Shown piece after piece: positions 1 to 64,000 of a stretch of 64,000 bases of DNA. Where the stretch lies: assembly GCA_022705945.1 (NCBI GenBank), contig JAKJDL010000001.1, positions 227,582-291,581 of the forward strand, read 5' to 3'. The notes beneath the pieces were generated by a model. The model saw only the letters and a program-made list of their open reading frames with translations, had not been told where the DNA came from and ran no database searches. The stretch is from Candidatus Omnitrophota bacterium. GTDB lineage: Bacteria; Omnitrophota; Omnitrophia; Omnitrophales; Aquincolibacteriaceae. Each line of letters opens with the position of its first letter. Positions within the stretch are counted from its first letter, which is position 1. The translations under genes were made by a program, and so were the position numbers.

Positions 1-1486
1 TTTTTTCGAGGTAATACAAAAGGCCGCTGTCGCGGAGGTAGTCCACGACAACTTGGGATCCCGGAGCAAGGCTTGTCTTGACCCAGGGTTTGGGGACCAG
101 CCCCTTAAGAGCGGCTTTTTCGGCGAGAAGCCCCGCTGTCACCATCGCGGACGGCGACGAAGTATTGGTGCAGCTCGTGATGGAAGCAATCACGACCGCG
201 CCATTTTCAAGCTCGCATTTTTGCCCTTCAATCTCGATCGAGATTTTTTTATCCGGGCTTCCTTTGCCTTTCAGAAGATCGGGAAGGGACTTTTCAAAAG
301 ACGTTTTGACGTCATGGAGGGCAACACGATCCTGGGGACGTTTGGGTCCCGCGAGGCCCGGTTCAACGGTTCTCAGATCCAGCTCCAGCACGTCGGAATA
401 TTCGATCGCTTCGTTTGGATTCTCGCGGAACAGGCTTTGCTCTTTCAAATATTCTTCCGCAAGACAGATCAGGTCGTCCGGCCGTCCCGTCAATTTCATG
501 AACGCCAGCGTCTCATCGTCAACGGGAAAATAGCCCGCGGTCGCGCCGTATTCCGGAGCCATATTGGAGATCACGGCGCGGTCGGCCAGGGAAAGCGACT
601 CCGCACCCGTACCGAAATATTCCACAATCTTGCCGACAACGCCTTTCTTGCGGAGCATCTGCGTGACCGTAAGGACCACGTCCGTGATCGTGATTCCTTC
701 TTTCATCTTACCCGTCATTCTGAATCCGACCACTTCCGGGATCAGCATCGAAACGGGCTGTCCGAGCATCGCGGCCTCCGCCTCGATCCCGCCGACGCCC
801 CATCCGAGAACGCCGAGCCCGTTAATCATGGTCGTATGCGAATCGGTCCCGACCAGCGTATCCGGATAAAGGTAGGTTTTCCCCCCCTCCTTGCGTTTGA
901 AAACGAGAGGCGAAAGGTACTCGAGGTTTACCTGATGGATAATGCCTGTAGCCGGCGGGACCACTCGGAAATTATTGAACGCCTTCTGTCCCCATTTAAG
1001 AAACTGGTAGCGCTCCCGGTTTCTTTCAAATTCCTTTTCCATGTTTTTACGGAAAGCATCCGGGGCACCGTAAAAATCGGTCTGCACCGAGTGATCGATC
1101 ACAAGATCGACGGGCTGAAGCGGATTGATTTTTTTCGGATCTCCTCCCATCCTGACCATCGCCTCACGCATCGCGGCAAGATCGACAACGGCCGGGACCC
1201 CGGTAAAATCCTGGAGAAGCACCCTCGCGGGCGTGAACGCAATTTCCTGGGTGCTTTTCTTCCTGGGAGACCAGTTAGCAAGGTTCTCGATGTCGCGGCG
1301 CGTGACATTCTTGCCGTCCTCGTTGCGGAGAAGATTCTCAAGGAGGACGCGTATCGCGTAGGGAAGCTTCAGGACATTGGCAACTCCGCACTCCTGAAGA
1401 GCGCGGATGCGGTAGATCGTGTAGCTCTTCTTCGCGATCTCGAGCGTGACCTTGCTTCCGAAGCTGTTGAGAAGGTTCATTTTTAA
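1..1486 (-). CDS. acnA: Aconitate hydratase A, N-terminal ~495 codons. Partial: the C-terminus lies beyond the window start.
   Basis: The reverse-strand translation beginning MNLLNSFGSKVTLEIAKKSYTIYRI contains the aconitase motifs FTGVPAVVDLAAMREA, GTDSHTTMINGLGVLGWGVGGIEAEAAMLGQP and ITSCTNTS. The listed + strand ORF 53..1486 is the low-complexity antisense frame. Confidence 0.9.
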
Positions 1487-1558
1487 AATCCTAAAGGGAC
1501 CTGGTCTCGTAAAACAATAGCTTGAATCGAATCCCCGGTCCCGGGAACGTGTCCCTTT

Positions 1559-2488
1559 TTAAAGTTTCAGCTTTTCAAAATTCCGCAGAACATCCTGCGC
1601 CGACCTGTGAAGTTCCGCGCGCTCGCCGTCCGTGAGCTGGATTTCGACGACTTCCTTTAAACCGCCTTTTCCGAGTTTCGCGGGCACACCGCAATAAACG
1701 CCGTTTAAGCCATACGGGCCTTTCAGATAAACACAGGACGGGATCGTTTCGCCGGTATCCCGGAGAATTGCGCGAACCATTTTGACGGCTGAGGATGAGG
1801 GGGCGTAGTAGGCGCTGCCGGTCTTGAGAAGTTTCACGATTTCCGCGCCGCCGTCGCGCGTCCGCCGGTTGATCGCTTCGATCGTCGCCGCATCCATGAG
1901 TTGCGTAACGGGTTTACCGTTCACCTTTGTGTGCTCCGGCACCGGGACCATCTGGTCACCGTGGCCGCCGAGCACCATTGCCCGGACATCGGAAGGTTTG
2001 CAACCTAGCTTTTCGGCGATGAAATACGAGTAACGCGCCGAATCAAGCTCGCCTGCCATGCCGATCACTCGCTCCGCGGGGAATCCCGACTTTTTCTGCG
2101 CGAGCCAGGTCATCACATCGAGCGGGTTCGTGACCATCACGATGACGGCATCCGGGGAATACTTCGCGCATTCCGTGACAATACCGCCAACAATCTCGGC
2201 GTTCCTGAAAAGGAGGTCGTCACGGCTCATGCCGGGTTTGCGGGCGAGGCCGGCCGTGATCACGATCACATCGGAGCCGGCAGTATCTTCGTAACGGTTC
2301 GTGCCGAGGATCTTCGAGAAAAACCCTTCCACGGGCGCCGATTCCATCATATCGAGCGCCTTGCCCTGCGGCAGACCTTCCACGATATCGATCAGGACGA
2401 CATCCGCGAGATCCTTTTCAACAATGCGCTGTGCGGCCGTCGCGCCGACGAAGCCGGCGCCAACAACAGTCACTTTCGGCATACTCAT
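1559..2488 (-). CDS. mdh: Malate dehydrogenase (LDH-like NAD-dependent MDH).
   Basis: MSMPKVTVVGAGFVGATAA Rossmann N-terminus, ITAGLARKPGMSRDDL and GGHGDQMVP motifs. The start was chosen at MSMPK, with a GGAG-like RBS context, rather than the upstream ORF extension. Confidence 0.9.
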   Translation of the reverse strand: MSMPKVTVVGAGFVGATAAQRIVEKDLADVVLIDIVEGLPQGKALDMMESAPVEGFFSKILGTNRYEDTAGSDVIVITAGLARKPGMSRDDLLFRNAEIVGGIVTECAKYSPDAVIVMVTNPLDVMTWLAQKKSGFPAERVIGMAGELDSARYSYFIAEKLGCKPSDVRAMVLGGHGDQMVPVPEHTKVNGKPVTQLMDAATIEAINRRTRDGGAEIVKLLKTGSAYYAPSSSAVKMVRAILRDTGETIPSCVYLKGPYGLNGVYCGVPAKLGKGGLKEVVEIQLTDGERAELHRSAQDVLRNFEKLKL

Positions 2489-2569
2489 AAAATCACCTTT
2501 GTTGCCATGTGCCACAAAGCCACACGCCACATGAAACATCTTGTGGCCTTGCGGCGTGTATCGTGTAAC

Positions 2570-3657
2570 TTATTTTTTTAGTTTTTGAATAATCGCCTGA
2601 CCCATCTCTCGCGTTCCGACAGCGGTAGGATCGTTGCGGTCAGCCTTCATGTCGTAAGTAACGTCTTTACCTTCCCGAATGACTTCGGCGACCGCTTTTT
2701 CAAGCCGGTCGGCGGCTTCGGTCTCTCCAAGGTGACGGAGCATCAGGACGCCCGACAGAATGACGGCCGTCGGGTTCAGCTTGTTCTGTCCCTTGTATTT
2801 CGGGGCAGAGCCGTGCGTCGCCTCAAAGAGCGCGCCGTTTGTTCCGATATTGGCGCCGGGCGCGACGCCGAGCCCCCCGACGAGTCCCGCGCAAAGGTCG
2901 GAGATGATATCTCCGTAAAGGTTCGGGAGAACAAGCACGTCGTAAAGTTCCGGCTTTTGGACGAGCTGCATACACATATTGTCGACAATCCGGTCCTCGA
3001 ACGCAATGTCGGGATACTGCTTGGCCACTTCGCGGGAAACTTCGAGGAAAAGGCCGTCTGTGAACTTCATGATGTTGGCCTTGTGGACCGCGGTCACTTT
3101 TTTGCGGCCGTATTTCCGGGCATAGTCGAACGCGAATTTAACGATGCGCTCGGTGCCGGCCACCGAGATCGGCTTGATGCTGACCCCGGAATCGGAGCGG
3201 ATCTTCCGTTTCGAAAGTTTTTCAATCTCGCCGATCAGCGCGAGAGCTCCGGCCGTTCCTTTTTGGAACTCGATCCCCGCGTAAAGATCCTCCGTGTTCT
3301 CACGGACAATGACAAGATCGATGTTTTTATAACGGGAGCGCACCCCTTCGTAGGATTTGCACGGACGAAGGCAGGCGTAGAGGTCGAGCTCCTTCCTGAG
3401 CGCGACGTTCACGGACCGGAACCCGGTGCCGACGGGCGTGGTAATCGGCGCTTTGATGGCGATCTTATTCTTCCGTATTGATTCGATCACCCGGTCAGGA
3501 AGCGGCGTTCCTTCCGCTTCCATGACATCCACTCCGGCGGTCTGGATGTCCCATTCAAATTTGACTCCGGTGGCTTCAAGGCACAACCTGGCGGCTTCGG
3601 CCAGTTCCGGACCGACACCATCGCCCGGGATCAATGTCACACGGTAGGATTTCATCG
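2570..3657 (-). CDS. icd: NADP-dependent isocitrate dehydrogenase (isocitrate/isopropylmalate DH family).
   Basis: [17 protein letters not shown]..., [12 protein letters not shown] and [19 protein letters not shown] are signatures of prokaryotic IDH. A GGAG RBS precedes the MKSYRV start. It is co-directional with mdh and acnA, forming a TCA operon. Confidence 0.85.
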
Positions 3658-3772
3658 TAACTCCTCGCTTAAAAAGGTTATTCGTTCCATGAGGGCGTTG
3701 CAGGAGGCTGACTCTTCGGCTAGAATACGATCCTGCCCGCAACAAAGCTCACTGAAAGAACCCGTATTTTAT

Positions 3773-4561
3773 ATGAATAACGCCGAAATTAAAAGAACGC
3801 TCTTGGAAGCGATCGCAAAGGCCGGGAAGACCGTCCGGGCCGCTTTCGGGAAGGAACAGCGCATCACCAAGAAAGGCGAGTTTAATCTCGTGACCGAGAT
3901 CGACAAAGCCGCCGAAAGAACAGCTCTTGCCGTTATCCGGAAAAAGTTCCCAAAACATTCGATTCTTGCGGAAGAATCCCCCGAGGTGAAGGGTTCGGAC
4001 GGCTGTTGGATCATCGATCCGATCGACGGCACCACCAATTTCGCCCACGGTTTCCCGATCGTGTCCGTTTCGATCGCCTTTGAGAGCGAAGGCCGGCTGA
4101 AAATGGGTGCCGTGTTCGACCCGACTCGCGATGAGCTTTTCTTCGCGGAACGGGGAAAAGGGGCTTTCCTGAACGGAAAATGCGTCCGAGTATCGAGAAC
4201 AAAAAAACTTGTGGATTCGCTGGTCGTTACCGGGTTCCCTTACGACCGGAAGAAGAACCCGGACGCTTACCTCGCAATGCTCCGAGCATTCCTCACTAGA
4301 GTGCAATGCATCCGGCGGACAGGATCGGCCGCTATCGATCTTTGTTATGTCGCTATGGGAAGATTCGACGGTTACTATGAAATGAAGCTGAACCCGTGGG
4401 ATAAGGCGGCGGGAATGCTGATGGTAGAAGAGGCGGGCGGCCGGTTGACGGATTTCAAGGGGCAACTGCTCGGTTTATCGTCCGTTCAGAATTTGGCGAC
4501 AAACGGCTTGATCCACAGGGAAATGCTTTCGGCGCTCAGGCCTTTTAAAGGGCTGAAATAG
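3773..4561 (+). CDS. suhB: Inositol monophosphatase family protein (SuhB-like).
   Basis: EIDKAAE, WIIDPIDGTTNFAHG and IRRTGSAAIDLCYVAMGRFDGYYE motifs. The start is at MNNAEIK (atg 3773). Confidence 0.85.
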   Translation: MNNAEIKRTLLEAIAKAGKTVRAAFGKEQRITKKGEFNLVTEIDKAAERTALAVIRKKFPKHSILAEESPEVKGSDGCWIIDPIDGTTNFAHGFPIVSVSIAFESEGRLKMGAVFDPTRDELFFAERGKGAFLNGKCVRVSRTKKLVDSLVVTGFPYDRKKNPDAYLAMLRAFLTRVQCIRRTGSAAIDLCYVAMGRFDGYYEMKLNPWDKAAGMLMVEEAGGRLTDFKGQLLGLSSVQNLATNGLIHREMLSALRPFKGLK

Positions 4562-4814
4562 TTTTCAGCTTTTTTTCATGTTCATTCTGTTTGAATTGAC
4601 GGCCGAACCTTATGACCAAAAAGAAAAAACTTCTAAAAAACCCCAAAACCCGCGGCACCTGGGCCATTAATCCAAAAACGCGGGTCAAACCTTCCCGTAA
4701 AGTCTATTCCCGGAAGAGAAATTCCTCTAAAAACGGTTGGCCGGAAGATTAACCCCAACAAAAATCCGACTTTGTCCTGTGAATCAGGACAGATTTTGTT
4801 CGGGATTCCAAAAC

Positions 4815-4850
4815 AAAAACGCCCCGTCCGGAGACGGGGCGTTTTAAAAA
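4815..4850. terminator. Bidirectional rho-independent terminator: GCCCCGTC-loop-GACGGGGC, flanked by an A-run and a T-run.
   Basis: aaaaacGCCCCGTCcggaGACGGGGCgtttt. It serves the minus-strand gene ending at 4870 and possibly suhB. Confidence 0.7.
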
Positions 4851-4869
4851 ACAACTTCCGGGCTTCTGC

Positions 4870-5199
4870 TTATTTCCCAGTAAGATCAACCGGGCTGGGG
4901 ATATCAATATCCACAGGGATCGGGAAGGTAACCAAATGGACGGCACCGAGGAACGTGGTGACCGTGCTATCGATCAGGCCCTGGCCAACACCTTGCCAAA
5001 CATTCTTTCCTTCCGTGGAATAATCATTCGGCGTGGAGAAAATCTTCGTCCAACCAAGAACAGTATTGGTCAGACCATACGCCAGTTTTCCACCGGTCTT
5101 CTCGCCATAGTTCTTCCCATCGGCCCACGGACTCGCCGCGAATGCCGCAGGAACAAGAACCATGGAAAACACTATCGCCAAACTGATAATTTTCTTCAT
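4870..5199 (-). CDS. Small secreted protein, TIGR04073-like (exosortase-system-associated family).
   Basis: Signal peptide MKKIISLAIVFSMVLVPAAFA, then KLAYGLTNTVLGW...GVGQGLIDSTVTTFLGAVHLVTFPIP. This resembles the KLGRGxxNxxTGW...TFPxP pattern I recall for TIGR04073. An AGGAGG RBS is present. Confidence 0.55.
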   Translation of the reverse strand: MKKIISLAIVFSMVLVPAAFAASPWADGKNYGEKTGGKLAYGLTNTVLGWTKIFSTPNDYSTEGKNVWQGVGQGLIDSTVTTFLGAVHLVTFPIPVDIDIPSPVDLTGK

Positions 5200-5371
5200 T
5201 GTTTTTCCTCCTTGGTTTTAAAGCCCCATTTTTTAACAGGGTGATCACCGTTTGTATATTGCCACAATCGATCCTTACCGACAACAAGATAATACTTGGA
5301 AATTTATCGACGCCTCTTCGATCTTCTTGACTCTTTTTTTCGTCCGCTTGCCCGCCCGCTTATCCCAAGTT

Positions 5372-6445
5372 ATGATACGCGCCATGATATCCCTTCGATC
5401 ATTTCCGATGAAAGCTTTCCGTATCCGGCTTCTCTCGTGGTACCGCAAAGAAAAAAGGCTTCTTCCCTGGCGCAAAACCAGAAACCCCTACAAAATATGG
5501 GTCTCCGAGATCATGCTCCAGCAAACCCAAGTCGCTACCGTCATCCCCTACTACCGGCGATGGGTCAAAAACCTTCCCACGCTCCGTTCTTTGGCCGGGG
5601 CTCCCACAGGAAAGGTTCTCCGACTATGGGAAGGTCTCGGCTATTACCGGAGAGCGCGTTTTTTGCACGAAGCCGCAAAAAAGGTTGTGCGAATCCATGG
5701 GGGCAAAATACCGCAGGAAGCTTCCTTGCTGGAAAAACTTCCCGGGATCGGCCGCTACACGGCGGGAGCCATTGCCAGCATCGCCTTCGGTGAAAAAACG
5801 CCTGTTTTGGACGGTAACGTGATCCGGGTCCTGACCCGTATTTTCGGTATCCGGCAGAGCGTCGATCGGGCCGGAACGGTAATGCGGCTTTGGAGTCTGG
5901 CGGGAAAGGTCCTGGAGAAAAGTTTTCCCGGTGATTTTAACCAGGCGATGATGGAGCTTGGAGCAACGGTTTGTTTTCCTCAAAATCCGGAGTGCCGCGT
6001 CTGTCCCGTCCGCTCCCTTTGCAAAGCTCATCGGATAAAAAAAGAAATGTTCTTCCCCGTCAAAACCCGCAGGGAAGTTTACGAAGATGTAACGATGTTC
6101 GCGGCCGTATTATTGCAGGATTCACATGAGAAGGTTTTTCTGCAGAAACAACCCGGAGGGCATTGGTGGGCGGGCTTATGGACTTTCCCTTTTTATAACT
6201 CGCTCCAAAAACTTCGGGAACTGCACGGAAAAAACGGCATTCGTCTCATCGGTCAAATCCGCCATAGTGTCACCCGCTTCAGAATCAACCTGAAAATATG
6301 GCAAAAAACCGTCCCCGCCAGAAACTTGAACAGAGCGCGGGGCGGGCGGTGGGTCAATATCAACAACCTGGGAAGAATCCCCCTCCCCGCACCTCATCGG
6401 AAAATTGCGAGGCTTATCAATTCGCTTTCAGAATCGGGGAGATAA
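5372..6445 (+). CDS. mutY: A/G-specific adenine DNA glycosylase MutY.
   Basis: HhH-GPD motifs IWVSEIMLQQTQV and LPGIGRYTAGAIASIAF, and the FeS cluster loop CFPQNPECRVCPVRSLC. A C-terminal NUDIX-like domain is present. The start at 5372 is in-frame within the longer ORF. Confidence 0.85.
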   Translation: MIRAMISLRSFPMKAFRIRLLSWYRKEKRLLPWRKTRNPYKIWVSEIMLQQTQVATVIPYYRRWVKNLPTLRSLAGAPTGKVLRLWEGLGYYRRARFLHEAAKKVVRIHGGKIPQEASLLEKLPGIGRYTAGAIASIAFGEKTPVLDGNVIRVLTRIFGIRQSVDRAGTVMRLWSLAGKVLEKSFPGDFNQAMMELGATVCFPQNPECRVCPVRSLCKAHRIKKEMFFPVKTRREVYEDVTMFAAVLLQDSHEKVFLQKQPGGHWWAGLWTFPFYNSLQKLRELHGKNGIRLIGQIRHSVTRFRINLKIWQKTVPARNLNRARGGRWVNINNLGRIPLPAPHRKIARLINSLSESGR

Positions 6446-6515
6446 CATCCGCGGATTCCGGCTTGCCTTCCGATTATTTACGGCAAGTAATAACCGGTAT
6501 CGAAACCCGTGGGTT

Positions 6516-6737
6516 TTACTGATTCATTCTTCCCATTAGCCAGTTATCCAGGACATCCTTCTTGAAGCGCCATTGCCCGCCAATCTTCGTCGCTGGAATC
6601 TCGTTTTTCTTGAGGAGGCGGTAAATTGTGACTAGGTGGAACCCAAGATACTTTGCGGCTTCCTTGGGTGTCATAATCTGGCTTCGTTCCCTCCTTGGAT
6701 ACTGAAACTGCTGGCCCGGCTCTTTTTCCTTTTCCAT
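6516..6737 (-). CDS. Small helix-turn-helix DNA-binding protein (excisionase/MerR-type HTH_17-like).
   Basis: MTPKEAAKYLGFHLVTIYRLLKKNEIPATKIGGQWRFKKDVLDNWL is a classic excisionase-family HTH. The real start may be the internal MTPKE codon. Confidence 0.6.
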   Translation of the reverse strand: MEKEKEPGQQFQYPRRERSQIMTPKEAAKYLGFHLVTIYRLLKKNEIPATKIGGQWRFKKDVLDNWLMGRMNQ

Positions 6738-6739
6738 TC

Positions 6740-7008
6740 TGGCTCTCCTGTGCTAATTATCGCTATTCTTAGATTTATTATAGCTATATACTACAACACA
6801 AATTACACCACATACTATAAATTGTCAATATTTGCTGTTTTTTATGACTTATTTATTAAAGGTTATGGAAATTGTACTCGTCAACAAAAAATCATATTGA
6901 TTGTTATTTTTATTCGTTGTAATATTCTGGGCGCGTTCAATTTATAGCAATTTTCCTTTACCGCTTAACACGTTTTCAAAATTTCAATTTCAAAAGAGGA
7001 GGTTGTTC
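6740..7008. promoter_or_regulatory. ~270-bp strongly AT-rich intergenic block upstream of the 7009 gene. Probable promoter or UP-element region.
   Basis: Runs such as ttattatagctatatactacaacacaaattacaccacatactataaattgtcaatatttgctgttttttatgac are well below the GC content of the flanks. It ends at an AGGAGG RBS. Confidence 0.4.
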
Positions 7009-7581
7009 ATGAAACGGGCAAAGGTTTTGGTTGTTCTTGTCGCTAGTTTTGCTCTTATGCTTCCTTCGGTTTTCGCCGCCGATATTTGGGAAGCCGCAAA
7101 TTCCGAAGTTTATAAAGAAAAAGTCGGTCCCATGTTCGTGCGCGGACTGCTCAACGCGGTCACGAGCCCCGTTGATATCCTAGTCCAAACCGTTGATAAA
7201 ACAAAACAAGGCCCGCCTCTTATCGGGACCCTTACCGGCATGGCGGGAGGTCTCGGTTGCACCGCTCTTCGCGCCGGATCCGGCATCGTTGATGTGGGCC
7301 TCTTCTGGGTCCCCGGTTTCAATGGCTTTCCTGTAAACCGTTCCTACAGGAACTGTCTGCTCTGTGTCGACGAGCAGCCCATGCAGGTCAGTCAGCCTGT
7401 CCAGTACGTTCAACAGCCGGTTCAGTATGTTCGGCCGGTTCAACAACCGGGCGTTACCCAGATTGTTTCTGAGCCTTCCTCAAAACCGATTGTTACTGTA
7501 GTATCGGAAGCTCCCGCACAGACAACGGAAACCACTCCTGTCAAAAAAGTCCGGGATCCTTACCGCTATGTAAAGAAATAA
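7009..7581 (+). CDS. Secreted protein with a TIGR04073-like N-terminal domain and a Pro/Gln/Val-rich repeat tail.
   Basis: AGGAGG RBS and signal peptide MKRAKVLVVLVASFALMLPSVFA. The domain reads VRGLLNAVTSPVDILVQT...GLFWVPGFNGFP. The tail carries repeats PVQYVQQPVQYVRPVQQP. Confidence 0.55.
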   Translation: MKRAKVLVVLVASFALMLPSVFAADIWEAANSEVYKEKVGPMFVRGLLNAVTSPVDILVQTVDKTKQGPPLIGTLTGMAGGLGCTALRAGSGIVDVGLFWVPGFNGFPVNRSYRNCLLCVDEQPMQVSQPVQYVQQPVQYVRPVQQPGVTQIVSEPSSKPIVTVVSEAPAQTTETTPVKKVRDPYRYVKK

Positions 7582-7597
7582 GATTCGCGTAATAAAA

Positions 7598-7640
7598 CAA
7601 AAAACCCCTCTCTCCCGGAAAGGAGAGAGGGGTTTTTTAT
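7598..7640. terminator. Strong bidirectional rho-independent terminator.
   Basis: aaaaaaCCCCTCTCTCCcggaaAGGAGAGAGGGGtttttt. It sits between the convergent genes ending at 7581 (+) and 7659 (-). Confidence 0.85.
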
Positions 7641-7658
7641 TGTTTCTTGACGGAAAAT

Positions 7659-8204
7659 TTACAGGCTGAGATCCTTAAGGTTAAAGATCGGGACGTAATG
7701 ATAGTTCGCAAGCATTTCTGCGGCGCCTTCATTCCTGTCAACAAGACAAATCACTTTAACGACCTTGGCCCCCAATTCCTCGACCGCCTTGATCGCTTTC
7801 AGCACCGAGCCTCCGGTCGTGATCACATCTTCAACTATGACAACCTTATCCCCTTCCGAGATCGGGGGGCCTTCGATCATTTTTTGCATCCCGTGATCTT
7901 TCGCCTCTTTGCGAACGATAAAAGCCTTTACTGGCTGGCCGCTATGGGAGCTGAGCAGAGAAACCGCGGCCGCGATAGGGTCGGCCCCGAGCGTCGGACC
8001 GCCAACCGCGTCAGCACCGATCGCCTGGATCATGGAAAGGATCACCCTCCCGGTCATAAACAAACCTTGAGGATCCAGCGTCACCTGCTTGCCGTCGATA
8101 TAATAATTGGAAATTTTCCCCGAAGCGAGCTTGCGCTCTCCGCGGATGACAGCTTTTTCATTGATAAGCTTTAAGAGCTTTTCCTTAAGTTCTTGCTCAT
8201 TCAT
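7659..8204 (-). CDS. pyrE: Orotate phosphoribosyltransferase.
   Basis: PRTase motif VVIVEDVITTGGSVLKAI, and the overall type-I PRT fold sequence. Confidence 0.9.
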   Translation of the reverse strand: MNEQELKEKLLKLINEKAVIRGERKLASGKISNYYIDGKQVTLDPQGLFMTGRVILSMIQAIGADAVGGPTLGADPIAAAVSLLSSHSGQPVKAFIVRKEAKDHGMQKMIEGPPISEGDKVVIVEDVITTGGSVLKAIKAVEELGAKVVKVICLVDRNEGAAEMLANYHYVPIFNLKDLSL

Positions 8205-8280
8205 GGTTACAGCTCCTTTTCCTGGTTTTATTTAAAGCTCCGGAGTAAATCATTTAAAGGTTGCGTGATTTTGTCGGACA

Positions 8281-9048
8281 TTAAGACCGGCTCAAAACTT
8301 TTTCCGTAATCTTGCGGGACAAACCCTTGATCATTTGGGCCTCCCGGTTCAAAATACCGTTCCTTTTTATAAGGTCCGCTAAAGTCCGGAGAATCCTCGG
8401 GCGAAGATTGGCTCCGCTCGCACCGTATCCGAGCGCCGTAAGGGCCTTTTCAAAGTGGCCGAGCGTGATCTCGATTTCTTTTTTCGTCAAAAAAGGTTCT
8501 TTCTCCCGGTACGGTTTTGCTTTTACCCTACCCGCTGAGTTCATGACGGAAAACAGTGAAACGATCACGGCCTGCGCCAAGTTAAGCGAAGGGTAAGCCC
8601 GCCCTGTCGGAATCGTCATAAGATAGTCACACATGAGAATATGTTCGTTCTTAAGCCCCTTCGACTCACATCCGAAAACAATTCCCGCTTTCTGGTTGTT
8701 TGAAATTTTCCGTAGTTTTTCGACCGCTTCATCAAACGCGAGAAAGGAACCCCGCCTTGCCCCGCCCCGTCTCGTGGTCCCTATCAAAAAACCGACGTCC
8801 CTGACTGCATCCCGCAGGGAACGGAAGACCTTCGCACCGCCCAAGACACCCCCGGCCGACACGGCCATTTTCCTTGCTCTCTGCCGCCAGTTCGCCGGCG
8901 GACTGACCAGTCTCAGCTCTGAGAACCCCATGTTCCTGATCGCCCTGGCCGCGGCGCCGATATTATCGGGATTTTCGGGATTAACCAGGATCGTAACAAT
9001 GTTTTGAGGTCTCATTGCCGGATCAAAAACCCTCAGGTCTTTTCCCAA
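8281..9048 (-). CDS. trmJ: SpoU/TrmH-family RNA 2'-O-methyltransferase (TrmJ-like).
   Basis: IVTILVNPENPDNIGAAARAIRNMGFSELRLVSP and the SPOUT C-terminal motifs. The start may be the downstream MRPQN codon. Confidence 0.75.
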   Translation of the reverse strand: MGKDLRVFDPAMRPQNIVTILVNPENPDNIGAAARAIRNMGFSELRLVSPPANWRQRARKMAVSAGGVLGGAKVFRSLRDAVRDVGFLIGTTRRGGARRGSFLAFDEAVEKLRKISNNQKAGIVFGCESKGLKNEHILMCDYLMTIPTGRAYPSLNLAQAVIVSLFSVMNSAGRVKAKPYREKEPFLTKKEIEITLGHFEKALTALGYGASGANLRPRILRTLADLIKRNGILNREAQMIKGLSRKITEKVLSRS

Positions 9049-9404
9049 ACGTAATCCGGTATATCAAAAAACCTTGTGATCGGCCGGGTGTCTTGTGTCG
9101 CCCACGCGTGCGCCGGGATGACAAAAAGATCGTTCACGGACGAAGCCGCGCGGGTGGTGATATTGAAAAAAACCCTTGGAATATAAGTCAGCGGCCACGC
9201 TTTGGGGTGGTTCTCCTTCTCGGCAAAACCCGTCCGGACAATCTCACCCGGAAACGTCATCAAATTAACCGCACCTCGTTTAAGCACCTCTCCCGCTCCC
9301 GACCTGTCCGAGTAAAACCCGGGGGCAGGTTCTTTCGCAAACGCACCCGCAGGAATCAAACATATCGTGAACAGAATAACCGCTGCAAACCGTTCGATCT
9401 TCAT
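9033..9404 (-). CDS. Small secreted protein, TIGR04073-like. Third copy in the window.
   Basis: AAGGAG RBS and signal peptide MKIERFAAVILFTICLIPAGAFA, then LKRGAVNLMTFPGEIVRT...VNDLFVIPAHAW. The listed ORF 9033..9764 is an upstream over-extension. Confidence 0.5.
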   Translation of the reverse strand: MKIERFAAVILFTICLIPAGAFAKEPAPGFYSDRSGAGEVLKRGAVNLMTFPGEIVRTGFAEKENHPKAWPLTYIPRVFFNITTRAASSVNDLFVIPAHAWATQDTRPITRFFDIPDYVWEKT

Positions 9405-9420
9405 AAAAAATCTCCTTGGG

Positions 9421-10710
9421 CTAAATCTTTTCCAGGGTTGCCAGAAAAAAGCCGTCGGTCCCGCTTTCAACGGGCCAAAGCTTAAAAAAATCCCCCCCCT
9501 GCTCCCCGCAGGGGATCTTTCGCATTTCAGGGTGAACCGAAAGAACCTTTTGTACCACTCCCTCATTCTCAACGGGCTCAAGAGAACACGTGACGTAATA
9601 CAGTCTGCCGTTTTTCTTGAGATATGGCAAAGCTTTTTCGATGATGCTGAATTGCTCCGCGGGAAGATTCGTGAGCCAGCTTTCATCAATCCGCCATTTG
9701 GCATCGGGATTCCGGCTGAAAGTCCCGGTGCCGGAACAGGGCGCGTCGACAAGGATCTTGTCAAACCCCTTTTGGGCCGACGTCAGCTCATTCATGCGGC
9801 CCAGATCCGCCGGAAAAATATTGAACGCGCCGGCGCGTTTGGCGCGCTTTTTGATCTCATCCAGTTTATAGGTTCTCAGGTCGGTCGCGACGATCCTGCC
9901 TTTATTCCCCATGATCGCCGCAAGCGAAAGACTTTTCCCGCCTCCTCCCGCGCAGACGTCCCAGATAATTTCTCCCGGTCTGACTTCCATTTTTTGACAA
10001 ACAAGCTGGCTTCCCTCGTCTTGGATCTCAAACCATCCGTCCCTGAAAGCTTCCGTATCAAGTATATTCTTGCGTTCATTCAGGATCACCCCGCACGAGG
10101 ATCTCAAAGTCCGCTCGGCACAAAGACCCCGGCGCTTAAACCACTCCAAAAGCTCTTCACGATCGATCTTCAGGGTGTTGGTCCTTATAACAAGCCTCGG
10201 TCTTTTATGAAAGAATGCGAGCAGGTTTTCCGTCCCGGTAAATCCATAACGCTCTACCCATCGGCGGACAAGCCAGAGAGGAAAAGAGTAAAGAAGCGCG
10301 AGCGACTCCTCCGGAGAAGCAGGATTGTGATTCGGCGGAAGATCGTGGCTCCGGATAAACCCGTATGCTTTTTCCGGTATCTTGAACTCCCTCAAACCTT
10401 CCGCTTCCAAGAGACCTTCTTTGGCCGCCGACAGGGCGCAAAAAAATTCATCTCCCGCGGCTCCGTTCATTGCGCTATTCCCGTCAAGTTCCGTAGCCCA
10501 AGCCTCCAGGAAGCTCTTATTCCTGAACGCGCCGTAGATTGTCTCAGAAATAAACCGCCGGTCACGGGAACCGATTTTTTTTCGGTTGTGAAAAAAATAC
10601 CGGCTGAGAAAGCGATCTGCGGGAATCGGGTCCTGCCGGACACCGCGCCACAGCTCCGCCGCGAGACGAAGCTGGGACCGGATCATCCGGCCCGATTTTT
10701 CATCTTTCAT
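9421..10710 (-). CDS. rsmB: 16S rRNA m5C967 methyltransferase, RsmB/Sun (NOL1/NOP2) family.
   Basis: FDKILVDAPCSGTGTFSRNPDAKWR, with catalytic Cys and the SAM site, and an N-terminal NusB-like domain. Confidence 0.85.
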   Translation of the reverse strand: MKDEKSGRMIRSQLRLAAELWRGVRQDPIPADRFLSRYFFHNRKKIGSRDRRFISETIYGAFRNKSFLEAWATELDGNSAMNGAAGDEFFCALSAAKEGLLEAEGLREFKIPEKAYGFIRSHDLPPNHNPASPEESLALLYSFPLWLVRRWVERYGFTGTENLLAFFHKRPRLVIRTNTLKIDREELLEWFKRRGLCAERTLRSSCGVILNERKNILDTEAFRDGWFEIQDEGSQLVCQKMEVRPGEIIWDVCAGGGGKSLSLAAIMGNKGRIVATDLRTYKLDEIKKRAKRAGAFNIFPADLGRMNELTSAQKGFDKILVDAPCSGTGTFSRNPDAKWRIDESWLTNLPAEQFSIIEKALPYLKKNGRLYYVTCSLEPVENEGVVQKVLSVHPEMRKIPCGEQGGDFFKLWPVESGTDGFFLATLEKI

Positions 10711-10793
10711 GGACCTTTCTTTTCCTCCTTAAAACAAAAAGGCCTGATCGTGGAGATCAGGCCTTTTGTTGATCTACGGGTCCCAACAAAATT

Positions 10794-11234
10794 CTATCTG
10801 TTCTCTTCTCCTGCGCGGAGGATTCTCTGACGGATATCGGACTCCCGCTCAAAACGGTTCTGCCTCGACACATCCAGGGTCTTCTGCGCCGCAAGCATTT
10901 GCCCTTGAATATCCGGTTCCTTATCGTTTTTCCGGGCATTCACATAGGCGTCCGTCGCACTCCACAAATGGTTGGCCAGGAGCGGTCCCGCCCCTGCCCA
11001 GACAATTGCACCTCCGGGGACAAAACCAAGGATTACTGTCGCCGTGATGGCGGCAACTTCAATGCCGGCCATGATCTTGGTTTTCGTAGTGCCGAATTGA
11101 TCGTTCATAGTCTGCCCCGTGGTCGGAAGCAAAAGCGACGCCCCGAACTCCTTCACGCCGGCCGCAAATGCCGAAGGGGTTGCCAGCGAAACCGCCAGGA
11201 ATAATACCAAAGCATAAAAGGATATCTTTTTCAT
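10794..11234 (-). CDS. Hypothetical secreted protein.
   Basis: AAGGAG RBS and signal peptide MKKISFYALVLFLAVSLATPSAFA. The C-terminal half is charged. No family recognised. Confidence 0.45.
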   Translation of the reverse strand: MKKISFYALVLFLAVSLATPSAFAAGVKEFGASLLLPTTGQTMNDQFGTTKTKIMAGIEVAAITATVILGFVPGGAIVWAGAGPLLANHLWSATDAYVNARKNDKEPDIQGQMLAAQKTLDVSRQNRFERESDIRQRILRAGEENR

Positions 11235-11394
11235 GGATGAATCTCCTTGATTGAACATATTTCCGCATCCTTCTTAACGGTCAAAACCATTAAAACCTTA
11301 AGCTTATTCGAACGGGCGAACCCGACGTTCAGAGACTTCTGAAATGAATCGATTCCATCCTGACCGACGGGCTGTTTGAGCCGAAGGCGCCCTC

Positions 11395-12912
11395 TTATTT
11401 TGAAAAACTTTCACTGCTCCAGCTTGAAAGAACTTCAGCCAAAAGCCGGACACCGAAGCCGGTGGCGCCTTTGGGGCAATCATACCGGTTCTTGCCGAGA
11501 TAAGCGGTCCCCGCGATGTCAAGATGAACCCACGGCGTCTTGACCGGAACGAATTCTTTCAGAAACATGGTCGCCGTGATCGTGCCCGCGTAACCGTCTC
11601 CCGTATTATTGATATCCGAGTGATTTCCCTTGATCGCATCCGCATAATCGTCCCAGAGGGGCAGTTGCCAACAACGTTCTCCTGTCTTTTCCCCCGCCTC
11701 GCGGACCGCATCGATCAGCTTTTGATCGTTTCCGAGGATTGCGCTGGTTTTATCACCAAAGGTAAGGTGGCATAGCCCGGTCAACGTAGCCAGGTCGATG
11801 ATGGCATCAGGCTTGTATTCCTTACAATAAGAGAGCGCATCCGCGAGGATCAGCCGGCCTTCGGCGTCCGTATTGATCACTTCAACGGTTTTCCCGTTAT
11901 ACATTTTGATAATGTCGCCCGGACGCTGGGGATCATTCGCGACGTTGTTCTCAACACAAGGAGCGAGACCGACAACATGAAGCGGAAGCTTCAGGTCAGC
12001 CACAAGGCCCATGGTTACAATCACGGCGATCGCGCCCGATTTGTCGAATTTCATTTCTTCCATGCCTTTTGGCGGCTTGATCGAGATCCCGCCCGTATCA
12101 AAAGTGACTCCTTTCCCGACGACGCAGACAGTTCCGTTTTCCTTATACTGTTCCCCGTGCTCCAGAATGATCAAAGCCGGGGGTGTAATGCTGCCCCGGT
12201 TCACGGCCAGAATGCCGTTCATCCCGAGTTTTTTAAGCTCCGCAAGGCCGAGGACTTTGCACCGGAGCCCCTTTTCTTTGGCCAGCATTCTGGATTCTTC
12301 CGCCAAACGCGGCGGATTTATGACGTTGGCGGGCTCGTTATTCAGATCACGGGCCTTGATCACCGCCCGGGCGATCTTTTCCGCGCGCGAAACAACGGGT
12401 TTCAGCTCCGCGGCATCTTTTTTATCCACGAAAGCCAGCTCGATCACATCGGGAAATTTGGGAAGTTCAGCCTTCCCGGTTGTCTTGTAGCGCAGGAACC
12501 GGTAAGCCGCAAGATTCATCGTCTCAACGAAAATCGGGGTGGCTTCTTTTGCCTCGAGACTGTCCGAAAGAAACGTATCCAAAACCACGCGGACCTTATT
12601 GGCTTTTTTCACGCTCGCTATTTCGACAATCCTTCCGGCAATCTTTCGCAGAACCGCCGGCTTCAGGTCTTTTTTCTCACCCAGCCCTAAAACGATCACC
12701 TCGGACGCGAGACGGTTTGACGGATGAAACAGCGTGAAAGAATCCTGGGCTTTGCCCGTAAAACGTTCTTTTTTTATGGCGGCTTCGAAAACTTTGGCAA
12801 ACAAAGGTTCTATTTTTTTGATAGGGTTAAGATTTTTCTCTCCCTTGAAGAACCCCGTGAAGAGAATATCCGCTTTTGTGCTGCCTTTTATAGGAACTAA
12901 AACCGTTTTCAT
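11395..12912 (-). CDS. pepA: Leucyl (cytosol) aminopeptidase, M17 family.
   Basis: M17 signature NTDAEGRLILADAL, and the metal ligands DxxK...DxE context. Confidence 0.9.
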   Translation of the reverse strand: MKTVLVPIKGSTKADILFTGFFKGEKNLNPIKKIEPLFAKVFEAAIKKERFTGKAQDSFTLFHPSNRLASEVIVLGLGEKKDLKPAVLRKIAGRIVEIASVKKANKVRVVLDTFLSDSLEAKEATPIFVETMNLAAYRFLRYKTTGKAELPKFPDVIELAFVDKKDAAELKPVVSRAEKIARAVIKARDLNNEPANVINPPRLAEESRMLAKEKGLRCKVLGLAELKKLGMNGILAVNRGSITPPALIILEHGEQYKENGTVCVVGKGVTFDTGGISIKPPKGMEEMKFDKSGAIAVIVTMGLVADLKLPLHVVGLAPCVENNVANDPQRPGDIIKMYNGKTVEVINTDAEGRLILADALSYCKEYKPDAIIDLATLTGLCHLTFGDKTSAILGNDQKLIDAVREAGEKTGERCWQLPLWDDYADAIKGNHSDINNTGDGYAGTITATMFLKEFVPVKTPWVHLDIAGTAYLGKNRYDCPKGATGFGVRLLAEVLSSWSSESFSK

Positions 12913-12931
12913 CGTATAACCTCCCTGATGA

Positions 12932-13285
12932 TCATTTCATGATGAATAGTCTAAAAGCTATCACTACAAGAAAAACAGCGAAAATGCGGCGAAGCAAAAT
13001 AGCATCCATGCCGATCGACAATTTCGTACCGAACCAGACCCCGAGAACGCTGAAGATTCCCATCAAAATCGCAACCTTGGGATCTACCATGCCCTCCCGG
13101 TGGTGGAAAAAAGCACCAAACAGCCCGGTAAAAACGATCGTCAAAAGAGATGTCCCGACCGCCTGGTGGACGTTCATCCCCTTGAGCATGATCATCAGAG
13201 GGATGTAAACCGTTCCTCCTCCCACACCGAGGAGGCCTCCCATGAATCCGCCCATCAAACCGATCGCTGCCGTGATCCAATCCAT
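12932..13285 (-). CDS. Half-size TSUP (TauE/SafE sulfite-exporter family) membrane protein. Single 4-TM repeat, 117 aa.
   Basis: GGLLGVGGGTVYIPLM and GTSLLTIVFTGLFGAFFH are TSUP repeat motifs. Only one of the usual two repeats is present. Confidence 0.65.
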   Translation of the reverse strand: MDWITAAIGLMGGFMGGLLGVGGGTVYIPLMIMLKGMNVHQAVGTSLLTIVFTGLFGAFFHHREGMVDPKVAILMGIFSVLGVWFGTKLSIGMDAILLRRIFAVFLVVIAFRLFIMK

Positions 13286-13421
13286 ATTTTTCCTAGATCC
13301 GGGACCCGCCTCTCGCCCGTCTGAGCCCCGGAAAGGGGATCTGGTCGTCTAACTCTCTCACGGAGAACTCGTAACTGCTTTCAAAACGAGTCCCGAGATT
13401 CGAGATACGAGTCCCCGGTGT

Positions 13422-13898
13422 TTAATGCCCCGCCCTGTTCAGCGCGATATTAACGAGCCGGTCGACATGCCTGATCTTTCCGTGCTCGCGAGGAAGATTG
13501 AAATAACTGACCCGCTTAAATTTTTTCTCTTTTTCTTTCACTTGTGCGAACAGGGATTTCAGGTGCTCAGCCTTCAGTTTGTAAATCCCCGAAAGCTGCT
13601 TGGCCACAAGCTCGCTGTCCGTAAAATAGTCGATCTCATCGGCTCCTGTCTCGCATGCTACGGTCATGGCCCGGATCACCGCGGTATATTCGGCCACATT
13701 GTTCGTCGTCTCCCCAATCAATTCTCCGTGCTCAGCAATCTTTCCGCCGTCAGGTCCCAGGATCAGAAAACCAATAGCGGCAGGACCGGGATTCCCCCGC
13801 GCGCCGCCATCGGAGTAAATGGTCAGCTTCCGGGAGGATAACGCTCGACGGGAGGAGGGTGTTGAATTCACGCGATTTTGTTTCGCTCCATCCGTCAT
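13422..13898 (-). CDS. rnhA: Ribonuclease HI.
   Basis: IYSDGGARGNPGPAAIGF...TNNVAEYTAVIRAM...YFTDSELV carries the DEDD RNase H catalytic motifs. Confidence 0.8.
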   Translation of the reverse strand: MTDGAKQNRVNSTPSSRRALSSRKLTIYSDGGARGNPGPAAIGFLILGPDGGKIAEHGELIGETTNNVAEYTAVIRAMTVACETGADEIDYFTDSELVAKQLSGIYKLKAEHLKSLFAQVKEKEKKFKRVSYFNLPREHGKIRHVDRLVNIALNRAGH

Positions 13899-13901
13899 CC
13901 G

Positions 13902-14588
13902 CTATCCATTCCCCGACTTTTGGGTTTGCCGGCTCTTGTGATATGTCTCGATCCGGTCCACTTCCTTTTGAAGGGCGCGAAGCCGGTTCTTGAGCTCTTT
14001 GACCGGATCCGGCAGGTCTCCGTGATCAAGGTCGATTTCTTCGGGTTTCTTGCCGTCGATACGGACGATCTCGCCCGGAACGCCGACAACGGTGCAATAA
14101 TCGGGCACGGGATGGATCACGACCGAACCGCCGCCCACTTTCACGTGATTCCCGATCCTTATGTTGCCGAGCACCTTCGCCCCAACGCCGACTACAACGT
14201 TATTGCCAATCGTCGGATGACGCTTCCCTCGTTCCTTGCCGGTCCCCCCGAGCGTGACCCCCTGATAAATCGTGACGTTCTCGCCAATAATCGTCGTTTC
14301 CCCGATCACAACCCCCATGCCGTGATCGATGAAAAATCCGGGACCAATCCGGGCTCCGGGGTGGATCTCGACGCCGGTCAGGAAACGCGCTATCTGCGAG
14401 ATCAGCCTTGGAATGAAAGGAATATGGAGACGGTGGAGCAAGTGGGCAAACCGATAGACCAAAACGGCATGAAAACCGGAATAAAGAAAAATAACTTCAA
14501 GAACCCCGAGCGGCGTCCTTGCGGCCGGATCACGGTCAAAGCAAGCCTTGAAATCCCGGAAAATTCTGTAGAAAGGAAAGTGTTTCAT
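13902..14588 (-). CDS. cysE: Serine O-acetyltransferase.
   Basis: SAT N-terminal helix region plus hexapeptide repeats [41 protein letters not shown]. Confidence 0.9.
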
Positions 14589-14706
14589 GACAGGCGGTAT
14601 TATTTCAGATTATGCAAGGTTGGTCAATCAAGCGGATGGCATCGTCGCATCCGTTTTTACTCCCGCCGCCATCCGTCCAGCACTATCCGGCTTTTCTGGT
14701 TTTCAT

Positions 14707-15801
14707 CTATACCGAAAAACGGAAAAGCATGGTGTCGCCGTCCTGAACAACGTAATCCTTGCCTTCGATCCGGAGCAGGCCTTTTTCCTTAACGGCGGCG
14801 GCGGTTTTGTATTGAAGAAGGTCTTCGCAGCGCATGACTTCGGCCCGAATAAAACCACGTTCAAAATCCGAGTGGATCACACCGGCCGCCTCGGGAGCTT
14901 TTGCGCCGTTACGGACGGTCCAGGCACGCACCTCTTTTTCTCCGGCGGTAAAATAGGTAATGAGATTGAGAGCCCTGTATCCGGCCCGGATCAGGGAATA
15001 GAGCCCCGGCTCCGCAAGCCCAAGCTCCTTCAGGAACGCTTGTTGGTCGTCTTCCGAGAGATCGATAAGCTCGGATTCGACTTTCCCGGAGATCACGACC
15101 ACTTCCGCGCCTTCCTCGGTTGCCTTCTTCCGGACCGCTTCGACATGCCTGCCGCCCGCGGGAAGATCGGTTTCGGCGACATTTGCACCGTAGAGCACAG
15201 TCTTCAAGGTAAGGAAGGCCATATCCTTGATCAGTTTTTTCTCCTCATCCGAAAATCCTGCACGCCGCAGAGGGATGCCTTCTTCCAGGGTTTTTTTGAC
15301 CCGTTCATAAATCGGTATCTTTTCTTTCGCTTCCTTGTCCCCCGACCGCGCGAGCTTTGCGGTCTTGTCAAAGCGGGCGCTGATCGTATCGAGGTCTTTC
15401 AGGCAAAGTTCCGTATCGATGACCTCAATGTCGCGCACGGGATCGACCGTCGATCCGACATGAACAATGTTCGGATCCTCAAAACACCGGACCACATGAA
15501 GGATCGCCTCGACCTCCTTGATGTGCCCGAGAAATTGATTTCCGAGCCCCTCGCCTTTTGAAGCGCCGGCCACAAGTCCCGCAATGTCATAGAACTCAAC
15601 CATCGTGGGCGTAGTCTTCTGGGGGTTATAAAGTTTGGAAATTTCACTCAGGCGCGGATCCGGTACCGGCACCATGCCGACGTTCGGCTCGATGGTGCAG
15701 AAAGGATAGTTCGACGCCGCGACATGCGCCCTGGCGAGTGCGTTGAAGATCGTGGATTTACCGACGTTGGGGAGCCCAACAATACCGCATCGAAAGCCCA
15801 T
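14707..15801 (-). CDS. ychF: Ribosome-binding ATPase YchF (Obg-family GTPase).
   Basis: MGFRCGIVGLPNVGKSTIFNALA, with its P-loop, and the C-terminal TGS domain. Confidence 0.9.
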   Translation of the reverse strand: MGFRCGIVGLPNVGKSTIFNALARAHVAASNYPFCTIEPNVGMVPVPDPRLSEISKLYNPQKTTPTMVEFYDIAGLVAGASKGEGLGNQFLGHIKEVEAILHVVRCFEDPNIVHVGSTVDPVRDIEVIDTELCLKDLDTISARFDKTAKLARSGDKEAKEKIPIYERVKKTLEEGIPLRRAGFSDEEKKLIKDMAFLTLKTVLYGANVAETDLPAGGRHVEAVRKKATEEGAEVVVISGKVESELIDLSEDDQQAFLKELGLAEPGLYSLIRAGYRALNLITYFTAGEKEVRAWTVRNGAKAPEAAGVIHSDFERGFIRAEVMRCEDLLQYKTAAAVKEKGLLRIEGKDYVVQDGDTMLFRFSV

Positions 15802-15862
15802 AACGGGAGGAGACTATAACAGAGGCCGTCAGATATTTCCATGGGAAAAACGAAAAACCTTG

Positions 15863-15891
15863 TTGACAATATTATAATATATGCATATATT
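15863..15891 (+). promoter_or_regulatory. Candidate sigma70 promoter: TTGACA, 17-nt spacer, TATATT.
   Basis: ttgaca at 15863-15868 and tatatt at 15886-15891 with 17-nt spacing, in an AT-rich stretch upstream of the 15923 start. Confidence 0.4.
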
Positions 15892-15922
15892 TTATGATAT
15901 ATATGAATATATGGAGGTTCTC

Positions 15923-17611
15923 ATGCTCGGCTCCAAGAACACAAAATGGATTTTACTTATCCCCCTGCTAGCAACTGCGGGCTTCCACGCTTACTCTGCG
16001 TCCGCGGAATGGCAGCGCCCCTTGCAACCTTCGTTCTCGGGAGGAGACCTTGTCTGCCTGACCGCTCATCCTCAAAAACATTCCGGATTCCTTATTGCAA
16101 ACAATTCCCAGCTTTTTGAAGGTTCCTCTTCTTCGGGCTGGAAAATGCTATGGTCGGGGGCCGGCAAAAAAGAGGGTATCGTAAAGGTTTTCACGGACCC
16201 TTCTTTTCCCGATCACGCTTTTTTGCTGACTTCCGGGACAATCTTTAAGGGAAATCTTTTACTAAACTCGTGGGAAACTGTTTATCGGAGCGGAAACAGC
16301 GCGGATAAGAAACCCCTTTCTTTCGCCGTAGATCCCGAAAATCCCTCCCGGTGGTTCGCGGGGACCTCCGGAGGGCTTTGGGTGACTCTCAACGCCGGCA
16401 AAGACTGGGCACGATCCGGGCTTGTCTCGGACTCGGAAGCGGTAAAGCTGCTTAATTTTACGGAGAATGGTCTTCTGATAGGAAGCAACACGATCTTGCG
16501 TCTTTCACTGCTAGATTCGGAACCTCAAATAGTTTTTGAACTCCCGCCAAGATCTCTGGAATTTCCGGGTGGAACCGAAACGGACGATGAAGAGGAATTC
16601 CTATACGCCTCACGGCTTTTTGAACTGATTAAAATCCCGGGCCGGGCAAATCATTTTTTCCTGGGAACTGACGAAGGCGTTTTTGAAAGTTCGGACGGCG
16701 GACACAGCTGGGAGCCCCTTCCTCAGAGCGGTCTCCAAAGCACCAAAGTCTTGGGGTTGGCTTACTCCGGCAAAACAGCCTCCTTGTTTGCCGCAACACC
16801 TCGCGGCACCTATCGTTATCATCCGGACAAAGAATCCTGGCAGGTTCTTTCTGACGGGCTTGCAAAAGCTTATACAAAAAGCCTGGCGGTTGTTAACGAT
16901 TCGGTTCTGATCGGAATTACCGGAGACGGGTTCGTTGAATATCCCGTTGCACCGGAACCGCCGGCTTCCCTGCCCATGCAGATCTTCATGCCCGAAGCCG
17001 AAACACTTGAGTTATTGAAAAAACTTATTTCCCTGGAACCTTCTTCCAGGGACATCCACAACGCCGTGATCCGTTACGCGGACGTTTCAAACGGTAAGAT
17101 CAAGAGGTGGCATGCCGAGTCCCGCCTTGCGATGCTTGTTCCGAAATTCACTTTCAACAAAAGTTCCTCCGGCCATAACACGATCGATCTGGACCGGGGC
17201 AGCACCAACGATCCGGACAAATACATTCTTGGCCCCGAATCTTTCAGCAACAGCGCCTACCGGACAATCAGCTGGGATCTTGGCGACGCGATCTACAGTT
17301 CGGCTCAAACCTCGATCGACTCCCGCGGGAAACTCATGGTGGAGCTGAGGCAGGACCTGCTTTCGGAAGCAACACGAATTTACTACGAGCGGCGTCGCCT
17401 TCAGATCGATATCGTTTACGAACCCTCCCCGTCCGAGCAGAAACACCTCGACCGCCTGATCCGTCTCGACGAACTGACCGCGCTCCTCGACGCAATGACG
17501 GACGGGTTCCTTTCAAAACGTCTGGAGGAAATTTATGAACGCAACGTCGAGCTGAACGGGTTGTGGATTTATTGCTTCAAGGCAGAAAGGGGCTTGCCCC
17601 CGGGGACCTAG
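15923..17611 (+). CDS. Secreted BNR/Asp-box-repeat (beta-propeller, Ycf48/sortilin-like) protein with a C-terminal domain of unknown function.
   Basis: GGAGG RBS and signal peptide MLGSKNTKWILLIPLLATAGFHAYSASA. BNR-like motifs SDGGHSW, AGKDW and GTSGGLW are present. Confidence 0.5.
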   Translation: MLGSKNTKWILLIPLLATAGFHAYSASAEWQRPLQPSFSGGDLVCLTAHPQKHSGFLIANNSQLFEGSSSSGWKMLWSGAGKKEGIVKVFTDPSFPDHAFLLTSGTIFKGNLLLNSWETVYRSGNSADKKPLSFAVDPENPSRWFAGTSGGLWVTLNAGKDWARSGLVSDSEAVKLLNFTENGLLIGSNTILRLSLLDSEPQIVFELPPRSLEFPGGTETDDEEEFLYASRLFELIKIPGRANHFFLGTDEGVFESSDGGHSWEPLPQSGLQSTKVLGLAYSGKTASLFAATPRGTYRYHPDKESWQVLSDGLAKAYTKSLAVVNDSVLIGITGDGFVEYPVAPEPPASLPMQIFMPEAETLELLKKLISLEPSSRDIHNAVIRYADVSNGKIKRWHAESRLAMLVPKFTFNKSSSGHNTIDLDRGSTNDPDKYILGPESFSNSAYRTISWDLGDAIYSSAQTSIDSRGKLMVELRQDLLSEATRIYYERRRLQIDIVYEPSPSEQKHLDRLIRLDELTALLDAMTDGFLSKRLEEIYERNVELNGLWIYCFKAERGLPPGT

Positions 17612-17657
17612 AATCCGCAAAACTCAAACGAACAAACAAACCAAAACGGAGACAGCC

Positions 17658-18110
17658 ATGACAGAAGGGAACAAGAGCAAACCAATCACTAGCTTCAAAG
17701 ATCTGGTTATATGGAAAACGGGGAAGGAGCTCGCGGCGGATATATACCGGATCACCCAATCATTCCCTCAGGAAGAGCGGTTTGGGTTAACGGACCAAAT
17801 GCGACGAACTTCCGTTTCAATCCCAAGCAATATCGCGGAAGGATTTAACCGGAAATATTCTACCGATTACAAGAAATTCCTTTATATGGCGCTCGGTTTC
17901 TGCGGAGAACTGGATACTCAACTGGAAATTGCCTTAATGCTCCGGTTAACAAATCCGGCGCAAATCCAAAAGGTCGTCGAAAAAATCAGCCATGAATCCG
18001 GAATGCTAAGAAAACTTCTTGAAAAAATTGAAGCCTCTATAAAAGAACGGAAGGGTTTGAAACAAAAAACAAGTTTCGAGGCTCCGGGGGCGAGTCCCGA
18101 TCAGACTTGA
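17658..18110 (+). CDS. Four-helix-bundle protein (TIGR02436; 23S rRNA intervening-sequence protein family).
   Basis: FKDLVIWKTGKELAADIYRITQSFPQEERFGLTDQMRRTSVSIPSNIAEGFNR matches the conserved family pattern. Confidence 0.7.
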   Translation: MTEGNKSKPITSFKDLVIWKTGKELAADIYRITQSFPQEERFGLTDQMRRTSVSIPSNIAEGFNRKYSTDYKKFLYMALGFCGELDTQLEIALMLRLTNPAQIQKVVEKISHESGMLRKLLEKIEASIKERKGLKQKTSFEAPGASPDQT

Positions 18111-19159
18111 CGCATCGAGCGATCCAGCCTTAATTGTCCGCAAGCGGCTTCCGCATCTAGACCGGCGCTTTTACGGAAGGTTGAACGCACGCCGGACTTT
18201 TCAAGAGTTTCCCGGAAAAGCATCATGCGTTCCCTAGACGGTGTTTCCCAGGCAATCTCCCGTATCGGGTTGTAGGGGATCAGATTAAGCTTGGCCCGGA
18301 GAGGTTTCGCAATACCCGCAACCGCTTTCGCGTCCTCCCTGGAATCGTTCACCCCGGCAATCAGGGTATATTCGAATGTGATATCCCGTTTCAGGACCTG
18401 ATGGACCTTTTTCAATTCGGCAAGAAGTCCGGGGAGAGGATATTTCCTGTTATAGGGGATGAGCTTGCTTCGCGTTTCATCCGCCGGGGCATGAAGGGAG
18501 ACCGAAAGACGGATCTTTCCGTCGGTCCGTTTGACAAATTCATAAATCTTGTCCGTTACACCGCACGTCGAAAGCGTGATCTTGCGCCCTCCCATTTCAA
18601 AACCCCATTGCGCCGTCAGAATGTCGAGCGCCTTTATGACTTCCTCAAAATTCTCAAGGGGTTCCCCCATCCCCATAAAAACAACGTTCGTGATCTTGCG
18701 GCCGGATTTTTTCGCGATCCAGACTATCTGTTCGATAATTTCTCCCGCCGTGAGGTTACGAAGGAATCCGCCTTTCCCGCTTGCGCAAAAAGTACAACGG
18801 ACAGGACAGCCAAGCTGACTGGAAACGCAGACCGTTTCGCGTTCCCGTTGGCCGACAGGCTCTCTTTGAGAGGAGATCAGGACACTTTCAAGCAAGTGCC
18901 CGTCACTGGTCCGAAACAGATATTTTGAAGATGTTTCACCGAGGCAGGTCGCATCTTCCTCCATTTGAAGCGCGGTGAGTGCGTATTTTTTTTCCAGCTC
19001 CCCAAGAAGATCTTTCGGGAGGTTCTTTATCTCGTCCCAATCGAGAATATGTTTCTTGTAGAGCCAGTCGAGGATCTGGGCAGCGCGAAATTTCGGAAAC
19101 CCGAGGGATATAACGAGGGCTTCAGCTTCAGTTTGGGTCAGACCGTATAAGCTTTTCAT
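18101..19159 (-). CDS. rlmN: 23S rRNA/tRNA adenine-C2 methyltransferase RlmN (radical SAM).
   Basis: CVSSQLGCPVRCTFCASG (CxxxCxxC), GMGEPLEN, and the C-terminal catalytic Cys region. Confidence 0.9.
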   Translation of the reverse strand: MKSLYGLTQTEAEALVISLGFPKFRAAQILDWLYKKHILDWDEIKNLPKDLLGELEKKYALTALQMEEDATCLGETSSKYLFRTSDGHLLESVLISSQREPVGQRERETVCVSSQLGCPVRCTFCASGKGGFLRNLTAGEIIEQIVWIAKKSGRKITNVVFMGMGEPLENFEEVIKALDILTAQWGFEMGGRKITLSTCGVTDKIYEFVKRTDGKIRLSVSLHAPADETRSKLIPYNRKYPLPGLLAELKKVHQVLKRDITFEYTLIAGVNDSREDAKAVAGIAKPLRAKLNLIPYNPIREIAWETPSRERMMLFRETLEKSGVRSTFRKSAGLDAEAACGQLRLDRSMRQV

Positions 19160-19291
19160 TTCTTATCCTTCGCGCGACACACAACGGTCAACCCGCGGGG
19201 CAAGATTTCGGCCTTCATCACCAGGCATTGCGCATTAAGCGGCCAAAGGACCCGTGTGCGCATAAGTTGGAAAAACAACGAGAAAAGCGGG

Positions 19292-20269
19292 CTAGATCCA
19301 CTTCTTGAGCTTCATCCAGACAAGCATCCCAACCGAAGAGACCGCGCAAAGAGCGAGGGCGAACCAGTAGCCAAAGGGCCATTCGAGTTCCGGCATATGA
19401 CGGAAATTCATTCCGTAGATGCTCGCGATAATGACCGGCGGAAGGGTAATCGTGGCGAGAACAGTGAGCCGCTTGGTGACTTCGTTCAATTTGGTGGATG
19501 TGTAGGAAAAATAGACCTGAAGAATGCTGTTCAGGGTTTCCTGATAGCTTTCCGCCATGCTCTGGATCCGGACAAGGTGATCGTAAACGTCCCGGAAATA
19601 CATGAGGTTTTTGGTCTTGATAAACCGGGTCGGATTGCGCGTCAGGGAGTAAAGCGTATCCCTCTGGGGGGCAATCACCCGGCGAAGAGTGAAGATATCC
19701 TGCTTAATCTGGAGAAGCGTGTTCAGGTAGTTCTTGGAACCGTTTTCGAACATGTGTTTTTCCAGCGCGTCGATTTTCACGTCATAATCGTGCAGCACGG
19801 GCAGGTAGCTGTCCACAAGGTGGTCGAGGATCGAGTGAACCAGAAGGTCAGAAGTGCCGCCCATCAGAACCTGCGCTTTCTTTTGCACCACGTCCTTGAC
19901 CTGCATGATGCCGGGGATCGGAGCTCTGTGGAATGTTACGACATAGTTTTCGCCGATAAAAATATTCAGCTCTACCGTCCCGAGTTCCTTTTGGTTATCT
20001 TTTTCATGCATCCCGACCGCGTGAACCACGAGGAAAAGGTATTCCTCATAATCGTCCACTTTGGGCTGGGAGTGATCCGTAATACAGTCTTCAACGGCAA
20101 GCGGATGAAAATTGAATATTTCGACAAGAGTCTCCTCTTCAAAATCGTTGGCGTTCTCGAAGTCCACCCAGAGGAGGCCTCCTTTTTCCTGAAGCGCCGA
20201 AAGCATGCGCGCCCTGGAGAGGTCCGTCTCGACCGGACTGCCTTTTTTATAAAGAAAGCTCGTGATCAT
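19292..20269 (-). CDS. corA: Magnesium/cobalt transporter CorA.
   Basis: YGMNF (GMN signature) followed by two C-terminal TM helices. Confidence 0.9.
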   Translation of the reverse strand: MITSFLYKKGSPVETDLSRARMLSALQEKGGLLWVDFENANDFEEETLVEIFNFHPLAVEDCITDHSQPKVDDYEEYLFLVVHAVGMHEKDNQKELGTVELNIFIGENYVVTFHRAPIPGIMQVKDVVQKKAQVLMGGTSDLLVHSILDHLVDSYLPVLHDYDVKIDALEKHMFENGSKNYLNTLLQIKQDIFTLRRVIAPQRDTLYSLTRNPTRFIKTKNLMYFRDVYDHLVRIQSMAESYQETLNSILQVYFSYTSTKLNEVTKRLTVLATITLPPVIIASIYGMNFRHMPELEWPFGYWFALALCAVSSVGMLVWMKLKKWI

Positions 20270-20379
20270 TTCTCTCTCACCCCGGCGTTATGATACCAAC
20301 CGCTTTCTTTTTTTGCGACATAAAATTTAAACTTCGGAGGATTCTTGATCTATAATGGCTGCGCTTCGGAAAAGATCTC

Positions 20380-20751
20380 ATGGCCCAAAAAATCGTTGTG
20401 ATCGAAGATGAAGCCGAGATTCTTAAAATGGTCTCGGAGTTTCTGCTTGAGTCGGGTTACGCGTGCTATGGGGCTCTCAATGCTCCGGACGGCCTGGCCT
20501 TGGTCAAAAAAGAGCTCCCTTCACTCGTTCTCCTGGATATCGGCCTTCCGGGCATGAACGGCCTTGAAGTTCTTGAAAAAATCCGGCGGGATTACCCTGA
20601 AACATCTGTCTTGATCCTAAGCGGGCACCAAGAAACGGAAATTGTTAAAAGAGCGCTAACGGCGGGAGCCTCGGAGTACATCACCAAACCGATCCAGCTT
20701 GAAACCCTGCTGAATCACTTCATCAAAGAGCTAATAGGCCCGCCCCGGTAG
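20380..20751 (+). CDS. Stand-alone response-regulator receiver domain (CheY-like).
   Basis: IVVIEDE, LVLLDIGLPGMNG with the phospho-acceptor Asp, and SGHQE...K motifs. Confidence 0.85.
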   Translation: MAQKIVVIEDEAEILKMVSEFLLESGYACYGALNAPDGLALVKKELPSLVLLDIGLPGMNGLEVLEKIRRDYPETSVLILSGHQETEIVKRALTAGASEYITKPIQLETLLNHFIKELIGPPR

Positions 20752-20754
20752 GAA

Positions 20755-21123
20755 TTATCTGTGTTTTTGGGCAACATAACCGCGGATCGCCTGAAGGTCT
20801 TTTTTCCCAAGCTTGCAAAACTCGACTCCCGAACGGAACAAGTCTTTTTCAAGATAACCGGTATATTTGACCGCCCCTTTAACGGCGATTAGCCTTTCCT
20901 TCGTATCCGGGAGCCGGAAGTTGAGGGTTATGATCGTATCGATCGGGATTCCTTCCTCAAACGTAATCAACTTGACGCCGCCTTCCGAAATATCCGAAAT
21001 ACGTGTCTGAACGCCGATTTCTTTATCGCGGACCGAACAAAAATAGCGCGTTACGGCATAAATATCCGCCCTGACGAATCTGCGTCTTTCCTGATTTTGG
21101 GTTTCATGTAGCTGCTTCGACAT
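20755..21123 (-). CDS. PilZ-domain protein (c-di-GMP-binding family).
   Basis: RRRFVR...DISEGGVKL corresponds to the RxxxR and DxSxxG PilZ motifs. Confidence 0.65.
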   Translation of the reverse strand: MSKQLHETQNQERRRFVRADIYAVTRYFCSVRDKEIGVQTRISDISEGGVKLITFEEGIPIDTIITLNFRLPDTKERLIAVKGAVKYTGYLEKDLFRSGVEFCKLGKKDLQAIRGYVAQKHR

Positions 21124-21151
21124 ACGGCAAACTCCCTGTATATTGATAATA

Positions 21152-22837
21152 TTACATCACCCGGTTCGTTTTTGTCTTGAACAAAATCCCGAAAGCTTCG
21201 GCCATTAGTAGGCAGGCGAGGCCCAAAAGCGTCACGGCGGTTATCGCCATCGGATCCCAAACGATCCGGCGCAAAAGGATCATGGTTTTAAACCACGGTT
21301 TGAGAATAAAATAAAGCGACGCGACGGCCACCACGGTCATAAAAACAGAAGGGAGAAGCGTGATCATTATATTTTTTCCCTTTTTCAAGAGCCAGAGGCT
21401 GACTCCCAAAAGCGCCAGCGCGGCAAGCAGCTGATTGCTTGACCCAAAGACCATCCAGAACATTTTCCACGCCGGAATGACGTTGCCCGCCCCGTCCGTC
21501 ATCTTGCCTGTCACAAAAACAGCCGGAAGGATCAGCGTTATAAAAGCCGCCGCATAAGGGCTCCATTTCCCCCGCCACCCCGTGAGCTCCTCGAAAATAT
21601 AACGCCCGAGCCTTGTCGCAACATCGAGCGTGTCATAAACAAAAGTGGCAAACGCCAGAAGCGCAAAATTGAGCGCAAGCTCCCGCGAAATGCCGAGAGA
21701 GTTTAAAAACAGCCCGACCCCGTTCGCGAAAATGAGGTTGGGATCGCGCAACTCGCCGGCTTGTGCTGTCGTCAAAACCAGCACCGTCGCAAGGGCAATG
21801 ACCGCGACAAAACTTTCGAGAAGAAGACCGCCGTATCCAATCAACTTGATATCCGATTCCTTCGAGATCTGCTTCGAAGTCGTTCCGGAAGAAACAAGAG
21901 CGTGAAAACCGGAACAGGCGCCGCAGGCGACAGTCGTGAAAAGGAGCGGAAGGAGCGGGAATCCGGACGGGCTTAACCAGCCTGTGAATGCCGGATAATG
22001 GACGGTATAACCCCCGATAATGCTTCCCGCCAGTATCCCGATAAGACTGACTCCTGCCAACAAGGTCAAAAAAAATCCTCCGAGGTAGCCTCGCGGCTGC
22101 AGAAGCATCCACATGGGGATCACGGCCGCGACAAAACAGTATCCCAGAAGAAGAAAATTCCAGCTCGTCTTGAGGTCCGCTCCGAAAAGGCTCGGGAGAA
22201 CGAACGGAAATTTCGGGCCGAGCCAGATCGCCAGAAAAATCAGCGGGATGAAAATCACGGTGGTAACGGCCAGGGGGGCTTTGAAAACCCTGAGGATGAT
22301 CCCCATCGCCACGGCCAAACCGAGATACATCATGGATGAGGAAGCGACACCGGGACCGCGAACGGGGTCCGCAAATGTCCCCGCTGTGATATCCATGAAA
22401 GTCGTGATGATATAGATGAGAGAAAACCAGAGAAAAAGAAGAAAAAGGATAAACGCCTTACGGCTCATGTTCTCGCGGATCACCTCGGCAATGGAACGGC
22501 CCTGATGACGGACCGAGACGGCCACCGTAAAAAAATCATGCACCCCGCCGATCAGGATTCCCCCCAGAAGGATCCAGAGAAGTGTCGGTAGCCAACCGAA
22601 CCAGAGCCCCGCAAGGATCGGTCCGACAATGGGTCCTGCCGCCGCGATTGCGGAAAAATGCTGCCCGAGAAGATACCATTTTCCGGCAGGAACATAGTCA
22701 ACATCGTCCCGCTTCGCGTGCGCGGGAGTCGGCCGGTCATCTCTCAGATTTAAAAATTTCGCGAGAAAGGTCCCGTAAACAAAATACCCCGCAAGCAGGG
22801 TTCCTCCGGAGATCAGTATTAAAAAAAGAAGACTCAT
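21152..22837 (-). CDS. cstA: Carbon starvation protein CstA (peptide/pyruvate transporter family).
   Basis: 561-aa polytopic membrane protein with a CstA-type N-terminus MSLLFLILISGGTLLAGYFVYGTFLAKF and a conserved internal region. Confidence 0.8.
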   Translation of the reverse strand: MSLLFLILISGGTLLAGYFVYGTFLAKFLNLRDDRPTPAHAKRDDVDYVPAGKWYLLGQHFSAIAAAGPIVGPILAGLWFGWLPTLLWILLGGILIGGVHDFFTVAVSVRHQGRSIAEVIRENMSRKAFILFLLFLWFSLIYIITTFMDITAGTFADPVRGPGVASSSMMYLGLAVAMGIILRVFKAPLAVTTVIFIPLIFLAIWLGPKFPFVLPSLFGADLKTSWNFLLLGYCFVAAVIPMWMLLQPRGYLGGFFLTLLAGVSLIGILAGSIIGGYTVHYPAFTGWLSPSGFPLLPLLFTTVACGACSGFHALVSSGTTSKQISKESDIKLIGYGGLLLESFVAVIALATVLVLTTAQAGELRDPNLIFANGVGLFLNSLGISRELALNFALLAFATFVYDTLDVATRLGRYIFEELTGWRGKWSPYAAAFITLILPAVFVTGKMTDGAGNVIPAWKMFWMVFGSSNQLLAALALLGVSLWLLKKGKNIMITLLPSVFMTVVAVASLYFILKPWFKTMILLRRIVWDPMAITAVTLLGLACLLMAEAFGILFKTKTNRVM

Positions 22838-23230
22838 GAGGTCGGTCTCAAATAAGGTTACGATCCAGCGTTGCTCTTTCTCCTGATCGGCAAATGCGGT
22901 CCATTACAACCTGTTTCAAGCTTGCCCGAAAAACAAATTTGCCAAAACAGCCCGCCCATGACTGCTCATGTTTAGCAGAAGCCCCTGCCGGGCAAAAAAA
23001 CAACGGCGGGGAACCCCCTTGTCCCAATAAACAAAAATGAGTTTCCAGCGGACGATAAGCGAACCCTACACCCCATCGAAATACCGCTGCTTACAAAAAT
23101 TCACCGCAACAACGGTATGGGTTGGCTTATTGCCCTTGACGCCATATTCCCAAAGCCAACAAATCGAAAGAACAAACAAATCCGGGGCCTCACTACAACC
23201 ATGTTATTTAGTTATCCCAATCACACTTCG

Positions 23231-24034
23231 CTACCCTAACTGATTTAAGATGTCTATAGATGTTCTTGCAATATCCATCATTATCTCTCGCATCTCATTT
23301 TCTCTCCAAGGGTTACATCTAGCATATATAGAAGCGGCTTGAAGCATTATTGACGAATTTTTATGCCCTATAAAAATGTTCTTACAATAATTGCGGTTAA
23401 TCGGCATACAATAATTTGCCGCCGTTACTCTATCAATTCTATTCATTGCGCCTGAATCAGATCTAATCTCAACAAAAGAACCATCCGGCCTAAATGCTTG
23501 AACTGTTTCGGTTGCAAAGTTAGACCCCTGCAAGAATACCGCGCACGGAAAATGATATTCATCAAGCATAAAATTTCTGATTTCACTAATGTTCTTATAC
23601 ACTCTCTCAATGGCATTTCCCGCTACCATTAAATCTTGATCTTTATTCTTTCCGACAAGAATTCCCGCCTTGATGTTTTCCACATCTTTGCCCTGATACT
23701 TTGCTTCGCTAACCAAAACAACTCTCCACCGTTTGTCTTTATCTTGAACTTCAATAATTCCTCCGTCAGGTTTTATTTTTGACTCTTTAACAAAAAGGGT
23801 TTTCCCCAATCTCCTGTCTATTGAGTTTAGCTTTTTATTTATTTCCTGTTTGCCGATGAATTTCCTGAATCTAAACCGGTACTTTTGATAATCTTTTTTC
23901 AGAGCATTGAATACACTCATGCCCACACGATGAACAGACACGTCATGCGCCTGAGCATCTTTACCAAAAATGCCGCTTGCACCCCCCGACAAGCTGTGCT
24001 GTTTAGTTAGTCGCTTTGCCTGTCCTTTACTCAT
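23231..24034 (-). CDS. Type II restriction endonuclease, EcoRI/RsrI family.
   Basis: Collinear with R.EcoRI as I recall it. LTKQHSLSGGASGIFGKDAQAHD matches LTEQHKLSQGVIGIFGDYAKAHD. KPDGGIIEV...VVLVSEAKYQGKD is the PD...EAK catalytic motif. GKNKDQDLMVAGNAIERVYKNISEIRNFML is also shared. Confidence 0.9.
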   Translation of the reverse strand: MSKGQAKRLTKQHSLSGGASGIFGKDAQAHDVSVHRVGMSVFNALKKDYQKYRFRFRKFIGKQEINKKLNSIDRRLGKTLFVKESKIKPDGGIIEVQDKDKRWRVVLVSEAKYQGKDVENIKAGILVGKNKDQDLMVAGNAIERVYKNISEIRNFMLDEYHFPCAVFLQGSNFATETVQAFRPDGSFVEIRSDSGAMNRIDRVTAANYCMPINRNYCKNIFIGHKNSSIMLQAASIYARCNPWRENEMREIMMDIARTSIDILNQLG

Positions 24035-25010
24035 TGCGATGCTCCATGATAGAGGTGCTGTGTAATGATCGCCGATTCACCAAATTAATTTCTTTTAGCA
24101 CCATGTCAATATTGGCATCTTTCATTAGACTATATTTTGGCAAAAACATATTTGCTTCAATCTGCTTAATGTGTTTATCAAGATAACCATGCAGTTTTTT
24201 GTCTGAATCCACCAAGAGTGAATGTCGCCGTTCTTCAATGCAAACACGTCCTGTGGTTCCAGAACCGGCAAAAAAGTCGAGGACTATTGAACCTTCAAAA
24301 GATAAGGCTTTAACAAATCGCCTGATCAGCTCGGCCGGCTTTTGTGTAAGATGACCAACTCTTTCAGAGGAATTCCCATTTAATCTCCCTATTTCCCAAA
24401 CATTCGTCGGATTCTTTCCCTTATCAACACTTTCAGGATTAAGGCGCTTGTCTTTTTTGTACATCATTTTTGTTGCCTCATCAAACGGCACTCTAACGGA
24501 ATCTAAATCAAAATAGTATTTACTTGTCTTAGAAAGCCATACTGCTTCTTCATGCCTGTTGGCAAAAAAACGGTGAGCGCTCATTCCATTTTTATAGTAC
24601 CAGATAATCAAATTAGTGAATCGTAAATCTGTTTTATGGCGGGTGTAGTGAAGGATTTCAAGGAGATCTCCTTTCTTCAAATCCTGATATTGAAAACCGC
24701 CAAAAATGACACAGTTACCCGAATCGGATAATATGCGATGGATTTGATTCAACCATCCTTTTGCCCAATCAAGATAGTTGTTGAAACTATCCCACTCATC
24801 CAAGTCAAGATTATATGGCGGGTCAATCAGAATTAATTGAACTGACGAGTCGGGCAATGCTTTCAAAAAATCAACTGCATCTTGGATAAAAACACCATGA
24901 ACCGTATGTGGCGGCGCAATTCGTTTAACCATCGAGTTGTGGTGAATCCCGTTCCTTTTCAACCGATTCATTGCCATATGCCCGCTATTAAAATGTGATT
25001 TATTAGCCAT
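24027..25010 (-). CDS. N6-adenine DNA methyltransferase, beta class (M.RsrI-like). Cognate methyltransferase of the EcoRI-family endonuclease.
   Basis: Motif IV LILIDPPYNL precedes motif I LDFFAGSGTTG, which gives beta-class order. There is an 8-nt overlap with the downstream R gene. Confidence 0.85.
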   Translation of the reverse strand: MANKSHFNSGHMAMNRLKRNGIHHNSMVKRIAPPHTVHGVFIQDAVDFLKALPDSSVQLILIDPPYNLDLDEWDSFNNYLDWAKGWLNQIHRILSDSGNCVIFGGFQYQDLKKGDLLEILHYTRHKTDLRFTNLIIWYYKNGMSAHRFFANRHEEAVWLSKTSKYYFDLDSVRVPFDEATKMMYKKDKRLNPESVDKGKNPTNVWEIGRLNGNSSERVGHLTQKPAELIRRFVKALSFEGSIVLDFFAGSGTTGRVCIEERRHSLLVDSDKKLHGYLDKHIKQIEANMFLPKYSLMKDANIDMVLKEINLVNRRSLHSTSIMEHRNE

Positions 25011-25145
25011 CTAAGTTTTTTGCCCGTAAATCTTTAGTCGCATTTTTTCAATCTCTTCTTGAGCGTCACCGTATTGAGCATAAAACTTATCGTTCTTTGC
25101 CCGTCTTGCGTTCTTAAGATTTTTGATTGAAGGTTTTCTAGCCAT
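25011..25145 (-). CDS. 44-aa basic ORF translationally coupled to the methyltransferase gene: its TAG stop directly abuts the M gene ATG.
   Basis: MARKPSIKNLKNARRAKNDKFYAQYGDAQEEIEKMRLKIYGQKT. It lies in the low-GC islet. Its stop is at 25011-25013 and the methyltransferase start is at 25008-25010. Confidence 0.3.
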   Translation of the reverse strand: MARKPSIKNLKNARRAKNDKFYAQYGDAQEEIEKMRLKIYGQKT

Positions 25146-25242
25146 AATTCATTTAATCCAATAAATAGCACGGGATTCGCGCCCGCAATTAGTGTGAACG
25201 CCTTCCTCGACCCTCCGACGAGGAGGGTTCACCCCAAAAAAC

Positions 25243-25332
25243 TGGCGGAGGGAGTAGGATTCGAACCTACGAGACCCTTACGGGCCTAACGGTTTTCAAG
25301 ACCGCCGCATTCAACCGCTCTGCCATCCCTCC
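25243..25332 (-). tRNA. tRNA-Ser, anticodon TGA. Class II tRNA with a long variable arm.
   Basis: GGAGGGATGGCAGAGCGGTTGAATGC...GGTCTTGAAAACC...GGTTCGAATCCTACTCCCTCCGCCA. The anticodon loop is CT-TGA-AA, with T-loop TTCGAATCC and an encoded CCA. Confidence 0.85.
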
Positions 25333-25387
25333 GTTGGAAAATTCATTTCAAGTTTTTTCGCTTTGCCGCATCTTCATCAAGAACGCC

Positions 25388-25415
25388 CCCCCTCTTTGAA
25401 GTCTCAAAGAGGGGG
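25388..25415. promoter_or_regulatory. Perfect 12-bp GC-clamped hairpin (CCCCCTCTTTGA-agtc-TCAAAGAGGGGG) between tadA and tRNA-Ser. No U-tract follows.
   Basis: Read directly from the sequence. It could be an atypical terminator or an RNA processing element. Confidence 0.35.
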
Positions 25416-25528
25416 ACAAGACTGCCGCATTCCCGTAGGGTTCGCCTGCCCCGCATCTCCGGATTTGTTGAGAAAATATTCGAGGCAAATTCGTCCCGAT
25501 CGCCTCTTCCCGAAGGAAAGCGTCCGGG

Positions 25529-26056
25529 CTATCTTTTCTCTTTACGCAGTTGTTTAAAAAACTCACTCAACAGAAACTTCGTTTCATCCGCCATCACCCC
25601 GCCGGTCACTTTTACCCGATGGTTCAAGCGGTCGTCTTCCGTAATATGATAAAGACTTCGGCAAGCCCCCGCCCTCGGATCGAGTGCTCCGAACACCAGA
25701 TTCTCGCATTTTGTCATGACAAGCGCGCCGGCACACATCGGGCAAGGCTCAAGCGTCACATAAAGCGTCGCGCCCTCAAGCGAACCGCGATGGCTCTTAT
25801 CTTTCGGCCTCGCTTCTTCCATCCCGGCAAGCGTTTCGGACGCCTGCGTCAGCGCGATCATTTCCGCATGCGCCGTCGGATCCCTCAGCGTTTCCATCTG
25901 ATTATGAGCCCGCGCGACGATCTTGTTTTTCCAGACCACTACCGCCCCGACCGGGACTTCCCCTTTTTCGAGAGCCTGCACAGCCTGTTTGATCGCCTCT
26001 TTCATGAAATGCTGGTGGTCGGGCTTCTCCACCCCGCGAGAGGGTTTTATGGACAC
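25529..26056 (-). CDS. tadA: tRNA-specific adenosine deaminase TadA.
   Basis: HAEMIAL...LYVTLEPCPMCAGAL is the CDA zinc motif HAE...PCxxC. The likely true start is the internal MKEAIKQ codon. Confidence 0.9.
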   Translation of the reverse strand: MSIKPSRGVEKPDHQHFMKEAIKQAVQALEKGEVPVGAVVVWKNKIVARAHNQMETLRDPTAHAEMIALTQASETLAGMEEARPKDKSHRGSLEGATLYVTLEPCPMCAGALVMTKCENLVFGALDPRAGACRSLYHITEDDRLNHRVKVTGGVMADETKFLLSEFFKQLRKEKR

Positions 26057-26173
26057 AGCGAACCCACTCTGTTAAAAACATCACTTTTCGTCAGCATTGA
26101 TCAAACCATCCTCTTCAGGAACTCTTGTCAGAAGCGGGCACTATTATAGGTTTTTAGCTCACAAGTGGTAGGA

Positions 26174-26215
26174 GAAAAAAAGACCCGGCTCCGTTATTGC
26201 GGAACCGGGTCTTCA
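26174..26215 (-). terminator. Rho-independent terminator for the OMP gene.
   Basis: Minus-strand reading: AGACCCGGTTCCG-caataa-CGGAGCCGGGTCT followed by TTTTTTT. Confidence 0.65.
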
Positions 26216-26257
26216 GAAAAACTTCGTCTTCTTTGTCTTTAAGCCGCAAGAACCGTT

Positions 26258-27223
26258 TTAAAAATCATACCGGATCTTACCGTAACCGACATTCTCGAGA
26301 TCCCTGTTTTGCATGAGCATTTCCCAGTTAGCCGAGAAAGTCATATGCCCTTTGTTCAGGAAAATAAGGCCGGCACCAAAAAGGCCCGTGTTCCTCTGCC
26401 GGTTGTGGCTCTGGATGTCGCGAATATAGGCGATCAGCCACTCGCCTTTCACGTAAGGAATAAATGTCCCGAGTTTCTCGGAAACCAGCGATTTTGCAAT
26501 CTGAACGCCGAACCCCTGTTCGAGATCGGTCGCGCCGCCATCCTTAATCTTGTAATCATTGGCGCCTAAACCCTTCACTCTCGCCGTGTTCCGGTAGAGG
26601 TAATTATAATTCAATTCCGTAAAAGGCGTGATGTGAATCGAATTGTCTTCTCCCATATTGAAAATATATCCCGCCTCCGTTCCGAGAGCATATTCCTGGG
26701 CGTGAAAATCCGATTTTCCGACTTCCAGGTTGGGAGCAAGGGCAAGGTCATAACGCTCGGTGCGCAAGTCATAGTTGTGCTGTGTAAATCCGAGAGCGCT
26801 ATCGACATACCATCCGTCAATTCCCTGGTTGCGAACGGCCTCGGGAGAATACTTGCCGCGAGCGCGCGATTCACACAGATCAATCGAGTCGTAAGTAGCC
26901 GTCAAAACAGTCGCGAACGAATGATCATTGATACCGTAGCTTCCATATCCCGTCTGATTTTGTTTGAAATTCTTGTTGGAATAACCGTATCCAAAGTTCG
27001 CTCCGAGCCGGGTATGGCGGTTGACGATCTTGTCAAACCCCACGGTGTAATCCATTATGTTGTCCTGAAAAGCCTTATATCCTTTGTTTTCTCTCTGATT
27101 GTCCTGACCGGCAAGACCTTGAACCCAGATACCCGTGCCGCCCAAATCATTTTCAGCAAAGGCGGGGGTGACGGGTGAGAAGACAAATGAAAGGATCGCG
27201 ATTACAGAGAAGATTTTCTTCAT
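26258..27223 (-). CDS. Outer-membrane beta-barrel protein (autotransporter/OMP-like barrel ending in aromatic F).
   Basis: AAGGAG RBS and signal peptide MKKIFSVIAILSFVFSPVTPAFA. The sequence alternates hydrophobic beta-strands and ends ...IRYDF. Confidence 0.55.
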   Translation of the reverse strand: MKKIFSVIAILSFVFSPVTPAFAENDLGGTGIWVQGLAGQDNQRENKGYKAFQDNIMDYTVGFDKIVNRHTRLGANFGYGYSNKNFKQNQTGYGSYGINDHSFATVLTATYDSIDLCESRARGKYSPEAVRNQGIDGWYVDSALGFTQHNYDLRTERYDLALAPNLEVGKSDFHAQEYALGTEAGYIFNMGEDNSIHITPFTELNYNYLYRNTARVKGLGANDYKIKDGGATDLEQGFGVQIAKSLVSEKLGTFIPYVKGEWLIAYIRDIQSHNRQRNTGLFGAGLIFLNKGHMTFSANWEMLMQNRDLENVGYGKIRYDF

Positions 27224-27553
27224 TGGGAATAGCTCCTTTAGAAAGGTTTTACGCTTCGTTTCTTCAAATCGTTCGTTCATGGTTCTTTCAGCCCCGTTTT
27301 TATCCTGATAATTTGCCAGTCTCTCTCGCTCTGTCAAAATTCAGTCCTGACCGGGCCGTCACTTCCACTTATAATTATGAGGCCGTCCCTCAAAACAGCA
27401 CAGGGAGTATAATCCCAACTCTTTCTCTCTGCAATTCTTTTTTTACAAAGAATTTACAGGTCTTCGGGTTATCGGCGGATAGTTTGGTATCTTGAGGGTT
27501 TTTTAATGCTGCCGCACAGGCTGGCGCTACAAATCATTATATTTTTTGTTTGA

Positions 27554-28222
27554 TCATGATCCGGAACGGGAGGCATTCGCAGACGCCGCCCGCAAAGCAT
27601 CCTGAAAGCTGATCTTCGCCGGATCTCCCGCCGCCGACACGGTCATTGCGTCATGAACATAGTTCTCCTCGCCGGGCTTGATCTTGGATTCCAAGACAAT
27701 GTCGGCGGCGACGGCGTTCACAACCACGGCACCTCCGGCCAGCATCCCCGTCCCCGCTCCTCCCGTCCCGGCCGCAGCGGCCACCGGCATGGCCGCCGTC
27801 ACCACCCCTCCCGCCACACCAAGGGTCATCATGGTGGCCGCAAAAACATAAACCTTCCTCCGGTCGCTCACGGGCCCGTCATAGGGAACGTCCCTCGCGT
27901 TCGCATCGAGCATTCCATAATCCGGCCGGATCTCGCGCTTTTTGAAATCGGGAAAAGGATTCCGGGCAATCTGGCCGGCGCCCAAGGTTACAAACGGTTT
28001 CCCCGTCTGGGGATGCTCTCTCACATAAACCTTCGCGCCGCTGTCGGGAAAAACCTCGTTTTCGGCGGCGCGGGCCGGACCACAGAGCATGGTCACTGCG
28101 AGCAACGCAGCAACCATCCTTCCCGGCAATCCCCGTTCAGGGGATAGACATACAGCGGCTGCCCATCCCATAAGCCCCTCGGGCCTGTTCGGCATTTTCA
28201 GCCTATTCCGTTTTTGAAACAT
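27554..28222 (-). CDS. Exported Gly/Ala-rich glycine-zipper-type protein (SlyB/Pcp-like). Start uncertain.
   Basis: Signal-like MVAALLAVTMLCGPARA and a C-terminal GVAGGVVTAAMPVAAAAGTGGAGTGMLAGGAVV glycine zipper. Confidence 0.4.
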   Translation of the reverse strand: MFQKRNRLKMPNRPEGLMGWAAAVCLSPERGLPGRMVAALLAVTMLCGPARAAENEVFPDSGAKVYVREHPQTGKPFVTLGAGQIARNPFPDFKKREIRPDYGMLDANARDVPYDGPVSDRRKVYVFAATMMTLGVAGGVVTAAMPVAAAAGTGGAGTGMLAGGAVVVNAVAADIVLESKIKPGEENYVHDAMTVSAAGDPAKISFQDALRAASANASRSGS

Positions 28223-28853
28223 TTTTTACCCATCGTCCGCTGCGAAGCGCGTCCTGGATATGAAGCGCGATGCTTTCGGCATTATTTTCCAGGGCCGCGT
28301 TCAAATTGACCTGAGGACCGCCCTTTTTTGCGAAAACTTTTTTGGCATCGCTTGAACCGGTGGTTGTGAATCGGTCCACAAAACCAAGGTTCCGATCGAA
28401 CACGAACACCTCCGTTTCGAATGAAACCGCCTGGCCTTTCAGCGTGACATCGTTCCCAAAATCCCCGGGCTTTATATAAACAAGATAAGGAATCGCGTAT
28501 TGACGAAGCATCTCCTGCGTCGGCTCACTTTCGATCAATACAAATTCCGTAAAACCCTGCTGGAAAGCCTCGATCGCCATCGGAACGTAGGCCTCTCCTA
28601 TGTGATAAGTTTGCGGATCCGCAAACCGTCCCCCTCTATCGGTGGAGATCATCCCATGAAGCGAGGGGTCAAGATAGAGCCCGATCCTTTGCTCCTGCGG
28701 CAGGACACGGCTGTAAAAACGATTCGAAAGAACGCCGGGCGCATGGATATCCCATCCGAAAAGCGTCGCACAGCCGGAAGCGAGCAGAACTGCGGCACAT
28801 ATTAAAAACGGGGCGGAGAAAAAAGCGGCTGGCCGAATTTTAGGTTCTGGCAT
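28203..28853 (-). CDS. Lipoprotein of unknown function.
   Basis: Lipobox LLASGC after the hydrophobic N-terminus. Confidence 0.5.
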   Translation of the reverse strand: MPEPKIRPAAFFSAPFLICAAVLLASGCATLFGWDIHAPGVLSNRFYSRVLPQEQRIGLYLDPSLHGMISTDRGGRFADPQTYHIGEAYVPMAIEAFQQGFTEFVLIESEPTQEMLRQYAIPYLVYIKPGDFGNDVTLKGQAVSFETEVFVFDRNLGFVDRFTTTGSSDAKKVFAKKGGPQVNLNAALENNAESIALHIQDALRSGRWVKNVSKTE

Positions 28854-29004
28854 GGGAAATCACTTCGTATTGGCTCTCAATCCGGGCGAAATCCGCCCCA
28901 AGGTCCGGTTATCGGCCATTGGCAATCACCGATTTTAAAAATTGCTCCGGGGCTTCATGGCCCGTAGCCGGAAGAGAATCGTTGCAAAATGGGTCGTCGT
29001 TATT

Positions 29005-30060
29005 TCATACAAGGCAGGCATCACGGATCTCACAGAGGATATCTTCCATATTCTTCGTTAGAGACCAACCCGGATAATGTTTTGAAAATTTTGAGATATC
29101 GCTCACCCACCACATGTGATCGCCGACACGATTTTGAGGGTCATAAGCCGTTTTCATTTTCCGCCCCGTTATCTTTTCACAGAGCAGGATCGTTTCCTGC
29201 ATGGAGCCGTGGCTGAAACGGCTTCCGCCCATATTATATGCCTCTCCGCACCTCGGCTTTTGATAAAAATGGTAAAAGGCATTTACCAGATCGTAGCTGT
29301 GGAGATTGTCCCGCACCTGTTTCCCCTGATAGCCGAAGATTCTGTATTCGCGGCCCGTGACGGCGCATTTCATAAGATAAGCCAGATAACCGTGAAGTTC
29401 GGCCGCAGCGTGCCTCGGACCGGTCAAACACCCGCATCTGAAAGCTGCTGTCTTCATCCCGAAATACCGCCCGTATTCCTGGACCATGATGTCCGCGGCA
29501 ACCTTGGAAGCTCCGAAAATCGAGTGAGTGCAATGATCCAGCGACATGGTTTCGTCAATACCGTTTTGGAAATACGGATGGCCAGCATCAAGTTCCCACC
29601 GGGTTTCCAGTTCCCGAAGAGGAAGTCCGTTGGGGTTATCTCCATAAACTTTATTGGTCGATGTAAAAATAAAAACTGCGCCCGGACAAAAGTTCCGCGC
29701 GGCTTCCAAAAGGTTCAGCGTTCCCGCCGCATTGATGCCAAAATCCGTATGCGGTTCCCTAGCGGCCCAATCGTGGCTCGGCTGTGCCGCATTATGAATG
29801 ATCAACGTAATGTCACGTCCATACTCGGAGAAGATCCGATTTATTGCCTCCGCGTCTCTGACATCCTTGTCATAATCAGAAAATAACGGACATTCGGCCC
29901 GAAGTTCCGTCATGCAACGCTGAACGGAGCCCTCTTCGCCAAAAAAATACTTTCGCATGTTATTTTCGATCCCGACGGGTTTAAAACCTTTCGAGTGAAA
30001 AAAACGGACTGATTCCGATCCTATAAGACCACCCGCTCCCGTGATTAAAACAACCTTCAT
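29005..30060 (-). CDS. NAD-dependent sugar epimerase/dehydratase (extended SDR, CDP-paratose-2-epimerase-like).
   Basis: [29 protein letters not shown] and [12 protein letters not shown] motifs. Confidence 0.8.
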
Positions 30061-30097
30061 TTACCCTCCTCCCATCTGACCTTGTCAATCATGCAGG

Positions 30098-31198
30098 TCA
30101 AAGAAATATTTTTCGCGCTTCCGCTTCGTTCTCCCTCATCCAGAGAAAAATGTCTTCAAAAATCTCCTTTACCGCTCTGCGGGGCTTCCAGTCAAAAATT
30201 TCGCCTGTGTTTCCATTATCGGTTAAATACCAGATCATATCGGCCGGCCGACATTCCGGGATGCTGCCAACAGCCACCGCGTTCCCTGTTAATCGGGCGC
30301 AAAGGTTTGTCGCCTCAAAAAGGGAGAGGTTTGAAAAACGCGATCCCCCGGCGTTGAACACCTCTCCGTAAAACGGAGCTGCCCCGTTCATCAGGATCCG
30401 GGCCTGTGTCCCGATAAGGTCCGCAAGATCCTGAACATGTAAAAGGTCCCTGACCTGTTTTCCCGTCCCCCCAAAACCGATATAGTTCAACGGCCCTCTG
30501 AAGTAGTGCTTGGCCATCCAAAAAGCAAATACTCCCTGGTCCGCCTTCCCAAGCTGCCATGGCCCCGCCACAACTCCGCACCGATCGATGATCGCGGGCA
30601 ATTTATACTGGAAAGCGTATTCCTGAAGAATCAGTTCGGCTCCCAATTTGCTGGCTCCGTATAACGAACGGACACCCTGGAGAGGCATTTCGGCAGAAAC
30701 TCCGTCGGGATGAACACCCGGGCATCCCTCCAGAAGCTCGTACCTTGTTTCCGTCTCTTGATAGCGGCAGGCGTTGATTTTATCGTAGGGATATACCCTG
30801 GAAGTTGATAAAAAAATTACCGGTGTCCGACGTTCGCGGGCCCATTCAAAACAATTGATCGCTCCCTGCAGGTTCACATCAAGAAGATAGCGGGCGTCTT
30901 CTCCTTTTGTCCCCATGAGCACCGACGGCTCCGCACTGCATTCAATCAACAAATCATAGCGACCGGGAACCTTTCTCAGGTCTTCGGGAATCCGGACATC
31001 TCCGCGGATAAAACCGGCCCCGCAAGCGTTTACTCTTTGTTGCAATAAAATTTCCGATCCTCGCCGGCTCAGGTTGTCCAGGGCGGTCACTTCAAAACCC
31101 TGACAAGTTAAATCGACCGCCAGGTGAGATCCGATAAAGCCGCATCCCCCCGTAATCAGGATCCTTTTCTTTTTCATTTTCCCCTTTCCCTGATTCAA
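30098..31198 (-). CDS. NAD-dependent sugar epimerase (CDP-paratose 2-epimerase family). Paralog of the upstream gene.
   Basis: ILITGGCGFIGSHL, DNLSRRGS, ETETRY, YGASKL and GTGKQVRDLLH, the last matching the GNGKQVRDVLH I recall for RfbE. Confidence 0.85.
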   Translation of the reverse strand: MNQGKGKMKKKRILITGGCGFIGSHLAVDLTCQGFEVTALDNLSRRGSEILLQQRVNACGAGFIRGDVRIPEDLRKVPGRYDLLIECSAEPSVLMGTKGEDARYLLDVNLQGAINCFEWARERRTPVIFLSTSRVYPYDKINACRYQETETRYELLEGCPGVHPDGVSAEMPLQGVRSLYGASKLGAELILQEYAFQYKLPAIIDRCGVVAGPWQLGKADQGVFAFWMAKHYFRGPLNYIGFGGTGKQVRDLLHVQDLADLIGTQARILMNGAAPFYGEVFNAGGSRFSNLSLFEATNLCARLTGNAVAVGSIPECRPADMIWYLTDNGNTGEIFDWKPRRAVKEIFEDIFLWMRENEAEARKIFL

Positions 31199-31208
31199 AA
31201 AATGAGCT

Positions 31209-32054
31209 CTACCACTTCAAAAATTGAATTATCCGGTATTCGCCCGATATCAAAAGCCGTAAAAACCTGGCAAGCTCGTAAGGGGCTGTCAACAGATGCA
31301 AGCATAGCCTTTTAATGAAATTTTCGTTCTTTTGTATCATCAGCCGCCGATTACGGAAGCACAGGTATCGGCGCGCCGCGATATCCGTGTTGGACCCGTT
31401 GCCGCTATGAAAACAAACCGACTCAGGACAAAACTTCGTTCGCCATCCGGCGCGCCAAGCCCTCCAGGCCAGATCCACGTCTTCCACAAGAAAAAAAAAC
31501 CTTTCGTCAAAATAACCCGTGCTTTCCTTGAGACTGTCCAGCATGCGGCGACTGTAAAAAGCCGCTGCTGAACAGGGGCCTATGATTTTTTTTTCAACCT
31601 CCCCGGAGCAACTCCGGGGTTTCCCCCGGTTCAGGTCATAAAATCTTCGAAAAACCGTCAGGCGGATCCCGTGTGAATAGACCTCCCGGCCGGCCGCATT
31701 CAACACGTTGGGCTGGATCATCCCTGCAGTGCTTTCAAGCGCAGTTGCCGTTCTTGTAAAGTTTTTCAAAAAATTTTTTTCAAGAACAACATCACTGTCG
31801 AGAGAGAGCACCCAATCTCCCGACGAGGCTTCGATACCCTGATTTCTCGCCTTGCTGGCTCCGTAATTCCCTGGATTTTCGATTAATCGCACATCGGCAT
31901 AATTCTTTTTGACGAACTCTTTTGTCCCGTCCGACGAGGCATTATCGACCACAATAACTTCTTTTTCTGACACACCCTGATCAAACACGGAATCCAGACA
32001 AAAGCGTATAGATTCGATGCTGTTGTGTGTGAGAATCACTATAGAAAGCATCAT
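31209..32054 (-). CDS. Family 2 glycosyltransferase (soluble type).
   Basis: LSIVILTHN...VVDNASSDGT...NPGNYGASKARNQG...LDSDV corresponds to the DxD and ED GT-A motifs. Confidence 0.85.
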   Translation of the reverse strand: MMLSIVILTHNSIESIRFCLDSVFDQGVSEKEVIVVDNASSDGTKEFVKKNYADVRLIENPGNYGASKARNQGIEASSGDWVLSLDSDVVLEKNFLKNFTRTATALESTAGMIQPNVLNAAGREVYSHGIRLTVFRRFYDLNRGKPRSCSGEVEKKIIGPCSAAAFYSRRMLDSLKESTGYFDERFFFLVEDVDLAWRAWRAGWRTKFCPESVCFHSGNGSNTDIAARRYLCFRNRRLMIQKNENFIKRLCLHLLTAPYELARFLRLLISGEYRIIQFLKW

Positions 32055-33157
32055 GGGTGCCGGATCTCTTTCAAGATATCAGCCAGCCTTTCCCCCAGAA
32101 TCGTCAGGGAGTAATTCCGCTCCGCTTCGTTCCTGGCCGATCGTCCCATTTTTTTACGAAGGGTCTCATCCTCCGCCAAACAGCACATTCGTGACACAAA
32201 TTCAGCGCGACCTTCCGCCAAAAATCCGGTCTCGCCGTCACGAATCACCGCGGCGGCTTCTCCGCGGCGGCTTGAAATGGTCGCCTTCCCCATACTCATG
32301 TATTCGAAAAGCTTCGTAGGGCTTTTGGCCCGATTGAATTTTGTATCCTGGATCAGAGGCAAAAGTCCGACATCCGTTTGAGCGAGATATTCCGGAATTT
32401 TCTCCGGGGGAATCCACGGATAAATTTTGATCTTGTCCGCATATTTGTTTAATTTAACAGCCTCTTTGAATTGCTCGAAATATTTCCCCTCTCCGGCCAA
32501 ACTCAACCGCATATGCCCGTTCCGGGCGGCCGCCTCTGAAAAACAGTCCAGCAGAAAACAAAGATTCTCTGCCATTTCCGGGTGATAAGCGGTCCCGATC
32601 CAGGAATAAACAATTTCAGGCGATTTTCTTTCCTCCCGGAGACCGAAAAGCTCCGTATCCACCCCGGTCGGGAGATAATAAACATTGGGATTAAATCGCT
32701 TCAAATAATCTTTGAGGAATTTGCTGGCGGCAATACAAACGCTGGCTTTGCGGGAGACCACCCTCGTTAGCCATTCCATTTTGGAGCTTGGGTAAAACCC
32801 GAAATGGTAGACGGGATTTTCCCGGATATTCCAGTCGTCACAGTCAAAGACCACGGGATTGCGTTTAAAAAAAGAAACCAGGAGCGGCGCCAAGGTATGA
32901 TAATTCAGCCGCTGAAGGATGAAAACGGTATCGCGGGGTTCTTTTATAAGCCTGCCAAAGGCTTTTATATTAAGTCTAAGCTTTGCGAAGGCGGACATCT
33001 CGAGTTCTTTTTCGCCGCATTTCGCGCCAAGATCATCGGCAAAAGAAAAAACTTTCGCGGCAATCCCGCGCCTGCCCAACTCCCGGGCAAAATTATAGCA
33101 CCGCACTCTCGCCCCTGCGAGCTGGTAACCTTCGCGAGTGATAAATAGAACCTTCAT
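32051..33157 (-). CDS. Group 1 (GT4) glycosyltransferase.
   Basis: C-terminal KLFEYMSMGKATISSRRGEAAAVIRDGETGFL is the GT-B EX7E-like motif. There is a 4-nt overlap with the downstream GT2 gene. Confidence 0.85.
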   Translation of the reverse strand: MKVLFITREGYQLAGARVRCYNFARELGRRGIAAKVFSFADDLGAKCGEKELEMSAFAKLRLNIKAFGRLIKEPRDTVFILQRLNYHTLAPLLVSFFKRNPVVFDCDDWNIRENPVYHFGFYPSSKMEWLTRVVSRKASVCIAASKFLKDYLKRFNPNVYYLPTGVDTELFGLREERKSPEIVYSWIGTAYHPEMAENLCFLLDCFSEAAARNGHMRLSLAGEGKYFEQFKEAVKLNKYADKIKIYPWIPPEKIPEYLAQTDVGLLPLIQDTKFNRAKSPTKLFEYMSMGKATISSRRGEAAAVIRDGETGFLAEGRAEFVSRMCCLAEDETLRKKMGRSARNEAERNYSLTILGERLADILKEIRHP

Positions 33158-33389
33158 TAAGGTTACCGGAATCCTCTTTTCGATCTCAAAACTTTACGAT
33201 TCAATTCATCCTTCTCGATATTAAGAATGTAAAACATCAGCATGGTTGTCTGTCACGAACCACAAGAGGTTCAGTGTCATCGCAAAGAGAATAAAAAAAG
33301 CGGCACCCCAATCATAGAAATCGGCCATTTTCAGAGTCTTTTGCGGCTGAATATCCATAAACTTTCTCTGGTGAAAGGAATCTGTTTTT

Positions 33390-34556
33390 TTATCTAATTT
33401 TCTCGTATGCGGCCAATAAAGTCGCCGCAGTCTTGGGCCAATCGTATCTCAGTTCCGCTCTCTCACGGCTCGCTTTTTCCAGATTCTTCCTTAGTTCCGG
33501 ATCCTCAAGGGCAAGAAGGATGCCTTCGGCCATCGCATTGTGATCCCCTGGGGAAGTCAGGATGCCCACTCCCCCGAGCATTTTCCGGACCTCTCCCACG
33601 TCACTCGCCACGATCGCCTTCCCCATCGCCATGTATTCGACGATCTTCAAAGGACTTTTGCATCGCGTCACAAGCGTATCTTTAAAAGGGGCCACACATA
33701 CCGTAGCGGCGGCAATATAAAAGGGTATTTCGGAGTGAGGAACCGACCCGGTAAAGATTACCCGGGACCCCAGACCGAGTTCGTGAACCATCCGACGCAA
33801 TTTCCACTCCATAAACCCCTCTCCGACAATAAAAAATCTGGTGTTCGGACGCTTGTGCAGAATGATATTAGCGGCTTTAATGAATAAATCCACGTATTGG
33901 GCCCCGTGAAGTTGACCGACATAAAGAACGATTTCTTCGTGATTCAGAAGTTCGTGTTTTTTTCTTACGGCTTCCCCCGAGATCGACGGGTTGAATTTCT
34001 CCATATCCGCCCCGACCGGGGTTTCCGACAGGCGCACTCCCCGCACACCGAACCTTTCGGCTAAACTTTTTAGATGTCCGCTCGCGCAGGAAACGGAATC
34101 CGCCAGGACCGGAAGCGTCCGCTCGAGAACTTTGAACGAGAATCCGATAAACCTCGAATGAAGTCCCCTCCCGCAGGACTCAAACCAGATCTTTTCTTCC
34201 CAATCATCCCAGTCGTAATGAAGCGGTTTCTTTTTAATATACGCCGCGATCACGGCGGGAACCGAAGCATAATGGTGGCATTTCTGAAAGTGTACGATAT
34301 CCGCCCATTCGCATAAGGAGAGAAGAGTCTTAATATTTTTAAAAAAGACGAGGGGGGAAGGATTTCTATCGAGCGGGACAAGCTCCACCGCGTTGATTTG
34401 TCCGGGGAGGTGTTTTTTGTTTAACGCCAGGGGAAAATAACAGAGCTTCACCCAATGACCCTTTTTGGTAAATTCGTGAGCGATACTCGTCACCCTTATG
34501 GTCCACGGCTCGGATTTATCAAGCGGATCATGGGGGTGGATCATTAAAATTTTCAT
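33390..34556 (-). CDS. Group 1 (GT4) glycosyltransferase.
   Basis: PLKIVEYMAMGKAIVASDVGEVRKMLGGVGILT. Confidence 0.85.
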   Translation of the reverse strand: MKILMIHPHDPLDKSEPWTIRVTSIAHEFTKKGHWVKLCYFPLALNKKHLPGQINAVELVPLDRNPSPLVFFKNIKTLLSLCEWADIVHFQKCHHYASVPAVIAAYIKKKPLHYDWDDWEEKIWFESCGRGLHSRFIGFSFKVLERTLPVLADSVSCASGHLKSLAERFGVRGVRLSETPVGADMEKFNPSISGEAVRKKHELLNHEEIVLYVGQLHGAQYVDLFIKAANIILHKRPNTRFFIVGEGFMEWKLRRMVHELGLGSRVIFTGSVPHSEIPFYIAAATVCVAPFKDTLVTRCKSPLKIVEYMAMGKAIVASDVGEVRKMLGGVGILTSPGDHNAMAEGILLALEDPELRKNLEKASRERAELRYDWPKTAATLLAAYEKIR

Positions 34557-34580
34557 TTTATTGATAGCACTCCTGACTTC

Positions 34581-35549
34581 TTAACCGATTATTTGAGAGT
34601 TTATTAAGGCCTTAAAAATAATTCCGGCAATGACCCGGTGTCCTTCATAAGTCGGATGCATCTCATCTACAAAATAAGAATCCTCTTCGAGCGCGGGCCG
34701 CGTATCGATAAAAACAACACCCTCATTTGCCTCTGCCAGGTTCTTCATAATCTCAACATACCGCACAATCGCATCCGGAGAGCGATGGGCTTCAGTGATC
34801 AATAAAATTTTAAAATGCCGCCTTTCTCCCAACGCAATGATTTCCCGGAGATTGTTTTCAAAATCTTCAGGAGGAACTCTTTGTTTTGGTTTATTGAGCA
34901 AACGGAACAACATTTCATCGAACCAATTATAGATTCTCAGATTTTGCAAAAACCGTCTCAGATTTAACCCGATAAGTTCCCACTCTCCTCGCGGCCGGAG
35001 GCTTTCCTGCTTGAGCCATTCCGAATATTCTTTATCAGATAAGGTGATGTGGATTTCACCGTTATGGTGGCTGTCATTTGCGCCAACGCAAAGAGTAACC
35101 AGATCCGGGCTGAAATTCAAAAGCCGCTGTTTAAGGTACATCAAAACCTGAAAAGTTGAATAACCTCCAACCCCGGCATTAATTACTTCAAATTTATTTT
35201 TAGAAAATTGGCGATTTAGCATTGTCTCAAGAACTGCCGGATAAATTTTTTCCGTGTCCTCCAAAGGCCATCCCCACGTCGAGGATCCGCCGAGACACAA
35301 AATCCTAAAAACCCCTTGTGGTTTTTTTTCTTCATGAAAAACGCCCCTGAATTCCATTGCAGCATGGTGAGCAATGCCCGATGGATTATGTTGCGGCGGT
35401 TCCGGCCGCCAAAAAACCGAGTGATCCAGCAACGACCCTTGACGGTATTCGGGAGAAAAATAACTGTCCCACGGAGACAGGCGCAAGGCAAACTCCAACA
35501 ACGAAAATAACACTATGGCGGGGATCAGAGAAAACAATATTCTTTTCAT
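34581..35549 (-). CDS. SGNH/GDSL-family hydrolase, N-terminally membrane-anchored. Possible polysaccharide O-acyl esterase or acyltransferase.
   Basis: TM anchor MKRILFSLIPAIVLFSLLEFA. Block I ILCLGGSSTWG and block III CVGANDSHH are present. Confidence 0.65.
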   Translation of the reverse strand: MKRILFSLIPAIVLFSLLEFALRLSPWDSYFSPEYRQGSLLDHSVFWRPEPPQHNPSGIAHHAAMEFRGVFHEEKKPQGVFRILCLGGSSTWGWPLEDTEKIYPAVLETMLNRQFSKNKFEVINAGVGGYSTFQVLMYLKQRLLNFSPDLVTLCVGANDSHHNGEIHITLSDKEYSEWLKQESLRPRGEWELIGLNLRRFLQNLRIYNWFDEMLFRLLNKPKQRVPPEDFENNLREIIALGERRHFKILLITEAHRSPDAIVRYVEIMKNLAEANEGVVFIDTRPALEEDSYFVDEMHPTYEGHRVIAGIIFKALINSQIIG

Positions 35550-35604
35550 TCGCTAGCCCGTGTTCCCATGAATTGTCAAAAGAAGGCTCTTTATCGAAAT
35601 TATT

Positions 35605-37242
35605 TTATTTGGCACGCTTTTTTCCTCCCAACAAGACCCGCCCGCGAGCCATGGCAAATAACCAGAAATAGCCCGTATAAACCAAAACAAAAACCGAAAG
35701 AAAAATTAATGCTGTCCATTTTTTGATATTGCGCCTCATCTTTACAGGATATGCTTTCGATGCAGCGCAAACAGTCAAACCGGCATTCCCTGGTTCTTCC
35801 CTGTTGATACAACACAAAAGATCCAATCGTCGCTCTTTCCCTTCCGAGATATTCGTTTCCAGAACCCGGATGTTGGATCCGTCCGCTATTTGCAGCAACC
35901 GTTCGGCCCTTCTTTTTCTTACCGGATATGTATTTCCATCTTTGGTTTCCCACAAATAATACCAATCCTTTTCGGGCAGCGATTTAAGGCCGAACGCGGC
36001 GGCATGATCGTAAACATCGGTGCCCGCGATAAGGTGCAGGGTATTAATGGATTTGATCGCATCAATCACATCCGCGTTTTTTTTGACAAAATGGCAGGTT
36101 TCCCGGAAATCCTCTTCTGATTCTCCCGGAAACCCTATCATCACGAAAATTTCGGTTTCAATCCCAGCCCGTTTGGCGTTTCTAATGTTTTGCTCCGAGG
36201 TTTCCGCCGTAAACGGTTTTCGCATGATTTTTAAAATTTTATTTGACCCGGATTCAAGCCCTATCTGGAGTTTATAACAACCGGCTTCTCTCATCTTTTT
36301 GAAAAATTCGAACGTCATTTCTTCCCGAGGGGCGATTTGACCAGACCACCGCAGTCGTAAATTTTCACTCAGGATTTTATCGCAGATTTTTTCAAGGGTC
36401 GGCGGGTCACCGTTCAGCACGTTATCCACAACCGTGAATTCATGTATCTTTTTATTTTCGCAATGATACTTTAGTTCCCGGAGAGCCCAATCCGGCGATT
36501 TGGAACGGTAATAAGGAAAAAGTTTGTGATTTTTACAAAAAGCGCACCGGCTCCGGCAGCCGCGCGACCACTCCACCAGGAGTGCGTCGGAATATAAACT
36601 CATGTTAAATTCTTCATAAGTCGGGAAAGGGAGGGATTCCAAATGTTGGATGGGGGGCCTTTCCTGATACTCCCATGTCCCATTGTTTTTAAAGTAGCAG
36701 CCCTTTAAGCCGCTCAAACTTTTCCCATTTAAGAGACGATCGGTCAAATCAAACAACGTTTCTTCCCCTTCTCCTATCACGAAAAAATCAACGTATTCTG
36801 CCGCCTTTTCCAAAAAAATATGTCGTTGTTCTCGCGTGGATGTGGCAGGCCCGCCAAGAATGATACGTTTCCGAGGAGCTTTTTTTTTGATCGATTTAAT
36901 GAATTCAATTGTTAATCGCTCCTTAGGATCCACCACGGAAAACCCGAGAATCCCCGCTTCGCAATCGACGATTTCGTCAACAGCCTTATCAATGTCGTTT
37001 CTCAGAGCGGCCACAATCGCCGGGAAGGTTTTTTCGTTGGACCAATAATTTTTGTTTTCGACATGCCATAGGGCCTGCAATTCGGGATGATCGTTAAAAA
37101 AGGACTTATTCAAGTCAAACAATTTAAGGGAAATCTTTTTTGCCCTGAGGTACGAAGCCAAATAACCGATCCCGATATGAGGATTTTCCTGACTCCAGGG
37201 AGGCAGGTTAACAATAACAAGATCCATAGAAACCAATCGCAA
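35605..37242 (-). CDS. Cobalamin-binding (class B) radical SAM protein with a C-terminal transmembrane helix.
   Basis: N-terminal B12-binding-like domain DLVIVNLPPW...GIGYLASYL. Radical SAM motif CRSRCAFC. C-terminal WTALIFLSVFVLVYTGYFWLFAMA. Confidence 0.8.
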   Translation of the reverse strand: MRLVSMDLVIVNLPPWSQENPHIGIGYLASYLRAKKISLKLFDLNKSFFNDHPELQALWHVENKNYWSNEKTFPAIVAALRNDIDKAVDEIVDCEAGILGFSVVDPKERLTIEFIKSIKKKAPRKRIILGGPATSTREQRHIFLEKAAEYVDFFVIGEGEETLFDLTDRLLNGKSLSGLKGCYFKNNGTWEYQERPPIQHLESLPFPTYEEFNMSLYSDALLVEWSRGCRSRCAFCKNHKLFPYYRSKSPDWALRELKYHCENKKIHEFTVVDNVLNGDPPTLEKICDKILSENLRLRWSGQIAPREEMTFEFFKKMREAGCYKLQIGLESGSNKILKIMRKPFTAETSEQNIRNAKRAGIETEIFVMIGFPGESEEDFRETCHFVKKNADVIDAIKSINTLHLIAGTDVYDHAAAFGLKSLPEKDWYYLWETKDGNTYPVRKRRAERLLQIADGSNIRVLETNISEGKERRLDLLCCINREEPGNAGLTVCAASKAYPVKMRRNIKKWTALIFLSVFVLVYTGYFWLFAMARGRVLLGGKKRAK

Positions 37243-37281
37243 AAGTCATCATGTTCTAAACTTCTCTCTTTTTGTTATGCC

Positions 37282-38181
37282 TTAGACAACAGCCGCTTCA
37301 CATCGTTTACAAAGAAAACTACCCGGGGAACCTTTTTTGCCGTCCCTCTGGTCCCGGACATCTTGGTATTTCGAAGAATTCCAGATCGTTTCGATGCTCT
37401 TTTCATTAAGATCCCCCAAAACGACCTCCCTTCTCCAATCCATGCAGCATAAGATAACTTTCCCGTCTTCGGTTACATGCATCATTTCGTTTGCCCAAAT
37501 ACTGGCGCAACCTTTGACCTGATGATGCGTAACATGAGGGATTGTTTTTACATTTCCTGCACGGCTGATCGGCTTTTCGAAAAAGCTAATTCTTTCTACA
37601 CCCTGTTTTCGCCAAAACTTAACTGCTTCATCTTTTTCTTCCGGGTTTAAATGGTCGTGTCCTAAAAATGTAATCATAACGTAATCTTTGATGTTCTTAT
37701 TCGACTTAACCCGGTCCAAAAAGCTCAGGACCCTTTCAATTGTCTTGGCGGCATCGATTCCCATAGCTTCTTTTATCGTTTCATGCCTGATCCCGTGCAA
37801 GCTTATCCCGATCCAATCTAGCCTGGAAGCAACCAATTGATCCGCCAAGGACGGGGTCAGAAGACTCCCGTTGGTGAGGATATGGACACAAGACCACGGA
37901 ACCTTAGTTTTCGCATAATCAATTCGTTCAATCAGAAAAGGGTCCGTTAAAGGATCATTGTTCATGTAGAGGATCATTCGCTCAATGTTCTTGTGGGCCG
38001 CACATTCATCTATGATTTTGCGGTAAAGTTTACCTTCCATCACCCTGGGAGGAAAAAGCTCCTTAATTTCCCGAAAGGGACAAAAAATACAGGCAGCATT
38101 GCACATGGATGTCGTTTGGATGGAAAACTTGTTAGGAAAATCTCTGGTCTGATCCATAAATTCTTGTGTAAATTTTTTCAT
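37282..38181 (-). CDS. Radical SAM/SPASM-domain protein. Paralog of the modules in the adjacent 1473-aa protein.
   Basis: TTSMCNAACIFCP (CxxxCxxC). The C-terminal Cys-rich region is GCASIW...ILCCMDW...GDLNEKSIETIWNSSKYQDVR...CKRCE. Confidence 0.8.
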   Translation of the reverse strand: MKKFTQEFMDQTRDFPNKFSIQTTSMCNAACIFCPFREIKELFPPRVMEGKLYRKIIDECAAHKNIERMILYMNNDPLTDPFLIERIDYAKTKVPWSCVHILTNGSLLTPSLADQLVASRLDWIGISLHGIRHETIKEAMGIDAAKTIERVLSFLDRVKSNKNIKDYVMITFLGHDHLNPEEKDEAVKFWRKQGVERISFFEKPISRAGNVKTIPHVTHHQVKGCASIWANEMMHVTEDGKVILCCMDWRREVVLGDLNEKSIETIWNSSKYQDVRDQRDGKKGSPGSFLCKRCEAAVV

Positions 38182-41100
38182 TCTGCATCAGATTATCGCA
38201 TTCTTTAAGGCATCCCACGTCTTGAAAATAGCTGTCCGTCTTGGGAAGAGATTCGGCCTTGCGTCGGAACTCATTGTAACGGCTGCCATACCATATTTTC
38301 TCAAAAGAGGTTACATTGATATTTCCCATGGTCTTTTTGACTCCACGACAGCAAGGGGCGACATCGCCGTCAGCCAGGACACGCGCAAACGCCCACCCCG
38401 CATAGCAAGGCATCTTCCCCGTACGCACTTCGTCATAGTTACCCGTCAAGGCTCCTTCGCACCGGAGCCGGGAAAGGAAACCGTCGAAATAATCCATTCT
38501 TAATTTTTTCTCTTCCGGAAGATTTTGCCATACTTTTTTCACCGCCTCGGCCTTTTGCAAGGCGATCTTCCGCTCTCCGGAATTTAAAAGCAGCTCTTCA
38601 GTTCCTTCCAAGGTATCCACCAAAGTGAAGTAGAGACCTTCGACGCCCAGGTCCAGGGCAAAACGGAACATTTCTTCAATTTCCATGTAGTTCAAATTGC
38701 ATATCACATTGCTCAAAACCACGGAAAGCCCTTGGTTTTTTTCTTTCATCAGGCGTTGCAGATTTTCATGAATCTGGCTAAAGCGGTCCGAAGAAGTTCC
38801 CGGATGTGTCTTCTGATAAATGAAGTCGCTCGCGGCCCAAAGGCTCACGGTCAATTCATCAATACCTGATTCTATCAATTTTTTCAGTTTGCCGTTGTTG
38901 ATAAGAGAAAAATTTGTCGTCACCGCACATCTCATACCGCTCGATTTTACAAGCCCGATAAATTCCATAATTTGCGGATGCAGAAACGGCTCCCCGCCGC
39001 CCGTAAATCTTATTTCTTTCGTTCCGAGTTTTTTTAGCGACGCTATAAGTTTTTTCGTCTCAGGGAAAGCCAATTCCTGTTTCAACCACCCGGCGGCAGG
39101 ACGCTTTTTCAAAAGCGGCGAGTAAAGCCAGCACCCGACGCATTTTTCATTACACCGGTTCGTCACATCAATGACAACCTGCTCGGGGCCGGCAAATGCC
39201 CGGCTACCGTGTCGCGCCCCCCTAATGACAGGGTCGGATTCTTTGCGGACTTCCGGCTTTGGTTTGAGAATTTTCGCTGCCAACTTCAAAATCATCTTTT
39301 CCCCCCATGTGAGGGACATGATTCTGTTGTGGATGTAAAGATTCCGCCCCACGTCATCGCAGCTTTTATAACAGCCTGCTTCCTTGGTGTCGGGATCATT
39401 GCCGATCATGGTAAAAAAAGAGTCTGTCTTTTTTTCTACCAGGGTTTTTTTGCGGAAATTCCTTTGCGATTCGCCGTTCCATATTTCTTTAAAACTGGAT
39501 TGGTGTAAATTACCTGTCGGGATCCGGTGGGCTTTCAGACACCCGTTAATATCCCCGTTCGGCATCACCCGAGCAAAATGCCAGCCGATATAACACGGCA
39601 TCTTGTCGATAATGTTCCGGTCATAAGTTGCCTTCATCAGATCGCTCGTTGAGGAAATTCTTCTTAAAAAAGACTGAAATCCAAAAAGGATCACTCCGTT
39701 GTATTTGTTTTTGTCATCCAAAACTCTCGCTATTTCCGTTGCCGAATCCTGAAGTTCACGGCTCTGCGCGGCATTCAGGAGAAGTTTATCGGTCTTCCCG
39801 GGCATGGTGTCAACCAGCGTGAATTCCACCGATTCACACTTGGTTTCCTTTGCGAAAAGAATCATGTCTTTTAGTTCGAAATAATTGAGCTTAGAAATAA
39901 CGTTGTATAGTTTGATGTAAGGGGTTTTGACTTTTGTCGCGTTTAAAAATTTCAGATTTTCCCTGATAGTTTCGAATGTGGCCTCATTTTTATTGGGGTG
40001 GGTGTCCGCATAGGTTTTAGCCGTGGCAGCCCAGGTGCTTACCGTAAGATGCTCAATTCCCAACCTGATGAGGTTTTCTATTTTTTCTTTATCGAGAAGC
40101 GTAAAGTTTGTGTTTACGTAACAAATGAACTGTTTTTTTTTGGCGTAAGCAAGAATCTCCATGATTTGAGGATGAATGAAAGGCTCTCCTCCGCCCGAGA
40201 AATAAATCTCCCGGGTTCCCATGGCCGATAATTGGTCCAAAAGCCGGATCACCAGATCAAAAGGAAGCTCCTGTCTTTTAATCTCCGGAGATAATAACCT
40301 CTCTTCCAGCAAAGGCGAATTGCACCAGCAGGCTATGCAGTCATTGTTGCAATTGTAGGTCAGATCGATTTGAACATGGTGAGGTCCCCTAAAAGCATAA
40401 TCACCCGTATAAATTCCCAATATATCTTGGTAGTTTTCTATTAATTTCCCTCCCCAAACATACCTGTGCAAATCTTTTAAGATAGTGAGAAGGCCCGCAT
40501 GCTTGAATTTATCCTTTAACGCTCCTAGCGGCCGGGGGTGTAAATAAAGTTGTTCTGCCTGCGTTATGTGAAAGACCTCATGCTCTTCCTTGATCCCCTT
40601 GAGAAATGCAAAAGCGGCCAGGTGCGGGAAGGAACCCTGGGAAGACAGTTTTAGGATGTGTTTGCCCGGGGTCACTTCAAGAACAGCCTCTCGAAACCAG
40701 CAAAGAGCGTCTTTTGTCCAGCCCTGCGTTGTCCGCCTCAGCCCCTCTCGCTGAATCAGCTTCCCGTCAAAATATATCTCGACCGGCCGTTCCTCCTGGC
40801 TGGCATAGCAGACATAGAAGGAATAAATTCCGGGCCTGGAAAAACCCAGTTCATACTGGGCAAAACTCCATCTCTGCCAACTGCAAACGATCATCTTGTC
40901 CGGAAAATCCGGAAGCGGAGATAAATTGCCGTCCGAAAACGCGGCTGCGGGCACTATAATTTTGGTTCCCGCTTCCGGAAGGGCTTTTTGAATAACACTT
41001 AACATTTTTTCCTGGGACAATGAAGCTTGTTTTCGTGCCTGCTTGCGCAAGAAGGCCTGATGAACCTCAAAGTTCATGCCCAGGTTATCGCAAGATTTCG

Positions 41101-42553
41101 CACATTGGATATTTTTGAAATACGGATGGCTTTTTTTCAGATTTTTTGCGTTATGCCTAAATTTCCGATAGGCAGAAGAATTCCATATCTTGGAAAACGA
41201 ATTCTGATTGATGTTTCCGAGGGGATGGTTCACGCTTTTGCAGCATGGGATAATCTCCCCCGTCGAAAGCACCCGCAAATACTTCCATCCAACGTAGCAG
41301 GGGATGGTGTTGATCATCTCCTCTTCGTATTTCTGATTGGAAGCGATTTCACGGGCCACTTCCCCATTTTCCGATCCTTGAGAAACATCGGGGTTGGGAA
41401 TACCCGCAAAACCACCTCCTCCCTGAGAAGCTGCATTTAATCGTTTCTCCAGGATGTAAAAACCAAACACGCGTAAAAACTTAAAGCTGATTTCTCCTTT
41501 TTTGTTCGCCGGGCAGCTCTTTCCCCAGCGGACACAGCGACGGCATTCCGAAAGAGGCATGGAGAATTTCAAACGGTGGCGGTAGGTTTCGATGAGCGGG
41601 TTATCTTCTTCCGGAGTGTGCGTGATTCCTTCGGGGCATGTTAACTGCCGGTTGATGACTCTTTTACGGCCAAGGATGCCCGGCTCTTCCTTAATCTGAA
41701 AACCCGGCGGCATACTGATAAAACGGCCGGGAAATTCCATCAGCTCCTTTTGTTCGTTTGTGTTTCCCCGGTCAAGATCCGTCATATTCCCAAGGTTCAA
41801 CTCCTTAAAATACAACCGATGATCCCGCGTTAATTCATAAAACTGTTTTTTGATTTCTTGCGCCTGGCGCGCGGAGAGAGAGAGAAAATCCGTCGCCCCC
41901 TTCACAATATCCATGAGCTGGAACTCCACGATTTCCGCATTCACCTCAAGGCAAAAATTCACCATCTCGCCTATTTCGGAGTAGTTTTGACTGCAAAGAA
42001 CATTATAGATTTTTACAAAGGGCAGATTCTTCTTTTGAAGAACTTTCAGGTCAGAAAGCCTTTGAAGGTTCTTTTTGAGGAGCAGGAAATCTTCCCTGCT
42101 CTTGCGCGGGTGGGTTTTGGCATAAGTTTCCGCCGTCCCTGCCCAAACACTTACGGTCAGCAAATCGAGATTGCTCCGGATCAGCCGTTGCATTTTTTCT
42201 TCATCAAGCAAGGTGAAATTTGTAATGACATTCAATTTAATATCATAACTTTTAATCAGCTCGATGATTTCAACGGCCTGTGGATGCATGAACGGCTCGC
42301 CTGCCCCCGAAATAATAATCTCCTCGGTACCCGCCGCTGAAAGTTCCCGGATCAAGGCTGTCGTTTTTTCAAAAGGAAGGATCTTGTTTTTGTCGCGGGG
42401 CGGTTTGGAAATAGACGGAGCGTGGACCCAGCATCCGATACATTGTTGATTGCATTGTCCGGTTAGGTCGATTTGGACGACTTGGGGTCCTTGGAAGGCG
42501 CGTTTCCCGTTTTTAACACCCTTCAAAAATTTAGAATCGAGTTCTTTCATCAA
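38132..42553 (-). CDS. 1473-aa protein of three tandem radical SAM/SPASM modules, with an internal ~200-aa domain of unknown function after module 1.
   Basis: Three CxxxCxxC-W sites: QIDLTGQCNQQCIGCW, QIDLTYNCNNDCIACW and VIDVTNRCNEKCVGCW. Each is followed by GAGEPF/GGGEPF and then a SPASM-like block: IPCYVGW...PCCKS...GNINQNSFSKIWNS..CAKSCD, MPCYIGW...GNLHQSSFKEIWNG..CYKSCD, and MPCYAGW...PCCRG...GNINVTSFEKIWYG..CLKECD. A single uninterrupted ORF is present in the provided track. Confidence 0.85.
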   Translation of the reverse strand: MMKELDSKFLKGVKNGKRAFQGPQVVQIDLTGQCNQQCIGCWVHAPSISKPPRDKNKILPFEKTTALIRELSAAGTEEIIISGAGEPFMHPQAVEIIELIKSYDIKLNVITNFTLLDEEKMQRLIRSNLDLLTVSVWAGTAETYAKTHPRKSREDFLLLKKNLQRLSDLKVLQKKNLPFVKIYNVLCSQNYSEIGEMVNFCLEVNAEIVEFQLMDIVKGATDFLSLSARQAQEIKKQFYELTRDHRLYFKELNLGNMTDLDRGNTNEQKELMEFPGRFISMPPGFQIKEEPGILGRKRVINRQLTCPEGITHTPEEDNPLIETYRHRLKFSMPLSECRRCVRWGKSCPANKKGEISFKFLRVFGFYILEKRLNAASQGGGGFAGIPNPDVSQGSENGEVAREIASNQKYEEEMINTIPCYVGWKYLRVLSTGEIIPCCKSVNHPLGNINQNSFSKIWNSSAYRKFRHNAKNLKKSHPYFKNIQCAKSCDNLGMNFEVHQAFLRKQARKQASLSQEKMLSVIQKALPEAGTKIIVPAAAFSDGNLSPLPDFPDKMIVCSWQRWSFAQYELGFSRPGIYSFYVCYASQEERPVEIYFDGKLIQREGLRRTTQGWTKDALCWFREAVLEVTPGKHILKLSSQGSFPHLAAFAFLKGIKEEHEVFHITQAEQLYLHPRPLGALKDKFKHAGLLTILKDLHRYVWGGKLIENYQDILGIYTGDYAFRGPHHVQIDLTYNCNNDCIACWCNSPLLEERLLSPEIKRQELPFDLVIRLLDQLSAMGTREIYFSGGGEPFIHPQIMEILAYAKKKQFICYVNTNFTLLDKEKIENLIRLGIEHLTVSTWAATAKTYADTHPNKNEATFETIRENLKFLNATKVKTPYIKLYNVISKLNYFELKDMILFAKETKCESVEFTLVDTMPGKTDKLLLNAAQSRELQDSATEIARVLDDKNKYNGVILFGFQSFLRRISSTSDLMKATYDRNIIDKMPCYIGWHFARVMPNGDINGCLKAHRIPTGNLHQSSFKEIWNGESQRNFRKKTLVEKKTDSFFTMIGNDPDTKEAGCYKSCDDVGRNLYIHNRIMSLTWGEKMILKLAAKILKPKPEVRKESDPVIRGARHGSRAFAGPEQVVIDVTNRCNEKCVGCWLYSPLLKKRPAAGWLKQELAFPETKKLIASLKKLGTKEIRFTGGGEPFLHPQIMEFIGLVKSSGMRCAVTTNFSLINNGKLKKLIESGIDELTVSLWAASDFIYQKTHPGTSSDRFSQIHENLQRLMKEKNQGLSVVLSNVICNLNYMEIEEMFRFALDLGVEGLYFTLVDTLEGTEELLLNSGERKIALQKAEAVKKVWQNLPEEKKLRMDYFDGFLSRLRCEGALTGNYDEVRTGKMPCYAGWAFARVLADGDVAPCCRGVKKTMGNINVTSFEKIWYGSRYNEFRRKAESLPKTDSYFQDVGCLKECDNLMQNEKIYTRIYGSDQRFS

Positions 42554-44952
42554 TTTTTTTGAGAATAACGCAGGTAGGCATAGGTTTTGGCCAAAGAATG
42601 CTTCAAACCTTTGCTGTGAGTTAAATCCAAAAATGCTTTAACACGGCCCGATAACCGCGTTTTTTTTCTTCGGTGTTCACCCCACGTTTTATAAGCATCC
42701 TTTTTTGCTTGAACAAGCGCCTGGGGCGTAAGCAAATCCGGTTTAAAAATACAGTTTTGATGACCGTCATATTCGTCCCAGTTTTTCGTCAGAATTTTTC
42801 CTGACCGGTCCAACTCGTCAAAAAGGGCTGTGCCCGGAAAAGGCGTCAGGATCGAGAATTGAACGGAATCCGGATCGCAGGCAATGGCGTAGCGAACGGT
42901 CTTTTGAATGCTTTCCTCCGTTTCCCGCATGAACCCGAAACAAAAAGTGAGATGCACTTTAATGCCGAGAGATCGGGTAAATTTGATCATCCGGGTGGTT
43001 TTGTCGAGATCCATTTTTTTCCCGGATTCCTCCAGAAGAAACTTGTCCGGAGATTCCACCCCGTATTTCACAGCGAAAAGTCCGGCGGACTTCATCTCCC
43101 GGAGAATTTGCTCGTCCATCAGATCAGCCCTGGCCATGATCGCCCAGGGCACTTTGTGCAATCCCCGGTCCTTAAGGAGTTTGCAAAACTCAAGCATCCT
43201 TTCTTTACCGATGTTGAAGGTGTCATCGTCAAAGTATACCGATCTGTAATGCTTCTCCCTGACGAGATATTCCATTTCATCAAGCACATCTTCAAGATCT
43301 CGAACCCGGTAATGATTCCCGCCATACATGACTTGAGGCCAAAGGCAAAAGCTGCAACCAAAACTGCATCCCCGCGATGCAAGCATTTGAACGGAGGGAT
43401 AGGGAATGTCTCCCGGAAGGTCCCAATAGTATTCCATGCCGGCCATCGTGCGATCAGGCCATGGTAACAAGTTGATGTCGGACGGTTCACGCGGCGGGTT
43501 TTTTACCGCTTTTCCCCTGTCTCGGTAGATCAGCCCGGCGATGCCAGAAAGTTCGCGGCCATCCTGCAAATGCCGGATCAATTCCAGCAATGTAAATTCG
43601 TATTCCCCGCACAGAACGAAATCAACGAATTCATGTTTCTCCAGGAATTCAGTGTTATAGATTTCGGCGTGAGGACCGCATAGAACAATAAATTTGCCGG
43701 TTTGAGAAAGCTTTTTAATGAACTTGAGATCATTGTTAAAGGAAGGAACGGACGTTTCAATGATGAAGTAGTCGGCATCGGAACTCAAAACCCTTTCCAT
43801 AAATCCGCGCTCCGTAATTTTTTCAGCAACCGCGTCGATCACGAGCGCATCCATGTTGTTTTTCCGAAGCAAGGATGCGGCATAAGCCAGAAAAAAAGGG
43901 AACGGCGTATAGAGGCCCTCGGACTCGTCTTTAAGATGAGGCCAGCGGGAACCGGCCCGGACCCCCCGTTTACTTCCGTCTCGCCATGGCAGATTTAACA
44001 ATAACGCCGAAGGCCTTTTCCCGCGAAGAAACTGCGGAGTTTTCCGATCAGCCTTTTTTTCGGCCTGGTCATCCCTCCAAAAAGCTTCTTGCCGCAATCG
44101 CTCCATTTTTTCATCAAGCTCTTGAGGTGAATCATATAAAGTGATAAGGGCAGAAAAGGACATAGCTTCTTTTGCCTTGTAAGAAATTCTCCCTTGGGTC
44201 CTGAACCCGACGATAAGCGCACCGTTCGGGGAAGGCGTGCCTTGAACAACAGGGAACAGAACCCCCTCCCTGGTTTCAATCGAGAAAGCGTGAGTCTGAT
44301 TATCCCGGACAGGAAAACGCGCTCCGACCATGGTAGCCGTTTGATCTTCCAGACACAGGCTGTGCCAATTTCTATCCGGACGAGGAATATCAGAAATTCT
44401 ATAATCACAGAACCAGCTTTTATAACAAGCCCGCATCAAACAAACATAACGGGTTTCATTGATGTGCATTTGCTCTTCAAATTCCGTGACCACTTTCCAC
44501 CTGATCTTTTTTTCGCTCAATATTTCTACCGTCCAGATTTGATGAAGCCGCAGCTCTTTATAACTCACCTTGAATTTAAATTCTTCACCGCCATTCTCCA
44601 GCATCGACCATTCCGCTTTTGAAGAATCAGTCCATAACCCCAGAGAATGGACCGCCGTGTTTAACCCGAGGTGTGTTAACTCGTATCGGTTATAAAAAAA
44701 TTTAACGCCGCATTCATAAAACAAAATATCCAGCTTCCCCGAAGAAATTTTTTGGCTGGGACAAACTTTTTCAACCGCCTGCCATCCTTCCGGAGCCATG
44801 ATGTTTGTGTACACCCATTTCCGGATCAAAAAAACCATGTAGGAAAAACCTTTGCCAAGGGCATGCCTCCACCCCCGCTCCCTGACATATCCGTTAAATT
44901 TTGAGAGCCCCTGTTTAAGCTTCAATTTCGATCTCTCCTTCAAAATAATCAT
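42550..44952 (-). CDS. Cobalamin-binding radical SAM protein (class B) with a ~300-aa N-terminal extra domain.
   Basis: B12-binding region ALVIDAV...FIVLCGPHA and radical SAM motif ASRGCSFGCSFC. The N-terminal domain is homologous to the Wzt C-terminal segment (see findings). There is a 4-nt ATGA overlap with the downstream gene. Confidence 0.85.
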   Translation of the reverse strand: MIILKERSKLKLKQGLSKFNGYVRERGWRHALGKGFSYMVFLIRKWVYTNIMAPEGWQAVEKVCPSQKISSGKLDILFYECGVKFFYNRYELTHLGLNTAVHSLGLWTDSSKAEWSMLENGGEEFKFKVSYKELRLHQIWTVEILSEKKIRWKVVTEFEEQMHINETRYVCLMRACYKSWFCDYRISDIPRPDRNWHSLCLEDQTATMVGARFPVRDNQTHAFSIETREGVLFPVVQGTPSPNGALIVGFRTQGRISYKAKEAMSFSALITLYDSPQELDEKMERLRQEAFWRDDQAEKKADRKTPQFLRGKRPSALLLNLPWRDGSKRGVRAGSRWPHLKDESEGLYTPFPFFLAYAASLLRKNNMDALVIDAVAEKITERGFMERVLSSDADYFIIETSVPSFNNDLKFIKKLSQTGKFIVLCGPHAEIYNTEFLEKHEFVDFVLCGEYEFTLLELIRHLQDGRELSGIAGLIYRDRGKAVKNPPREPSDINLLPWPDRTMAGMEYYWDLPGDIPYPSVQMLASRGCSFGCSFCLWPQVMYGGNHYRVRDLEDVLDEMEYLVREKHYRSVYFDDDTFNIGKERMLEFCKLLKDRGLHKVPWAIMARADLMDEQILREMKSAGLFAVKYGVESPDKFLLEESGKKMDLDKTTRMIKFTRSLGIKVHLTFCFGFMRETEESIQKTVRYAIACDPDSVQFSILTPFPGTALFDELDRSGKILTKNWDEYDGHQNCIFKPDLLTPQALVQAKKDAYKTWGEHRRKKTRLSGRVKAFLDLTHSKGLKHSLAKTYAYLRYSQKN

Positions 44953-47665
44953 ACTTTCCGGGCAACATTATTTGATTTTGCTCTCTCTGGAACTGGAGAA
45001 GGCGCCCGCAATACAATTGGTCCGTGTTTTCAATAACACCTCTCATTTCAGGACGGTTTTTACTCCTGAATTTAACGCGCAGAAAACCATTCCCGCAAGC
45101 TTCAATCTCCGAATCCTTCCCGTACCAAAACCGGAAAGGCAAAATGTCATATTGAGCCGTGTAATCCCCGGTAAACTTTCCCTTGGCCCCTCCGGATGAA
45201 CTCCAACGCCTGAAATCGGAAGAAAGCATCAGGTTGGCCTGATGTATTTCCAAATTGCATTTTTCATAAACTTCCATCACAACTTTCCAGTGAAGTGTTT
45301 TTTTGCTTTTGAAAAAAAACGACCAGGACTGAGAAACGGGGATGTGAGTCCAATGGCCCACCACACGTATTTTGTTATCTGCTTTTTCGATGAGATCCCA
45401 GGCGGCCTGATACGAGTCAAACCAAACATTGGAGGAACGAATCGATGTGAAAACACCCAAGCCGCAGGTCAATTCCTTCGGACCTAAACACAATTTGCTT
45501 TTGCCTCTGGAAAAAACAAATCGCCGGTCCGTTGAGGCAATCTCATACTCGCGATCGCCGGCCGCATCCCGATCAAAATACGGTTCCGCATCGAACGTTA
45601 CCTTCCCGTGAAAATAAACATGCTCTCCCGGCGCAAAGTAAACCTGATCATAAAAAACGATAGGTGAAAACTGGACGCAGGTCTCAGAGGTTTCTTCCGG
45701 CGCTGCTTTTTCAAAAACGGTCAAAATGGATCTGTCTGTTTTCTGGCAGGTTTCAAAAGCCAGATTGGAAAAAACAGAACCTTGTTTAGAGCCCAGAAGA
45801 ATCTTAGAAATCTTGTTCTCTTTCATTCTCACGGCGCTGAACATCTTTTCAGGACCAGCGCCTTCAAATCCGTTTTTCTCATATCTCGTCTGCCACTCCC
45901 GAAAGGGGGCATTCAACTCCATTCGGAAACTTCGATCTTTCATCTTGATCTTTTTGGAATTTTTAACTGTGACTTTAATATCAACCGAATTGGTTTCGCT
46001 GATTGAAAATTCGTAAATTTGGTAAAGATCCATCGGTTCAACAAAAGCATCGTAATAAAGAATCAAGCTGATGTTTTTCTCGTCCTTTTTTTTAACTTCC
46101 ATGGAGATACAATGCTCAAACGGCAAAACGGAATGGAAAGCGCCTCGGCTTCCGCTGACTTCCTGCCCCTTGAAATACAGCCTTATAGCCCTATGGTTCG
46201 TATCTATAAAAAGCCGCACATGATCGGAACCGATACTGTGAGAGGCTAAAAACTTTTCGGAAGGTTTGGTTTCTTTTGAGGAGAGTCTGGCGGCATCTTG
46301 TCCCGGGGATTCGCCAATCCGGACAGGCTTGATATTATGAAAAATATCTTCAAATTCCTCTTTGGCTTTGAGAAAGCGAATGGTCAAAGTGCTGGTCTTG
46401 GCCAGGAAGTGAGTTTGAACAACTCTTGAGGCTGTATCAAAACCCGTGTTGTGGATTTTAAATAAACAATCTTTCCGTTCTGCTTTGAAAAACAAAAAGG
46501 GGAGGCCTTTTTTTTCTTCTTTCGGCATGAGGCCCAGCACGGAGAGATCGTTTTCCAGGTTTAAAATTTCTTCTCTGTCGCCGGTAAAATTCGGAAAAAC
46601 AATTTCCTTGTTTAAGGTTTTGCATTTGGAATATTCGGAGGGGAAAGGCATGTCCATATAAAACTCTTTTGCACCCTTTTCCTCCGTCTCAAAAGCAAGA
46701 TCCAATTCCCTGCCGCGAAGACTCATCCGCCAAGCCTGCAAAACCTTCCCGCCCGCATCTTTCCCCGTTGCCGCGGCTTCTTCCTTTTTCAAGAGTTCAA
46801 CCTCCCAACTCAGGTTTGCGGAAGACACTTTGCAACCTTCATGGGGGGAAAGAACCACATACCCTCCGTTGCCATGGGAAATCAGATTCCCGCCTTGGTT
46901 TAAAAACAAACGCCCATTATTGAAAACGATCCGGGCATGTGGGTTTTCAAGAACACAAATTCCTTTTTTGTTGCCACAGGTTTCGATGTAATGAGGAATT
47001 ACCGCTTCGGGATCCCCTGCGGCTGTTTTTTTTCCTTTTTCCAACAACACAACCCGATCGCATAGTTTCTTGACCATATTCATGTCGTGGCTGACGACCA
47101 AAATGGTCTTGCCGGCATCCTTGAGTTCAAACACTTTTTTAATGCACTTTTGCTGCGCGTCTTGATCCCCCACGGCAAGAATATCATCTATCAGCAAAAT
47201 GTCCGGATCCGAAAAGATCGCCAGGGCAAAAGCCAGTCTCATGTACATCCCCTGAGAATAATATTTGATGGGTGCGTTTATAAACCGCCCCAGCCCCGAA
47301 AATTCAACGATTTTATTGATCTTCTCGTTAAGGGAGTTCTCGCTGATACCGTAGACCCCGGCATTTAAAACGATATTTTCGCGACCGGTAAATTCATGAT
47401 CAAAGCCTGCTCCCAGCTCCATCAGAGCACTTACGCGTCCGTTGACATCGAGACTGCCTTTATCGGGCATCAGCATCCCGGCGATCAAGCGGAGCAACGT
47501 TGTCTTTCCCGCACCATTCTCGCCTATCACCCCCACTACTTCCCCTTTGGCAACCGTCAGGCTCAAGTCCTGCAAAGCCCATACTTCTTCCCAGGAAACC
47601 TTTCCCGCCTCAACAAACTTGACGCGATATTTTTCCCAAAGATTCTGAATCGTTATGGCATTCAT
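44915..47665 (-). CDS. wzt: Polysaccharide ABC exporter ATP-binding protein Wzt/KpsT/TagH type, with a ~680-aa C-terminal extension.
   Basis: Walker A GENGAGKTT, signature YSQGMYMRLAFA and Walker B ILLIDDILAVGD within the first ~235 aa. A long non-ABC C-terminal region follows. Confidence 0.9.
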   Translation of the reverse strand: MNAITIQNLWEKYRVKFVEAGKVSWEEVWALQDLSLTVAKGEVVGVIGENGAGKTTLLRLIAGMLMPDKGSLDVNGRVSALMELGAGFDHEFTGRENIVLNAGVYGISENSLNEKINKIVEFSGLGRFINAPIKYYSQGMYMRLAFALAIFSDPDILLIDDILAVGDQDAQQKCIKKVFELKDAGKTILVVSHDMNMVKKLCDRVVLLEKGKKTAAGDPEAVIPHYIETCGNKKGICVLENPHARIVFNNGRLFLNQGGNLISHGNGGYVVLSPHEGCKVSSANLSWEVELLKKEEAAATGKDAGGKVLQAWRMSLRGRELDLAFETEEKGAKEFYMDMPFPSEYSKCKTLNKEIVFPNFTGDREEILNLENDLSVLGLMPKEEKKGLPFLFFKAERKDCLFKIHNTGFDTASRVVQTHFLAKTSTLTIRFLKAKEEFEDIFHNIKPVRIGESPGQDAARLSSKETKPSEKFLASHSIGSDHVRLFIDTNHRAIRLYFKGQEVSGSRGAFHSVLPFEHCISMEVKKKDEKNISLILYYDAFVEPMDLYQIYEFSISETNSVDIKVTVKNSKKIKMKDRSFRMELNAPFREWQTRYEKNGFEGAGPEKMFSAVRMKENKISKILLGSKQGSVFSNLAFETCQKTDRSILTVFEKAAPEETSETCVQFSPIVFYDQVYFAPGEHVYFHGKVTFDAEPYFDRDAAGDREYEIASTDRRFVFSRGKSKLCLGPKELTCGLGVFTSIRSSNVWFDSYQAAWDLIEKADNKIRVVGHWTHIPVSQSWSFFFKSKKTLHWKVVMEVYEKCNLEIHQANLMLSSDFRRWSSSGGAKGKFTGDYTAQYDILPFRFWYGKDSEIEACGNGFLRVKFRSKNRPEMRGVIENTDQLYCGRLLQFQREQNQIMLPGKYDYFEGEIEIEA

Positions 47666-48453
47666 GTTTTTTTGAGGATCTCCTGCTCATTTTTAAAATA
47701 ATAAGCGCATCCTGCCCCAAGAAAGATTAATGAGACAAGAAAAAGAAGTATCCACTCCCCCGCGCCGGGGCAAACGGCTTCGTAAAGAATGCTTCGGAAA
47801 GCGCTCACATAATAGGTCACCGGATTAAGCAAACAGATCCACCGGTAAGGGAAATCCAGCATTGTCTCGGAGTAAAAAATCGGGGTCATCCAAAACCAGA
47901 ACATCAGTCCTGTTGAAAGAAAATAGGAGGTGTCCTTGAAAAACGTGTTCACCGCCGCAAAAATCAACCCAAGGCCTAATGTAAATACAAGCATAAATAA
48001 AATCAGGAAGGCAAGAGCCGGAAGAAGCAAAAAAACAGCGGGCTGGATGACGATGTAAAACGGAATAAGGATAAAAAATCCCGGCAAAAAAATTAAAAAA
48101 TTCGAAAGTACCGCCGCCAGGGGAATAAATTCTCTCGGGAATACCCCCTGCCGCAGCATGTGACGGTTCGATGAAAATGCGTTGGTAGATTCACTGACCG
48201 ATTGGCTTATGAAAAACCACGGGATCAGCCCGCTGAGGATAAAGAATGTGTAATGAGGCATATCTACCTTAAACGCCAGCACAAAAACCGCGTTGATGCA
48301 AAAAGCCATCGCAAGCGGAATCACAAAAACCCACCAAACGCCCAGCTTGAGCCCCGCGAATCTTGCTTTCGTTTGAGACCGAGTCAGTGCCCAAAGCGCC
48401 TGCCGGTTTTTAAAAAAATTCCCGGCTTTTTGATTCAAACCGTCAAAGTTCAT
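47662..48453 (-). CDS. wzm: ABC-2 type polysaccharide exporter permease (Wzm/KpsM).
   Basis: 6-TM ABC-2 profile. There is a 4-nt overlap with wzt. Confidence 0.85.
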   Translation of the reverse strand: MNFDGLNQKAGNFFKNRQALWALTRSQTKARFAGLKLGVWWVFVIPLAMAFCINAVFVLAFKVDMPHYTFFILSGLIPWFFISQSVSESTNAFSSNRHMLRQGVFPREFIPLAAVLSNFLIFLPGFFILIPFYIVIQPAVFLLLPALAFLILFMLVFTLGLGLIFAAVNTFFKDTSYFLSTGLMFWFWMTPIFYSETMLDFPYRWICLLNPVTYYVSAFRSILYEAVCPGAGEWILLFLVSLIFLGAGCAYYFKNEQEILKKT

Positions 48454-48597
48454 GCGTTCTCCAGACCGGCCACGTGAGAGTGTTTCTTACCTGTGCATTA
48501 AAGAGCGTAGAATTATACAGTTATATTGCCAAGTTGGGCAGACAAAACCCCGTCAAACTGAAACCCATCTGCCGAATGCTCCCAAAGCAAAAGGGCT

Positions 48598-49545
48598 TTA
48601 GTTTTTTTGAACATGCCGGATGAAACCGTTTCTTTGCGGCTTTTGGCAAGTGTCATTTTTCTTAAAAAAAATGACGGCAGTCTTCGGCCTAAAAAAAAGG
48701 ATATATGTCCAGGTGACAATCTCGTAAAAAAGCACGGGGATCAAACAGAGGAGCATCTCTGAAAGCGATTCATTTTTAATAATCGAAAGATACCGGTTCT
48801 TGATCAATTCCTTGTGCGCCGTATCATCAATATAGTGTCGGGCCATTTTTTTCCCCCGCCCTTTCGGATTTCGAATAGTTCCGCCCCGCACATGGTAGGC
48901 CAAAGCCAGAGGGGTATAGTAGGCCTTCCAACCTGCCCGTTGCGCACGCCACGCGAGGTCGAGATCTTCATAAAACATCCGGAATCGGGGATCGAAATAA
49001 TTCCGCCCTTCCTTGACGGCCTCCAGCATTTCTCTTCGATAAAAGGCCGCCGCTCCGCTCACACCGAAAACAAAACCGGACTGATTGAACTGTCCCTTGT
49101 CAATTTTTCCATATCCCCTTTCACGGGCGGTTCTCCATAATGTTAAAAAAAGACCCGTCGAATCAAGGGTTTTCCGGTCCGGCCGCATGATCTTTCCGCT
49201 CACCATTCCTATTTTTTCATTCTGCGCAAAACCCTCCAAAGCCTCTTTGATGAAATCCTTGTCCAGAATCGTGTCGTCGTTCAAGCACAGTATGAAATCC
49301 CCCGAACTTGCGGCTATCCCGAGATTAAGAGTGCTTCCAAAGTAAAAGTCCGCGGGCACATTGTGACAAACAACGGAGGGATAAACCTCCCGGGCCTTAG
49401 AAGCCGTTGCTTTATCCGGTGAGCTATCAAGTAGAATCACTTCACCGGGAGGCCTTGTCTGGGAGCGAAGGGATTTGAGACAATCGACATAATAATCTTC
49501 TCGGCCGCACGTGGGAATAAGAACACTGATAAGCCGGCTCGTCAT
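48598..49545 (-). CDS. Membrane-anchored family 2 glycosyltransferase (GtrB/CsbB-like polyprenyl-phosphate sugar synthase type).
   Basis: ISVLIPTCG...LLDSSPD...CLNDDT GT-A motifs plus C-terminal TM segment(s) LLCLIPVLFYEIVTWTYILFF. Its start ATG overlaps the stop of the upstream YfhO-like gene in ATGA. Confidence 0.75.
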   Translation of the reverse strand: MTSRLISVLIPTCGREDYYVDCLKSLRSQTRPPGEVILLDSSPDKATASKAREVYPSVVCHNVPADFYFGSTLNLGIAASSGDFILCLNDDTILDKDFIKEALEGFAQNEKIGMVSGKIMRPDRKTLDSTGLFLTLWRTARERGYGKIDKGQFNQSGFVFGVSGAAAFYRREMLEAVKEGRNYFDPRFRMFYEDLDLAWRAQRAGWKAYYTPLALAYHVRGGTIRNPKGRGKKMARHYIDDTAHKELIKNRYLSIIKNESLSEMLLCLIPVLFYEIVTWTYILFFRPKTAVIFFKKNDTCQKPQRNGFIRHVQKN

Positions 49546-51377
49546 AAGAGGGCCATAGCCGCGGTAGAGTTTTTTTTCCGGACAACGAAAAACCTGGCTC
49601 CCACCGCAAGCAGTGTCAGAACCGTGATGATACTGCCGAGCAAAAATCCCTTTAACCGGTACTTGAAGACAATTCGCCGAGAGCCTTTTTCGACGGCCGC
49701 ACTCAACAACCCTCTCGTATTCAGAACCTGAAAACCCTCGGCCTGCCAATTGCTGTGGAAGTTCTGGTTAAGGACAAGAATATCGGGCTCCAGGACCTCC
49801 GCATCAACAATAATCTTATTAGGGCTAAAAAAAACAGGACGGGCTTTATTGCCGTGATTCTTGAAAAAAACCTCCCCCTTGTAGGCCGGATTGGGGAATA
49901 GGGTATCGTTTGAATCCACAAAGTATCGCGGCAGCGCATATTCGCCGACCGCAATGTTCGCTTTCCAATCGATCGTTCCGATACCCCGCAAGAGATTAAA
50001 ATAGTAATTGCTGTTGAATGTCCTGGCATCGTAGCGCGGCAAATCCAATCCGCGAACATGGTAGAACTGCTTTTCCTTCAAGAGCGCCGGCCCGGAATGA
50101 GTAAACACTTCGGCGTTGGTGGGGATGTTAAAAAAGAAAAGCTGAAAGAGAGATATCAAACCGATCACGGCGACTCCGCAGCGAAGAAATCCGGCCTTTG
50201 TTTTTTTAAAAACCAAGTCAACAAATCCGCCGGCCAGGATCGCCAGAAAGAAAACGATAAAAAAATCATAGTATTTCAAGGGTTTGTGCATCGAGTGGAA
50301 CAGCGGTAAATGCCAAAGCATTTTAAAAAGATCGATGGGGGCGTTGTTTCCCATGGCAAGAAAAACCGCGATTGTTAATAAAAAAACAAACCCGAAGGAT
50401 TTCCTGACGTTCCCTCCCACAAAACCAAGGGCCATCACTATGGGGATAATTCCGACAAAAACTCTCGAATCTCCCATCGGCGCCGAAGGCCATGGCCGTT
50501 TATACAATAAAGAATCGAGAAGCGTCCTGAAGGTGTAGGCCATTTCAGACGCAACACCATAGTCATCGATCCCCCGGCTATCGTAGAGAAGCAGGTGTAT
50601 CATCGGAATAATTTTTACCATGGAAATAAGAATCGCCAGAAGAACACCGGCCGCAAGAGCCTTGGCGCCTTTCAACATGAATTCAGAGGGTTTTTCCTGC
50701 TCTCGAAACGGATCAAAGACCACCGTCAGGAATAAAAAAAGGAGCAAGGCAAGAAAAGCGACATTTCCGTCAAAAATCACGAGGCTCAAAAGGATTGAAA
50801 AAAGGTATAGAGGCTTTTCGCCTCCGTTTTTTTTGAAGCGGGTTATCAGGAAAAGAAGCGCCGGGAAAAGAAAATAGTGCATTTCGATAAAATTCCCGTC
50901 TTTGGCGGTCCATGGCATCCAGCTTGAAAATGCCAATATTAAGGCCGCGTAAGCCGCGGCGGCAGGATGATACCGGAGATTTTCTCGCGCAAGAAAAAAA
51001 ACACCCAATGTCCCCAAAAGATAAAAAAATAGTATGACGATCTTCGGCCCGATGATTTCATCGAATATAAGCGTCGGGAGAATGACGGGGCTGACCAGCG
51101 GAAATTCCGGATAGCCCGCAATAGGATACCCCCCGCAAACATACGGCGACCAAAGGGGTATTTGCCGAAAACACTGGAAGCTGTCTTTGATAAAGTGATG
51201 GTGCAAGTAAACCGTCAGCCAATCGTCATCCATGCTGAGTTGCCGGATATTGACGAATAAAGGAGATAAAAAAATAAAGCTCGCTACTAAAACGATCATC
51301 AACGCGACCTTATGTGTCGAAGGTTCCTTCTTGGGCGTCATGTATTTTTGTGTTCCCGTCACAAAAGCCGTTTCCAT
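49542..51377 (-). CDS. YfhO-like polytopic membrane protein (GT-C-fold glycosyltransferase candidate), paralog 1.
   Basis: Multi-TM protein with IPLWSPYVCGGYPIAGYPEFPL, a motif shared with two paralogs. Large C-terminal soluble domain and final TM. Confidence 0.55.
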   Translation of the reverse strand: METAFVTGTQKYMTPKKEPSTHKVALMIVLVASFIFLSPLFVNIRQLSMDDDWLTVYLHHHFIKDSFQCFRQIPLWSPYVCGGYPIAGYPEFPLVSPVILPTLIFDEIIGPKIVILFFYLLGTLGVFFLARENLRYHPAAAAYAALILAFSSWMPWTAKDGNFIEMHYFLFPALLFLITRFKKNGGEKPLYLFSILLSLVIFDGNVAFLALLLFLFLTVVFDPFREQEKPSEFMLKGAKALAAGVLLAILISMVKIIPMIHLLLYDSRGIDDYGVASEMAYTFRTLLDSLLYKRPWPSAPMGDSRVFVGIIPIVMALGFVGGNVRKSFGFVFLLTIAVFLAMGNNAPIDLFKMLWHLPLFHSMHKPLKYYDFFIVFFLAILAGGFVDLVFKKTKAGFLRCGVAVIGLISLFQLFFFNIPTNAEVFTHSGPALLKEKQFYHVRGLDLPRYDARTFNSNYYFNLLRGIGTIDWKANIAVGEYALPRYFVDSNDTLFPNPAYKGEVFFKNHGNKARPVFFSPNKIIVDAEVLEPDILVLNQNFHSNWQAEGFQVLNTRGLLSAAVEKGSRRIVFKYRLKGFLLGSIITVLTLLAVGARFFVVRKKNSTAAMALL

Positions 51378-52363
51378 TTTTTAAACAACTCATAGGCGGA
51401 ACGAAAGTTCCAGGAACCCAGGAGGTTAAAATCAACGCAGGCGCTTGACCAACACCCGTCACAAGACGGCTGTCTGAGCATTTGAAGGGCTTTTTCGAAA
51501 GAATGCTTCCTAAGATCAATCCCGTCCGAGCGTTTTAAAATTAAAATCGGTGTCCAGCCACAGGCAAGAAGTAACCCGTCGGGCTCGATCCGGCAGCTCA
51601 ACGAACCGGCAAAACAATTTATCCGGTTTTTTTGAGGCCATAGCTTTAAATGCTCCAGAGTGGCCAAAGAGGTGGCAATAACCTCACCGCCTTCACGTTT
51701 ATGGGCAATCAAGTAATCTATAGCCTTTTGATACGCCTTGTCCGGCGTAGCGATGGGGTTAGGACCTTTTCCCCCGAGCAACAAAAGAGACGCGGGCTGA
51801 AATGAAACCTGGATACGGTAACCTTTGGCAATCCGTATTACCTCCGGTATAAAGGCAGCGTTAAGGCTTGATATAACCGTATTAAGCTCGACCGCAATCC
51901 CGGCCTGTCGCGCAGTTTTAATGGCGGTAACCACTTTCTGGAAATTCCCTTTACCGCGGATTGAGTCATGGATTTCTTCCGGACCATCCAAACTGATTTT
52001 TAATAAAAAGATTTTTTTTATTTTTGATATTGCGTCGGGAACCCGTTTTCCGTTTGTGTTGAGAACCACGCGCAAACCAAGGGCTGCCGCCCGGTCAAGG
52101 ATTAACCCGATATCTTCTCTTAATAGAGGCTCCCCGCCGGTAAAAACAACTCCCCAAACCCTTGCGCGATGCAACTGTTCAAGGATCTCAAGCGCCTCAC
52201 GAGTCGAAAGTTCCTCCAGAACCTCATGGTTCAAACGGCAATAAAGGCACTGTTCGTCACACCGATAAGTCAGGGCCCAACTTACAGCGAGAGGACTTTT
52301 AAGCTTAAACACCCTCGCTTTTAAAAGACCGTAACAGATCTTTCCCAAACTACGAATCTTCAT
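51359..52363 (-). CDS. Radical SAM/SPASM-domain protein.
   Basis: LAVSWALTYRCDEQCLYC, FTGGEPLLRED and C-terminal Cys cluster C..C...C...CDGCWSSAC. Paralog of the 60185 gene. Confidence 0.8.
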   Translation of the reverse strand: MKIRSLGKICYGLLKARVFKLKSPLAVSWALTYRCDEQCLYCRLNHEVLEELSTREALEILEQLHRARVWGVVFTGGEPLLREDIGLILDRAAALGLRVVLNTNGKRVPDAISKIKKIFLLKISLDGPEEIHDSIRGKGNFQKVVTAIKTARQAGIAVELNTVISSLNAAFIPEVIRIAKGYRIQVSFQPASLLLLGGKGPNPIATPDKAYQKAIDYLIAHKREGGEVIATSLATLEHLKLWPQKNRINCFAGSLSCRIEPDGLLLACGWTPILILKRSDGIDLRKHSFEKALQMLRQPSCDGCWSSACVDFNLLGSWNFRSAYELFKKWKRLL

Positions 52364-52364
52364 T

Positions 52365-53126
52365 TCAAATTTCTTTCTCCAGAGCCGCAGGAAACCTGAT
52401 GGATTTTTTTTCCGCCAATAACACCAAAATCTCTCCGACATCAAAAGGATAATTTAAAAAAGACAACATATAAAGTATTGCTGAAACCCACTTTTGAAAA
52501 ACACCGTATTTTTTCAGAAATTTTTTTGAAACGTTCGCAAAGCCGAGGATGTTGCCCATTGTCAGATACAGTGTATGCACCGGGAATCCCCAGTACCTTG
52601 AAAACAAAAGTTTCATGTCATTCTCCCTAAGGGGACCCTCGAAATCTTCCTTTCTAAAGTTCCTTAAATGCCCTCGCGCCTCAAGAAACTTATGCATCTT
52701 TCCGCTGGGCACAGTAATAAGAACATAGCGGCGGGACATGGCACAAAGATTATCGAAAGCCTGTCGCCAGTTTTTGGCGGATTCTAAAACATCTCCACAA
52801 ATCACCATGTCAAACCTGGCCCCTCCCGAATAGCTCCCGCTGGAAATATCAAGGGTTTCAAAATGGACACCGGGAAACATTTTTTTATTCCTCTCTATAA
52901 GCAGAGGTGATAGATCACAAGCACTTACAATCTTTCCTTCTTCCAGGAGAGGCTGAATCATGTAGCCATATCCACAGCCCACATCAATACAAGATCGAAA
53001 ATTCATCTTTCGGATGATTGACATCAGAATGCGTCTCCGATGCCGAGCGGAAGGTCCGTACCGCTCCGCATCTTCATGCGAAAAGAACTTGTCTGTGCAA
53101 TGATTTTTCATTCTTCCAACCTTCAT
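52365..53126 (-). CDS. Class I SAM-dependent methyltransferase (Methyltransf_11/12 type).
   Basis: CIDVGCGYGY motif I and DMVICGDVLE. Confidence 0.8.
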   Translation of the reverse strand: MKVGRMKNHCTDKFFSHEDAERYGPSARHRRRILMSIIRKMNFRSCIDVGCGYGYMIQPLLEEGKIVSACDLSPLLIERNKKMFPGVHFETLDISSGSYSGGARFDMVICGDVLESAKNWRQAFDNLCAMSRRYVLITVPSGKMHKFLEARGHLRNFRKEDFEGPLRENDMKLLFSRYWGFPVHTLYLTMGNILGFANVSKKFLKKYGVFQKWVSAILYMLSFLNYPFDVGEILVLLAEKKSIRFPAALEKEI

Positions 53127-53331
53127 TCGTTACGAGTTTCCGGATGTAAGATTTTCGCGATGAAAAAAAATATTTTTATCATCAAGATCTTCGTAAAAAA
53201 GCAGCAACAAGTTATGCCGGTTTGCGTTTACTACGCCCGGGCAAGAGACACCGCTCTCCTCACGAGGCCTTTTGTTTTTCATATTTTCACAACTCATTAT
53301 CACCAAAACAATCCGTATCCCGCCGTTTCAT

Positions 53332-54567
53332 TCAGGACGGGGTGCTCAAGGATTCCATCATCTTATTCGCCGTCGCCGCAATATAGCGGATTTCCTTTTC
53401 GTCGAGATCGCTATAAAAAGGAAGTAACAGGTTACCTGCTTCCGCCATATCCGTTACCGGATAATCGTTCGCCGACACCCCGAGCGCTTTGGGACAATGA
53501 TCCATGATCTCTCCACAAATCCCAACATCCACCCCAGCTTTGATCAAGGCTTGGGCAAGCGGCCCCAACGGACATTTTTTTTTGGATCGGACTACAAAAT
53601 AGCAGTTCGCCGATATATCGCCCGGTGCTACCTCCTGAAATAAAAAATTTCCGCTCAAAAGATCCCGGTAAAGCCTTGCCCTGGCCTCTCGGATCTCCAG
53701 ATCTTTTCCGATGCCTTCCAGTTGTTTCCGTCCGATCATGGATTGCAGGGGCGAAAGGCTTTTGTTCCAGGCTCTTGTTTTATTCTTTGTCTTTCGGTAA
53801 AACTCGATGAAAAACTCCACGTGTTTACGCGAACCCAGAAGGAGTTTTGAAAAAAAAGGAAGAACGGCAATCCTTTCCAGATATGCAGTTGTTGCGGAGG
53901 CAAGCGTTTCAATCTTGCCGGGAATGTATGAAAAAATCTTTGAACGGCAAAAACCGATGATTTTTTTGTCGGGGGAGTAAATCATTCCCCCGCCGAAAGC
54001 GTTGATCTGTTTCCCCATGCTAAAGCTGAAAAAAGCGGCCTTCCCGAAGTTGCCGACCTTTCTCCCCCGGCTCTCGGCTCCAAGCGCGTGAGCGCAATCT
54101 TCAACCACCATGATGCCTTTGGCATCCGCCAGGCGGCAGATTTCTTGAATCCGGCACGGAACGCCAAAAATATGCGTGGCAACAATAACTCTGGTTTTCG
54201 GAGTGATCTTTTGAGCAACCGCTTCGGGGCTCATATTGAAAGTCTTGGGATCTATATCCGCAAAAACCGGTTTGAGCTTCATTTCTTCGATCATTTTTAC
54301 GAGATCGAATAGCGTATAGGCAGGGAAAAGAATTTCATCGCCCTCCCGGAGGTCTTGTGACTCCAGTATGAGCTTTAGCGCCTGCCTCCCGCTGCAAGTG
54401 GCTACCGCCTCTCCCCCGCCCAAATATTCCGAGAAAACCCTCTCAAAAAGGCTGATTTGTGATCCGGCTGGAAATCCGGGGGAAAAAATGGCCTTCAAAA
54501 TATCCAGATCCTCGTTGGGATAAAATTTGATCTTTCTACGGGGGATAACCTTGATTTGTCTCAACAT
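53332..54567 (-). CDS. DegT/DnrJ/EryC1/StrS family PLP-dependent sugar aminotransferase.
   Basis: HIFGVPC...VVEDCAHALGA...FSFSMGKQINAFGGG, with the PLP lysine context. Confidence 0.9.
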   Translation of the reverse strand: MLRQIKVIPRRKIKFYPNEDLDILKAIFSPGFPAGSQISLFERVFSEYLGGGEAVATCSGRQALKLILESQDLREGDEILFPAYTLFDLVKMIEEMKLKPVFADIDPKTFNMSPEAVAQKITPKTRVIVATHIFGVPCRIQEICRLADAKGIMVVEDCAHALGAESRGRKVGNFGKAAFFSFSMGKQINAFGGGMIYSPDKKIIGFCRSKIFSYIPGKIETLASATTAYLERIAVLPFFSKLLLGSRKHVEFFIEFYRKTKNKTRAWNKSLSPLQSMIGRKQLEGIGKDLEIREARARLYRDLLSGNFLFQEVAPGDISANCYFVVRSKKKCPLGPLAQALIKAGVDVGICGEIMDHCPKALGVSANDYPVTDMAEAGNLLLPFYSDLDEKEIRYIAATANKMMESLSTPS

Positions 54568-56467
54568 GGCTCGTCCTTGCGCTTGAACTCCGGATCAACG
54601 GAATATTCTTTATGTTCAATAAAATCAAAAGGGAAATCAGGCTGATCCCGGCTCCGGCGTAAAATGTCGCGGGTTGGTATTTTAAAACAATATGATGTTC
54701 ACCCTCTGTAACACCCGCGACACACAACAACCCCTGTCGGGGAATCAATCTCCCCGCATTGGCACGCCACCACGGAGAGAAATTCTGATTAATCAAAACA
54801 TCCCCCCGTTTTTTTAAATGAACTTTGATTTCAATTTTTCGGGGAGTCATGGAAACGACTTTTAGGATTCCGGCGGTCTGCTCTCCCAAAAAGGCTTCCC
54901 CCCGATAAAGAGGGTTGGCCTCGGGAAGTTGATAGACGACATCAAGATCATGCGTCCGATCCCGCCATGCCTTCCGGGAGATTCGATAAAACAACTTAGG
55001 AACGGTGTTTTCTCCAAACGTAACCGGTATCACCGCATTGATCGTCCCGATCCCACGCTTTACATTATAATATTGTTCGAGTGAATAAAAATTTGTTCTC
55101 TGGTCCGGTTGCTTCCCTGCCTCTTGCCCGAGAAAAACCGTTTGAAAAAAATCCGATTCCGTCATAAGGTGAGGGGGAGGAATATCGAAAATACCTTCCC
55201 ACATCCAACGGGCTCCCGCCAAAGGCGTTATCGAAAAAAACAGCAGCAACCCTGTCACGACACATCTCACCCCGCGCCGTTTGCCGCGAATCACCGAAAA
55301 AAAACTTCCCGCAATGATAGCCCCGAGGAAAAGGATCAGAGGAACAAAGTATTTATCAAGTTTATAGATCTCTCGAAAAGGAAAGAGTGCTTTCCATAAA
55401 AACTTATAAATATCCACGCGCCCATTGCACCCCATGGAAATCAGCAGTATGAAGAGTAAAACAAAAAGATGCCGCCGGTTTTTTCCAAAAAGCAGCATGC
55501 TGCCGAGAAGAAATAATATAAAAGGGATAGGGCCTACAAACATAAGCGAGTGGCCATAATCATGATAAGGCGCCGAGCTTCGCCCGGGAGGGATGGTCGC
55601 ATTCATAAAAAGCTTTTGGAGATCAACCGCTTCGGCAATTTTGCAGAAATCGCTATAGTCCTTTTGTATCCTGTCGTGAGGTTTGCTTAGAGAGGATTGC
55701 AACAGCTCAACCGCAGGGAGAACGCGTGGTGCGGCCAGCAGTAAAGAGAAAAGGGTCACCGCAAAAAACCTCTGAAAATATTTTGTCCGATCCGAAAATT
55801 TCGGCCGGGCCCTAAAAAGTTCCGTGAAACTATAAAGAAACAGGAGCAGAAGGGTGACGAAATAAACGAATCCCGCTTGAAACAGCAGCGCGGCAAGAAC
55901 CACCGCAGAACCAGCCAAAAATCGTCTGTCGTCCCTGGTTTTTATAAAAAAACCCAAAACGATCGGAAGCAGACAAAAATAGAATTTCGTAAAATTACCG
56001 CTTCGGGCCTCCGCCGCCCACCAGGAACAAAGAGCGAAGACAAGAGAGGAAAAAAGGGCACCACCCAAATTGTAATTTAACACATTCCGTGTCAAATAAA
56101 ACATCCCGAAGAAACCGCTCAGCCAGAGAAAAAGGATCGCCAATTTCACTCCGGCAATCTCGCCTGCGACCAGAACTACCGGGAAAAAAAGCGATAGAGA
56201 AAAATCATAAGGGTTCGCTACGAGGGGATACCCGCCGCAAAAAAGATTGCTCCAGAGGGGAAACTGATGAAACCGCAGCATGCTGTCGCGTGCCGCGGCC
56301 GCATAAGCAAAAGCCTGGACCCAGTCGGGATTTTTGCTTAAATGGGTGATATTAAACAAAAAAGGCGCTATAAAAAAAAGCAGCCCCGCGAGAGAAAAAC
56401 ATAATCCCCAAAAATCTTTTGTTCCCCCAAATACCGTTTTGTTTTTATGAAGGGTTTTTTCTGTCAT
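54536..56467 (-). CDS. YfhO-like polytopic membrane protein, paralog 2.
   Basis: FPLWSNLFCGGYPLVANPYDFSL. Multi-TM. Confidence 0.55.
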   Translation of the reverse strand: MTEKTLHKNKTVFGGTKDFWGLCFSLAGLLFFIAPFLFNITHLSKNPDWVQAFAYAAAARDSMLRFHQFPLWSNLFCGGYPLVANPYDFSLSLFFPVVLVAGEIAGVKLAILFLWLSGFFGMFYLTRNVLNYNLGGALFSSLVFALCSWWAAEARSGNFTKFYFCLLPIVLGFFIKTRDDRRFLAGSAVVLAALLFQAGFVYFVTLLLLFLYSFTELFRARPKFSDRTKYFQRFFAVTLFSLLLAAPRVLPAVELLQSSLSKPHDRIQKDYSDFCKIAEAVDLQKLFMNATIPPGRSSAPYHDYGHSLMFVGPIPFILFLLGSMLLFGKNRRHLFVLLFILLISMGCNGRVDIYKFLWKALFPFREIYKLDKYFVPLILFLGAIIAGSFFSVIRGKRRGVRCVVTGLLLFFSITPLAGARWMWEGIFDIPPPHLMTESDFFQTVFLGQEAGKQPDQRTNFYSLEQYYNVKRGIGTINAVIPVTFGENTVPKLFYRISRKAWRDRTHDLDVVYQLPEANPLYRGEAFLGEQTAGILKVVSMTPRKIEIKVHLKKRGDVLINQNFSPWWRANAGRLIPRQGLLCVAGVTEGEHHIVLKYQPATFYAGAGISLISLLILLNIKNIPLIRSSSARTSHVETNQGYPP

Positions 56468-57872
56468 CGATTAGATCGCATCCATGGTGTCGTTTCGGCC
56501 CCAGCACGAACAAAAAAGTCCGCCCGAGATACAGTAAAACAGAAAAGAAAATTCGAACCGCTTGAGGGAGCCTCCTCCCCAGAAAAAGGAGGTTTTGAAA
56601 GAAAATAACAGGGTGCAGATAAAACCTTAAATGCAAAAGCAGGGCCCATCCTCTGGTTTTCTCCCATTTCAAAAGCATCTCTTCTTTTCCGTAAAACTCC
56701 TTAAAAAAAGAAGATCCTTCCAACATCAGGAACTTATAGAAAAAAACATAATGAGAACGCGCTTTAATTGCCAAAGCCAGGTTTTGTTCATCTGTGTCCT
56801 GCTCCTCACCCGGAAGTCCGAGAATAAATTGAAGTTTGACCATGATGTTGGCTTGCTTGGCCTTTCGGACAATCTCGTTCAGCAAAACCGGACTAACCGG
56901 CGTCCTTTGACTCATCCGAAGAGCCCGGGCACTCACCGATTGAACCCCCAGAACAAGTCCCACACAGCCGGCATTCCCCATCAGCTCCAATATCCCGGGA
57001 TCTTCCAGGCTCGTAAAATGCATCATACAAGCCCAGCGGATATCATGCTTACCGGCAATCATTTTTTCACAAAAACTCCGGAGCCACTCCCGGTTTAATC
57101 CAAAAACATCGTCGTGAAAACTGATGAATTTGATCTGGTAAAGCTTCTTGCATTCCTCTATCTCTCGCATAACGTTTGCAACGCTTCGCGATCGGTATCG
57201 GTTGCCCCAAAAATTACAGGAAGCGCAGTAAGCGCAGGAGAATGGACAGCCGCGCGAGGCAACCATGTTGATAAAAGGCCTTGCGCTATCAAACCACTGA
57301 AAATTGAACGATTTTTCCACCTGTTCTTTATCCCGCTTGGGAAACGGCAACGTATCTAGGTCCTGAATCAGGTCTTGAGGAGGAGCATGTTTAATCCCAC
57401 CATGCTCAAAATAAGAGACTCCTTTCAAATCGCCTTTACTCCTTTTCCCCTCAAAATAATCCGCGAGATCAGCGATCGTTCGCTCCCCTTCTCCATGGCA
57501 TACAAAATCACAGCCGCCCGAAAGATATTCATCGGGACAAAAACATCCCGGGCCGCCGACAATAATGGGGAGATCTTTTAATTCTTTCTTAATCTCTTGT
57601 ATAGAGCGAACGACCTTTCCCCCGACTGAATAAGCTGAATAAAAACCCACAAACAACCATGGGGTTTTTTTTAAACGCAAGACCAGTTCCTCCATGGAAA
57701 ATGAAACATAGCTCTGGTCCAGCAATTCAGTCTTGATGCCTTTTTCTTCCAAAACAGCACAAAGGTATTGAAGTCCTAATTTAGGCGTTGTTTTCAGTTC
57801 CTTGGTTGGCCGGATGCCGAAAAAATCATCCGATTCGGGGGCCAGATAAACTAAGAGGGCTCTTTTGTTCAT
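56445..57872 (-). CDS. Cobalamin-binding radical SAM protein (class B) with a hydrophobic C-terminal tail.
   Basis: B12-binding-like N-terminus LLVYLAP...GLQYLCAVL. Radical SAM motif ASRGCPFSCAYC. Confidence 0.85.
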   Translation of the reverse strand: MNKRALLVYLAPESDDFFGIRPTKELKTTPKLGLQYLCAVLEEKGIKTELLDQSYVSFSMEELVLRLKKTPWLFVGFYSAYSVGGKVVRSIQEIKKELKDLPIIVGGPGCFCPDEYLSGGCDFVCHGEGERTIADLADYFEGKRSKGDLKGVSYFEHGGIKHAPPQDLIQDLDTLPFPKRDKEQVEKSFNFQWFDSARPFINMVASRGCPFSCAYCASCNFWGNRYRSRSVANVMREIEECKKLYQIKFISFHDDVFGLNREWLRSFCEKMIAGKHDIRWACMMHFTSLEDPGILELMGNAGCVGLVLGVQSVSARALRMSQRTPVSPVLLNEIVRKAKQANIMVKLQFILGLPGEEQDTDEQNLALAIKARSHYVFFYKFLMLEGSSFFKEFYGKEEMLLKWEKTRGWALLLHLRFYLHPVIFFQNLLFLGRRLPQAVRIFFSVLLYLGRTFLFVLGPKRHHGCDLIDDRKNPS

Positions 57873-57875
57873 TGG

Positions 57876-60008
57876 TTATTTAAAACCGGTTTCAACATAA
57901 CGTTTTTTCTTTCTCAAAACCATAAAGAGAGTGGCGGTCAAAACTAAAAAAACGGAGGAGATCAAAACCCCGGCCGCAAACGAGGACGGAGTATACCAAA
58001 GTCGCACGAAGTTGCGGCCCGGTCGCAAAAAAACAGCCCGGAAAGCCCCGTTTGCACGATAAATGTTTTCTTCCTTGCCGTTCACTCGAACCTTCCAGCC
58101 CGGATAAAAGAGATCCGAAATAACCAGAAAAGAGGGCTGTTTGACAGCAACTTCAAGATCCGCTTTCTGTGAAGTTTCCCTGATAACCTTTACCCGGTTA
58201 TCACTCAGGGATTTATCCGTTTCTTTATCGGGAAGCTCCGTAGGCATCGGGGGTTTTTCTATCGTGACCGTCGTAGTGAAATCAATATCGCCGTCCGCGA
58301 TCCTCTCGACAGCCTCCCGATAATTTTCTACCGCTATCGCATAAGGCGCCACCCGGAATCTGTCAAGAGCGCCGGGCACCTCATAGACCAGGATATCCCC
58401 GAAAGCGGCTGTCTGCTTTAACAAAGGATTATCGATAACCCTGTCTGACAGAATATATTTGACGCTCGCCAATCTTAAAAAGGTCAAATCGCCTTCAGGG
58501 TCCATTCGATCTTTAACCGCATCATACTCCGGCAAAGGAAATTCAATAAGCCCCGTGGCACTTTTGATTCTAAATCGAATATTATTGTCAGCCTCGAGAA
58601 GATCCACCATATGCCTGTCTTGATCGCGAACGGAGAATATTCTTTGATCCGCCAATTGTTGAGATAAAAAACCGGTTACCGGGGGATAGAAATCGGCTGA
58701 GCGTTTATCGGGAGATCTGCTCCGGAAAAAATCGAAAAAATGGTTCGAAAAAAACCAAAGCTCGGACACCGTCAAAACAATCACCGCCACACCAAAAAGT
58801 TTGAGTTTGGGTTTCATTCCCCCTTTCTTGGCGGAAGCTTTTATCCAGATATCCAGCCCCAGACCGGCCAACACAGCTAAAATAAAGGTGGCAATATAAA
58901 GGGTTCGATAACTTCGTCCTATGTATTTTATGAAAAAAAGCGGCTCAAGAGCATACGTAAAAAATGGATTGTTTTCGCCCAAAGCTAAAAAAAACGCTAT
59001 GGCGCACAGCGATAGAAAAGTGCAGATAAGTCCGTTTCTGATTTTTAAAACCGCCCACAGGCATAAAAACAACGGCGCGGTCCCCAGGTACATGCAAGTC
59101 TGCATATCAAAACCATCCGGGAGCCTACCGTTGGTCCAGGGGTAAAAAAAAGTCAAAAGGGCGTGAGGAGACATGGAATTGTCAAAGATTAATTCGCTGT
59201 CGGTCCCGAGCGACCGGCTTGAAAGCCGGAACAACTCAAGTGTGGGGAGATTCTGAACGGCTGAAAGGCCGAGGCCGATCAGAAGCGCCGTGCCCAAAAA
59301 AGACAGATGCCGCAAAAAATCTTTTTTGGGTCTTTGAAACAGCCCCCTTATAAACAAATAAAGCCCCGCGAAAAAAATGGAATAAACGGCAAAGGAGTAA
59401 TACCCCGAGAGAAGCTGCAATCCAAAAACGCACCCGAGCATTAACGCGCTGATTGGGTTTTTGTCTTTAAGATATTTTTCGATTAAAAAAAAGGCCGCGG
59501 GTAGCCAAGGCATGGGACGCACACGAGCAAGGCTGCTTATGTGAAAAACCACAAAAGAGCTTAAAATCAATACCGCTGCCGAGAAAAAAGCGCTGATTTT
59601 GCGGGCATCCAAGCTTTTGGTATAAAGATAAGTGAACACCCCGATCAGAAAAATGTGCAGGAATAATGATGCGTTGTGCGCAACAGCAGCGGGAAAACAC
59701 AAGAAAAGCAAGATGTCGATGGGATAAAAACTTCCGGGTTGCGCATTGGCCAACAAGGGATACCCGCAATAAATATACGGATTCCAAAGCGGGAAGACAC
59801 CGCTTTTCAAAAATTCGGCACTTAACCCAACCCGGCCATAAGGAGCATCGATTCCGTCATGCAGCAAGCTGATCCCGGCGATCAACCCGCCTTGGCTCAG
59901 GATGGTTTGAAAAAAAAACGGCAGGATAATGAAGCCGAGCATACTCAAAAAGACCAGATCTCTTTTATCAATTTTCACAAGTTTCGCCCGCCGGTTTTTG
60001 TAATACAA
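57876..60008 (-). CDS. YfhO-like polytopic membrane protein, paralog 3.
   Basis: FPLWNPYIYCGYPLLANAQPGSFYP. Multi-TM with a C-terminal TM. Confidence 0.55.
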   Translation of the reverse strand: MYYKNRRAKLVKIDKRDLVFLSMLGFIILPFFFQTILSQGGLIAGISLLHDGIDAPYGRVGLSAEFLKSGVFPLWNPYIYCGYPLLANAQPGSFYPIDILLFLCFPAAVAHNASLFLHIFLIGVFTYLYTKSLDARKISAFFSAAVLILSSFVVFHISSLARVRPMPWLPAAFFLIEKYLKDKNPISALMLGCVFGLQLLSGYYSFAVYSIFFAGLYLFIRGLFQRPKKDFLRHLSFLGTALLIGLGLSAVQNLPTLELFRLSSRSLGTDSELIFDNSMSPHALLTFFYPWTNGRLPDGFDMQTCMYLGTAPLFLCLWAVLKIRNGLICTFLSLCAIAFFLALGENNPFFTYALEPLFFIKYIGRSYRTLYIATFILAVLAGLGLDIWIKASAKKGGMKPKLKLFGVAVIVLTVSELWFFSNHFFDFFRSRSPDKRSADFYPPVTGFLSQQLADQRIFSVRDQDRHMVDLLEADNNIRFRIKSATGLIEFPLPEYDAVKDRMDPEGDLTFLRLASVKYILSDRVIDNPLLKQTAAFGDILVYEVPGALDRFRVAPYAIAVENYREAVERIADGDIDFTTTVTIEKPPMPTELPDKETDKSLSDNRVKVIRETSQKADLEVAVKQPSFLVISDLFYPGWKVRVNGKEENIYRANGAFRAVFLRPGRNFVRLWYTPSSFAAGVLISSVFLVLTATLFMVLRKKKRYVETGFK

Positions 60009-60184
60009 AACACTGATTGATAAAGGCCCATCCTGATAATTTTATTTTCCCGATAGCTCAGTCTGTCTTCCGGGCCAATTGTGCGGCAACTTCGGCCCGT
60101 TGTTGATACCGGAGCTTAAACGGGGCTTTTTCACTCCTGTCCGAGTGATATTGAACCCCCAATACACCATCCGTCATGCCGCTT

Positions 60185-61174
60185 TTACCTGAAAAACCTT
60201 TTAAGCCGGTTATACACCGCATTAAGGTTCCCCTTGAAAAAATAATTAACTTCGACCCTCTCGGCGCACCAGCAGAAATCACAGGTCATGGGTTTCGTTT
60301 TAAGAAACAAATCCCTGAGATCTTCCTGAAAACAATTTCCGGCAATGTTCGGCCGGGGACAAACTCCGCAAAGCATGACATTGCCGCGAGGATCAATGCG
60401 TCGGAATATAAACTCGCCCGCGCAAGAAAGGGGGGCGGGATCCGGCCATAATTTAAGGTGCCGCAGTCCCGCAACAGAATTACCTATATTCGCACCTTTT
60501 TTTTTCAGTGCGATCAAATAATCGAGCATTTCCCGATAGTCTGTGATAAAAGGATCCACAAGGGTCTTCCCCTGTCCTCTGAGACGGTTTTGGAAAACGG
60601 GCTGAAAGGTAACGTCGCTTTTGTAGTTCGATGCAAATTTCAACATAAAATCAATATACCGGGATTGAACGTTGCCGGCCGACAAAACCGTCAGGAAACC
60701 TGTTTTAACGGAGTGGCGGGCCGCCGCCTCCGCGGCATCGACCACTCTTTTGAAAGACCCTGCCCCGCGCAACGGATCATTCACCTCCTCGGGGCCATCC
60801 AAACTTAATGTTAACTTCCCAACCGGCCGGATCTCTTTGATTCGTAAAGGAACCAGGGCTCCGTTTGAATTCAAGCGGGTCAGAATACCCTCTTGCGAAC
60901 AACAATCCAGTATTCTGCCAATGTCTTCTCTCAGAAGGGGCTCCCCTCCCGTAAAGGATATTACCTTGACCCCCAGACGAGCCATCGTCCTGATCAGGAA
61001 GAGGACCTTCTCTTCCCGGATCTCTTCCGATACAGAAACCTGATGCTCGTTACAATAAACACAACGGTAATTACACCTCTCGGTAATAATCCAGCTGACC
61101 GCCAAAGGAATTCTTCTCCTCAAAACCTTGGCTAAAATCACCCCCCCGAGCAGACCTAAAGTGTTTTTTGTCAT
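60185..61174 (-). CDS. Radical SAM/SPASM-domain protein.
   Basis: LAVSWIITERCNYRCVYC, FTGGEPLLRED and C-terminal CAGE...CGVCPRPN...CDFCWC. Confidence 0.8.
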   Translation of the reverse strand: MTKNTLGLLGGVILAKVLRRRIPLAVSWIITERCNYRCVYCNEHQVSVSEEIREEKVLFLIRTMARLGVKVISFTGGEPLLREDIGRILDCCSQEGILTRLNSNGALVPLRIKEIRPVGKLTLSLDGPEEVNDPLRGAGSFKRVVDAAEAAARHSVKTGFLTVLSAGNVQSRYIDFMLKFASNYKSDVTFQPVFQNRLRGQGKTLVDPFITDYREMLDYLIALKKKGANIGNSVAGLRHLKLWPDPAPLSCAGEFIFRRIDPRGNVMLCGVCPRPNIAGNCFQEDLRDLFLKTKPMTCDFCWCAERVEVNYFFKGNLNAVYNRLKRFFR

Positions 61175-62697
61175 GGCGTTCTCTTGATTTTTATAAACGA
61201 AAACGCTCTTGAGAGCAAATATCCGGTTCTTTCGAGGTAGTTTTTAAAATAAACCCAAAATCGCGGATCACGATTTTTAATTCCTATAAAAATTTTCAGG
61301 CAATCCACCAAAAAATCGGGCAAAAAACGGGCTCTTAGGTATCTTTTTTCTTCAGAAAGCCATCTCACGGTATTTTCTGATAATAGAGGCAGTATCGAAT
61401 AAAGCTTTTTTAAAGCCTCTCCCGCCTTCTTTACGTCCTCATCCCCAAGATCCGCCTGACGAAAAAAACCATCTGTTCTTCCTTGCTCTATTTCCCGGAC
61501 ATCATCTTCGGAAAGTGTTTTTTCACGGAGAGCGATATCTACGATCTCAAGCTTGGGGAAATAACAAAGATTAAAGCATTTGATCCTGTTTAAACGCTTA
61601 TAGCGTTTAAAGCGGGAAGCGGCGCGAGCCGCGTCATCGGTATTTTCTCCGGGAAGATCAAACATCAGATCGGCGTCAAACCATATCCCGGCTTCATCGC
61701 ACAAGCGGAAAACCTTCCATATCTGGTCATCGGTAACAGGCCGATTAAGAAACCTTTCCCGAACGCGGCGATTCATCGACTGAATTCCGAAGTTCACCGC
61801 GTAGCAATTACTCTCCCGAAGCTCAATCGCTATTTCCCGATCAAAAGATTCCAGGTGTCCCATACACTTGAACGGCACTCCGATACGGGTCCGGTATTCT
61901 TTCAAAAAAGCCTTCATCCACTCCTTGTTATAATGAAAAATATTATCAAAAAAAATAATCCTCTCATATCGATACCGATGTTTCATGAGCTCAAGCTCCG
62001 AAATCATCGATCCGACACTTCTTTGACGGAAATATTTTGGCCCGTAAAACCTGTTCATAAAGCTCTCACAGCAGTAAGTGCAGCTGTAAGGACATCCCCG
62101 CGAGGTCATGACAAGAAAATCGTCGCGATAATTTATATGTCGCTCAAAAAGAGCTTTGTCGGGATAAGGGAGTAAATCCAGATTGGTTATTAACCTGTCG
62201 GAAATCTTATTCTTGATGACTTTTCCGTCTTTTTTATAAAAAACATTATCGATATCGCAGTTTTTTGCGGGTTTTTGAAGGAAGCGAACCAATTCAACAA
62301 AGGTTTTCTCGGATTCGCCGGCAACAACATAGTCAACGGCATCCGCCCCGGCAACAATCTCCGGTACCAGGGTGGCGTGGCTTCCTCCCACCACAATCTT
62401 GGTTTCTATATGCTCCTTTATCGATCGCGCAAAGCGCTTGATCCAATCAAAATTGGCCGTGTAAGCCGAAAAGGCTACAACATCGGGTTTTTCCCTGCAT
62501 ATTTGAGACAACATCTCTTTTTCACGGCTAAATGCTCTTTCCAGCCACGGGTTGTAAAGAGTGTTATCTTGCTTACTGAAATATCCGGGGTCATAGCTCA
62601 ACAAAACCTCGACATCCAGACCGCTTTGTTTTAGAACAGCCGACAAATACTCAATCCCCAGATGCTCCCTGCCGAGATGGCAAAAAAGAACCTTCAC
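61171..62697 (-). CDS. Cobalamin-binding radical SAM protein (class B).
   Basis: B12-binding-like N-terminus and TSRGCPYSCTYC. There are 4-nt overlaps with both neighbours. Confidence 0.85.
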   Translation of the reverse strand: MKVLFCHLGREHLGIEYLSAVLKQSGLDVEVLLSYDPGYFSKQDNTLYNPWLERAFSREKEMLSQICREKPDVVAFSAYTANFDWIKRFARSIKEHIETKIVVGGSHATLVPEIVAGADAVDYVVAGESEKTFVELVRFLQKPAKNCDIDNVFYKKDGKVIKNKISDRLITNLDLLPYPDKALFERHINYRDDFLVMTSRGCPYSCTYCCESFMNRFYGPKYFRQRSVGSMISELELMKHRYRYERIIFFDNIFHYNKEWMKAFLKEYRTRIGVPFKCMGHLESFDREIAIELRESNCYAVNFGIQSMNRRVRERFLNRPVTDDQIWKVFRLCDEAGIWFDADLMFDLPGENTDDAARAASRFKRYKRLNRIKCFNLCYFPKLEIVDIALREKTLSEDDVREIEQGRTDGFFRQADLGDEDVKKAGEALKKLYSILPLLSENTVRWLSEEKRYLRARFLPDFLVDCLKIFIGIKNRDPRFWVYFKNYLERTGYLLSRAFSFIKIKRTP

Positions 62698-63686
62698 CTT
62701 AATCCCCCCCCTTCAGGGTTCCGGCTCATAAGAGCTTTTAAAAAAAAAGGTAATGGGAGCAGTCCGGCTATTGCCGGGAGAAGATAACAGACAAGGGAAT
62801 ATAAAAGACCGCAACTCAGCAATGCTTCATTTGAAGCGTTGCCGGAAAAAAAATACAGAACCGCCAGTTCACGAGTCCCGAGACCAAACAAGGTGAAGGG
62901 CAAGTTTGTAATAAACATGATGGCGGGAACCGCGAATAATGCTTTTGCGAACGGGATATCGATCGCCAGCGTTCGCGCCAAAGAAAAGAATATGATTACT
63001 TCTATCAGTTCGATTAATATCGCGAGCCCCAGGATTTTCAAAATCTTTCTCTTCTCGCTCCGAAAAAACCGGGCGACCGCCGTCAACCGCTCTAAAAACC
63101 CCCGAACTCGGTTATTGGTCCCATGTTGTTTTAAAAATCTTACGGCCAACACTAACGTTCCGGCCATCACGGTTAAAACAGCCGCGCCTTTTAAAGCGGC
63201 GGCATTTCCGTTAAACATGAGTCCGGTCAAAATAATCATTAAAAGCACAACGGCTGCCAGGAACATACTGATCATTATCGTTTGAAGCGATTGGGTAACG
63301 GGGACAGACCGTTTCCATTTCAGATATCCGCACACGAAAAACTCGCCTGCCTTCAGGGGAAACACTCCCTTGAGAGGAGCGGCTGCCATTCTTATAAACA
63401 TCGCTTCACCAAAGGAAATGGACGGGCCGACCGCCTTGAGTATCCACCTAAACTCAAGCGGCACAAGGATGGCGGCCGAGAAGAGAGAGAGAACTGCTAT
63501 GCTTCCGAGTTTCGTCCGGCTCACATCCTCAATCAGGCAAAGCACTTGGGTTGCATCATTTTTTTTAAAGAAAAAAATAAAAAAAAGCCCCGTTAAAAAA
63601 ACCGTTAAAAAAAACCGCAGGTTGTTTTGAATCCGCTTTTTATTGTTGGGCAAGGCTGCTTTCACCGCCGCGACAGACGAGCACAT
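62694..63686 (-). CDS. Flippase-like / lysylphosphatidylglycerol-synthase-TM-domain (UPF0104) membrane protein.
   Basis: ~8 TM helices with the pattern typical of LPG_synthase_TM-type proteins, which often accompany GT2 enzymes. Confidence 0.6.
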   Translation of the reverse strand: MCSSVAAVKAALPNNKKRIQNNLRFFLTVFLTGLFFIFFFKKNDATQVLCLIEDVSRTKLGSIAVLSLFSAAILVPLEFRWILKAVGPSISFGEAMFIRMAAAPLKGVFPLKAGEFFVCGYLKWKRSVPVTQSLQTIMISMFLAAVVLLMIILTGLMFNGNAAALKGAAVLTVMAGTLVLAVRFLKQHGTNNRVRGFLERLTAVARFFRSEKRKILKILGLAILIELIEVIIFFSLARTLAIDIPFAKALFAVPAIMFITNLPFTLFGLGTRELAVLYFFSGNASNEALLSCGLLYSLVCYLLPAIAGLLPLPFFLKALMSRNPEGGGLR

Positions 63687-64000
63687 TGAACACCTTTAAA
63701 AACTGTTTCATGGTCAACTTTAAAAGACCGTGCTTTAAAATAATCCTTAAGAAAAGAAAATGCCCTCGGATCCGTCCACCGGCTTGTTATCACCCAAACG
63801 TCTTCGGGTTTCCACGGCAGACGACGGACTTCCTGCATGGAAACTTCAAAGTCTTTTACAAAAAACAACTCACTGTGCTTCTGGTTTTCCCTGAGCCCGA
63901 CAAAAAACATTCTGGGCTTTTCGATTGAAACCGTGTTCTGATCTTCCGGACCGTCAACAATCCTTAAATTTTTCAAAAAATCCGGGCCTCTAAAATAATA
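63662..64000 (-). CDS. Hypothetical protein, partial. The ORF stays open to the window edge, and the apparent start at 63976 is TTG.
   Basis: An open frame continues upstream with no stop before position 64000. No family recognised. Confidence 0.3.
   Translation of the reverse strand, partial: YYFRGPDFLKNLRIVDGPEDQNTVSIEKPRMFFVGLRENQKHSELFFVKDFEVSMQEVRRLPWKPEDVWVITSRWTDPRAFSFLKDYFKARSFKVDHETVFKGVQCARLSRR

Follow-up and report, generated by a model that had tools for sequence, protein, structure and literature searches.

The locus lies on the minus strand of the window (the whole 64-kb stretch of DNA that was analysed), between the upstream region of cstA and a tRNA-Ser(UGA) gene. It holds an intact two-gene restriction-modification (R-M) system of an ordinary kind, in an uncultured Omnitrophota bacterium, with one unexpected detail: the cassette landed on an older M.EcoRI-type gene, of which nothing but codons 1-34 is left. 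The following features were delimited.

25243-25332, minus strand: tRNA-Ser(UGA) with encoded CCA (ARAGORN; Rfam tRNA, 59.9 bits)
25146-25242, minus strand: tRNA-to-relic spacer, 97 nt, GC 0.49, absent from the sister lineage L026
25045-25145, minus strand: codons 1-34, the 5' stub of a methyltransferase gene of the M.EcoRI family (PF13651) from an older insert, hereafter the relic (Pfam, BLASTP, tblastn)
25011-25145, minus strand: chimeric ORF of 44 aa, made up of 34 relic codons and 10 cassette-leader codons, its TAG abutting the ATG of M
25011-25047, minus strand: cassette leader upstream of M (alignment to L019)
24027-25010, minus strand: M gene, M.RsrI-like beta-class N6-adenine DNA methyltransferase, 327 aa (Pfam, structure 1eg2, PADLOC)
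23231-24034, minus strand: R gene, EcoRI-family Type IIP endonuclease, 267 aa (Pfam, EcoRI structures, PADLOC)
23226-23230, minus strand: right cassette junction (cassette homology ends at 23229, host-locus homology starts at 23225)
23050-23225, minus strand: conserved non-coding element native to the locus and outside the cassette, with homologues upstream of cstA
22838-22956, minus strand: cstA upstream region, host DNA (84% nucleotide identity to L026)

The product of R is an EcoRI-like endonuclease with the PD..EAK and recognition segments, as the sequence-only reading had proposed. It matched the Pfam EcoRI family (PF02963) over profile positions 1-250 of 257 (E=2e-128; 427 bits, cut-off 22) and the PADLOC REase_II model (6e-117), and its residues 2-264 matched EcoRI crystal chains (E=1e-91). 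Homology to EcoRI extends over the whole length, with 58% identity. The PDGG and SEAK motifs of R align with PDGG and AEAK of EcoRI (D91, E111, K113) and are invariant in a 13-sequence alignment; EcoRI residues D91, E111, K113, Q115, M137, N141, E144, R145, R200 and R203 are all kept. At the residues that read GAATTC (the extended chain M137-A142, E144, R145 and R200), R retains LMVAGNAIER and NRIDR, the sole change being V for A138, a feature of the whole subfamily to which R belongs. This compact 267-aa subfamily, with a shorter C-terminus than EcoRI, is spread over many phyla at 75-92% identity. Where EcoRI has H114 and A138, the subfamily has Y/F and V, respectively (Y113 and V137 in R). 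The PDB entry 2oxv differs from wild-type EcoRI at exactly residue 138, and H114Y and A138T/V are relaxed-specificity substitutions of EcoRI. With Y/F at 114 and V at 138, R could deviate from EcoRI in its precise fidelity or specificity.

The partner enzyme is a beta-class DPPY methyltransferase of the M.RsrI type rather than the M.EcoRI type, again in agreement with the first assignment. It matched Pfam N6_N4_Mtase (PF01555; E=4e-53; 181 bits, cut-off 26.7) and PADLOC MTase_II (1e-104). Residues 1-286 are collinear with residues 1-289 of the M.RsrI structure 1eg2 (E=9e-101), with the target-recognition region included; the match is full-length and takes in the segment that separates motif VIII from motif X, and the best-conserved part is the stretch from the catalytic to the AdoMet motifs. 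The motifs follow the permuted beta-class order, with DPPY (motif IV, residues 63-66) preceding FFAGSG (AdoMet motif I, residues 246-251, within DFFAGSGTT at 245-253). Both genes are under purifying selection, with dN/dS values relative to L019 of 0.12 (R) and 0.08 (M), and their near-equal dS (0.31 and 0.33, respectively) fits inheritance as a single unit. The R protein is 100% identical on seven independent contigs from different samples.

An EcoRI-homologous nuclease is likewise accompanied by a beta-class DPPY N6-adenine methyltransferase in the RsrI system of Cereibacter (Rhodobacter) sphaeroides, which recognises GAATTC. The plasmid-borne EcoRI system has a nuclease homologous to R over its whole length, with catalytic and recognition residues common to both, but its order is R then M and its methyltransferase is of the PF13651 family, whereas here M precedes R and belongs to the unrelated PF01555 family; the EcoRI-type PF13651 gene is present only as the 34-codon stump.

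The gene order (M then R) and the 8-nt overlap of the two ORFs (ATGAGTAA) had been read correctly. The start ATG of R lies inside the last M codons, and R therefore probably depends on, and trails, the translation of M: M would be translated first, with R initiating from the ATG buried in the end of M. A minus-strand scan of the spacer between the tRNA and M identified no sigma-70-like promoter, and this spacer contains a terminator-like hairpin 3' of the tRNA. The promoter or ribosome-binding site of the relic may now drive the M-R operon. No ORF with an HTH domain, as expected for a C-protein controller, was found in 22838-25242; an HTH_3 gene precedes M in the relative L019 only, and the window has none.

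On the basis of homology, the cassette is likely to be specific for GAATTC, with N6 of the second adenine as the most likely target of M. M would methylate GAATTC in host DNA, and the EcoRI-like homodimeric PD..(E)xK nuclease would cut unmethylated incoming G^AATTC. The 64-kb window contains 18 GAATTC sites, including two within the cassette (23659 and 24370). Sites needing protection thus do occur in the host, as had been pointed out from two examples, one of them placed exactly (11551) and the other, given as 13861, actually at 13864. The site is not avoided in the window (18 observed versus 21.2 expected under a Markov model; this recomputed expectation was used because a shuffle expectation of 44 apparently counts both strands of the palindrome). 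Together with the Y/F and V residues of the 267-aa subfamily at positions 114 and 138, this lack of avoidance would suit a system that recognises a non-canonical site (relaxed, or with a related AATT core) or that is inactive. Such a system is improbable in our estimation, as every residue making direct base contacts in EcoRI is invariant, the match of M to M.RsrI is collinear throughout residues 1-286 and strongest in the inter-motif stretch, selection on both genes is strong, and missing site avoidance is expected of a recent acquisition. The preferred reading is that of a predicted active, GAATTC-specific system.

The AT-richness of the cassette, previously judged by eye, was borne out by computation: R and M together have a GC content of 0.391, versus 0.486 for the window, 0.533 for cstA and 0.553 for tadA. 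The cassette is the lowest-GC 1780-bp stretch in the 64 kb, about 3 SD under the mean of the windows outside it. The low-GC foreign block spans approximately 23226 to 25145-25161. In the islet originally drawn from 22838 to 25242, the left part (22838-23225) is host-type DNA, consisting of the cstA upstream region and the conserved non-coding element. The unit common to other genomes is not the whole 2.4-kb gap but only window 25047-23229, a 1.8-kb segment with a GC content of 0.39 containing the two ORFs and a leader of about 37 nt. L019 aligns from AAAAATGCGA (window 25047) onwards, with a 14-nt indel ahead of the ATG of M. Leader homology to L019 is solid from 25021 (blastn), and a 10-nt exact match with about 70% identity is suggestive of homology upstream of that position. 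At the other end, cassette homology stops 2 nt past the R stop (23229).

L019/L020, from an organism in which YchF is only 37% identical to that of the host, carry this M-R pair too, 8-nt overlap included, at 92% nucleotide identity, in accordance with the horizontal acquisition suggested at the outset. Nucleotide identity is 80% in Synechococcus PCC 6312 and 77% in L023. The neighbours of the cassette in all these genomes are unrelated housekeeping genes, and its GC content is 0.38-0.39 whatever the host. R, M and the leader of about 37 nt were therefore acquired horizontally as one unit, the shared segment being confined to 25047-23229. More distantly, the M and R regions of a 5.9-kb mobilizable plasmid of Acinetobacter schindleri (NZ_CP044480.1) match the cassette (71% nucleotide identity over 45%), the matched features being annotated as "DNA methyltransferase" and "EcoRI family type II restriction endonuclease"; this pair is plasmid-borne and much more divergent, whereas the copy in the window is chromosomal and has no mobility genes beside it. 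The search for phage carriers of the cassette yielded none, save a distant EcoRI-like gene of a Helicobacter phage. No strain of the same species without the cassette was found, every contig with an identical CstA or R having it, and the nearest alternative state of the locus is that of the sister lineage L026.

The tRNA-Ser(UGA) gene has its 3' end facing the cassette, 232 nt upstream of M, and forms the proximal edge of a variable region. Homology to the sister contig L026 (CstA 94% identical) stops exactly at 25243, and a FitA-RHH/PIN toxin-antitoxin pair (VapBC) starts there right after the tRNA CCA. The order tadA, tRNA-Ser(UGA), gap, cstA and PilZ is kept among relatives, in which the gap between the tRNA and cstA is 157-289 bp long (L011, L014 and L016) or contains 1.2-5.2 kb of unrelated cargo (others). 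The gap 3' of tRNA-Ser(UGA) is, therefore, a recombination hot spot. The spacer next to the tRNA contains the terminator-like hairpin (25187-25169), and the 16 nt of it that directly precede the relic ATG (25146-25161) share homology with sequence upstream of a gene of the M.EcoRI family. On the cstA side, the conserved element at 23050-23225, single-copy in the window, has a terminator-like hairpin of its own (23117-23102) and homologues upstream of cstA in L010/L030, L043 and L047; no Rfam family matched it. We tried this element as a decayed tRNA half (att scar) and rejected it, with tRNA-Ser alignment scores of 20-36 and no Rfam tRNA match at E≤10.

The cassette block had been described as sitting at a classic tRNA island site, with no integrase. 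It does adjoin the tRNA-Ser 3' end in a variable locus, and no integrase, Phage_integrase or recombinase was present among the genes called within 10 kb on either side. A direct repeat of the tRNA 3' end, sought at the left boundary, did not materialise: Smith-Waterman alignments on both strands of 22838-25242 scored 17-20, no better than shuffles (mean 19.5, maximum 27), and a repeat search of the window gave no convincing tRNA 3'-end repeat. Integrase-mediated insertion is therefore unsupported. The locus has the atypical GC content (0.39 versus 0.49) and the near-empty site in relatives that are looked for in tRNA islands, and neither integrase nor repeat. Could the whole gap from the tRNA to cstA still be a single low-GC islet, integrated at the 3' end of tRNA-Ser through a site-specific integrase now lost? 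Its position directly 3' of the tRNA, its low GC and its variable content in relatives would be in keeping with this, as would direct repeats of the tRNA 3' half at the site in relatives (52 nt in L015, with an alignment score of 87; 51 nt in L011/L031; repeats also in L014 and L016). We nonetheless think it quite unlikely, because, beyond the missing repeat and integrase, the block is a composite of two layers joined at a microhomology, 22838-23225 is host-type DNA and the unit common to other genomes stops at ORF boundaries.

The two layers meet just upstream of M. Both R and M had been recognised in the initial description as a two-gene cassette, which overlooked the 44-aa ORF between the tRNA and M, called as a gene by JGI in L003. 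The first 36 residues of the relic reading frame are 42% identical to residues 1-36 of M.EcoRI, with no gaps (BLASTP, E=4e-8), and the relic matches the Pfam EcoRI_methylase profile at positions 1-28 only of 345 (E=0.0019). The relic is the sole tblastn match of M.EcoRI in the whole window (E=3e-4), and this search detected no C-terminal remnant beyond R. It has a GC content of 0.37 and is about 86% identical at the nucleotide level to the M.EcoRI-family genes of L054 and L061, with the match ending at ...GAGATTGAAAA. Relic and cassette leader meet in an AAAA microhomology (25045-25047), the junction sequence being GAGATTGAAAAAATGCGA (window 25056-25039, minus strand). The 44-aa ORF is, therefore, a remnant lacking the complete PF13651 catalytic domain and not a functional member of the family. 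The presence of a truncated M.EcoRI-family gene beside an M.RsrI-type M implies that both methyltransferase lineages left traces at the locus.

A word-indexed search for homologues of the 44-aa ORF returned only the ORF itself, and an exhaustive HMMER search was needed. The composite was found in the source species only, with 100% conservation in all its contigs. The other short homologues are frameshifted or IS-interrupted pseudogenes, and intact genes of the relic type elsewhere are paired with a DUF262/GmrSD_N-HNH nuclease matching the PADLOC Type II restriction-enzyme model. In L061, for example, the intact gene occupies 3589-4703 and its DUF262-HNH partner 4713-5681. The ORF might itself be functional, as a small upstream ORF or regulator that takes the place of a C-protein, perhaps by acting as a leader peptide that delivers ribosomes to the M start: it is intact and has an ATG, its TAG directly abuts the ATG of M, it is perfectly conserved across the contigs of the species, and the nearest relative of the cassette (L019) has in its place the HTH_3 gene that the window lacks. 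We regard such a role as doubtful, because codons 1-34 plainly correspond to the N-terminal end of a methyltransferase family of 326 aa, the composite is confined to one species and the other short homologues are pseudogenes. Exaptation of the relic as a translational leader would be compatible with its reading as a remnant, which we retain.

The proposed course of events is that the cassette met an occupied site and displaced most of an earlier low-GC M.EcoRI-family methyltransferase insert. The left join is the AAAA microhomology that follows codon 34 of the older gene, and the right join lies 2-5 nt past the R stop. The microhomology at the left junction and the proximity of the right junction to the R stop point to an illegitimate recombination event and away from an integrase. 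Alternatively, relic and cassette could already have been joined in a donor genome, arriving together. We are fairly confident in the overall picture of a predicted Type IIP operon of the EcoRI/RsrI kind that was acquired horizontally beside tRNA-Ser(UGA) and replaced most of an M.EcoRI-family gene.

More speculatively, and with no great expectation that it is correct, the stump may be a natural fossil of the displacement of one R-M system by another of the same or an overlapping AATT-core specificity, through isospecific competition or partner swapping. A resident M.EcoRI-family methylase protecting GAATTC could have let the incoming EcoRI-like nuclease become established without host killing, and the incoming M.RsrI-like methylase could then have made the resident methylase gene dispensable. 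If true, the locus would preserve a genomic trace of competition or a swap between two unrelated methyltransferase lineages serving EcoRI-family nucleases.

Kobayashi and co-workers (including Kusano et al. 1995, PNAS, and Furuta et al. 2010, NAR) have reportedly described R-M gene complexes that behave as mobile or selfish units, inserting into other R-M genes or taking their place. The cassette resembles such units in its minimal set of two genes, the ending of homology at the ORF borders, its variable region and its position atop a wrecked R-M gene; it differs in that neither a long target duplication nor an inversion nor a transposon context was seen, and its junction is a 4-nt microhomology.

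As an R-M system the operon is routine, with 3328 matches, close homologues in thousands and the EcoRI name in public annotation, the endonuclease having already been so named in the NCBI annotation of the MAG Ca. Omnitrophica ADurb.Bin277. This MAG is present in samples from anaerobic digesters, such as JGI 3300010346 and SRR29782965. Its value is modest, as a clean worked example of the movement of a minimal R-M cassette: a shared unit ending a few nucleotides from the ORFs, no mobility genes, a hot spot flanking a tRNA and a stump at a 4-nt microhomology. Across lineages of the candidate phylum Omnitrophota, this hot spot carries R-M, toxin-antitoxin or AbiE-type modules. In genetic or methylome work on such organisms, m6A methylation of GAATTC and EcoRI-type restriction are to be expected.

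The gap between cstA and tRNA-Ser(UGA) is occupied by two overlapping ORFs on the minus strand, with the methyltransferase gene M upstream and the endonuclease gene R downstream, and by a short ORF between M and the tRNA gene. The features of this region are as follows (L-numbers denote loci or contigs of other genomes or metagenomes).

21152–22837, minus strand: cstA (Pfam CstA)
23050–23225, minus strand: conserved non-coding element, ~80–170 nt, upstream of cstA in several Omnitrophota (L030 4887–4962; L047 775–929; L043 185–305)
23231–24034, minus strand: R, 267 aa (Pfam EcoRI, E=2e-128)
24027–25010, minus strand: M, 327 aa (Pfam N6_N4_Mtase, E=4e-53)
25011–25145, minus strand: 44-aa ORF, between the tRNA gene and M, its TAG stop codon touching the ATG of M
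25243–25332, minus strand: tRNA-Ser(UGA)

Residues 1–286 of M aligned with the sequence of the M.RsrI crystal structure (1eg2; E=9e-101), and the motif order is that of the beta class, with DPPY at residues 63–66 followed by the AdoMet-binding FFAGSG at residues 246–251. The EcoRI crystal chains matched R (E=1e-91). The PADLOC models identified R as REase_II and M as MTase_II, and R is named “Type-2 restriction enzyme EcoRI” by NCBI in the MAG GCA_002069035.1 (Candidatus Omnitrophica bacterium ADurb.Bin277). This R-M system belongs to a well-known kind, already annotated as such. The sequence-only reading had recognized an EcoRI/RsrI-type pair in the order M then R, with an 8-nt overlap; the observation was right, the functional call essentially so, and the ATG of R does lie within the ...AAT GAG TAA at the 3' end of M. 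The AT-richness attributed to the cassette was also borne out: R and M together have a GC content of 0.391, the window as a whole one of 0.486, and cstA and tadA 0.533 and 0.553, respectively; no other 1780-bp stretch of the 64 kb is this low in GC, and the value lies about 3 SD below that of the remainder.

A search with R gave 3328 homologues at E≤1e-5, and those of exactly 267 aa, with 75–92% identity, come from cyanobacteria, Acidobacteriota, Chloroflexota, Methylomirabilis, a Heimdallarchaeota MAG and others. In the four contexts examined (L019/L020, Synechococcus PCC 6312 L021, and L023/L024), the pair of M (327 aa) and R (267 aa) is flanked by unrelated housekeeping genes and has no mobility genes beside it. 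The nucleotide homology of these loci to the window is confined to 25021–23229 (92%, 80% and 77% identity), and a finer alignment carried it on as far as 25047, the leaders differing by a 14-nt indel. The GC content of the cassette is 0.38–0.39 in hosts with a flanking GC content of 0.43–0.50. The closest relative of the cassette, L019 (92% nucleotide identity), is from an organism unrelated to the window host, with a YchF only 37% identical to that of the host. Relative to L019, dN/dS was low in both genes (R, 0.12; M, 0.08) and dS values were nearly equal (0.31 and 0.33, respectively), indicating that R and M have moved together, under selection. A diverged M-R pair of this type is present on a small mobilizable Acinetobacter plasmid, and no phage carrier was found when looked for. 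A 59-aa HTH_3 gene at L019 3786–3965 ends 8 nt before the homology to the window begins; it may encode a controller (C) protein, absent from the window copy.

The sequence-only reading identified the cassette but missed the 44-aa ORF. This ORF gave a sub-threshold match to positions 1–28 of the Pfam EcoRI_methylase profile (E=0.0019), and a BLASTP comparison with the authentic M.EcoRI reference sequence from plasmid pU90-3 aligned its residues 1–36 with M.EcoRI residues 1–36, ungapped (42% identity, 67% positives, E=4e-8). It was the sole match to M.EcoRI in a tblastn search of the whole window (E=3e-4), with no further M.EcoRI-like sequence elsewhere in the window. An exhaustive HMMER search retrieved closer relatives (60–83% identical), all N-terminal fragments of genes of the M.EcoRI family (PF13651); when a 64-aa fragment served as the query of a word-indexed search, none of the 85 matches returned exceeded 112 aa. 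The ORF and the 16 nt upstream from it have ~86% nucleotide identity to the PF13651 genes of L054 and L061. This homology stops at ...GAGATTGAAAA (window 25045), and homology to the L019 cassette leader starts at AAAAATGCGA (window 25047), which makes the ORF a chimera, of 34 M.EcoRI-family codons joined at an AAAA microhomology to 10 apparent cassette-leader codons. The relic formed by the 34 codons matches the cassette in AT-richness (GC 0.37) and is itself foreign DNA. Fuller relic-type genes adjoin a DUF262/GmrSD_N(-HNH) nuclease, matching a PADLOC Type II REase model (REase_II PDLC03418; E=4e-86), in the following pairs of M.EcoRI-family methyltransferase and nuclease genes.

L058 4001–6262: methyltransferase and DUF262/GmrSD_N(-HNH)
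L061 3589–5681: methyltransferase and DUF262/GmrSD_N(-HNH)
L055 5001–7204: methyltransferase and DUF262/GmrSD_N(-HNH)

One relic-type gene is 56% identical to M.EcoRI over residues 114–323. Genes of this subfamily are strikingly often broken, by frameshifts or an IS21 insertion (L056/L057).

The cassette has a sharp right end, with homology ending at 23229, 2 nt past the stop codon of R. From 23225 on, the homology is to the conserved non-coding element, which is single-copy in the window and located upstream of cstA in relatives. This element contains a terminator-like hairpin (window 23117–23102), and has no Rfam match over 23050–23225; it could act as a leader or regulatory RNA for cstA, or terminate the unit lying upstream.

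The order tadA, tRNA-Ser(UGA), gap, cstA, PilZ, response regulator is kept across the loci compared from related Omnitrophota (10 from genomes and 26 from metagenomes; CstA 71–94% identical). The gap is 157 bp long in L011, 256 bp in L014 and 289 bp in L016, and in other relatives it contains 1.2–5.2 kb of differing cargo (a SIMPL protein, a YdjM-like protein, an S9-type hydrolase, or an AbiEi/nucleotidyltransferase pair with a phosphoesterase). At this site, L013 (3051–5204) carries genes for an AbiEi-like regulator, an AbiEii/NTP_transf_8-like nucleotidyltransferase and a metallophosphoesterase. In the nearest relative, L026, from a sister lineage (CstA 94%, tRNA 99%), a FitA-like RHH antitoxin and a PIN-domain toxin (VapBC-type; 142–809) directly follow the tRNA-Ser CCA, where the window has the R-M cassette, and homology to the window picks up again only at 22956. 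Direct repeats of the tRNA 3' half are present in the gaps of L015 (6869–6921), L011/L031 (L031 4913–4963), L014 and L016, pointing to integrative elements that have evidently used tRNA-Ser(UGA) in relatives. Where the gap is small or “empty”, this second copy (51–80 nt) lies immediately upstream from cstA; that of L031 is closer to the window tRNA variant than to the tRNA of L031 itself, which is what an att scar from another lineage's element would look like. No tRNA repeat was detected in window 22838–25242, including the left boundary at which a direct repeat of the tRNA 3' end had been envisaged, the alignment score being no better than those of shuffles, and the reported lack of an integrase was confirmed within 10 kb of the insert. 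The proposed “tRNA island” survives only in a weaker form, that of a hot spot: the site 3' of the tRNA is variable in relatives, but the window insert has neither repeat nor integrase. Several independent assemblies have contig ends within R or in or next to the tRNA-Ser gene (L002, L004 and L026; L008 at window ~23282), and these breaks fit strain-level heterogeneity at the site in digester communities.

The residues of R were placed on EcoRI numbering by crystal-chain alignment and a 13-sequence alignment. R keeps D91, E111, K113, Q115, M137, G140, N141, A142, E144, R145, R200 and R203 of EcoRI, and the conservation of M with respect to M.RsrI is highest between the catalytic and AdoMet motifs. 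The conserved EcoRI residues of R and the likeness of M to M.RsrI make GAATTC the best prediction for the recognition site. The 267-aa R subfamily has Y or F in place of EcoRI H114, and V in place of A138. Specificity is relaxed in EcoRI mutants carrying H114Y or A138T/V, and PDB 2oxv departs from wild-type EcoRI exactly at residue 138. As Y/F114 and V138 are subfamily-wide and under purifying selection, they are no sign of decay; they are nevertheless a reason for reserve concerning the exact fidelity of R. GAATTC sites occur in the host sequence, as previously stated: the window contains 18 (two within the cassette), versus expected counts of 21.2 (fourth-order Markov model) and 16.4 (base composition). 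There is no GAATTC avoidance in the 64-kb window, which fits a recent arrival of the cassette. GTGCAC (the ApaLI site) is absent from the 64 kb, versus 3.5 (Markov) or 14.5 (base composition) expected, as are the CTAG-containing palindromes ACTAGT and CCTAGG, and AGTACT; these absences may point to further restriction pressures or to CTAG depletion in general.

The simplest account of the locus is a two-layer history. An M.EcoRI-family R-M or solitary methylase gene would first have inserted 3' of tRNA-Ser, and the M.RsrI-type/R.EcoRI-type cassette would then have displaced this gene from codon 35 on, by illegitimate recombination. The stump may now provide the ribosome-binding context of M, and perhaps its promoter; no promoter was identified in a search upstream of M, and a terminator-like hairpin is present after the tRNA. 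It seems rather unlikely that the stump lies beside an EcoRI-family nuclease for a reason, with pre-protection of GAATTC easing entry of the cassette and the old methylase then becoming redundant. The added interest of the locus lies in the relic and the nucleotide-precise junctions.

Follow-up and report, generated by a model that had tools for sequence, protein, structure and literature searches.

A probable O-antigen-like Wzm/Wzt locus of Omnitrophota with conserved radical SAM genes whose enzymes probably act on carbohydrate

Our analyses of a 64,000-nt stretch of DNA from an uncultured Candidatus Omnitrophota bacterium (the window, to which all positions refer) indicate that its 29005–64000 range is probably an O-antigen-like, Wzm/Wzt-dependent surface-glycan locus, in which a conserved block of radical SAM (rSAM) enzymes acts on carbohydrate. 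With ten rSAM domains, several of them fused to sugar-binding or sugar-transferring domains, the locus points to a radical chemistry of surface glycans that has not yet been described. In agreement with a previous reading made from the letters of the DNA (the sequence-only reading), which knew of no characterised Wzm/Wzt locus of this composition, we found in the published literature neither a characterised Wzm/Wzt locus with rSAM enzymes nor a description of this type of rSAM–glycan locus.

All ORFs in 29005–64000 lie on the minus strand. The sequence-only reading had proposed more than 23 co-directional, translationally coupled genes; the common direction stands, as do overlaps of −4 nt or similar at most junctions, but the count is 23 complete genes and one partial gene, the 3′ end of a PMT_2 gene. 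Five intergenic gaps exceed 100 bp (60009–60184, 53127–53331, 48454–48597, 33158–33389 and 28854–29004), and since the gaps of 144–232 bp could harbour internal promoters, a single transcript is predicted only. The genes for Wzt, an 800-aa B12-binding rSAM, a triple rSAM protein and a 299-aa rSAM are joined by stop-to-start overlaps, and the gene junctions indicate translational coupling through wzm-wzt-rSAM-rSAM-rSAM. A terminator scan found no strong terminator inside the locus, including between wzt and the rSAM genes, the first on the minus strand lying at 26214–26179. Thus, no strong terminator splits the rSAM genes from wzm/wzt into the separate operon that had been considered. The export operon measures about 38 kb, and the GC content of the locus (44–48%) is lower than that of the housekeeping flank (51–55%).

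Pfam and NCBIfam searches bore out the canonical glycan machinery of the sequence-only reading, namely Wzm, Wzt, two GT2 and two GT4 glycosyltransferases, two extended SDRs, a DegT protein, a SAM methyltransferase and an SGNH protein, and added an LPG_synthase_TM/flippase-like protein and three YfhO-like GT-C proteins. A GT2 gene kept in other Omnitrophota loci (48598..49545; likely ATG at 49545, 4-nt overlap) is followed by the ABC-2 permease gene wzm (47662..48453; PF01061, 3e-13; NF050109) and by wzt (44915–47665, minus strand), the nucleotide-binding domain of which comprises residues 1–230 (46976..47665; PF00005, 2.8e-21; TagH/Wzt models, 155–199 bits). Beyond the core rSAM genes lie those for an SGNH/GDSL hydrolase with an N-terminal hydrophobic segment (34581..35549), the 388-aa GT4_388 (33390..34556), the 368-aa GT4_368 (32051..33157), the 281-aa GT2_281 (31209..32054) and, by Pfam and PDB relatives, two CDP-tyvelose-2-epimerase-like SDRs (30098..31198 and 29005..30060), both closest in the PDB to the CDP-tyvelose 2-epimerases 1orr/9rl0 (E 1e-31 to 1e-34). 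By homology, a WecA-like phosphoglycosyltransferase, a Wzy_C ligase-like gene and a GT9 gene adjoin the window edge. The initiating transferase, predicted to lie outside the window, is this WecA-like enzyme, just past the 3′ edge, where there is also a fifth B12-binding rSAM (502 aa; best NCBIfam model HpnJ, 162 bits against a cutoff of 577.6).

The range contains ten rSAM domains, each with an intact CxxxCxxC motif. The previously reported split into four B12-binding and six SPASM/twitch domains holds: a B12-binding domain is found on the 508-, 475-, 800- and 545-aa proteins (scoring below the Pfam gathering cutoff on the 800-aa protein), and the SPASM/twitch domains are three stand-alone (329, 361 and 299 aa) and three fused in a 1473-aa protein, the triple rSAM. 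However, only the 329-aa protein has the full 7-Cys SPASM pattern. With just 4–5 C-terminal Cys each, the 299-aa protein and the three fused units are, judged on these residues, twitch/BtrN-like, with one predicted auxiliary cluster as in BtrN, rather than full SPASM enzymes. Unit 1 of the triple rSAM (residues 1–495; 41069..42553) consists of an rSAM core, a Cys-rich insert (C306/C337/C340/C347) and a twitch domain, and is followed by unit 2 (about residues 705–1090; 39284..40441) and unit 3 (about residues 1105–1473; 38132..39241). Next come the 299-aa rSAM/twitch protein (37282..38181), to which the orthologue of the next gene is fused in other Omnitrophota, and the 545-aa B12-binding rSAM (35605..37242). 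The rSAM proteins lack transmembrane (TM) segments, save for C-terminal anchors on two B12-binding enzymes (475 and 545 aa).

The closest relatives of these enzymes include several sugar-directed rSAMs. Unit 1 has BlsE, DesII and BtrN among its structural neighbours, and by sequence the top PDB match is AprD4 for the 800-aa protein (42550..44952; 2.5e-20) and OxsB for the 545-aa protein; BtrN, AprD4, DesII, BlsE, GenK and OxsB all act on sugars. Identity to the aminoglycoside and nucleoside-sugar rSAMs is only 10–20%, with family thresholds unmet. Unlike those enzymes, the locus rSAMs are fused to each other, to carbohydrate-binding modules and, in relatives, to GT4, and their genes belong to an operon for envelope-glycan export, not to an antibiotic cluster. 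The NCBIfam matches of the locus proteins all fall far under the equivalog cutoffs, so that no reaction can be assigned from them, and none of these rSAM families has, to our knowledge, a characterised member.

Three independent domain fusions support a tie between the rSAMs and carbohydrate. First, GT4_388 is across phyla the partner of, or fused to, a twitch rSAM: 33 of the 49 related loci have GT4_388-type genes, and fusions of such a gene to an rSAM of the unit 2 type are found in L022, in L031 and in the representatives of at least 130 protein clusters from other phyla, unit 2 being the orthologue of this GT4-fused rSAM. Second, the 800-aa rSAM carries, after an N-terminal helical hairpin, a galactose-mutarotase-like beta-supersandwich (residues 67–273; nt 44134–44754), and the same sugar-binding fold makes up the C-terminal extension of Wzt, as about three tandem beta domains (44915..46888; BLASTP 3e-9; HMM full E 6.1e-25; copies include residues 545–692 and 709–823 by HMM). 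This domain is rare (236 matches among 1.84 billion representatives), and its partner was a Wzt-type ATPase or an rSAM enzyme in all nine matches checked; the Wzt architecture recurs in P0379, P0384, P0386, P0389 and P0394. Third, a CBM6/CBM35-like beta-sandwich module is embedded in the triple rSAM (residues 530–652; 40598..40966). From their folds, the mutarotase-like and CBM-like domains would be expected to bind sugars.

The core, wzm-wzt-B12-rSAM(800 aa)-triple rSAM-rSAM-B12-rSAM-GT4-GT4-GT2, is kept across the phylum Omnitrophota: the triple rSAM and the 800-aa rSAM each have over 100 full-length orthologues, and six loci (L001, L004, L006–L008 and L014) share the core gene order. In relatives the cassette adjoins lpxI, lpxB, a Kdo transferase gene or a canonical Wzt with Wzt_C. 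Like the pathways of Escherichia coli O9a and Klebsiella O2a/O12 (WecA, cytoplasmic glycosyltransferases, Wzm/Wzt, WaaL), ABC-dependent O-antigen systems, the locus has an ABC-2 permease, a Wzt extended at its C-terminus, GT2 and GT4 enzymes of the cytoplasm and nearby WecA-like, Wzy_C and GT9 genes, and it too is low in GC and strain-variable. It differs in the six translationally coupled rSAM domains that directly follow wzt, and in the Wzt extension, for which assignment to the PF14524 (Wzt_C) jelly-roll was rejected in favour of the mutarotase-like supersandwich domains.

From homology, undecaprenyl phosphate would be primed by the WecA-like enzyme outside the window, and a lipid-linked glycan would be built in the cytoplasm by GT4_388, GT4_368, GT2_281 and GT2_383. 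The core rSAM set (the HpnJ/AprD4-like 800-aa enzyme, the three fused twitch rSAMs, the 299-aa twitch rSAM and the 545-aa B12 enzyme) may then tailor sugar residues at the cytoplasmic face by H-atom-abstraction chemistry, held on the glycan by their own putative sugar-binding modules. As candidate reactions, the B12 enzymes could carry out C-methylation, the BtrN/BlsE/DesII-like twitch units could dehydrogenate or epimerise sugars, and the HpnJ/AprD4-like enzyme could deoxygenate them or rearrange their rings. Wzt would recognise the glycan through its roughly three mutarotase-like copies and export it with Wzm. In the periplasm, four GT-C enzymes (the three YfhO-like proteins and PMT_2) could attach side groups from polyprenyl-phosphate donors, which the rSAMs, DegT protein and methyltransferase of the variable arm (49542–64000) may modify, and the Wzy_C protein could finally ligate the product to lipid A-core or protein.

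A possible but rather unlikely alternative is that the rSAMs act on activated monomers (NDP-sugars or polyprenyl-phosphate sugars), rare donors being made anaerobically and then polymerised, with no modification of the assembled glycan. The SDR pair is co-conserved with the cassette, a GT4–rSAM fusion would allow channelling of donor sugars, the TM anchors on two B12-rSAMs would suit lipid-linked monosaccharides, and the nucleotide-binding rSAMs viperin, MoaA, BlsE and DesII are among the closest cores. However, the sugar-binding domain of the 800-aa rSAM is also found on the Wzt C-terminus, the region with which known systems read the completed polymer, the triple rSAM contains a module of the CBM6/35 type, which typically binds glycan chains, and the conserved core lacks a nucleotidyltransferase.

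That the product is instead a small, secreted, aminoglycoside-like pseudo-oligosaccharide leaving through an ABC-2 pump is very unlikely. The toolkits are alike in their BtrN-like twitch rSAM, AprD4-like rSAM, B12-rSAMs, DegT and MshA/BshA-like GT4, and L055 has carbamoyltransferases, the enzyme family of TobZ. Yet a WecA-like primer, a Wzy_C ligase-like gene, a heptosyltransferase-like GT9 and four GT-C enzymes lie in or beside the locus, Pfam found no 2-deoxy-scyllo-inosose synthase or inositol-phosphate synthase among the locus proteins, the relatives lie next to genes for lipid A and Kdo or to a canonical transporter with Wzt_C, and conservation is phylum-wide, as for a housekeeping envelope locus.

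Highly improbable, too, is modification (methylation, cyclisation or cross-linking) of a membrane lipid or polyprenyl/hopanoid-type carrier moved by the ABC-2 transporter. HpnJ of hopanoid side-chain biosynthesis is the top NCBIfam model of the 800-aa enzyme (233 bits, far under the cutoff of 577.6), as it is of the 502-aa one, weaker matches are to HpnR and a "lipid biosynthesis B12-binding/radical SAM" model, GDGT-MAS is among the PDB matches, and two B12-rSAMs have membrane anchors. Lipid rSAMs do occur in Omnitrophota MAGs, among them homologues of Mss and Hbs. However, all lipid-family matches are far under family cutoffs, and HpnJ itself works on a sugar, the glucosamine head group, to form a cyclitol ether. 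Moreover, neither the locus nor its relatives contain squalene, polyprenyl, fatty-acid or ether-lipid synthesis genes, the locus lacks hopanoid genes, and the fused domains, including the extra N-terminal mutarotase-like domain that sets the 800-aa enzyme apart from HpnJ, are carbohydrate-binding folds and GT4.

A glycosylated RiPP, a peptide matured by the SPASM/twitch and B12 rSAMs and then glycosylated and exported, is extremely improbable: although such rSAMs are known above all for maturing RiPPs, NCBIfam gives sub-threshold matches to C-methyltransferases of RiPPs and to sactipeptide maturases, SkfB and SuiB score high as structural matches and one gap holds a 42-aa ORF (60042–60170), the small gap ORFs are not conserved outside this strain in comparison with related loci, none of the 24 proteins has a significant Pfam match to PqqD/RRE, peptidase, YcaO or lanthipeptide-type families, the rSAM motif of unit 1 starts at residue 34 and so leaves no space for an N-terminal RRE, the exporter is an ABC-2 Wzm/Wzt pair rather than a peptidase-containing ABC transporter, and the fusion partners are GT4 and carbohydrate-binding folds. 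Thus, the sequence-only reading was upheld in seeing no precursor peptide, and every test run favoured its polysaccharide or glycolipid, radically modified before Wzm/Wzt export, over a RiPP. The proteusin/polytheonamide pathway (C-methyltransferases PoyB/C, epimerase PoyD) shares the logic of a simple polymer remodelled by many rSAMs of one operon, but there the polymer is a leader-bearing ribosomal peptide, whereas here the attached domains are carbohydrate-directed.

Within the probable surface-glycan locus, the variable arm was not conserved in the other genomes compared, and each of its GT-C genes adjoins its own rSAM gene. It begins with the 3′ end of the PMT_2 (ArnT-like GT-C) gene, which runs off the window (63662..64000; 539 aa in L002), the 330-aa LPG_synthase_TM/flippase-like membrane protein (62694..63686; PF03706, 3.5e-27; TIGR00374; seven predicted TM segments), the 508-aa B12-binding rSAM (61171..62697; PF02310, 3.7e-19; PF04055, 4.3e-16; motif CPYSCTYC) and the 329-aa rSAM, whose SPASM-type C-terminus is seen in its Cys pattern and SPASM-family NCBIfam alignments (60185..61174; PF04055, 7.1e-22). 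There follow a 710-aa YfhO-like GT-C membrane glycosyltransferase (57876..60008; PF09586, 1.1e-14), the 475-aa B12-binding rSAM identified by Pfam/NCBIfam, with its C-terminal TM helix (56445..57872), a 643-aa YfhO-like protein (54536..56467; PF09586, 27.1 bits), a 411-aa DegT/DnrJ/EryC1 sugar aminotransferase (53332..54567; PF01041, 2.4e-64), a class I SAM methyltransferase (52365..53126 by Pfam; the start may be 53024), a radical SAM/SPASM-like paralogue of the 329-aa rSAM with 35% identity (51359..52363; ORF listed from 52444, likely ATG at 52363) and a 611-aa YfhO-like protein (49542..51377; PF09586 weak, 22.1 bits). Each of the three YfhO-like proteins has nine TM segments, and only the 710-aa protein passes the Pfam gathering score of 28.5 bits; the 611-aa protein shares 29% identity, across 91% of its length, with another YfhO-like protein of the locus. 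The arm resembles the three-component periplasmic glycosylation systems GtrA/GtrB/GtrC, CsbB/GtcA/YfhO and ArnC/ArnT in having YfhO-like/PMT_2 GT-C proteins (two of the three YfhO matches being below the Pfam cutoff), GT2 and a flippase-like protein. It differs from them in that an LPG_synthase_TM-type protein replaces the GtrA-family flippase and each GT-C gene is paired with an rSAM gene.

Every sizeable ORF within the glycan locus (window 29005-64000) lies on the minus strand, so that transcription enters at the window's 3′ edge and proceeds towards lower coordinates. Pfam and NCBIfam assignments revealed, in this direction, the 3′ end of a PMT_2 gene, an LPG_synthase_TM/flippase-like protein, a B12-binding radical SAM enzyme (B12-rSAM; 508 aa), an rSAM/SPASM protein (329 aa) and a YfhO-like protein (710 aa), followed by a B12-rSAM (475 aa), a second YfhO-like protein (643 aa), a DegT aminotransferase, a SAM methyltransferase, an rSAM (361 aa), a third YfhO-like protein (611 aa), a GT2, Wzm and Wzt (916 aa). 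Next come an rSAM with a B12 domain (800 aa; 42550-44952), a 1473-aa protein made of three rSAM+SPASM units (the triple rSAM), an rSAM/SPASM protein (299 aa), a B12-rSAM (545 aa), an SGNH protein, two GT4s, a GT2 and two extended SDRs. The SDRs had been taken for CDP-paratose-2-epimerase-like enzymes in the sequence-only reading, and indeed the closest solved relatives of both are CDP-tyvelose 2-epimerases. With plausible start codons assumed, most junctions are 4-nt overlaps or spacings of a few tens of bases. Gaps longer than 100 bp occur at five positions, and no gap in the locus contains a strong terminator-like site. Genes overlap at the wzm-wzt, wzt-rSAM800, rSAM800-triple rSAM and triple rSAM-rSAM299 junctions. 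Thus, the split that would have set the radical SAM genes apart from wzm/wzt is absent, in line with the proposal that they form one unit. The GC content of the locus (44-48%) is lower than that of the housekeeping flank (51-55%), as is usual for surface-glycan loci. An Rfam search gave no riboswitch, cobalamin and SAM types included.

The first convincing minus-strand terminator (26214-26179; 15-bp stem), the only strong one in the region, follows a gene for a short autotransporter beta-domain protein (359 aa; 26258-27337, minus strand). Between this gene and the glycan genes are two co-directional, family-less proteins with predicted TM segments (27554-28222 and 28203-28853), which may be part of the same transcript.

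A Candidatus Omnitrophica MAG encodes a protein with 100% identity to the triple rSAM. A contig of GCA_002069035.1 carries the window's 3′ part and, upstream of the window edge, genes for a GT4, a WecA/MraY-family phosphoglycosyl transferase and an FAD amine-oxidase-like protein, together with an oppositely oriented Wzy_C (ligase-like) gene, a gene resembling GT9 heptosyltransferases, a fifth B12-rSAM gene and the PMT_2 GT-C gene. The priming enzyme matches PF00953 (WecA model, 91 bits) and, with the Wzy_C gene, lies within 8 kb past the window edge (related contig L002). Hence a candidate initiating phosphoglycosyltransferase, which the sequence-only reading had placed outside the window, was found there, and the GT9, fifth B12-rSAM and PMT_2 genes confirm that the locus runs on past the 3′ edge. 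The co-directional run probably starts at the GT9 gene, which gives 26 genes over about 38 kb. Because Wzy_C proteins include O-antigen ligases as well as protein O-oligosaccharyltransferases, the final glycan acceptor could be lipid A-core or a protein.

The exporter genes were identifiable at family level. Wzm exceeds the gathering score of PF01061 (3e-13), with just 55 bits for the Wzm/RfbD equivalog model against a cutoff of 380. Wzt, whose gene adjoins wzm with a 4-nt overlap, matches PF00005 (2.8e-21) and scores 155-199 bits with the TagH and Wzt models, under their equivalog cutoffs. The carbohydrate-binding domain Wzt_C occurs only in a subset of Wzm/Wzt systems, those with capped glycans. 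This domain (PF14524) is present in the relative L054; in Wzt itself it gave no Pfam match even at E<=5, and a search of PDB sequences with the Wzt C-terminus returned no match. In place of PF14524, the C-terminal extension (44915-46888) carries about three mutarotase-like domains, which amount to a new type of putative recognition domain in Wzt. With them, Wzt would read the glycan product.

These domains link the exporter to the radical SAM enzymes. Residues 1 to 340 of the 800-aa rSAM are Pfam-less yet conserved among orthologues, and in an AlphaFold model of this N terminus (54 sequences, pLDDT 84.7) an all-beta domain comes after a helical hairpin. The all-beta domain recurs in the Wzt C-terminal extension (BLASTP E 3e-9); a profile HMM of it matched Wzt with a full E of 6e-25, placing copies at residues 545-692 and 709-823, plus a weaker match at 332-419. 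The domain is rare, with 236 phmmer matches in an exhaustive search of 1.84 billion representative proteins, many of which have two to five repeats. Pfam scans of nine domain-bearing matches found ABC_tran with C-terminal repeats in five, rSAM or B12-rSAM fusions in three and no match in one, indicating that this rare domain is common to exporter ATPases and radical SAM enzymes. A second model, of triple rSAM residues 1-720 (pLDDT 84.3), shows an rSAM barrel, a Cys-rich insert, a twitch domain, a long helix and a 120-residue beta-sandwich. The last corresponds to a CBM6/CBM35-like module (residues 530-652), for which PDB sequences yielded just a non-significant match, to a polysaccharide-binding protein. 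The models thus show that the radical SAM enzymes carry two predicted carbohydrate-binding folds, one of them in common with Wzt. Pfam at E<=5 gave no match for the Wzt C-terminus, the 800-aa rSAM N-terminus, the triple-rSAM linker or the two downstream family-less proteins. The internal repeats of Wzt and of the triple rSAM escaped BLASTP self-comparison and emerged only from profile and tblastn comparisons.

The CxxxCxxC motif is kept in all ten rSAM domains of the locus. Auxiliary-cluster domains are present in the six proteins or units earlier described as SPASM/twitch, but that description needs refinement. PF13186 matches three stretches of the 1473-aa protein and one of the 299-aa protein; these four have four to five C-terminal cysteines, a twitch-like, BtrN-type pattern, whereas the 329-aa protein alone shows the seven-Cys SPASM pattern, and the 361-aa protein has six. 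For BtrN the match, over the twitch region, reached only E 1.6e-7. Among the B12-rSAMs, only the 800-aa rSAM falls short of the PF02310 gathering score (25.6 bits; cutoff 32.1), the 508-, 475- and 545-aa proteins being above it. Pairwise identities of 22-29% argue that the four are not recent duplicates. The 800-aa rSAM reached 233 bits with the HpnJ model (cutoff 577.6) and 92.5 bits with the AprD4 family model (cutoff 500), and its best PDB match was AprD4 (E 2.5e-20), an enzyme that has a B12-type domain and is not known to use cobalamin. No NCBIfam equivalog claimed any rSAM of the locus, the B12-rSAMs included. A C-terminal TM helix is predicted for two of the four, the 475-aa protein (56445-57872, minus strand; residues 438-459) and the 545-aa protein (35605-37242, minus strand; residues 509-532), and from these predictions both would sit at the membrane.

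Unit 1 of the triple rSAM contains a Cys-rich beta insert (residues 277-363; window about 41465-41725). Its residues C306, C337, C340 and C347 are invariant across 57 orthologues, and the insert may form a further site for a metal or Fe-S cluster, one not shared by units 2 and 3. In some Omnitrophota (Candidatus Saelkia, Candidatus Kaelpia), a fused B12-binding rSAM lengthens the triple rSAM to about 1920 aa (P0062, P0064, P0066, P0077 and P0084), and 1150-1285-aa variants of the 800-aa rSAM family bear an extra rSAM/SPASM unit.

Both the full-length triple rSAM (40-58% identity) and the 800-aa rSAM (42-57% identity) have more than 100 cluster representatives, and those that are named are almost all Omnitrophota. 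The order in other Omnitrophota is wzm, long wzt, a roughly 780-aa B12-rSAM, the triple rSAM, a 299-type rSAM fused to a 545-type B12-rSAM, GT4, GT4 and GT2. The part upstream of wzm (49542-64000), with three YfhO-like genes, two SPASM rSAMs, two B12-rSAMs, DegT and the methyltransferase, is not conserved and looks like a strain-variable arm. Three-component glycosylation of the YfhO/GT-C kind combines a GT-C enzyme with a GT2 for polyprenyl-P-sugars and a small flippase. Here, one of the YfhO-like genes matches over the cutoff and two under it; the GT2 is not GtrB-specific, and the flippase-like protein belongs to the LPG_synthase_TM family rather than GtrA. Every GT-C gene of this arm adjoins an rSAM gene, and the arm would decorate the exported chain via GT-C enzymes. 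An RlmN-like rRNA methyltransferase gene is found near the glycan locus both in the window (18101-19159, minus strand) and in a distant Omnitrophota genome (L001, 933-1955), which suggests that the chromosomal position of the locus is conserved.

A scan of species-representative genomes identified relatives of the twitch rSAM units at 49 loci, in MAGs labelled Myxococcota, Desulfobacterota, Wallbacteria, Cloacimonadota, Thermoanaerobaculia, some "Rickettsiales" and, in two cases, archaea. In Wallbacteria and Cloacimonadota the three units are separate genes, each closest to a different unit of the Omnitrophota protein; the 1473-aa protein is therefore a fusion of three distinct paralogues. A counterpart of the GT4 encoded at 33390-34556, 40-68% identical, is present at 33 of the 49 loci, and at many of these it is fused in one reading frame with a unit-2-type rSAM. 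A database search with one such fusion as query returned at least 130 cluster representatives of the GT4+rSAM+SPASM architecture (800-950 aa), all metagenomic and named "glycosyltransferase" at most. The three fusion neighborhoods are envelope-glycan contexts: the first contains wzm and a canonical Wzt with a Wzt_C domain, the second lpxI, lpxB, an MsbA-like transporter, PMT_2 and a Kdo transferase, and the third a Wzy_C gene. All three hold more twitch rSAMs and giant multi-rSAM fusions, and two also hold SDRs. The giant fusions, single polypeptides of 2074 to 2742 aa with at least four rSAM/SPASM/B12-rSAM domains, adjoin the GT4-rSAM genes (contigs L054, 15989-22451; L055, 19835-22718; and L056, 14000-20224).

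The related cassette on L055 also includes NodU/CmcH-type carbamoyltransferase genes (12747-19838), one of which carries a fused rSAM/SPASM domain, beside genes for lipid A and Kdo. Twitch rSAMs and B12-rSAMs of these types are also arrayed on two archaeal contigs, L037 (labelled a Methanosarcinales MAG) and L042 (labelled a Woesearchaeota MAG), with a GT2 at the end and without a GT4 partner.

Taken together, domain content, coupling to wzt, phylum-wide conservation, the GT4-rSAM fusions and the carbohydrate-binding folds make an ABC-transporter-dependent surface-glycan pathway, in which radical SAM enzymes tailor the carbohydrate before export, the best-supported reading of the locus, as had been suggested from sequence alone. 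Tailoring would take place at the cytoplasmic face with the lipid-linked polymer as substrate, through C-methylation by the B12 enzymes, dehydrogenation or epimerization by the twitch units and, to judge from its HpnJ and AprD4 matches, deoxygenation or ring rearrangement by the 800-aa enzyme. The main rival is that the radical SAM enzymes make unusual activated sugars instead of altering the polymer; structural neighbors that bind nucleotides and the co-conservation of NDP-sugar epimerase-like SDRs are in its favor, but the binding modules, being of polymer type, weigh against it. Within the polymer-tailoring reading, we tentatively propose a bolder scheme, more doubtful than probable: a glycan counterpart of proteusin logic, in which a simple undecaprenyl-linked polymer is rewritten post-assembly by up to eleven rSAM enzymes tethered by their own carbohydrate-binding modules. 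Possible reactions would range from C-methylation, deoxygenation and epimerization at sugar carbons that are not activated to ring contraction yielding carbasugars. The tandem mutarotase-like domains of Wzt would act as a checkpoint that passes the finished product only, and such chemistry would have its ancient core in the GT4-twitch-rSAM pair, which occurs as a fusion in many uncultured anaerobic phyla as well as in some archaea.

A peptide (RiPP) substrate is very unlikely, as the exporter is of ABC-2 type and the claim that no precursor-peptide gene is visible stood up: the gaps hold only non-conserved ORFs of 12-58 aa, without counterparts outside the same strain among 53 related loci. 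RRE/PqqD, leader peptidase, peptidase-ABC, YcaO and lanthipeptide families gave no significant Pfam match in 24 proteins, and the rSAM motif of unit 1 lies at residue 34. The small ORFs of the five larger gaps were rejected as precursor candidates, being kept in the same strain only. They include a 42-aa ORF (60042-60170, minus strand), in whose gap a shorter 39-aa gene is called on the related contig L003, and a likewise unconserved 45-aa ORF with a hydrophobic segment (33221-33358, minus strand).

Whereas the export pathway is classical, neither the rSAM tailoring block nor the recognition domain of Wzt is. Full-text searches of the literature outside subscription journals returned no description of an rSAM in a Wzm/Wzt locus, of the GT4-rSAM fusion family or of this Omnitrophota locus, consistent with the earlier remark that no characterized Wzm/Wzt locus has such a composition. 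The rSAM genes mentioned in the Xanthomonas papers returned are unrelated, and the Omnitrophota papers returned deal with giant proteins, rSAMs of lipid metabolism and polysaccharide cassettes that vary, but not with this locus.

Several features make the locus a starting point: six to eleven rSAM domains tied to a Wzm/Wzt exporter, a core conserved phylum-wide in Omnitrophota, rSAM fusions to GT4 and to two kinds of carbohydrate-binding module, and a cassette found repeatedly among uncultured anaerobes of many lineages. The substrates of known sugar-directed rSAMs are small antibiotic intermediates, and to our knowledge polysaccharides have hardly been explored as targets of radical SAM chemistry; the locus would open sugar modifications beyond the reach of ordinary acid-base enzymology. 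Omnitrophota are ultra-small, often host-dependent bacteria, about whose envelope we know of no other information. The roughly 850-aa GT4-rSAM fusion proteins (e.g., P0224 and P0189) are clonable targets for finding the chemistry.

Elsewhere in the window, Pfam at E<=1e-5 matched nothing in a 576-aa ORF (15881-17611, plus strand). Positions 23231-25010 (minus strand) encode a complete restriction endonuclease of the EcoRI family (PF02963, 2.2e-128) paired with an N6/N4 DNA methylase; this stretch is low in GC (46-47%), adjoins tRNA-Ser(TGA) at 25243-25332 and may be a small mobile island.

Follow-up and report, generated by a model that had tools for sequence, protein, structure and literature searches.

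The carbohydrate-binding domain (CBD) of the classical Wzt exporters has a length of about 150 aa, and we know of no report that terminators like WbdD and WbbB carry the same domain as the exporter. The C-terminal part of TagH from B. subtilis is extracytoplasmic, and the RiPP recognition element is a binding domain fused to peptide-modifying rSAM/SPASM maturases, where it captures the polymeric substrate. In the classical Wzt, the CBD recruits O-antigen that bears its cap, and it is also able to work in trans (PMC9445017). Substrate-recognition domains of Wzt are a checkpoint that couples the completion of the polymer to its export, and only a single structural type of them has been characterized. 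Presented here is a module with a second, unrelated predicted fold, which is found at the same position of Wzt, forms tandem repeats there and is present on the radical SAM (rSAM) enzymes of the cassette as well, sometimes in one polypeptide with the transporter. In Omnitrophota, a phylum without cultured members, the shared module would link the export of a polymer with the chemistry of radical SAM enzymes. No description of the module or of an rSAM-Wzt coupling was found in the domain databases and literature that we searched.

The window (the whole 64-kb stretch of DNA analyzed) contains a 35-kb glycan cluster on the minus strand, at about 29-63.7 kb, and all features described below are located on that strand. 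The cluster encodes sugar epimerases/dehydratases, GT2 and GT4 transferases, a GDSL esterase, a DegT aminotransferase, a SAM methyltransferase (52365-53126), three YfhO-like GT-C proteins and an LPG_synthase_TM protein, together with eight radical SAM genes, of which four are B12-type. The ABC-2 permease Wzm is located at 47662..48453 (263 aa; Pfam ABC2_membrane, E = 3e-13) and has strongly hydrophobic segments. Its partner, the polysaccharide-export ABC ATPase Wzt (44915..47665), is a 916 aa protein that consists of a nucleotide-binding domain (NBD) and three tandem modules. The NBD occupies residues 1-235 (46961..47665), with ABC_tran at residues 31-161 (77 bits) and TagH/Wzt NBD alignments spanning residues 12-229. 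The top NCBIfam matches are the NBDs of TagH and of galactan Wzt, and the protein is of the Wzt/TagH type, as it combines such an NBD with an adjacent ABC-2 permease; its scores lie below the equivalog cut-offs of the TagH and galactan Wzt models (198.7 vs 538, 183.9 vs 320 and 154.8 vs 400). Wzt is deposited as ‘TagH’ (OQA58389.1) and the rSAM enzyme beside it as ‘Radical SAM superfamily protein’ (OQA58388.1), both from Ca. Omnitrophica bacterium ADurb.Bin277. The TM search detected no segment in either protein, the maximum 19-residue hydropathy being 1.54 for Wzt and 1.0 for the rSAM enzyme against 2.97 for Wzm, which places all four modules in the cytoplasm. A TagH-like extracytoplasmic topology was rejected for the same reason. 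The name ‘TagH’ is thus an over-annotation, since the score is far below 538, the match is limited to the NBD and no TM segment follows it.

The B12-binding rSAM enzyme (42550..44952; 800 aa) starts inside the 3′ end of the Wzt gene, with an overlap of 38 nt (44915..44952) that possibly reflects translational coupling. Its first 52 residues (44797..44952) form a basic region that is kept in the orthologues and is predicted as helical, with low confidence, by the AF2 model (helices at 6-26 and 28-52); it holds no TM segment. The module copy comes next and is followed by the catalytic core at residues 317-800 (42553..44004), which was delimited with Pfam and NCBIfam and includes the B12-binding (354-458) and radical SAM (526-688) domains. 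The latter was confirmed by PF04055 (70.2 bits, cut-off 29.5) and by the CxxxCxxC motif within ‘GCSFGCSFC’. The putative B12-binding domain reaches 25.6 bits with PF02310 (E = 1.2e-5), short of the cut-off of 32.1, and is supported by full-length alignment to the B12-rSAM families HpnJ and BchE; the core matches the HpnJ model end to end over residues 317-757 (E = 6e-69) and BchE with E = 1e-42. Assignment as HpnJ itself (TIGR03471 equivalog) was rejected, with 233.1 bits against a cut-off of 577.6. Directly downstream in the same cassette is a 1473-aa protein (38132..42553) with three Radical_SAM and three SPASM stretches.

A first-pass annotation had proposed that a ~90-aa segment near the C-terminus of Wzt is homologous to the N-terminal domain of the rSAM enzyme, and the homology is now established. 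Composition-adjusted BLASTP gave a single significant local alignment between the two proteins, of Wzt residues 731-821 (45203..45475) with rSAM residues 91-180 (44413..44682), at 26% identity and 53% positives with one gap (46 bits, E = 6e-9), and tblastn over the whole 64-kb window returned the same segment as the only cross-match. The by-eye alignment, thought to be ungapped, keeps its motifs W-x-DS-x2-A-x-W and WKVV-x-E-x2-E in register, with the second W 25 positions later, but requires one gap near its start, and the KK pair said to be identically spaced is shifted by one residue. Two profiles were made, one for the terminal region of Wzt (the window Wzt and seven database homologues) and one for the N-terminus of the rSAM enzyme (the window rSAM and its L001 orthologue), and their comparison by hhalign gave a probability of 98.8% over 179 columns (Wzt 706-895 against rSAM 66-253, E = 5.3e-17). 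Additionally, an HMM was built from 343 database module segments; it includes the window’s own Wzt (P0014) and was made without any rSAM N-terminal sequence. Among the window ORFs, it matched Wzt in three stretches and the rSAM enzyme at residues ~65-279 (44116..44760) with E = 1.3e-33, the next best ORF having E = 0.22. Conversely, an HMM made from three N-terminal modules of rSAM enzymes matched 341 of the 343 database modules. Because these matches span about 190-215 aa, the homologous unit is a whole domain, and the ~90 aa noticed earlier correspond to its BLAST-detectable core. The low pairwise identity, just 26% over 91 residues, would be the argument for a chance or compositional similarity without shared ancestry. 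Against it stand a composition-adjusted E-value of 6e-9, a profile-profile E-value of 5e-17, an E-value of 1e-33 from an HMM devoid of rSAM N-termini, the same predicted folds and an arrangement kept in 6/6 loci. We consider chance similarity excluded on these grounds, and a low-complexity origin is ruled out likewise, as composition-adjusted BLASTP and the profile comparisons stay significant.

Concerning copy number, the module is present three times in tandem in Wzt and once in the rSAM enzyme. The first Wzt copy (residues ~238-430; 46376..46954) is the most diverged, with 162 bits for an HMM containing this very sequence and 100 bits for the 343-segment HMM; it aligns over its full length with other modules and is one of the three stretches matched in P0014. 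The second copy (residues ~476-697; 45575..46240) was delimited by the module alignment and by HMM domain matches of 187 and 103 bits. The third, terminal copy (residues ~707-916; 44918..45547) is the one seen in the first-pass annotation. Self-BLAST of Wzt found no internal repeats, and the terminal-module profile alone reached only E = 0.014 against Wzt 239-319; the three-copy structure is visible only with multi-class HMMs. The 343-segment HMM detected no module in the other ORFs of the window, the 1473-aa protein included. An insert of that protein had been pointed out as a further place to look for the domain, and a copy there was rejected (hhalign E = 0.48, no HMM match); Pfam does not match the insert either, and its PDB match is non-significant.

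The module is a beta-domain of ~210 residues, and its predicted models establish the fold class as a galactose-mutarotase-like supersandwich, with structural superposition on that superfamily covering most of the domain at high Z. Wzt and rSAM copies are predicted to share this fold; the alignment behind the rSAM-copy model consisted of Wzt modules, and the second half of that model is of moderate confidence only. Residues conserved across the family are the T/G of ELTxG, W-x-DS-x2-A-x-W, Q-x-W, Y-x2-W, LP, N-x-D and R-x2-Q. None of the four copies matched Pfam, even at E ≤ 1, and neither single-sequence phmmer nor a profile found a sequence match to the module in the PDB. The modules are established C-terminal to the NBD of a Wzm-paired Wzt, which is the position of the classical Wzt CBD. 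Nevertheless, PF14524 (Wzt_C) matched neither the whole Wzt at E ≤ 0.01 nor any single module at E ≤ 1, and the fold is a supersandwich and not a jelly-roll, so that the module is not a member of the classical family. The original interpretation stands only in part: exporter and rSAM enzyme do have a module in common, but not the classical Wzt CBD. Membership in the Aldose_epim family was rejected as well (no Pfam match at E ≤ 1; 6-13% identity to epimerase structures). It is thus highly improbable that the modules are catalytic domains of the mutarotase or epimerase kind with the sugars of the polymer as substrates; a tandem array of 2-8 diverged copies would also be unusual for an enzyme, and most glycoside hydrolases carry this fold as an accessory domain without catalytic function. 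Sugar binding does not follow from the fold class by itself, since the P1 domain of YidC belongs to the same class and no lectin role is known for it.

An exhaustive profile search of 1.84 billion representative proteins led to 580 members at E ≤ 1e-3, of which 470 also pass E ≤ 1e-10. As a rule, they contain 2-8 matched stretches and fall into length classes of about 690, 910, 1130 and 1355 aa, reaching up to 2244 aa. All members with a source name are from Candidatus Omnitrophota, and the family, judged on named records, appears to be confined to that phylum. A word-indexed search with rSAM residues 1-330 had no matches, a metagenome pattern scan found no relatives and a genome scan found one locus; orthologues exist in five further loci (L001-L005), and consequently the zero results reflect low search sensitivity and not rarity. 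Architectures were examined for the best-scoring 150 of the 580 representatives, a choice that biases the frequencies toward Wzt-like proteins: 88 of 157 classified sequences consist of an NBD and 2-7 modules, and the remainder are mostly fragments of such proteins. Fusion to other enzymes is recurrent. P0081 joins ABC_tran, five modules and rSAM-SPASM in a single 1856-aa chain; P0082, P0139, P0147 and P0151 combine 2-4 modules with rSAM-SPASM; P0092 has the order B12-rSAM, module, rSAM-SPASM, module; and P0137 is a GT-C (PMT_2) glycosyltransferase with three modules. The units of the 1473-aa protein are the best window matches of the module-fused rSAM-SPASM proteins P0081, P0082, P0139, P0147 and P0151, as well as of P0092. 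The catalytic parts of P0092 show 53% identity to the core of the 800-aa enzyme and 48% to unit 2 of the 1473-aa protein, which identifies it as a fusion of orthologues of the two adjacent genes of the window. The module is attached repeatedly to the Wzt exporters (2-8 copies) and to the B12- and SPASM-type rSAM enzymes of one cassette.

These fusions also bear on the main rival to a glycan-binding role, according to which the modules contact each other or the NBD of Wzt, and the enzyme is anchored on the array through its own copy, so that an export-tailoring complex is built without glycan binding. The single chains of P0081 (Wzt, modules and rSAM-SPASM) and P0092 (two rSAM enzymes with interspersed modules) bring the partners close, tandem beta-sandwich arrays are often scaffolds, and the classical Wzt CBDs dimerise (PMC9445017). 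We nevertheless regard such protein docking as unlikely: the fold is overwhelmingly linked to carbohydrate-active proteins, the module is also carried by a GT-C glycosyltransferase without an NBD, and the terminal module has many invariant polar and aromatic residues (E, Q, N, D, R, Y, W), which resemble a ligand site more than an interface.

Synteny study of the window and the five further loci (n = 6) showed that the cassette is conserved. A B12-rSAM orthologue with exactly one N-terminal module comes after Wzt in 6/6 loci, and in five of them it is directly downstream of the multi-module Wzt, with one extra B12-rSAM gene lying in between in L003. The orthologous cores of L001-L005 score 460-780 bits against that of the window, and rSAM-SPASM genes or domains come next downstream. 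The overlap of the two genes is 38 nt in L002, as in the window, 14 nt in L001 and 32 nt in L005. Similarity matrices of the rSAM modules and of the Wzt terminal modules yield the same groups (window with L002, L001 with L004, L003 with L005), which fits co-inheritance as a cassette; a test for cognate co-evolution or gene conversion gave no significant excess of similarity between the rSAM and Wzt modules from a given locus (p = 0.12, n = 6).

The relationship among the copies is relevant to the proposal that the rSAM and Wzt terminal modules read the same chain-end epitope, a cap made by the B12-rSAM enzyme (e.g., by C-methylating or rearranging the terminal sugar at the non-reducing end), with Wzt exporting capped chains only. 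Many B12-rSAM enzymes are methyltransferases, and HpnJ, the nearest named family, acts on a sugar moiety. The rSAM module is nearer to the terminal than to the penultimate Wzt modules (Smith-Waterman scores of 96-214 vs 26-141; median HMM bits of 52-60 vs 35-45) and also nearer to the terminal than to the first copies. Added to this, the Wzt and rSAM genes overlap, and Wzt proteins with C-terminal binding domains form the cap-dependent class (PMC9445017). However, the terminal Wzt module has the invariant motifs EYTxDYDILPFRFWYG, ENTD and RLLQYQK, and these, the most conserved ones of that copy, are absent from the rSAM copy, so that the two may bind different things. This weakens the idea of a common cap, as does the fact that reading one cap needs no three to eight tandem copies and leaves the arrays of 2-8 unexplained. 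The separate SAM-dependent methyltransferase of the cluster could equally be the terminator, and several other rSAM enzymes of the cluster have no module. Licensing of export by a cap thus appears doubtful to us.

In our opinion, the data are best read as a shared supersandwich module that probably has a glycan-binding or targeting role, placing the exporter and the rSAM enzymes on one polymer; our confidence is high for the anatomy of the modules and moderate for their function. As a carbohydrate-binding or targeting domain, the module would hold the cytoplasmic, lipid-linked polymer. The copies on the radical SAM tailoring enzymes and on the exporter would put both on the same substrate, and modification and export would thereby be coupled. 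A more tentative extension of this glycan-binding role, rather unlikely in our view, would be an assembly line in which the polymer is radically tailored while held on the 2-8-module array of Wzt and its export is licensed only afterwards. The tandem modules would then serve as a track or ruler, with the enzymes docking on the same polymer by their own copy, and the product in Omnitrophota would be a C-methylated, cross-linked or ring-rearranged polymer. Either way, the module offers a handle on the substrates of many radical SAM enzymes in surface-glycan clusters of Omnitrophota and on the coordination of tailoring with export. It represents an unannotated domain family of 580 representative proteins, a candidate addition to the domain databases, and its recognition puts right two database annotations, ‘TagH’ and the generic ‘radical SAM protein’.

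Compared with the described systems, Wzt of the window resembles B. subtilis TagH in its NBD (199 bits to PRK13545) and in its ABC-2 permease partner, but matches it over the NBD only and has no TM segment after it. The core of the rSAM enzyme aligns end to end with HpnJ and BchE and contains the CxxxCxxC motif, whereas the extra N-terminal helical region, the module and a context without hopanoid genes set it apart. With the RiPP recognition element it may be likened, by analogy, in having a non-catalytic binding domain on an rSAM core; that element is a winged helix with a peptide substrate, while the module is a predicted beta-supersandwich with a presumed glycan. The position of the module on rSAM enzymes also varies, being N-terminal in the window and C-terminal or internal in P0092. 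Structural relatives within the supersandwich class include the aldose 1-epimerases, the accessory domains of GH2, GH15, GH36, GH38, GH65, GH94, GH97, GH174 and of polysaccharide lyases, OpgG/OpgD and YidC P1, with 5-14% identity to the module and no match to a Pfam model or PDB profile. These relatives have their setting in hydrolases, lyases or free epimerases, whereas the module resides on a cytoplasmic ABC ATPase and on radical SAM enzymes.

Finally, the module shares with the classical Wzt CBD of the cap-dependent O-antigen transporters (E. coli O9a, R. terrigena / K. pneumoniae O12, A. aeolicus) the architecture of a cytoplasmic beta-sandwich directly C-terminal to the NBD, the Wzm/Wzt pair within a glycan cluster and the expected role of recruiting a lipid-linked polymer (PMC9445017). 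Its role would be functionally analogous, and not homologous, to that of the classical domain. The latter is a jelly-roll that forms a dimer by swapping its C-terminal strand and is present in a single copy, in contrast to the ~210-aa galactose-mutarotase-like supersandwich predicted here, with its 2-8 tandem copies. We conclude that the novelty lies in a probable substrate-recognition extension of Wzt that has a different fold, is arranged in tandem, putatively engages a glycan and, unlike the classical CBD as far as we know, is also common to the tailoring enzymes.

The unannotated galactose-mutarotase-like module of Wzt, the polysaccharide-export ABC ATPase, and of the adjacent B12-radical SAM enzyme (rSAM) was also detected on a glycosyltransferase. 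P0137, a GT39/PMT_2 protein from a Ca. Omnitrophota MAG, is a GT-C glycosyltransferase in which about nine TM-like segments precede three copies of it (residues ~608-1171). Should this protein have a periplasmic C-terminus, the module is not confined to the cytoplasm, and a glycan-binding role would then be favoured over docking to the nucleotide-binding domain of Wzt.

Concerning module number, a unit of module plus linker (699 nt, 233 aa) is tandemly repeated in the Wzt gene of a related metagenome contig (L001:8249-9921). The repeat units share 95-98% DNA identity and an assembly gap adjoins them. Recent tandem duplication could be a source of the range of two to eight modules seen across Wzt proteins; the repeat could also be an assembly artefact. 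The window's own Wzt gene has no repeats at the DNA level.

Ahead of its module, rSAM has a basic helical N-terminal extension (residues 1-52; 44797-44952, minus strand), which is modelled with low confidence and is not a TM segment. Positions K18, F19, Y22, G27, A31, L32, G35, Y38, F41, L42 and R44 are kept in orthologues, and the extension could be an amphipathic helix binding the membrane or a partner. For the related locus L004, the gene caller left a 2-kb stretch 3' of Wzt (L004:1238-3322) without a called gene, while six-frame translation revealed the orthologue of the module-bearing enzyme there. A break, due to a frameshift or else to misassembly, apparently separates it from the following ORF (3010-4992).

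Directly downstream of rSAM, the 1473-aa triple rSAM-SPASM protein carries an insert of about 200 aa (residues ~490-720; 40394-41086, minus strand) between its units 1 and 2. It was rejected as a further module copy and has no Pfam match; its sole PDB match, a 'putative polysaccharide-binding protein', is non-significant (E = 0.77). The insert may be a different binding domain.

Upstream of the glycan cluster are genes for a carbon-starvation transporter (CstA) and for a protein with an autotransporter beta-domain, at 21152-22837 and 26258-27337 (minus strand). Just outside the cluster, at 23231-25010 (minus strand), a restriction-modification pair of the EcoRI type is complete, with an endonuclease of the EcoRI family (E = 2e-128) and an N6/N4 DNA methylase (E = 4e-53). 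Within the cluster, also on the minus strand, three YfhO-like GT-C membrane proteins and one LPG_synthase_TM-type protein (49542-51377, 54536-56467, 57876-60008, 62694-63686) suggest that export is followed by extra steps of glycosylation or modification outside the cytoplasm. Six more radical SAM genes are located there (35605-37242, 37282-38181, 51359-52444, 56445-57872, 60185-61174 and 61171-62697, all minus strand), half of them B12-type and none bearing the module. Such a density of radical SAM genes is unusually high for a polysaccharide locus.
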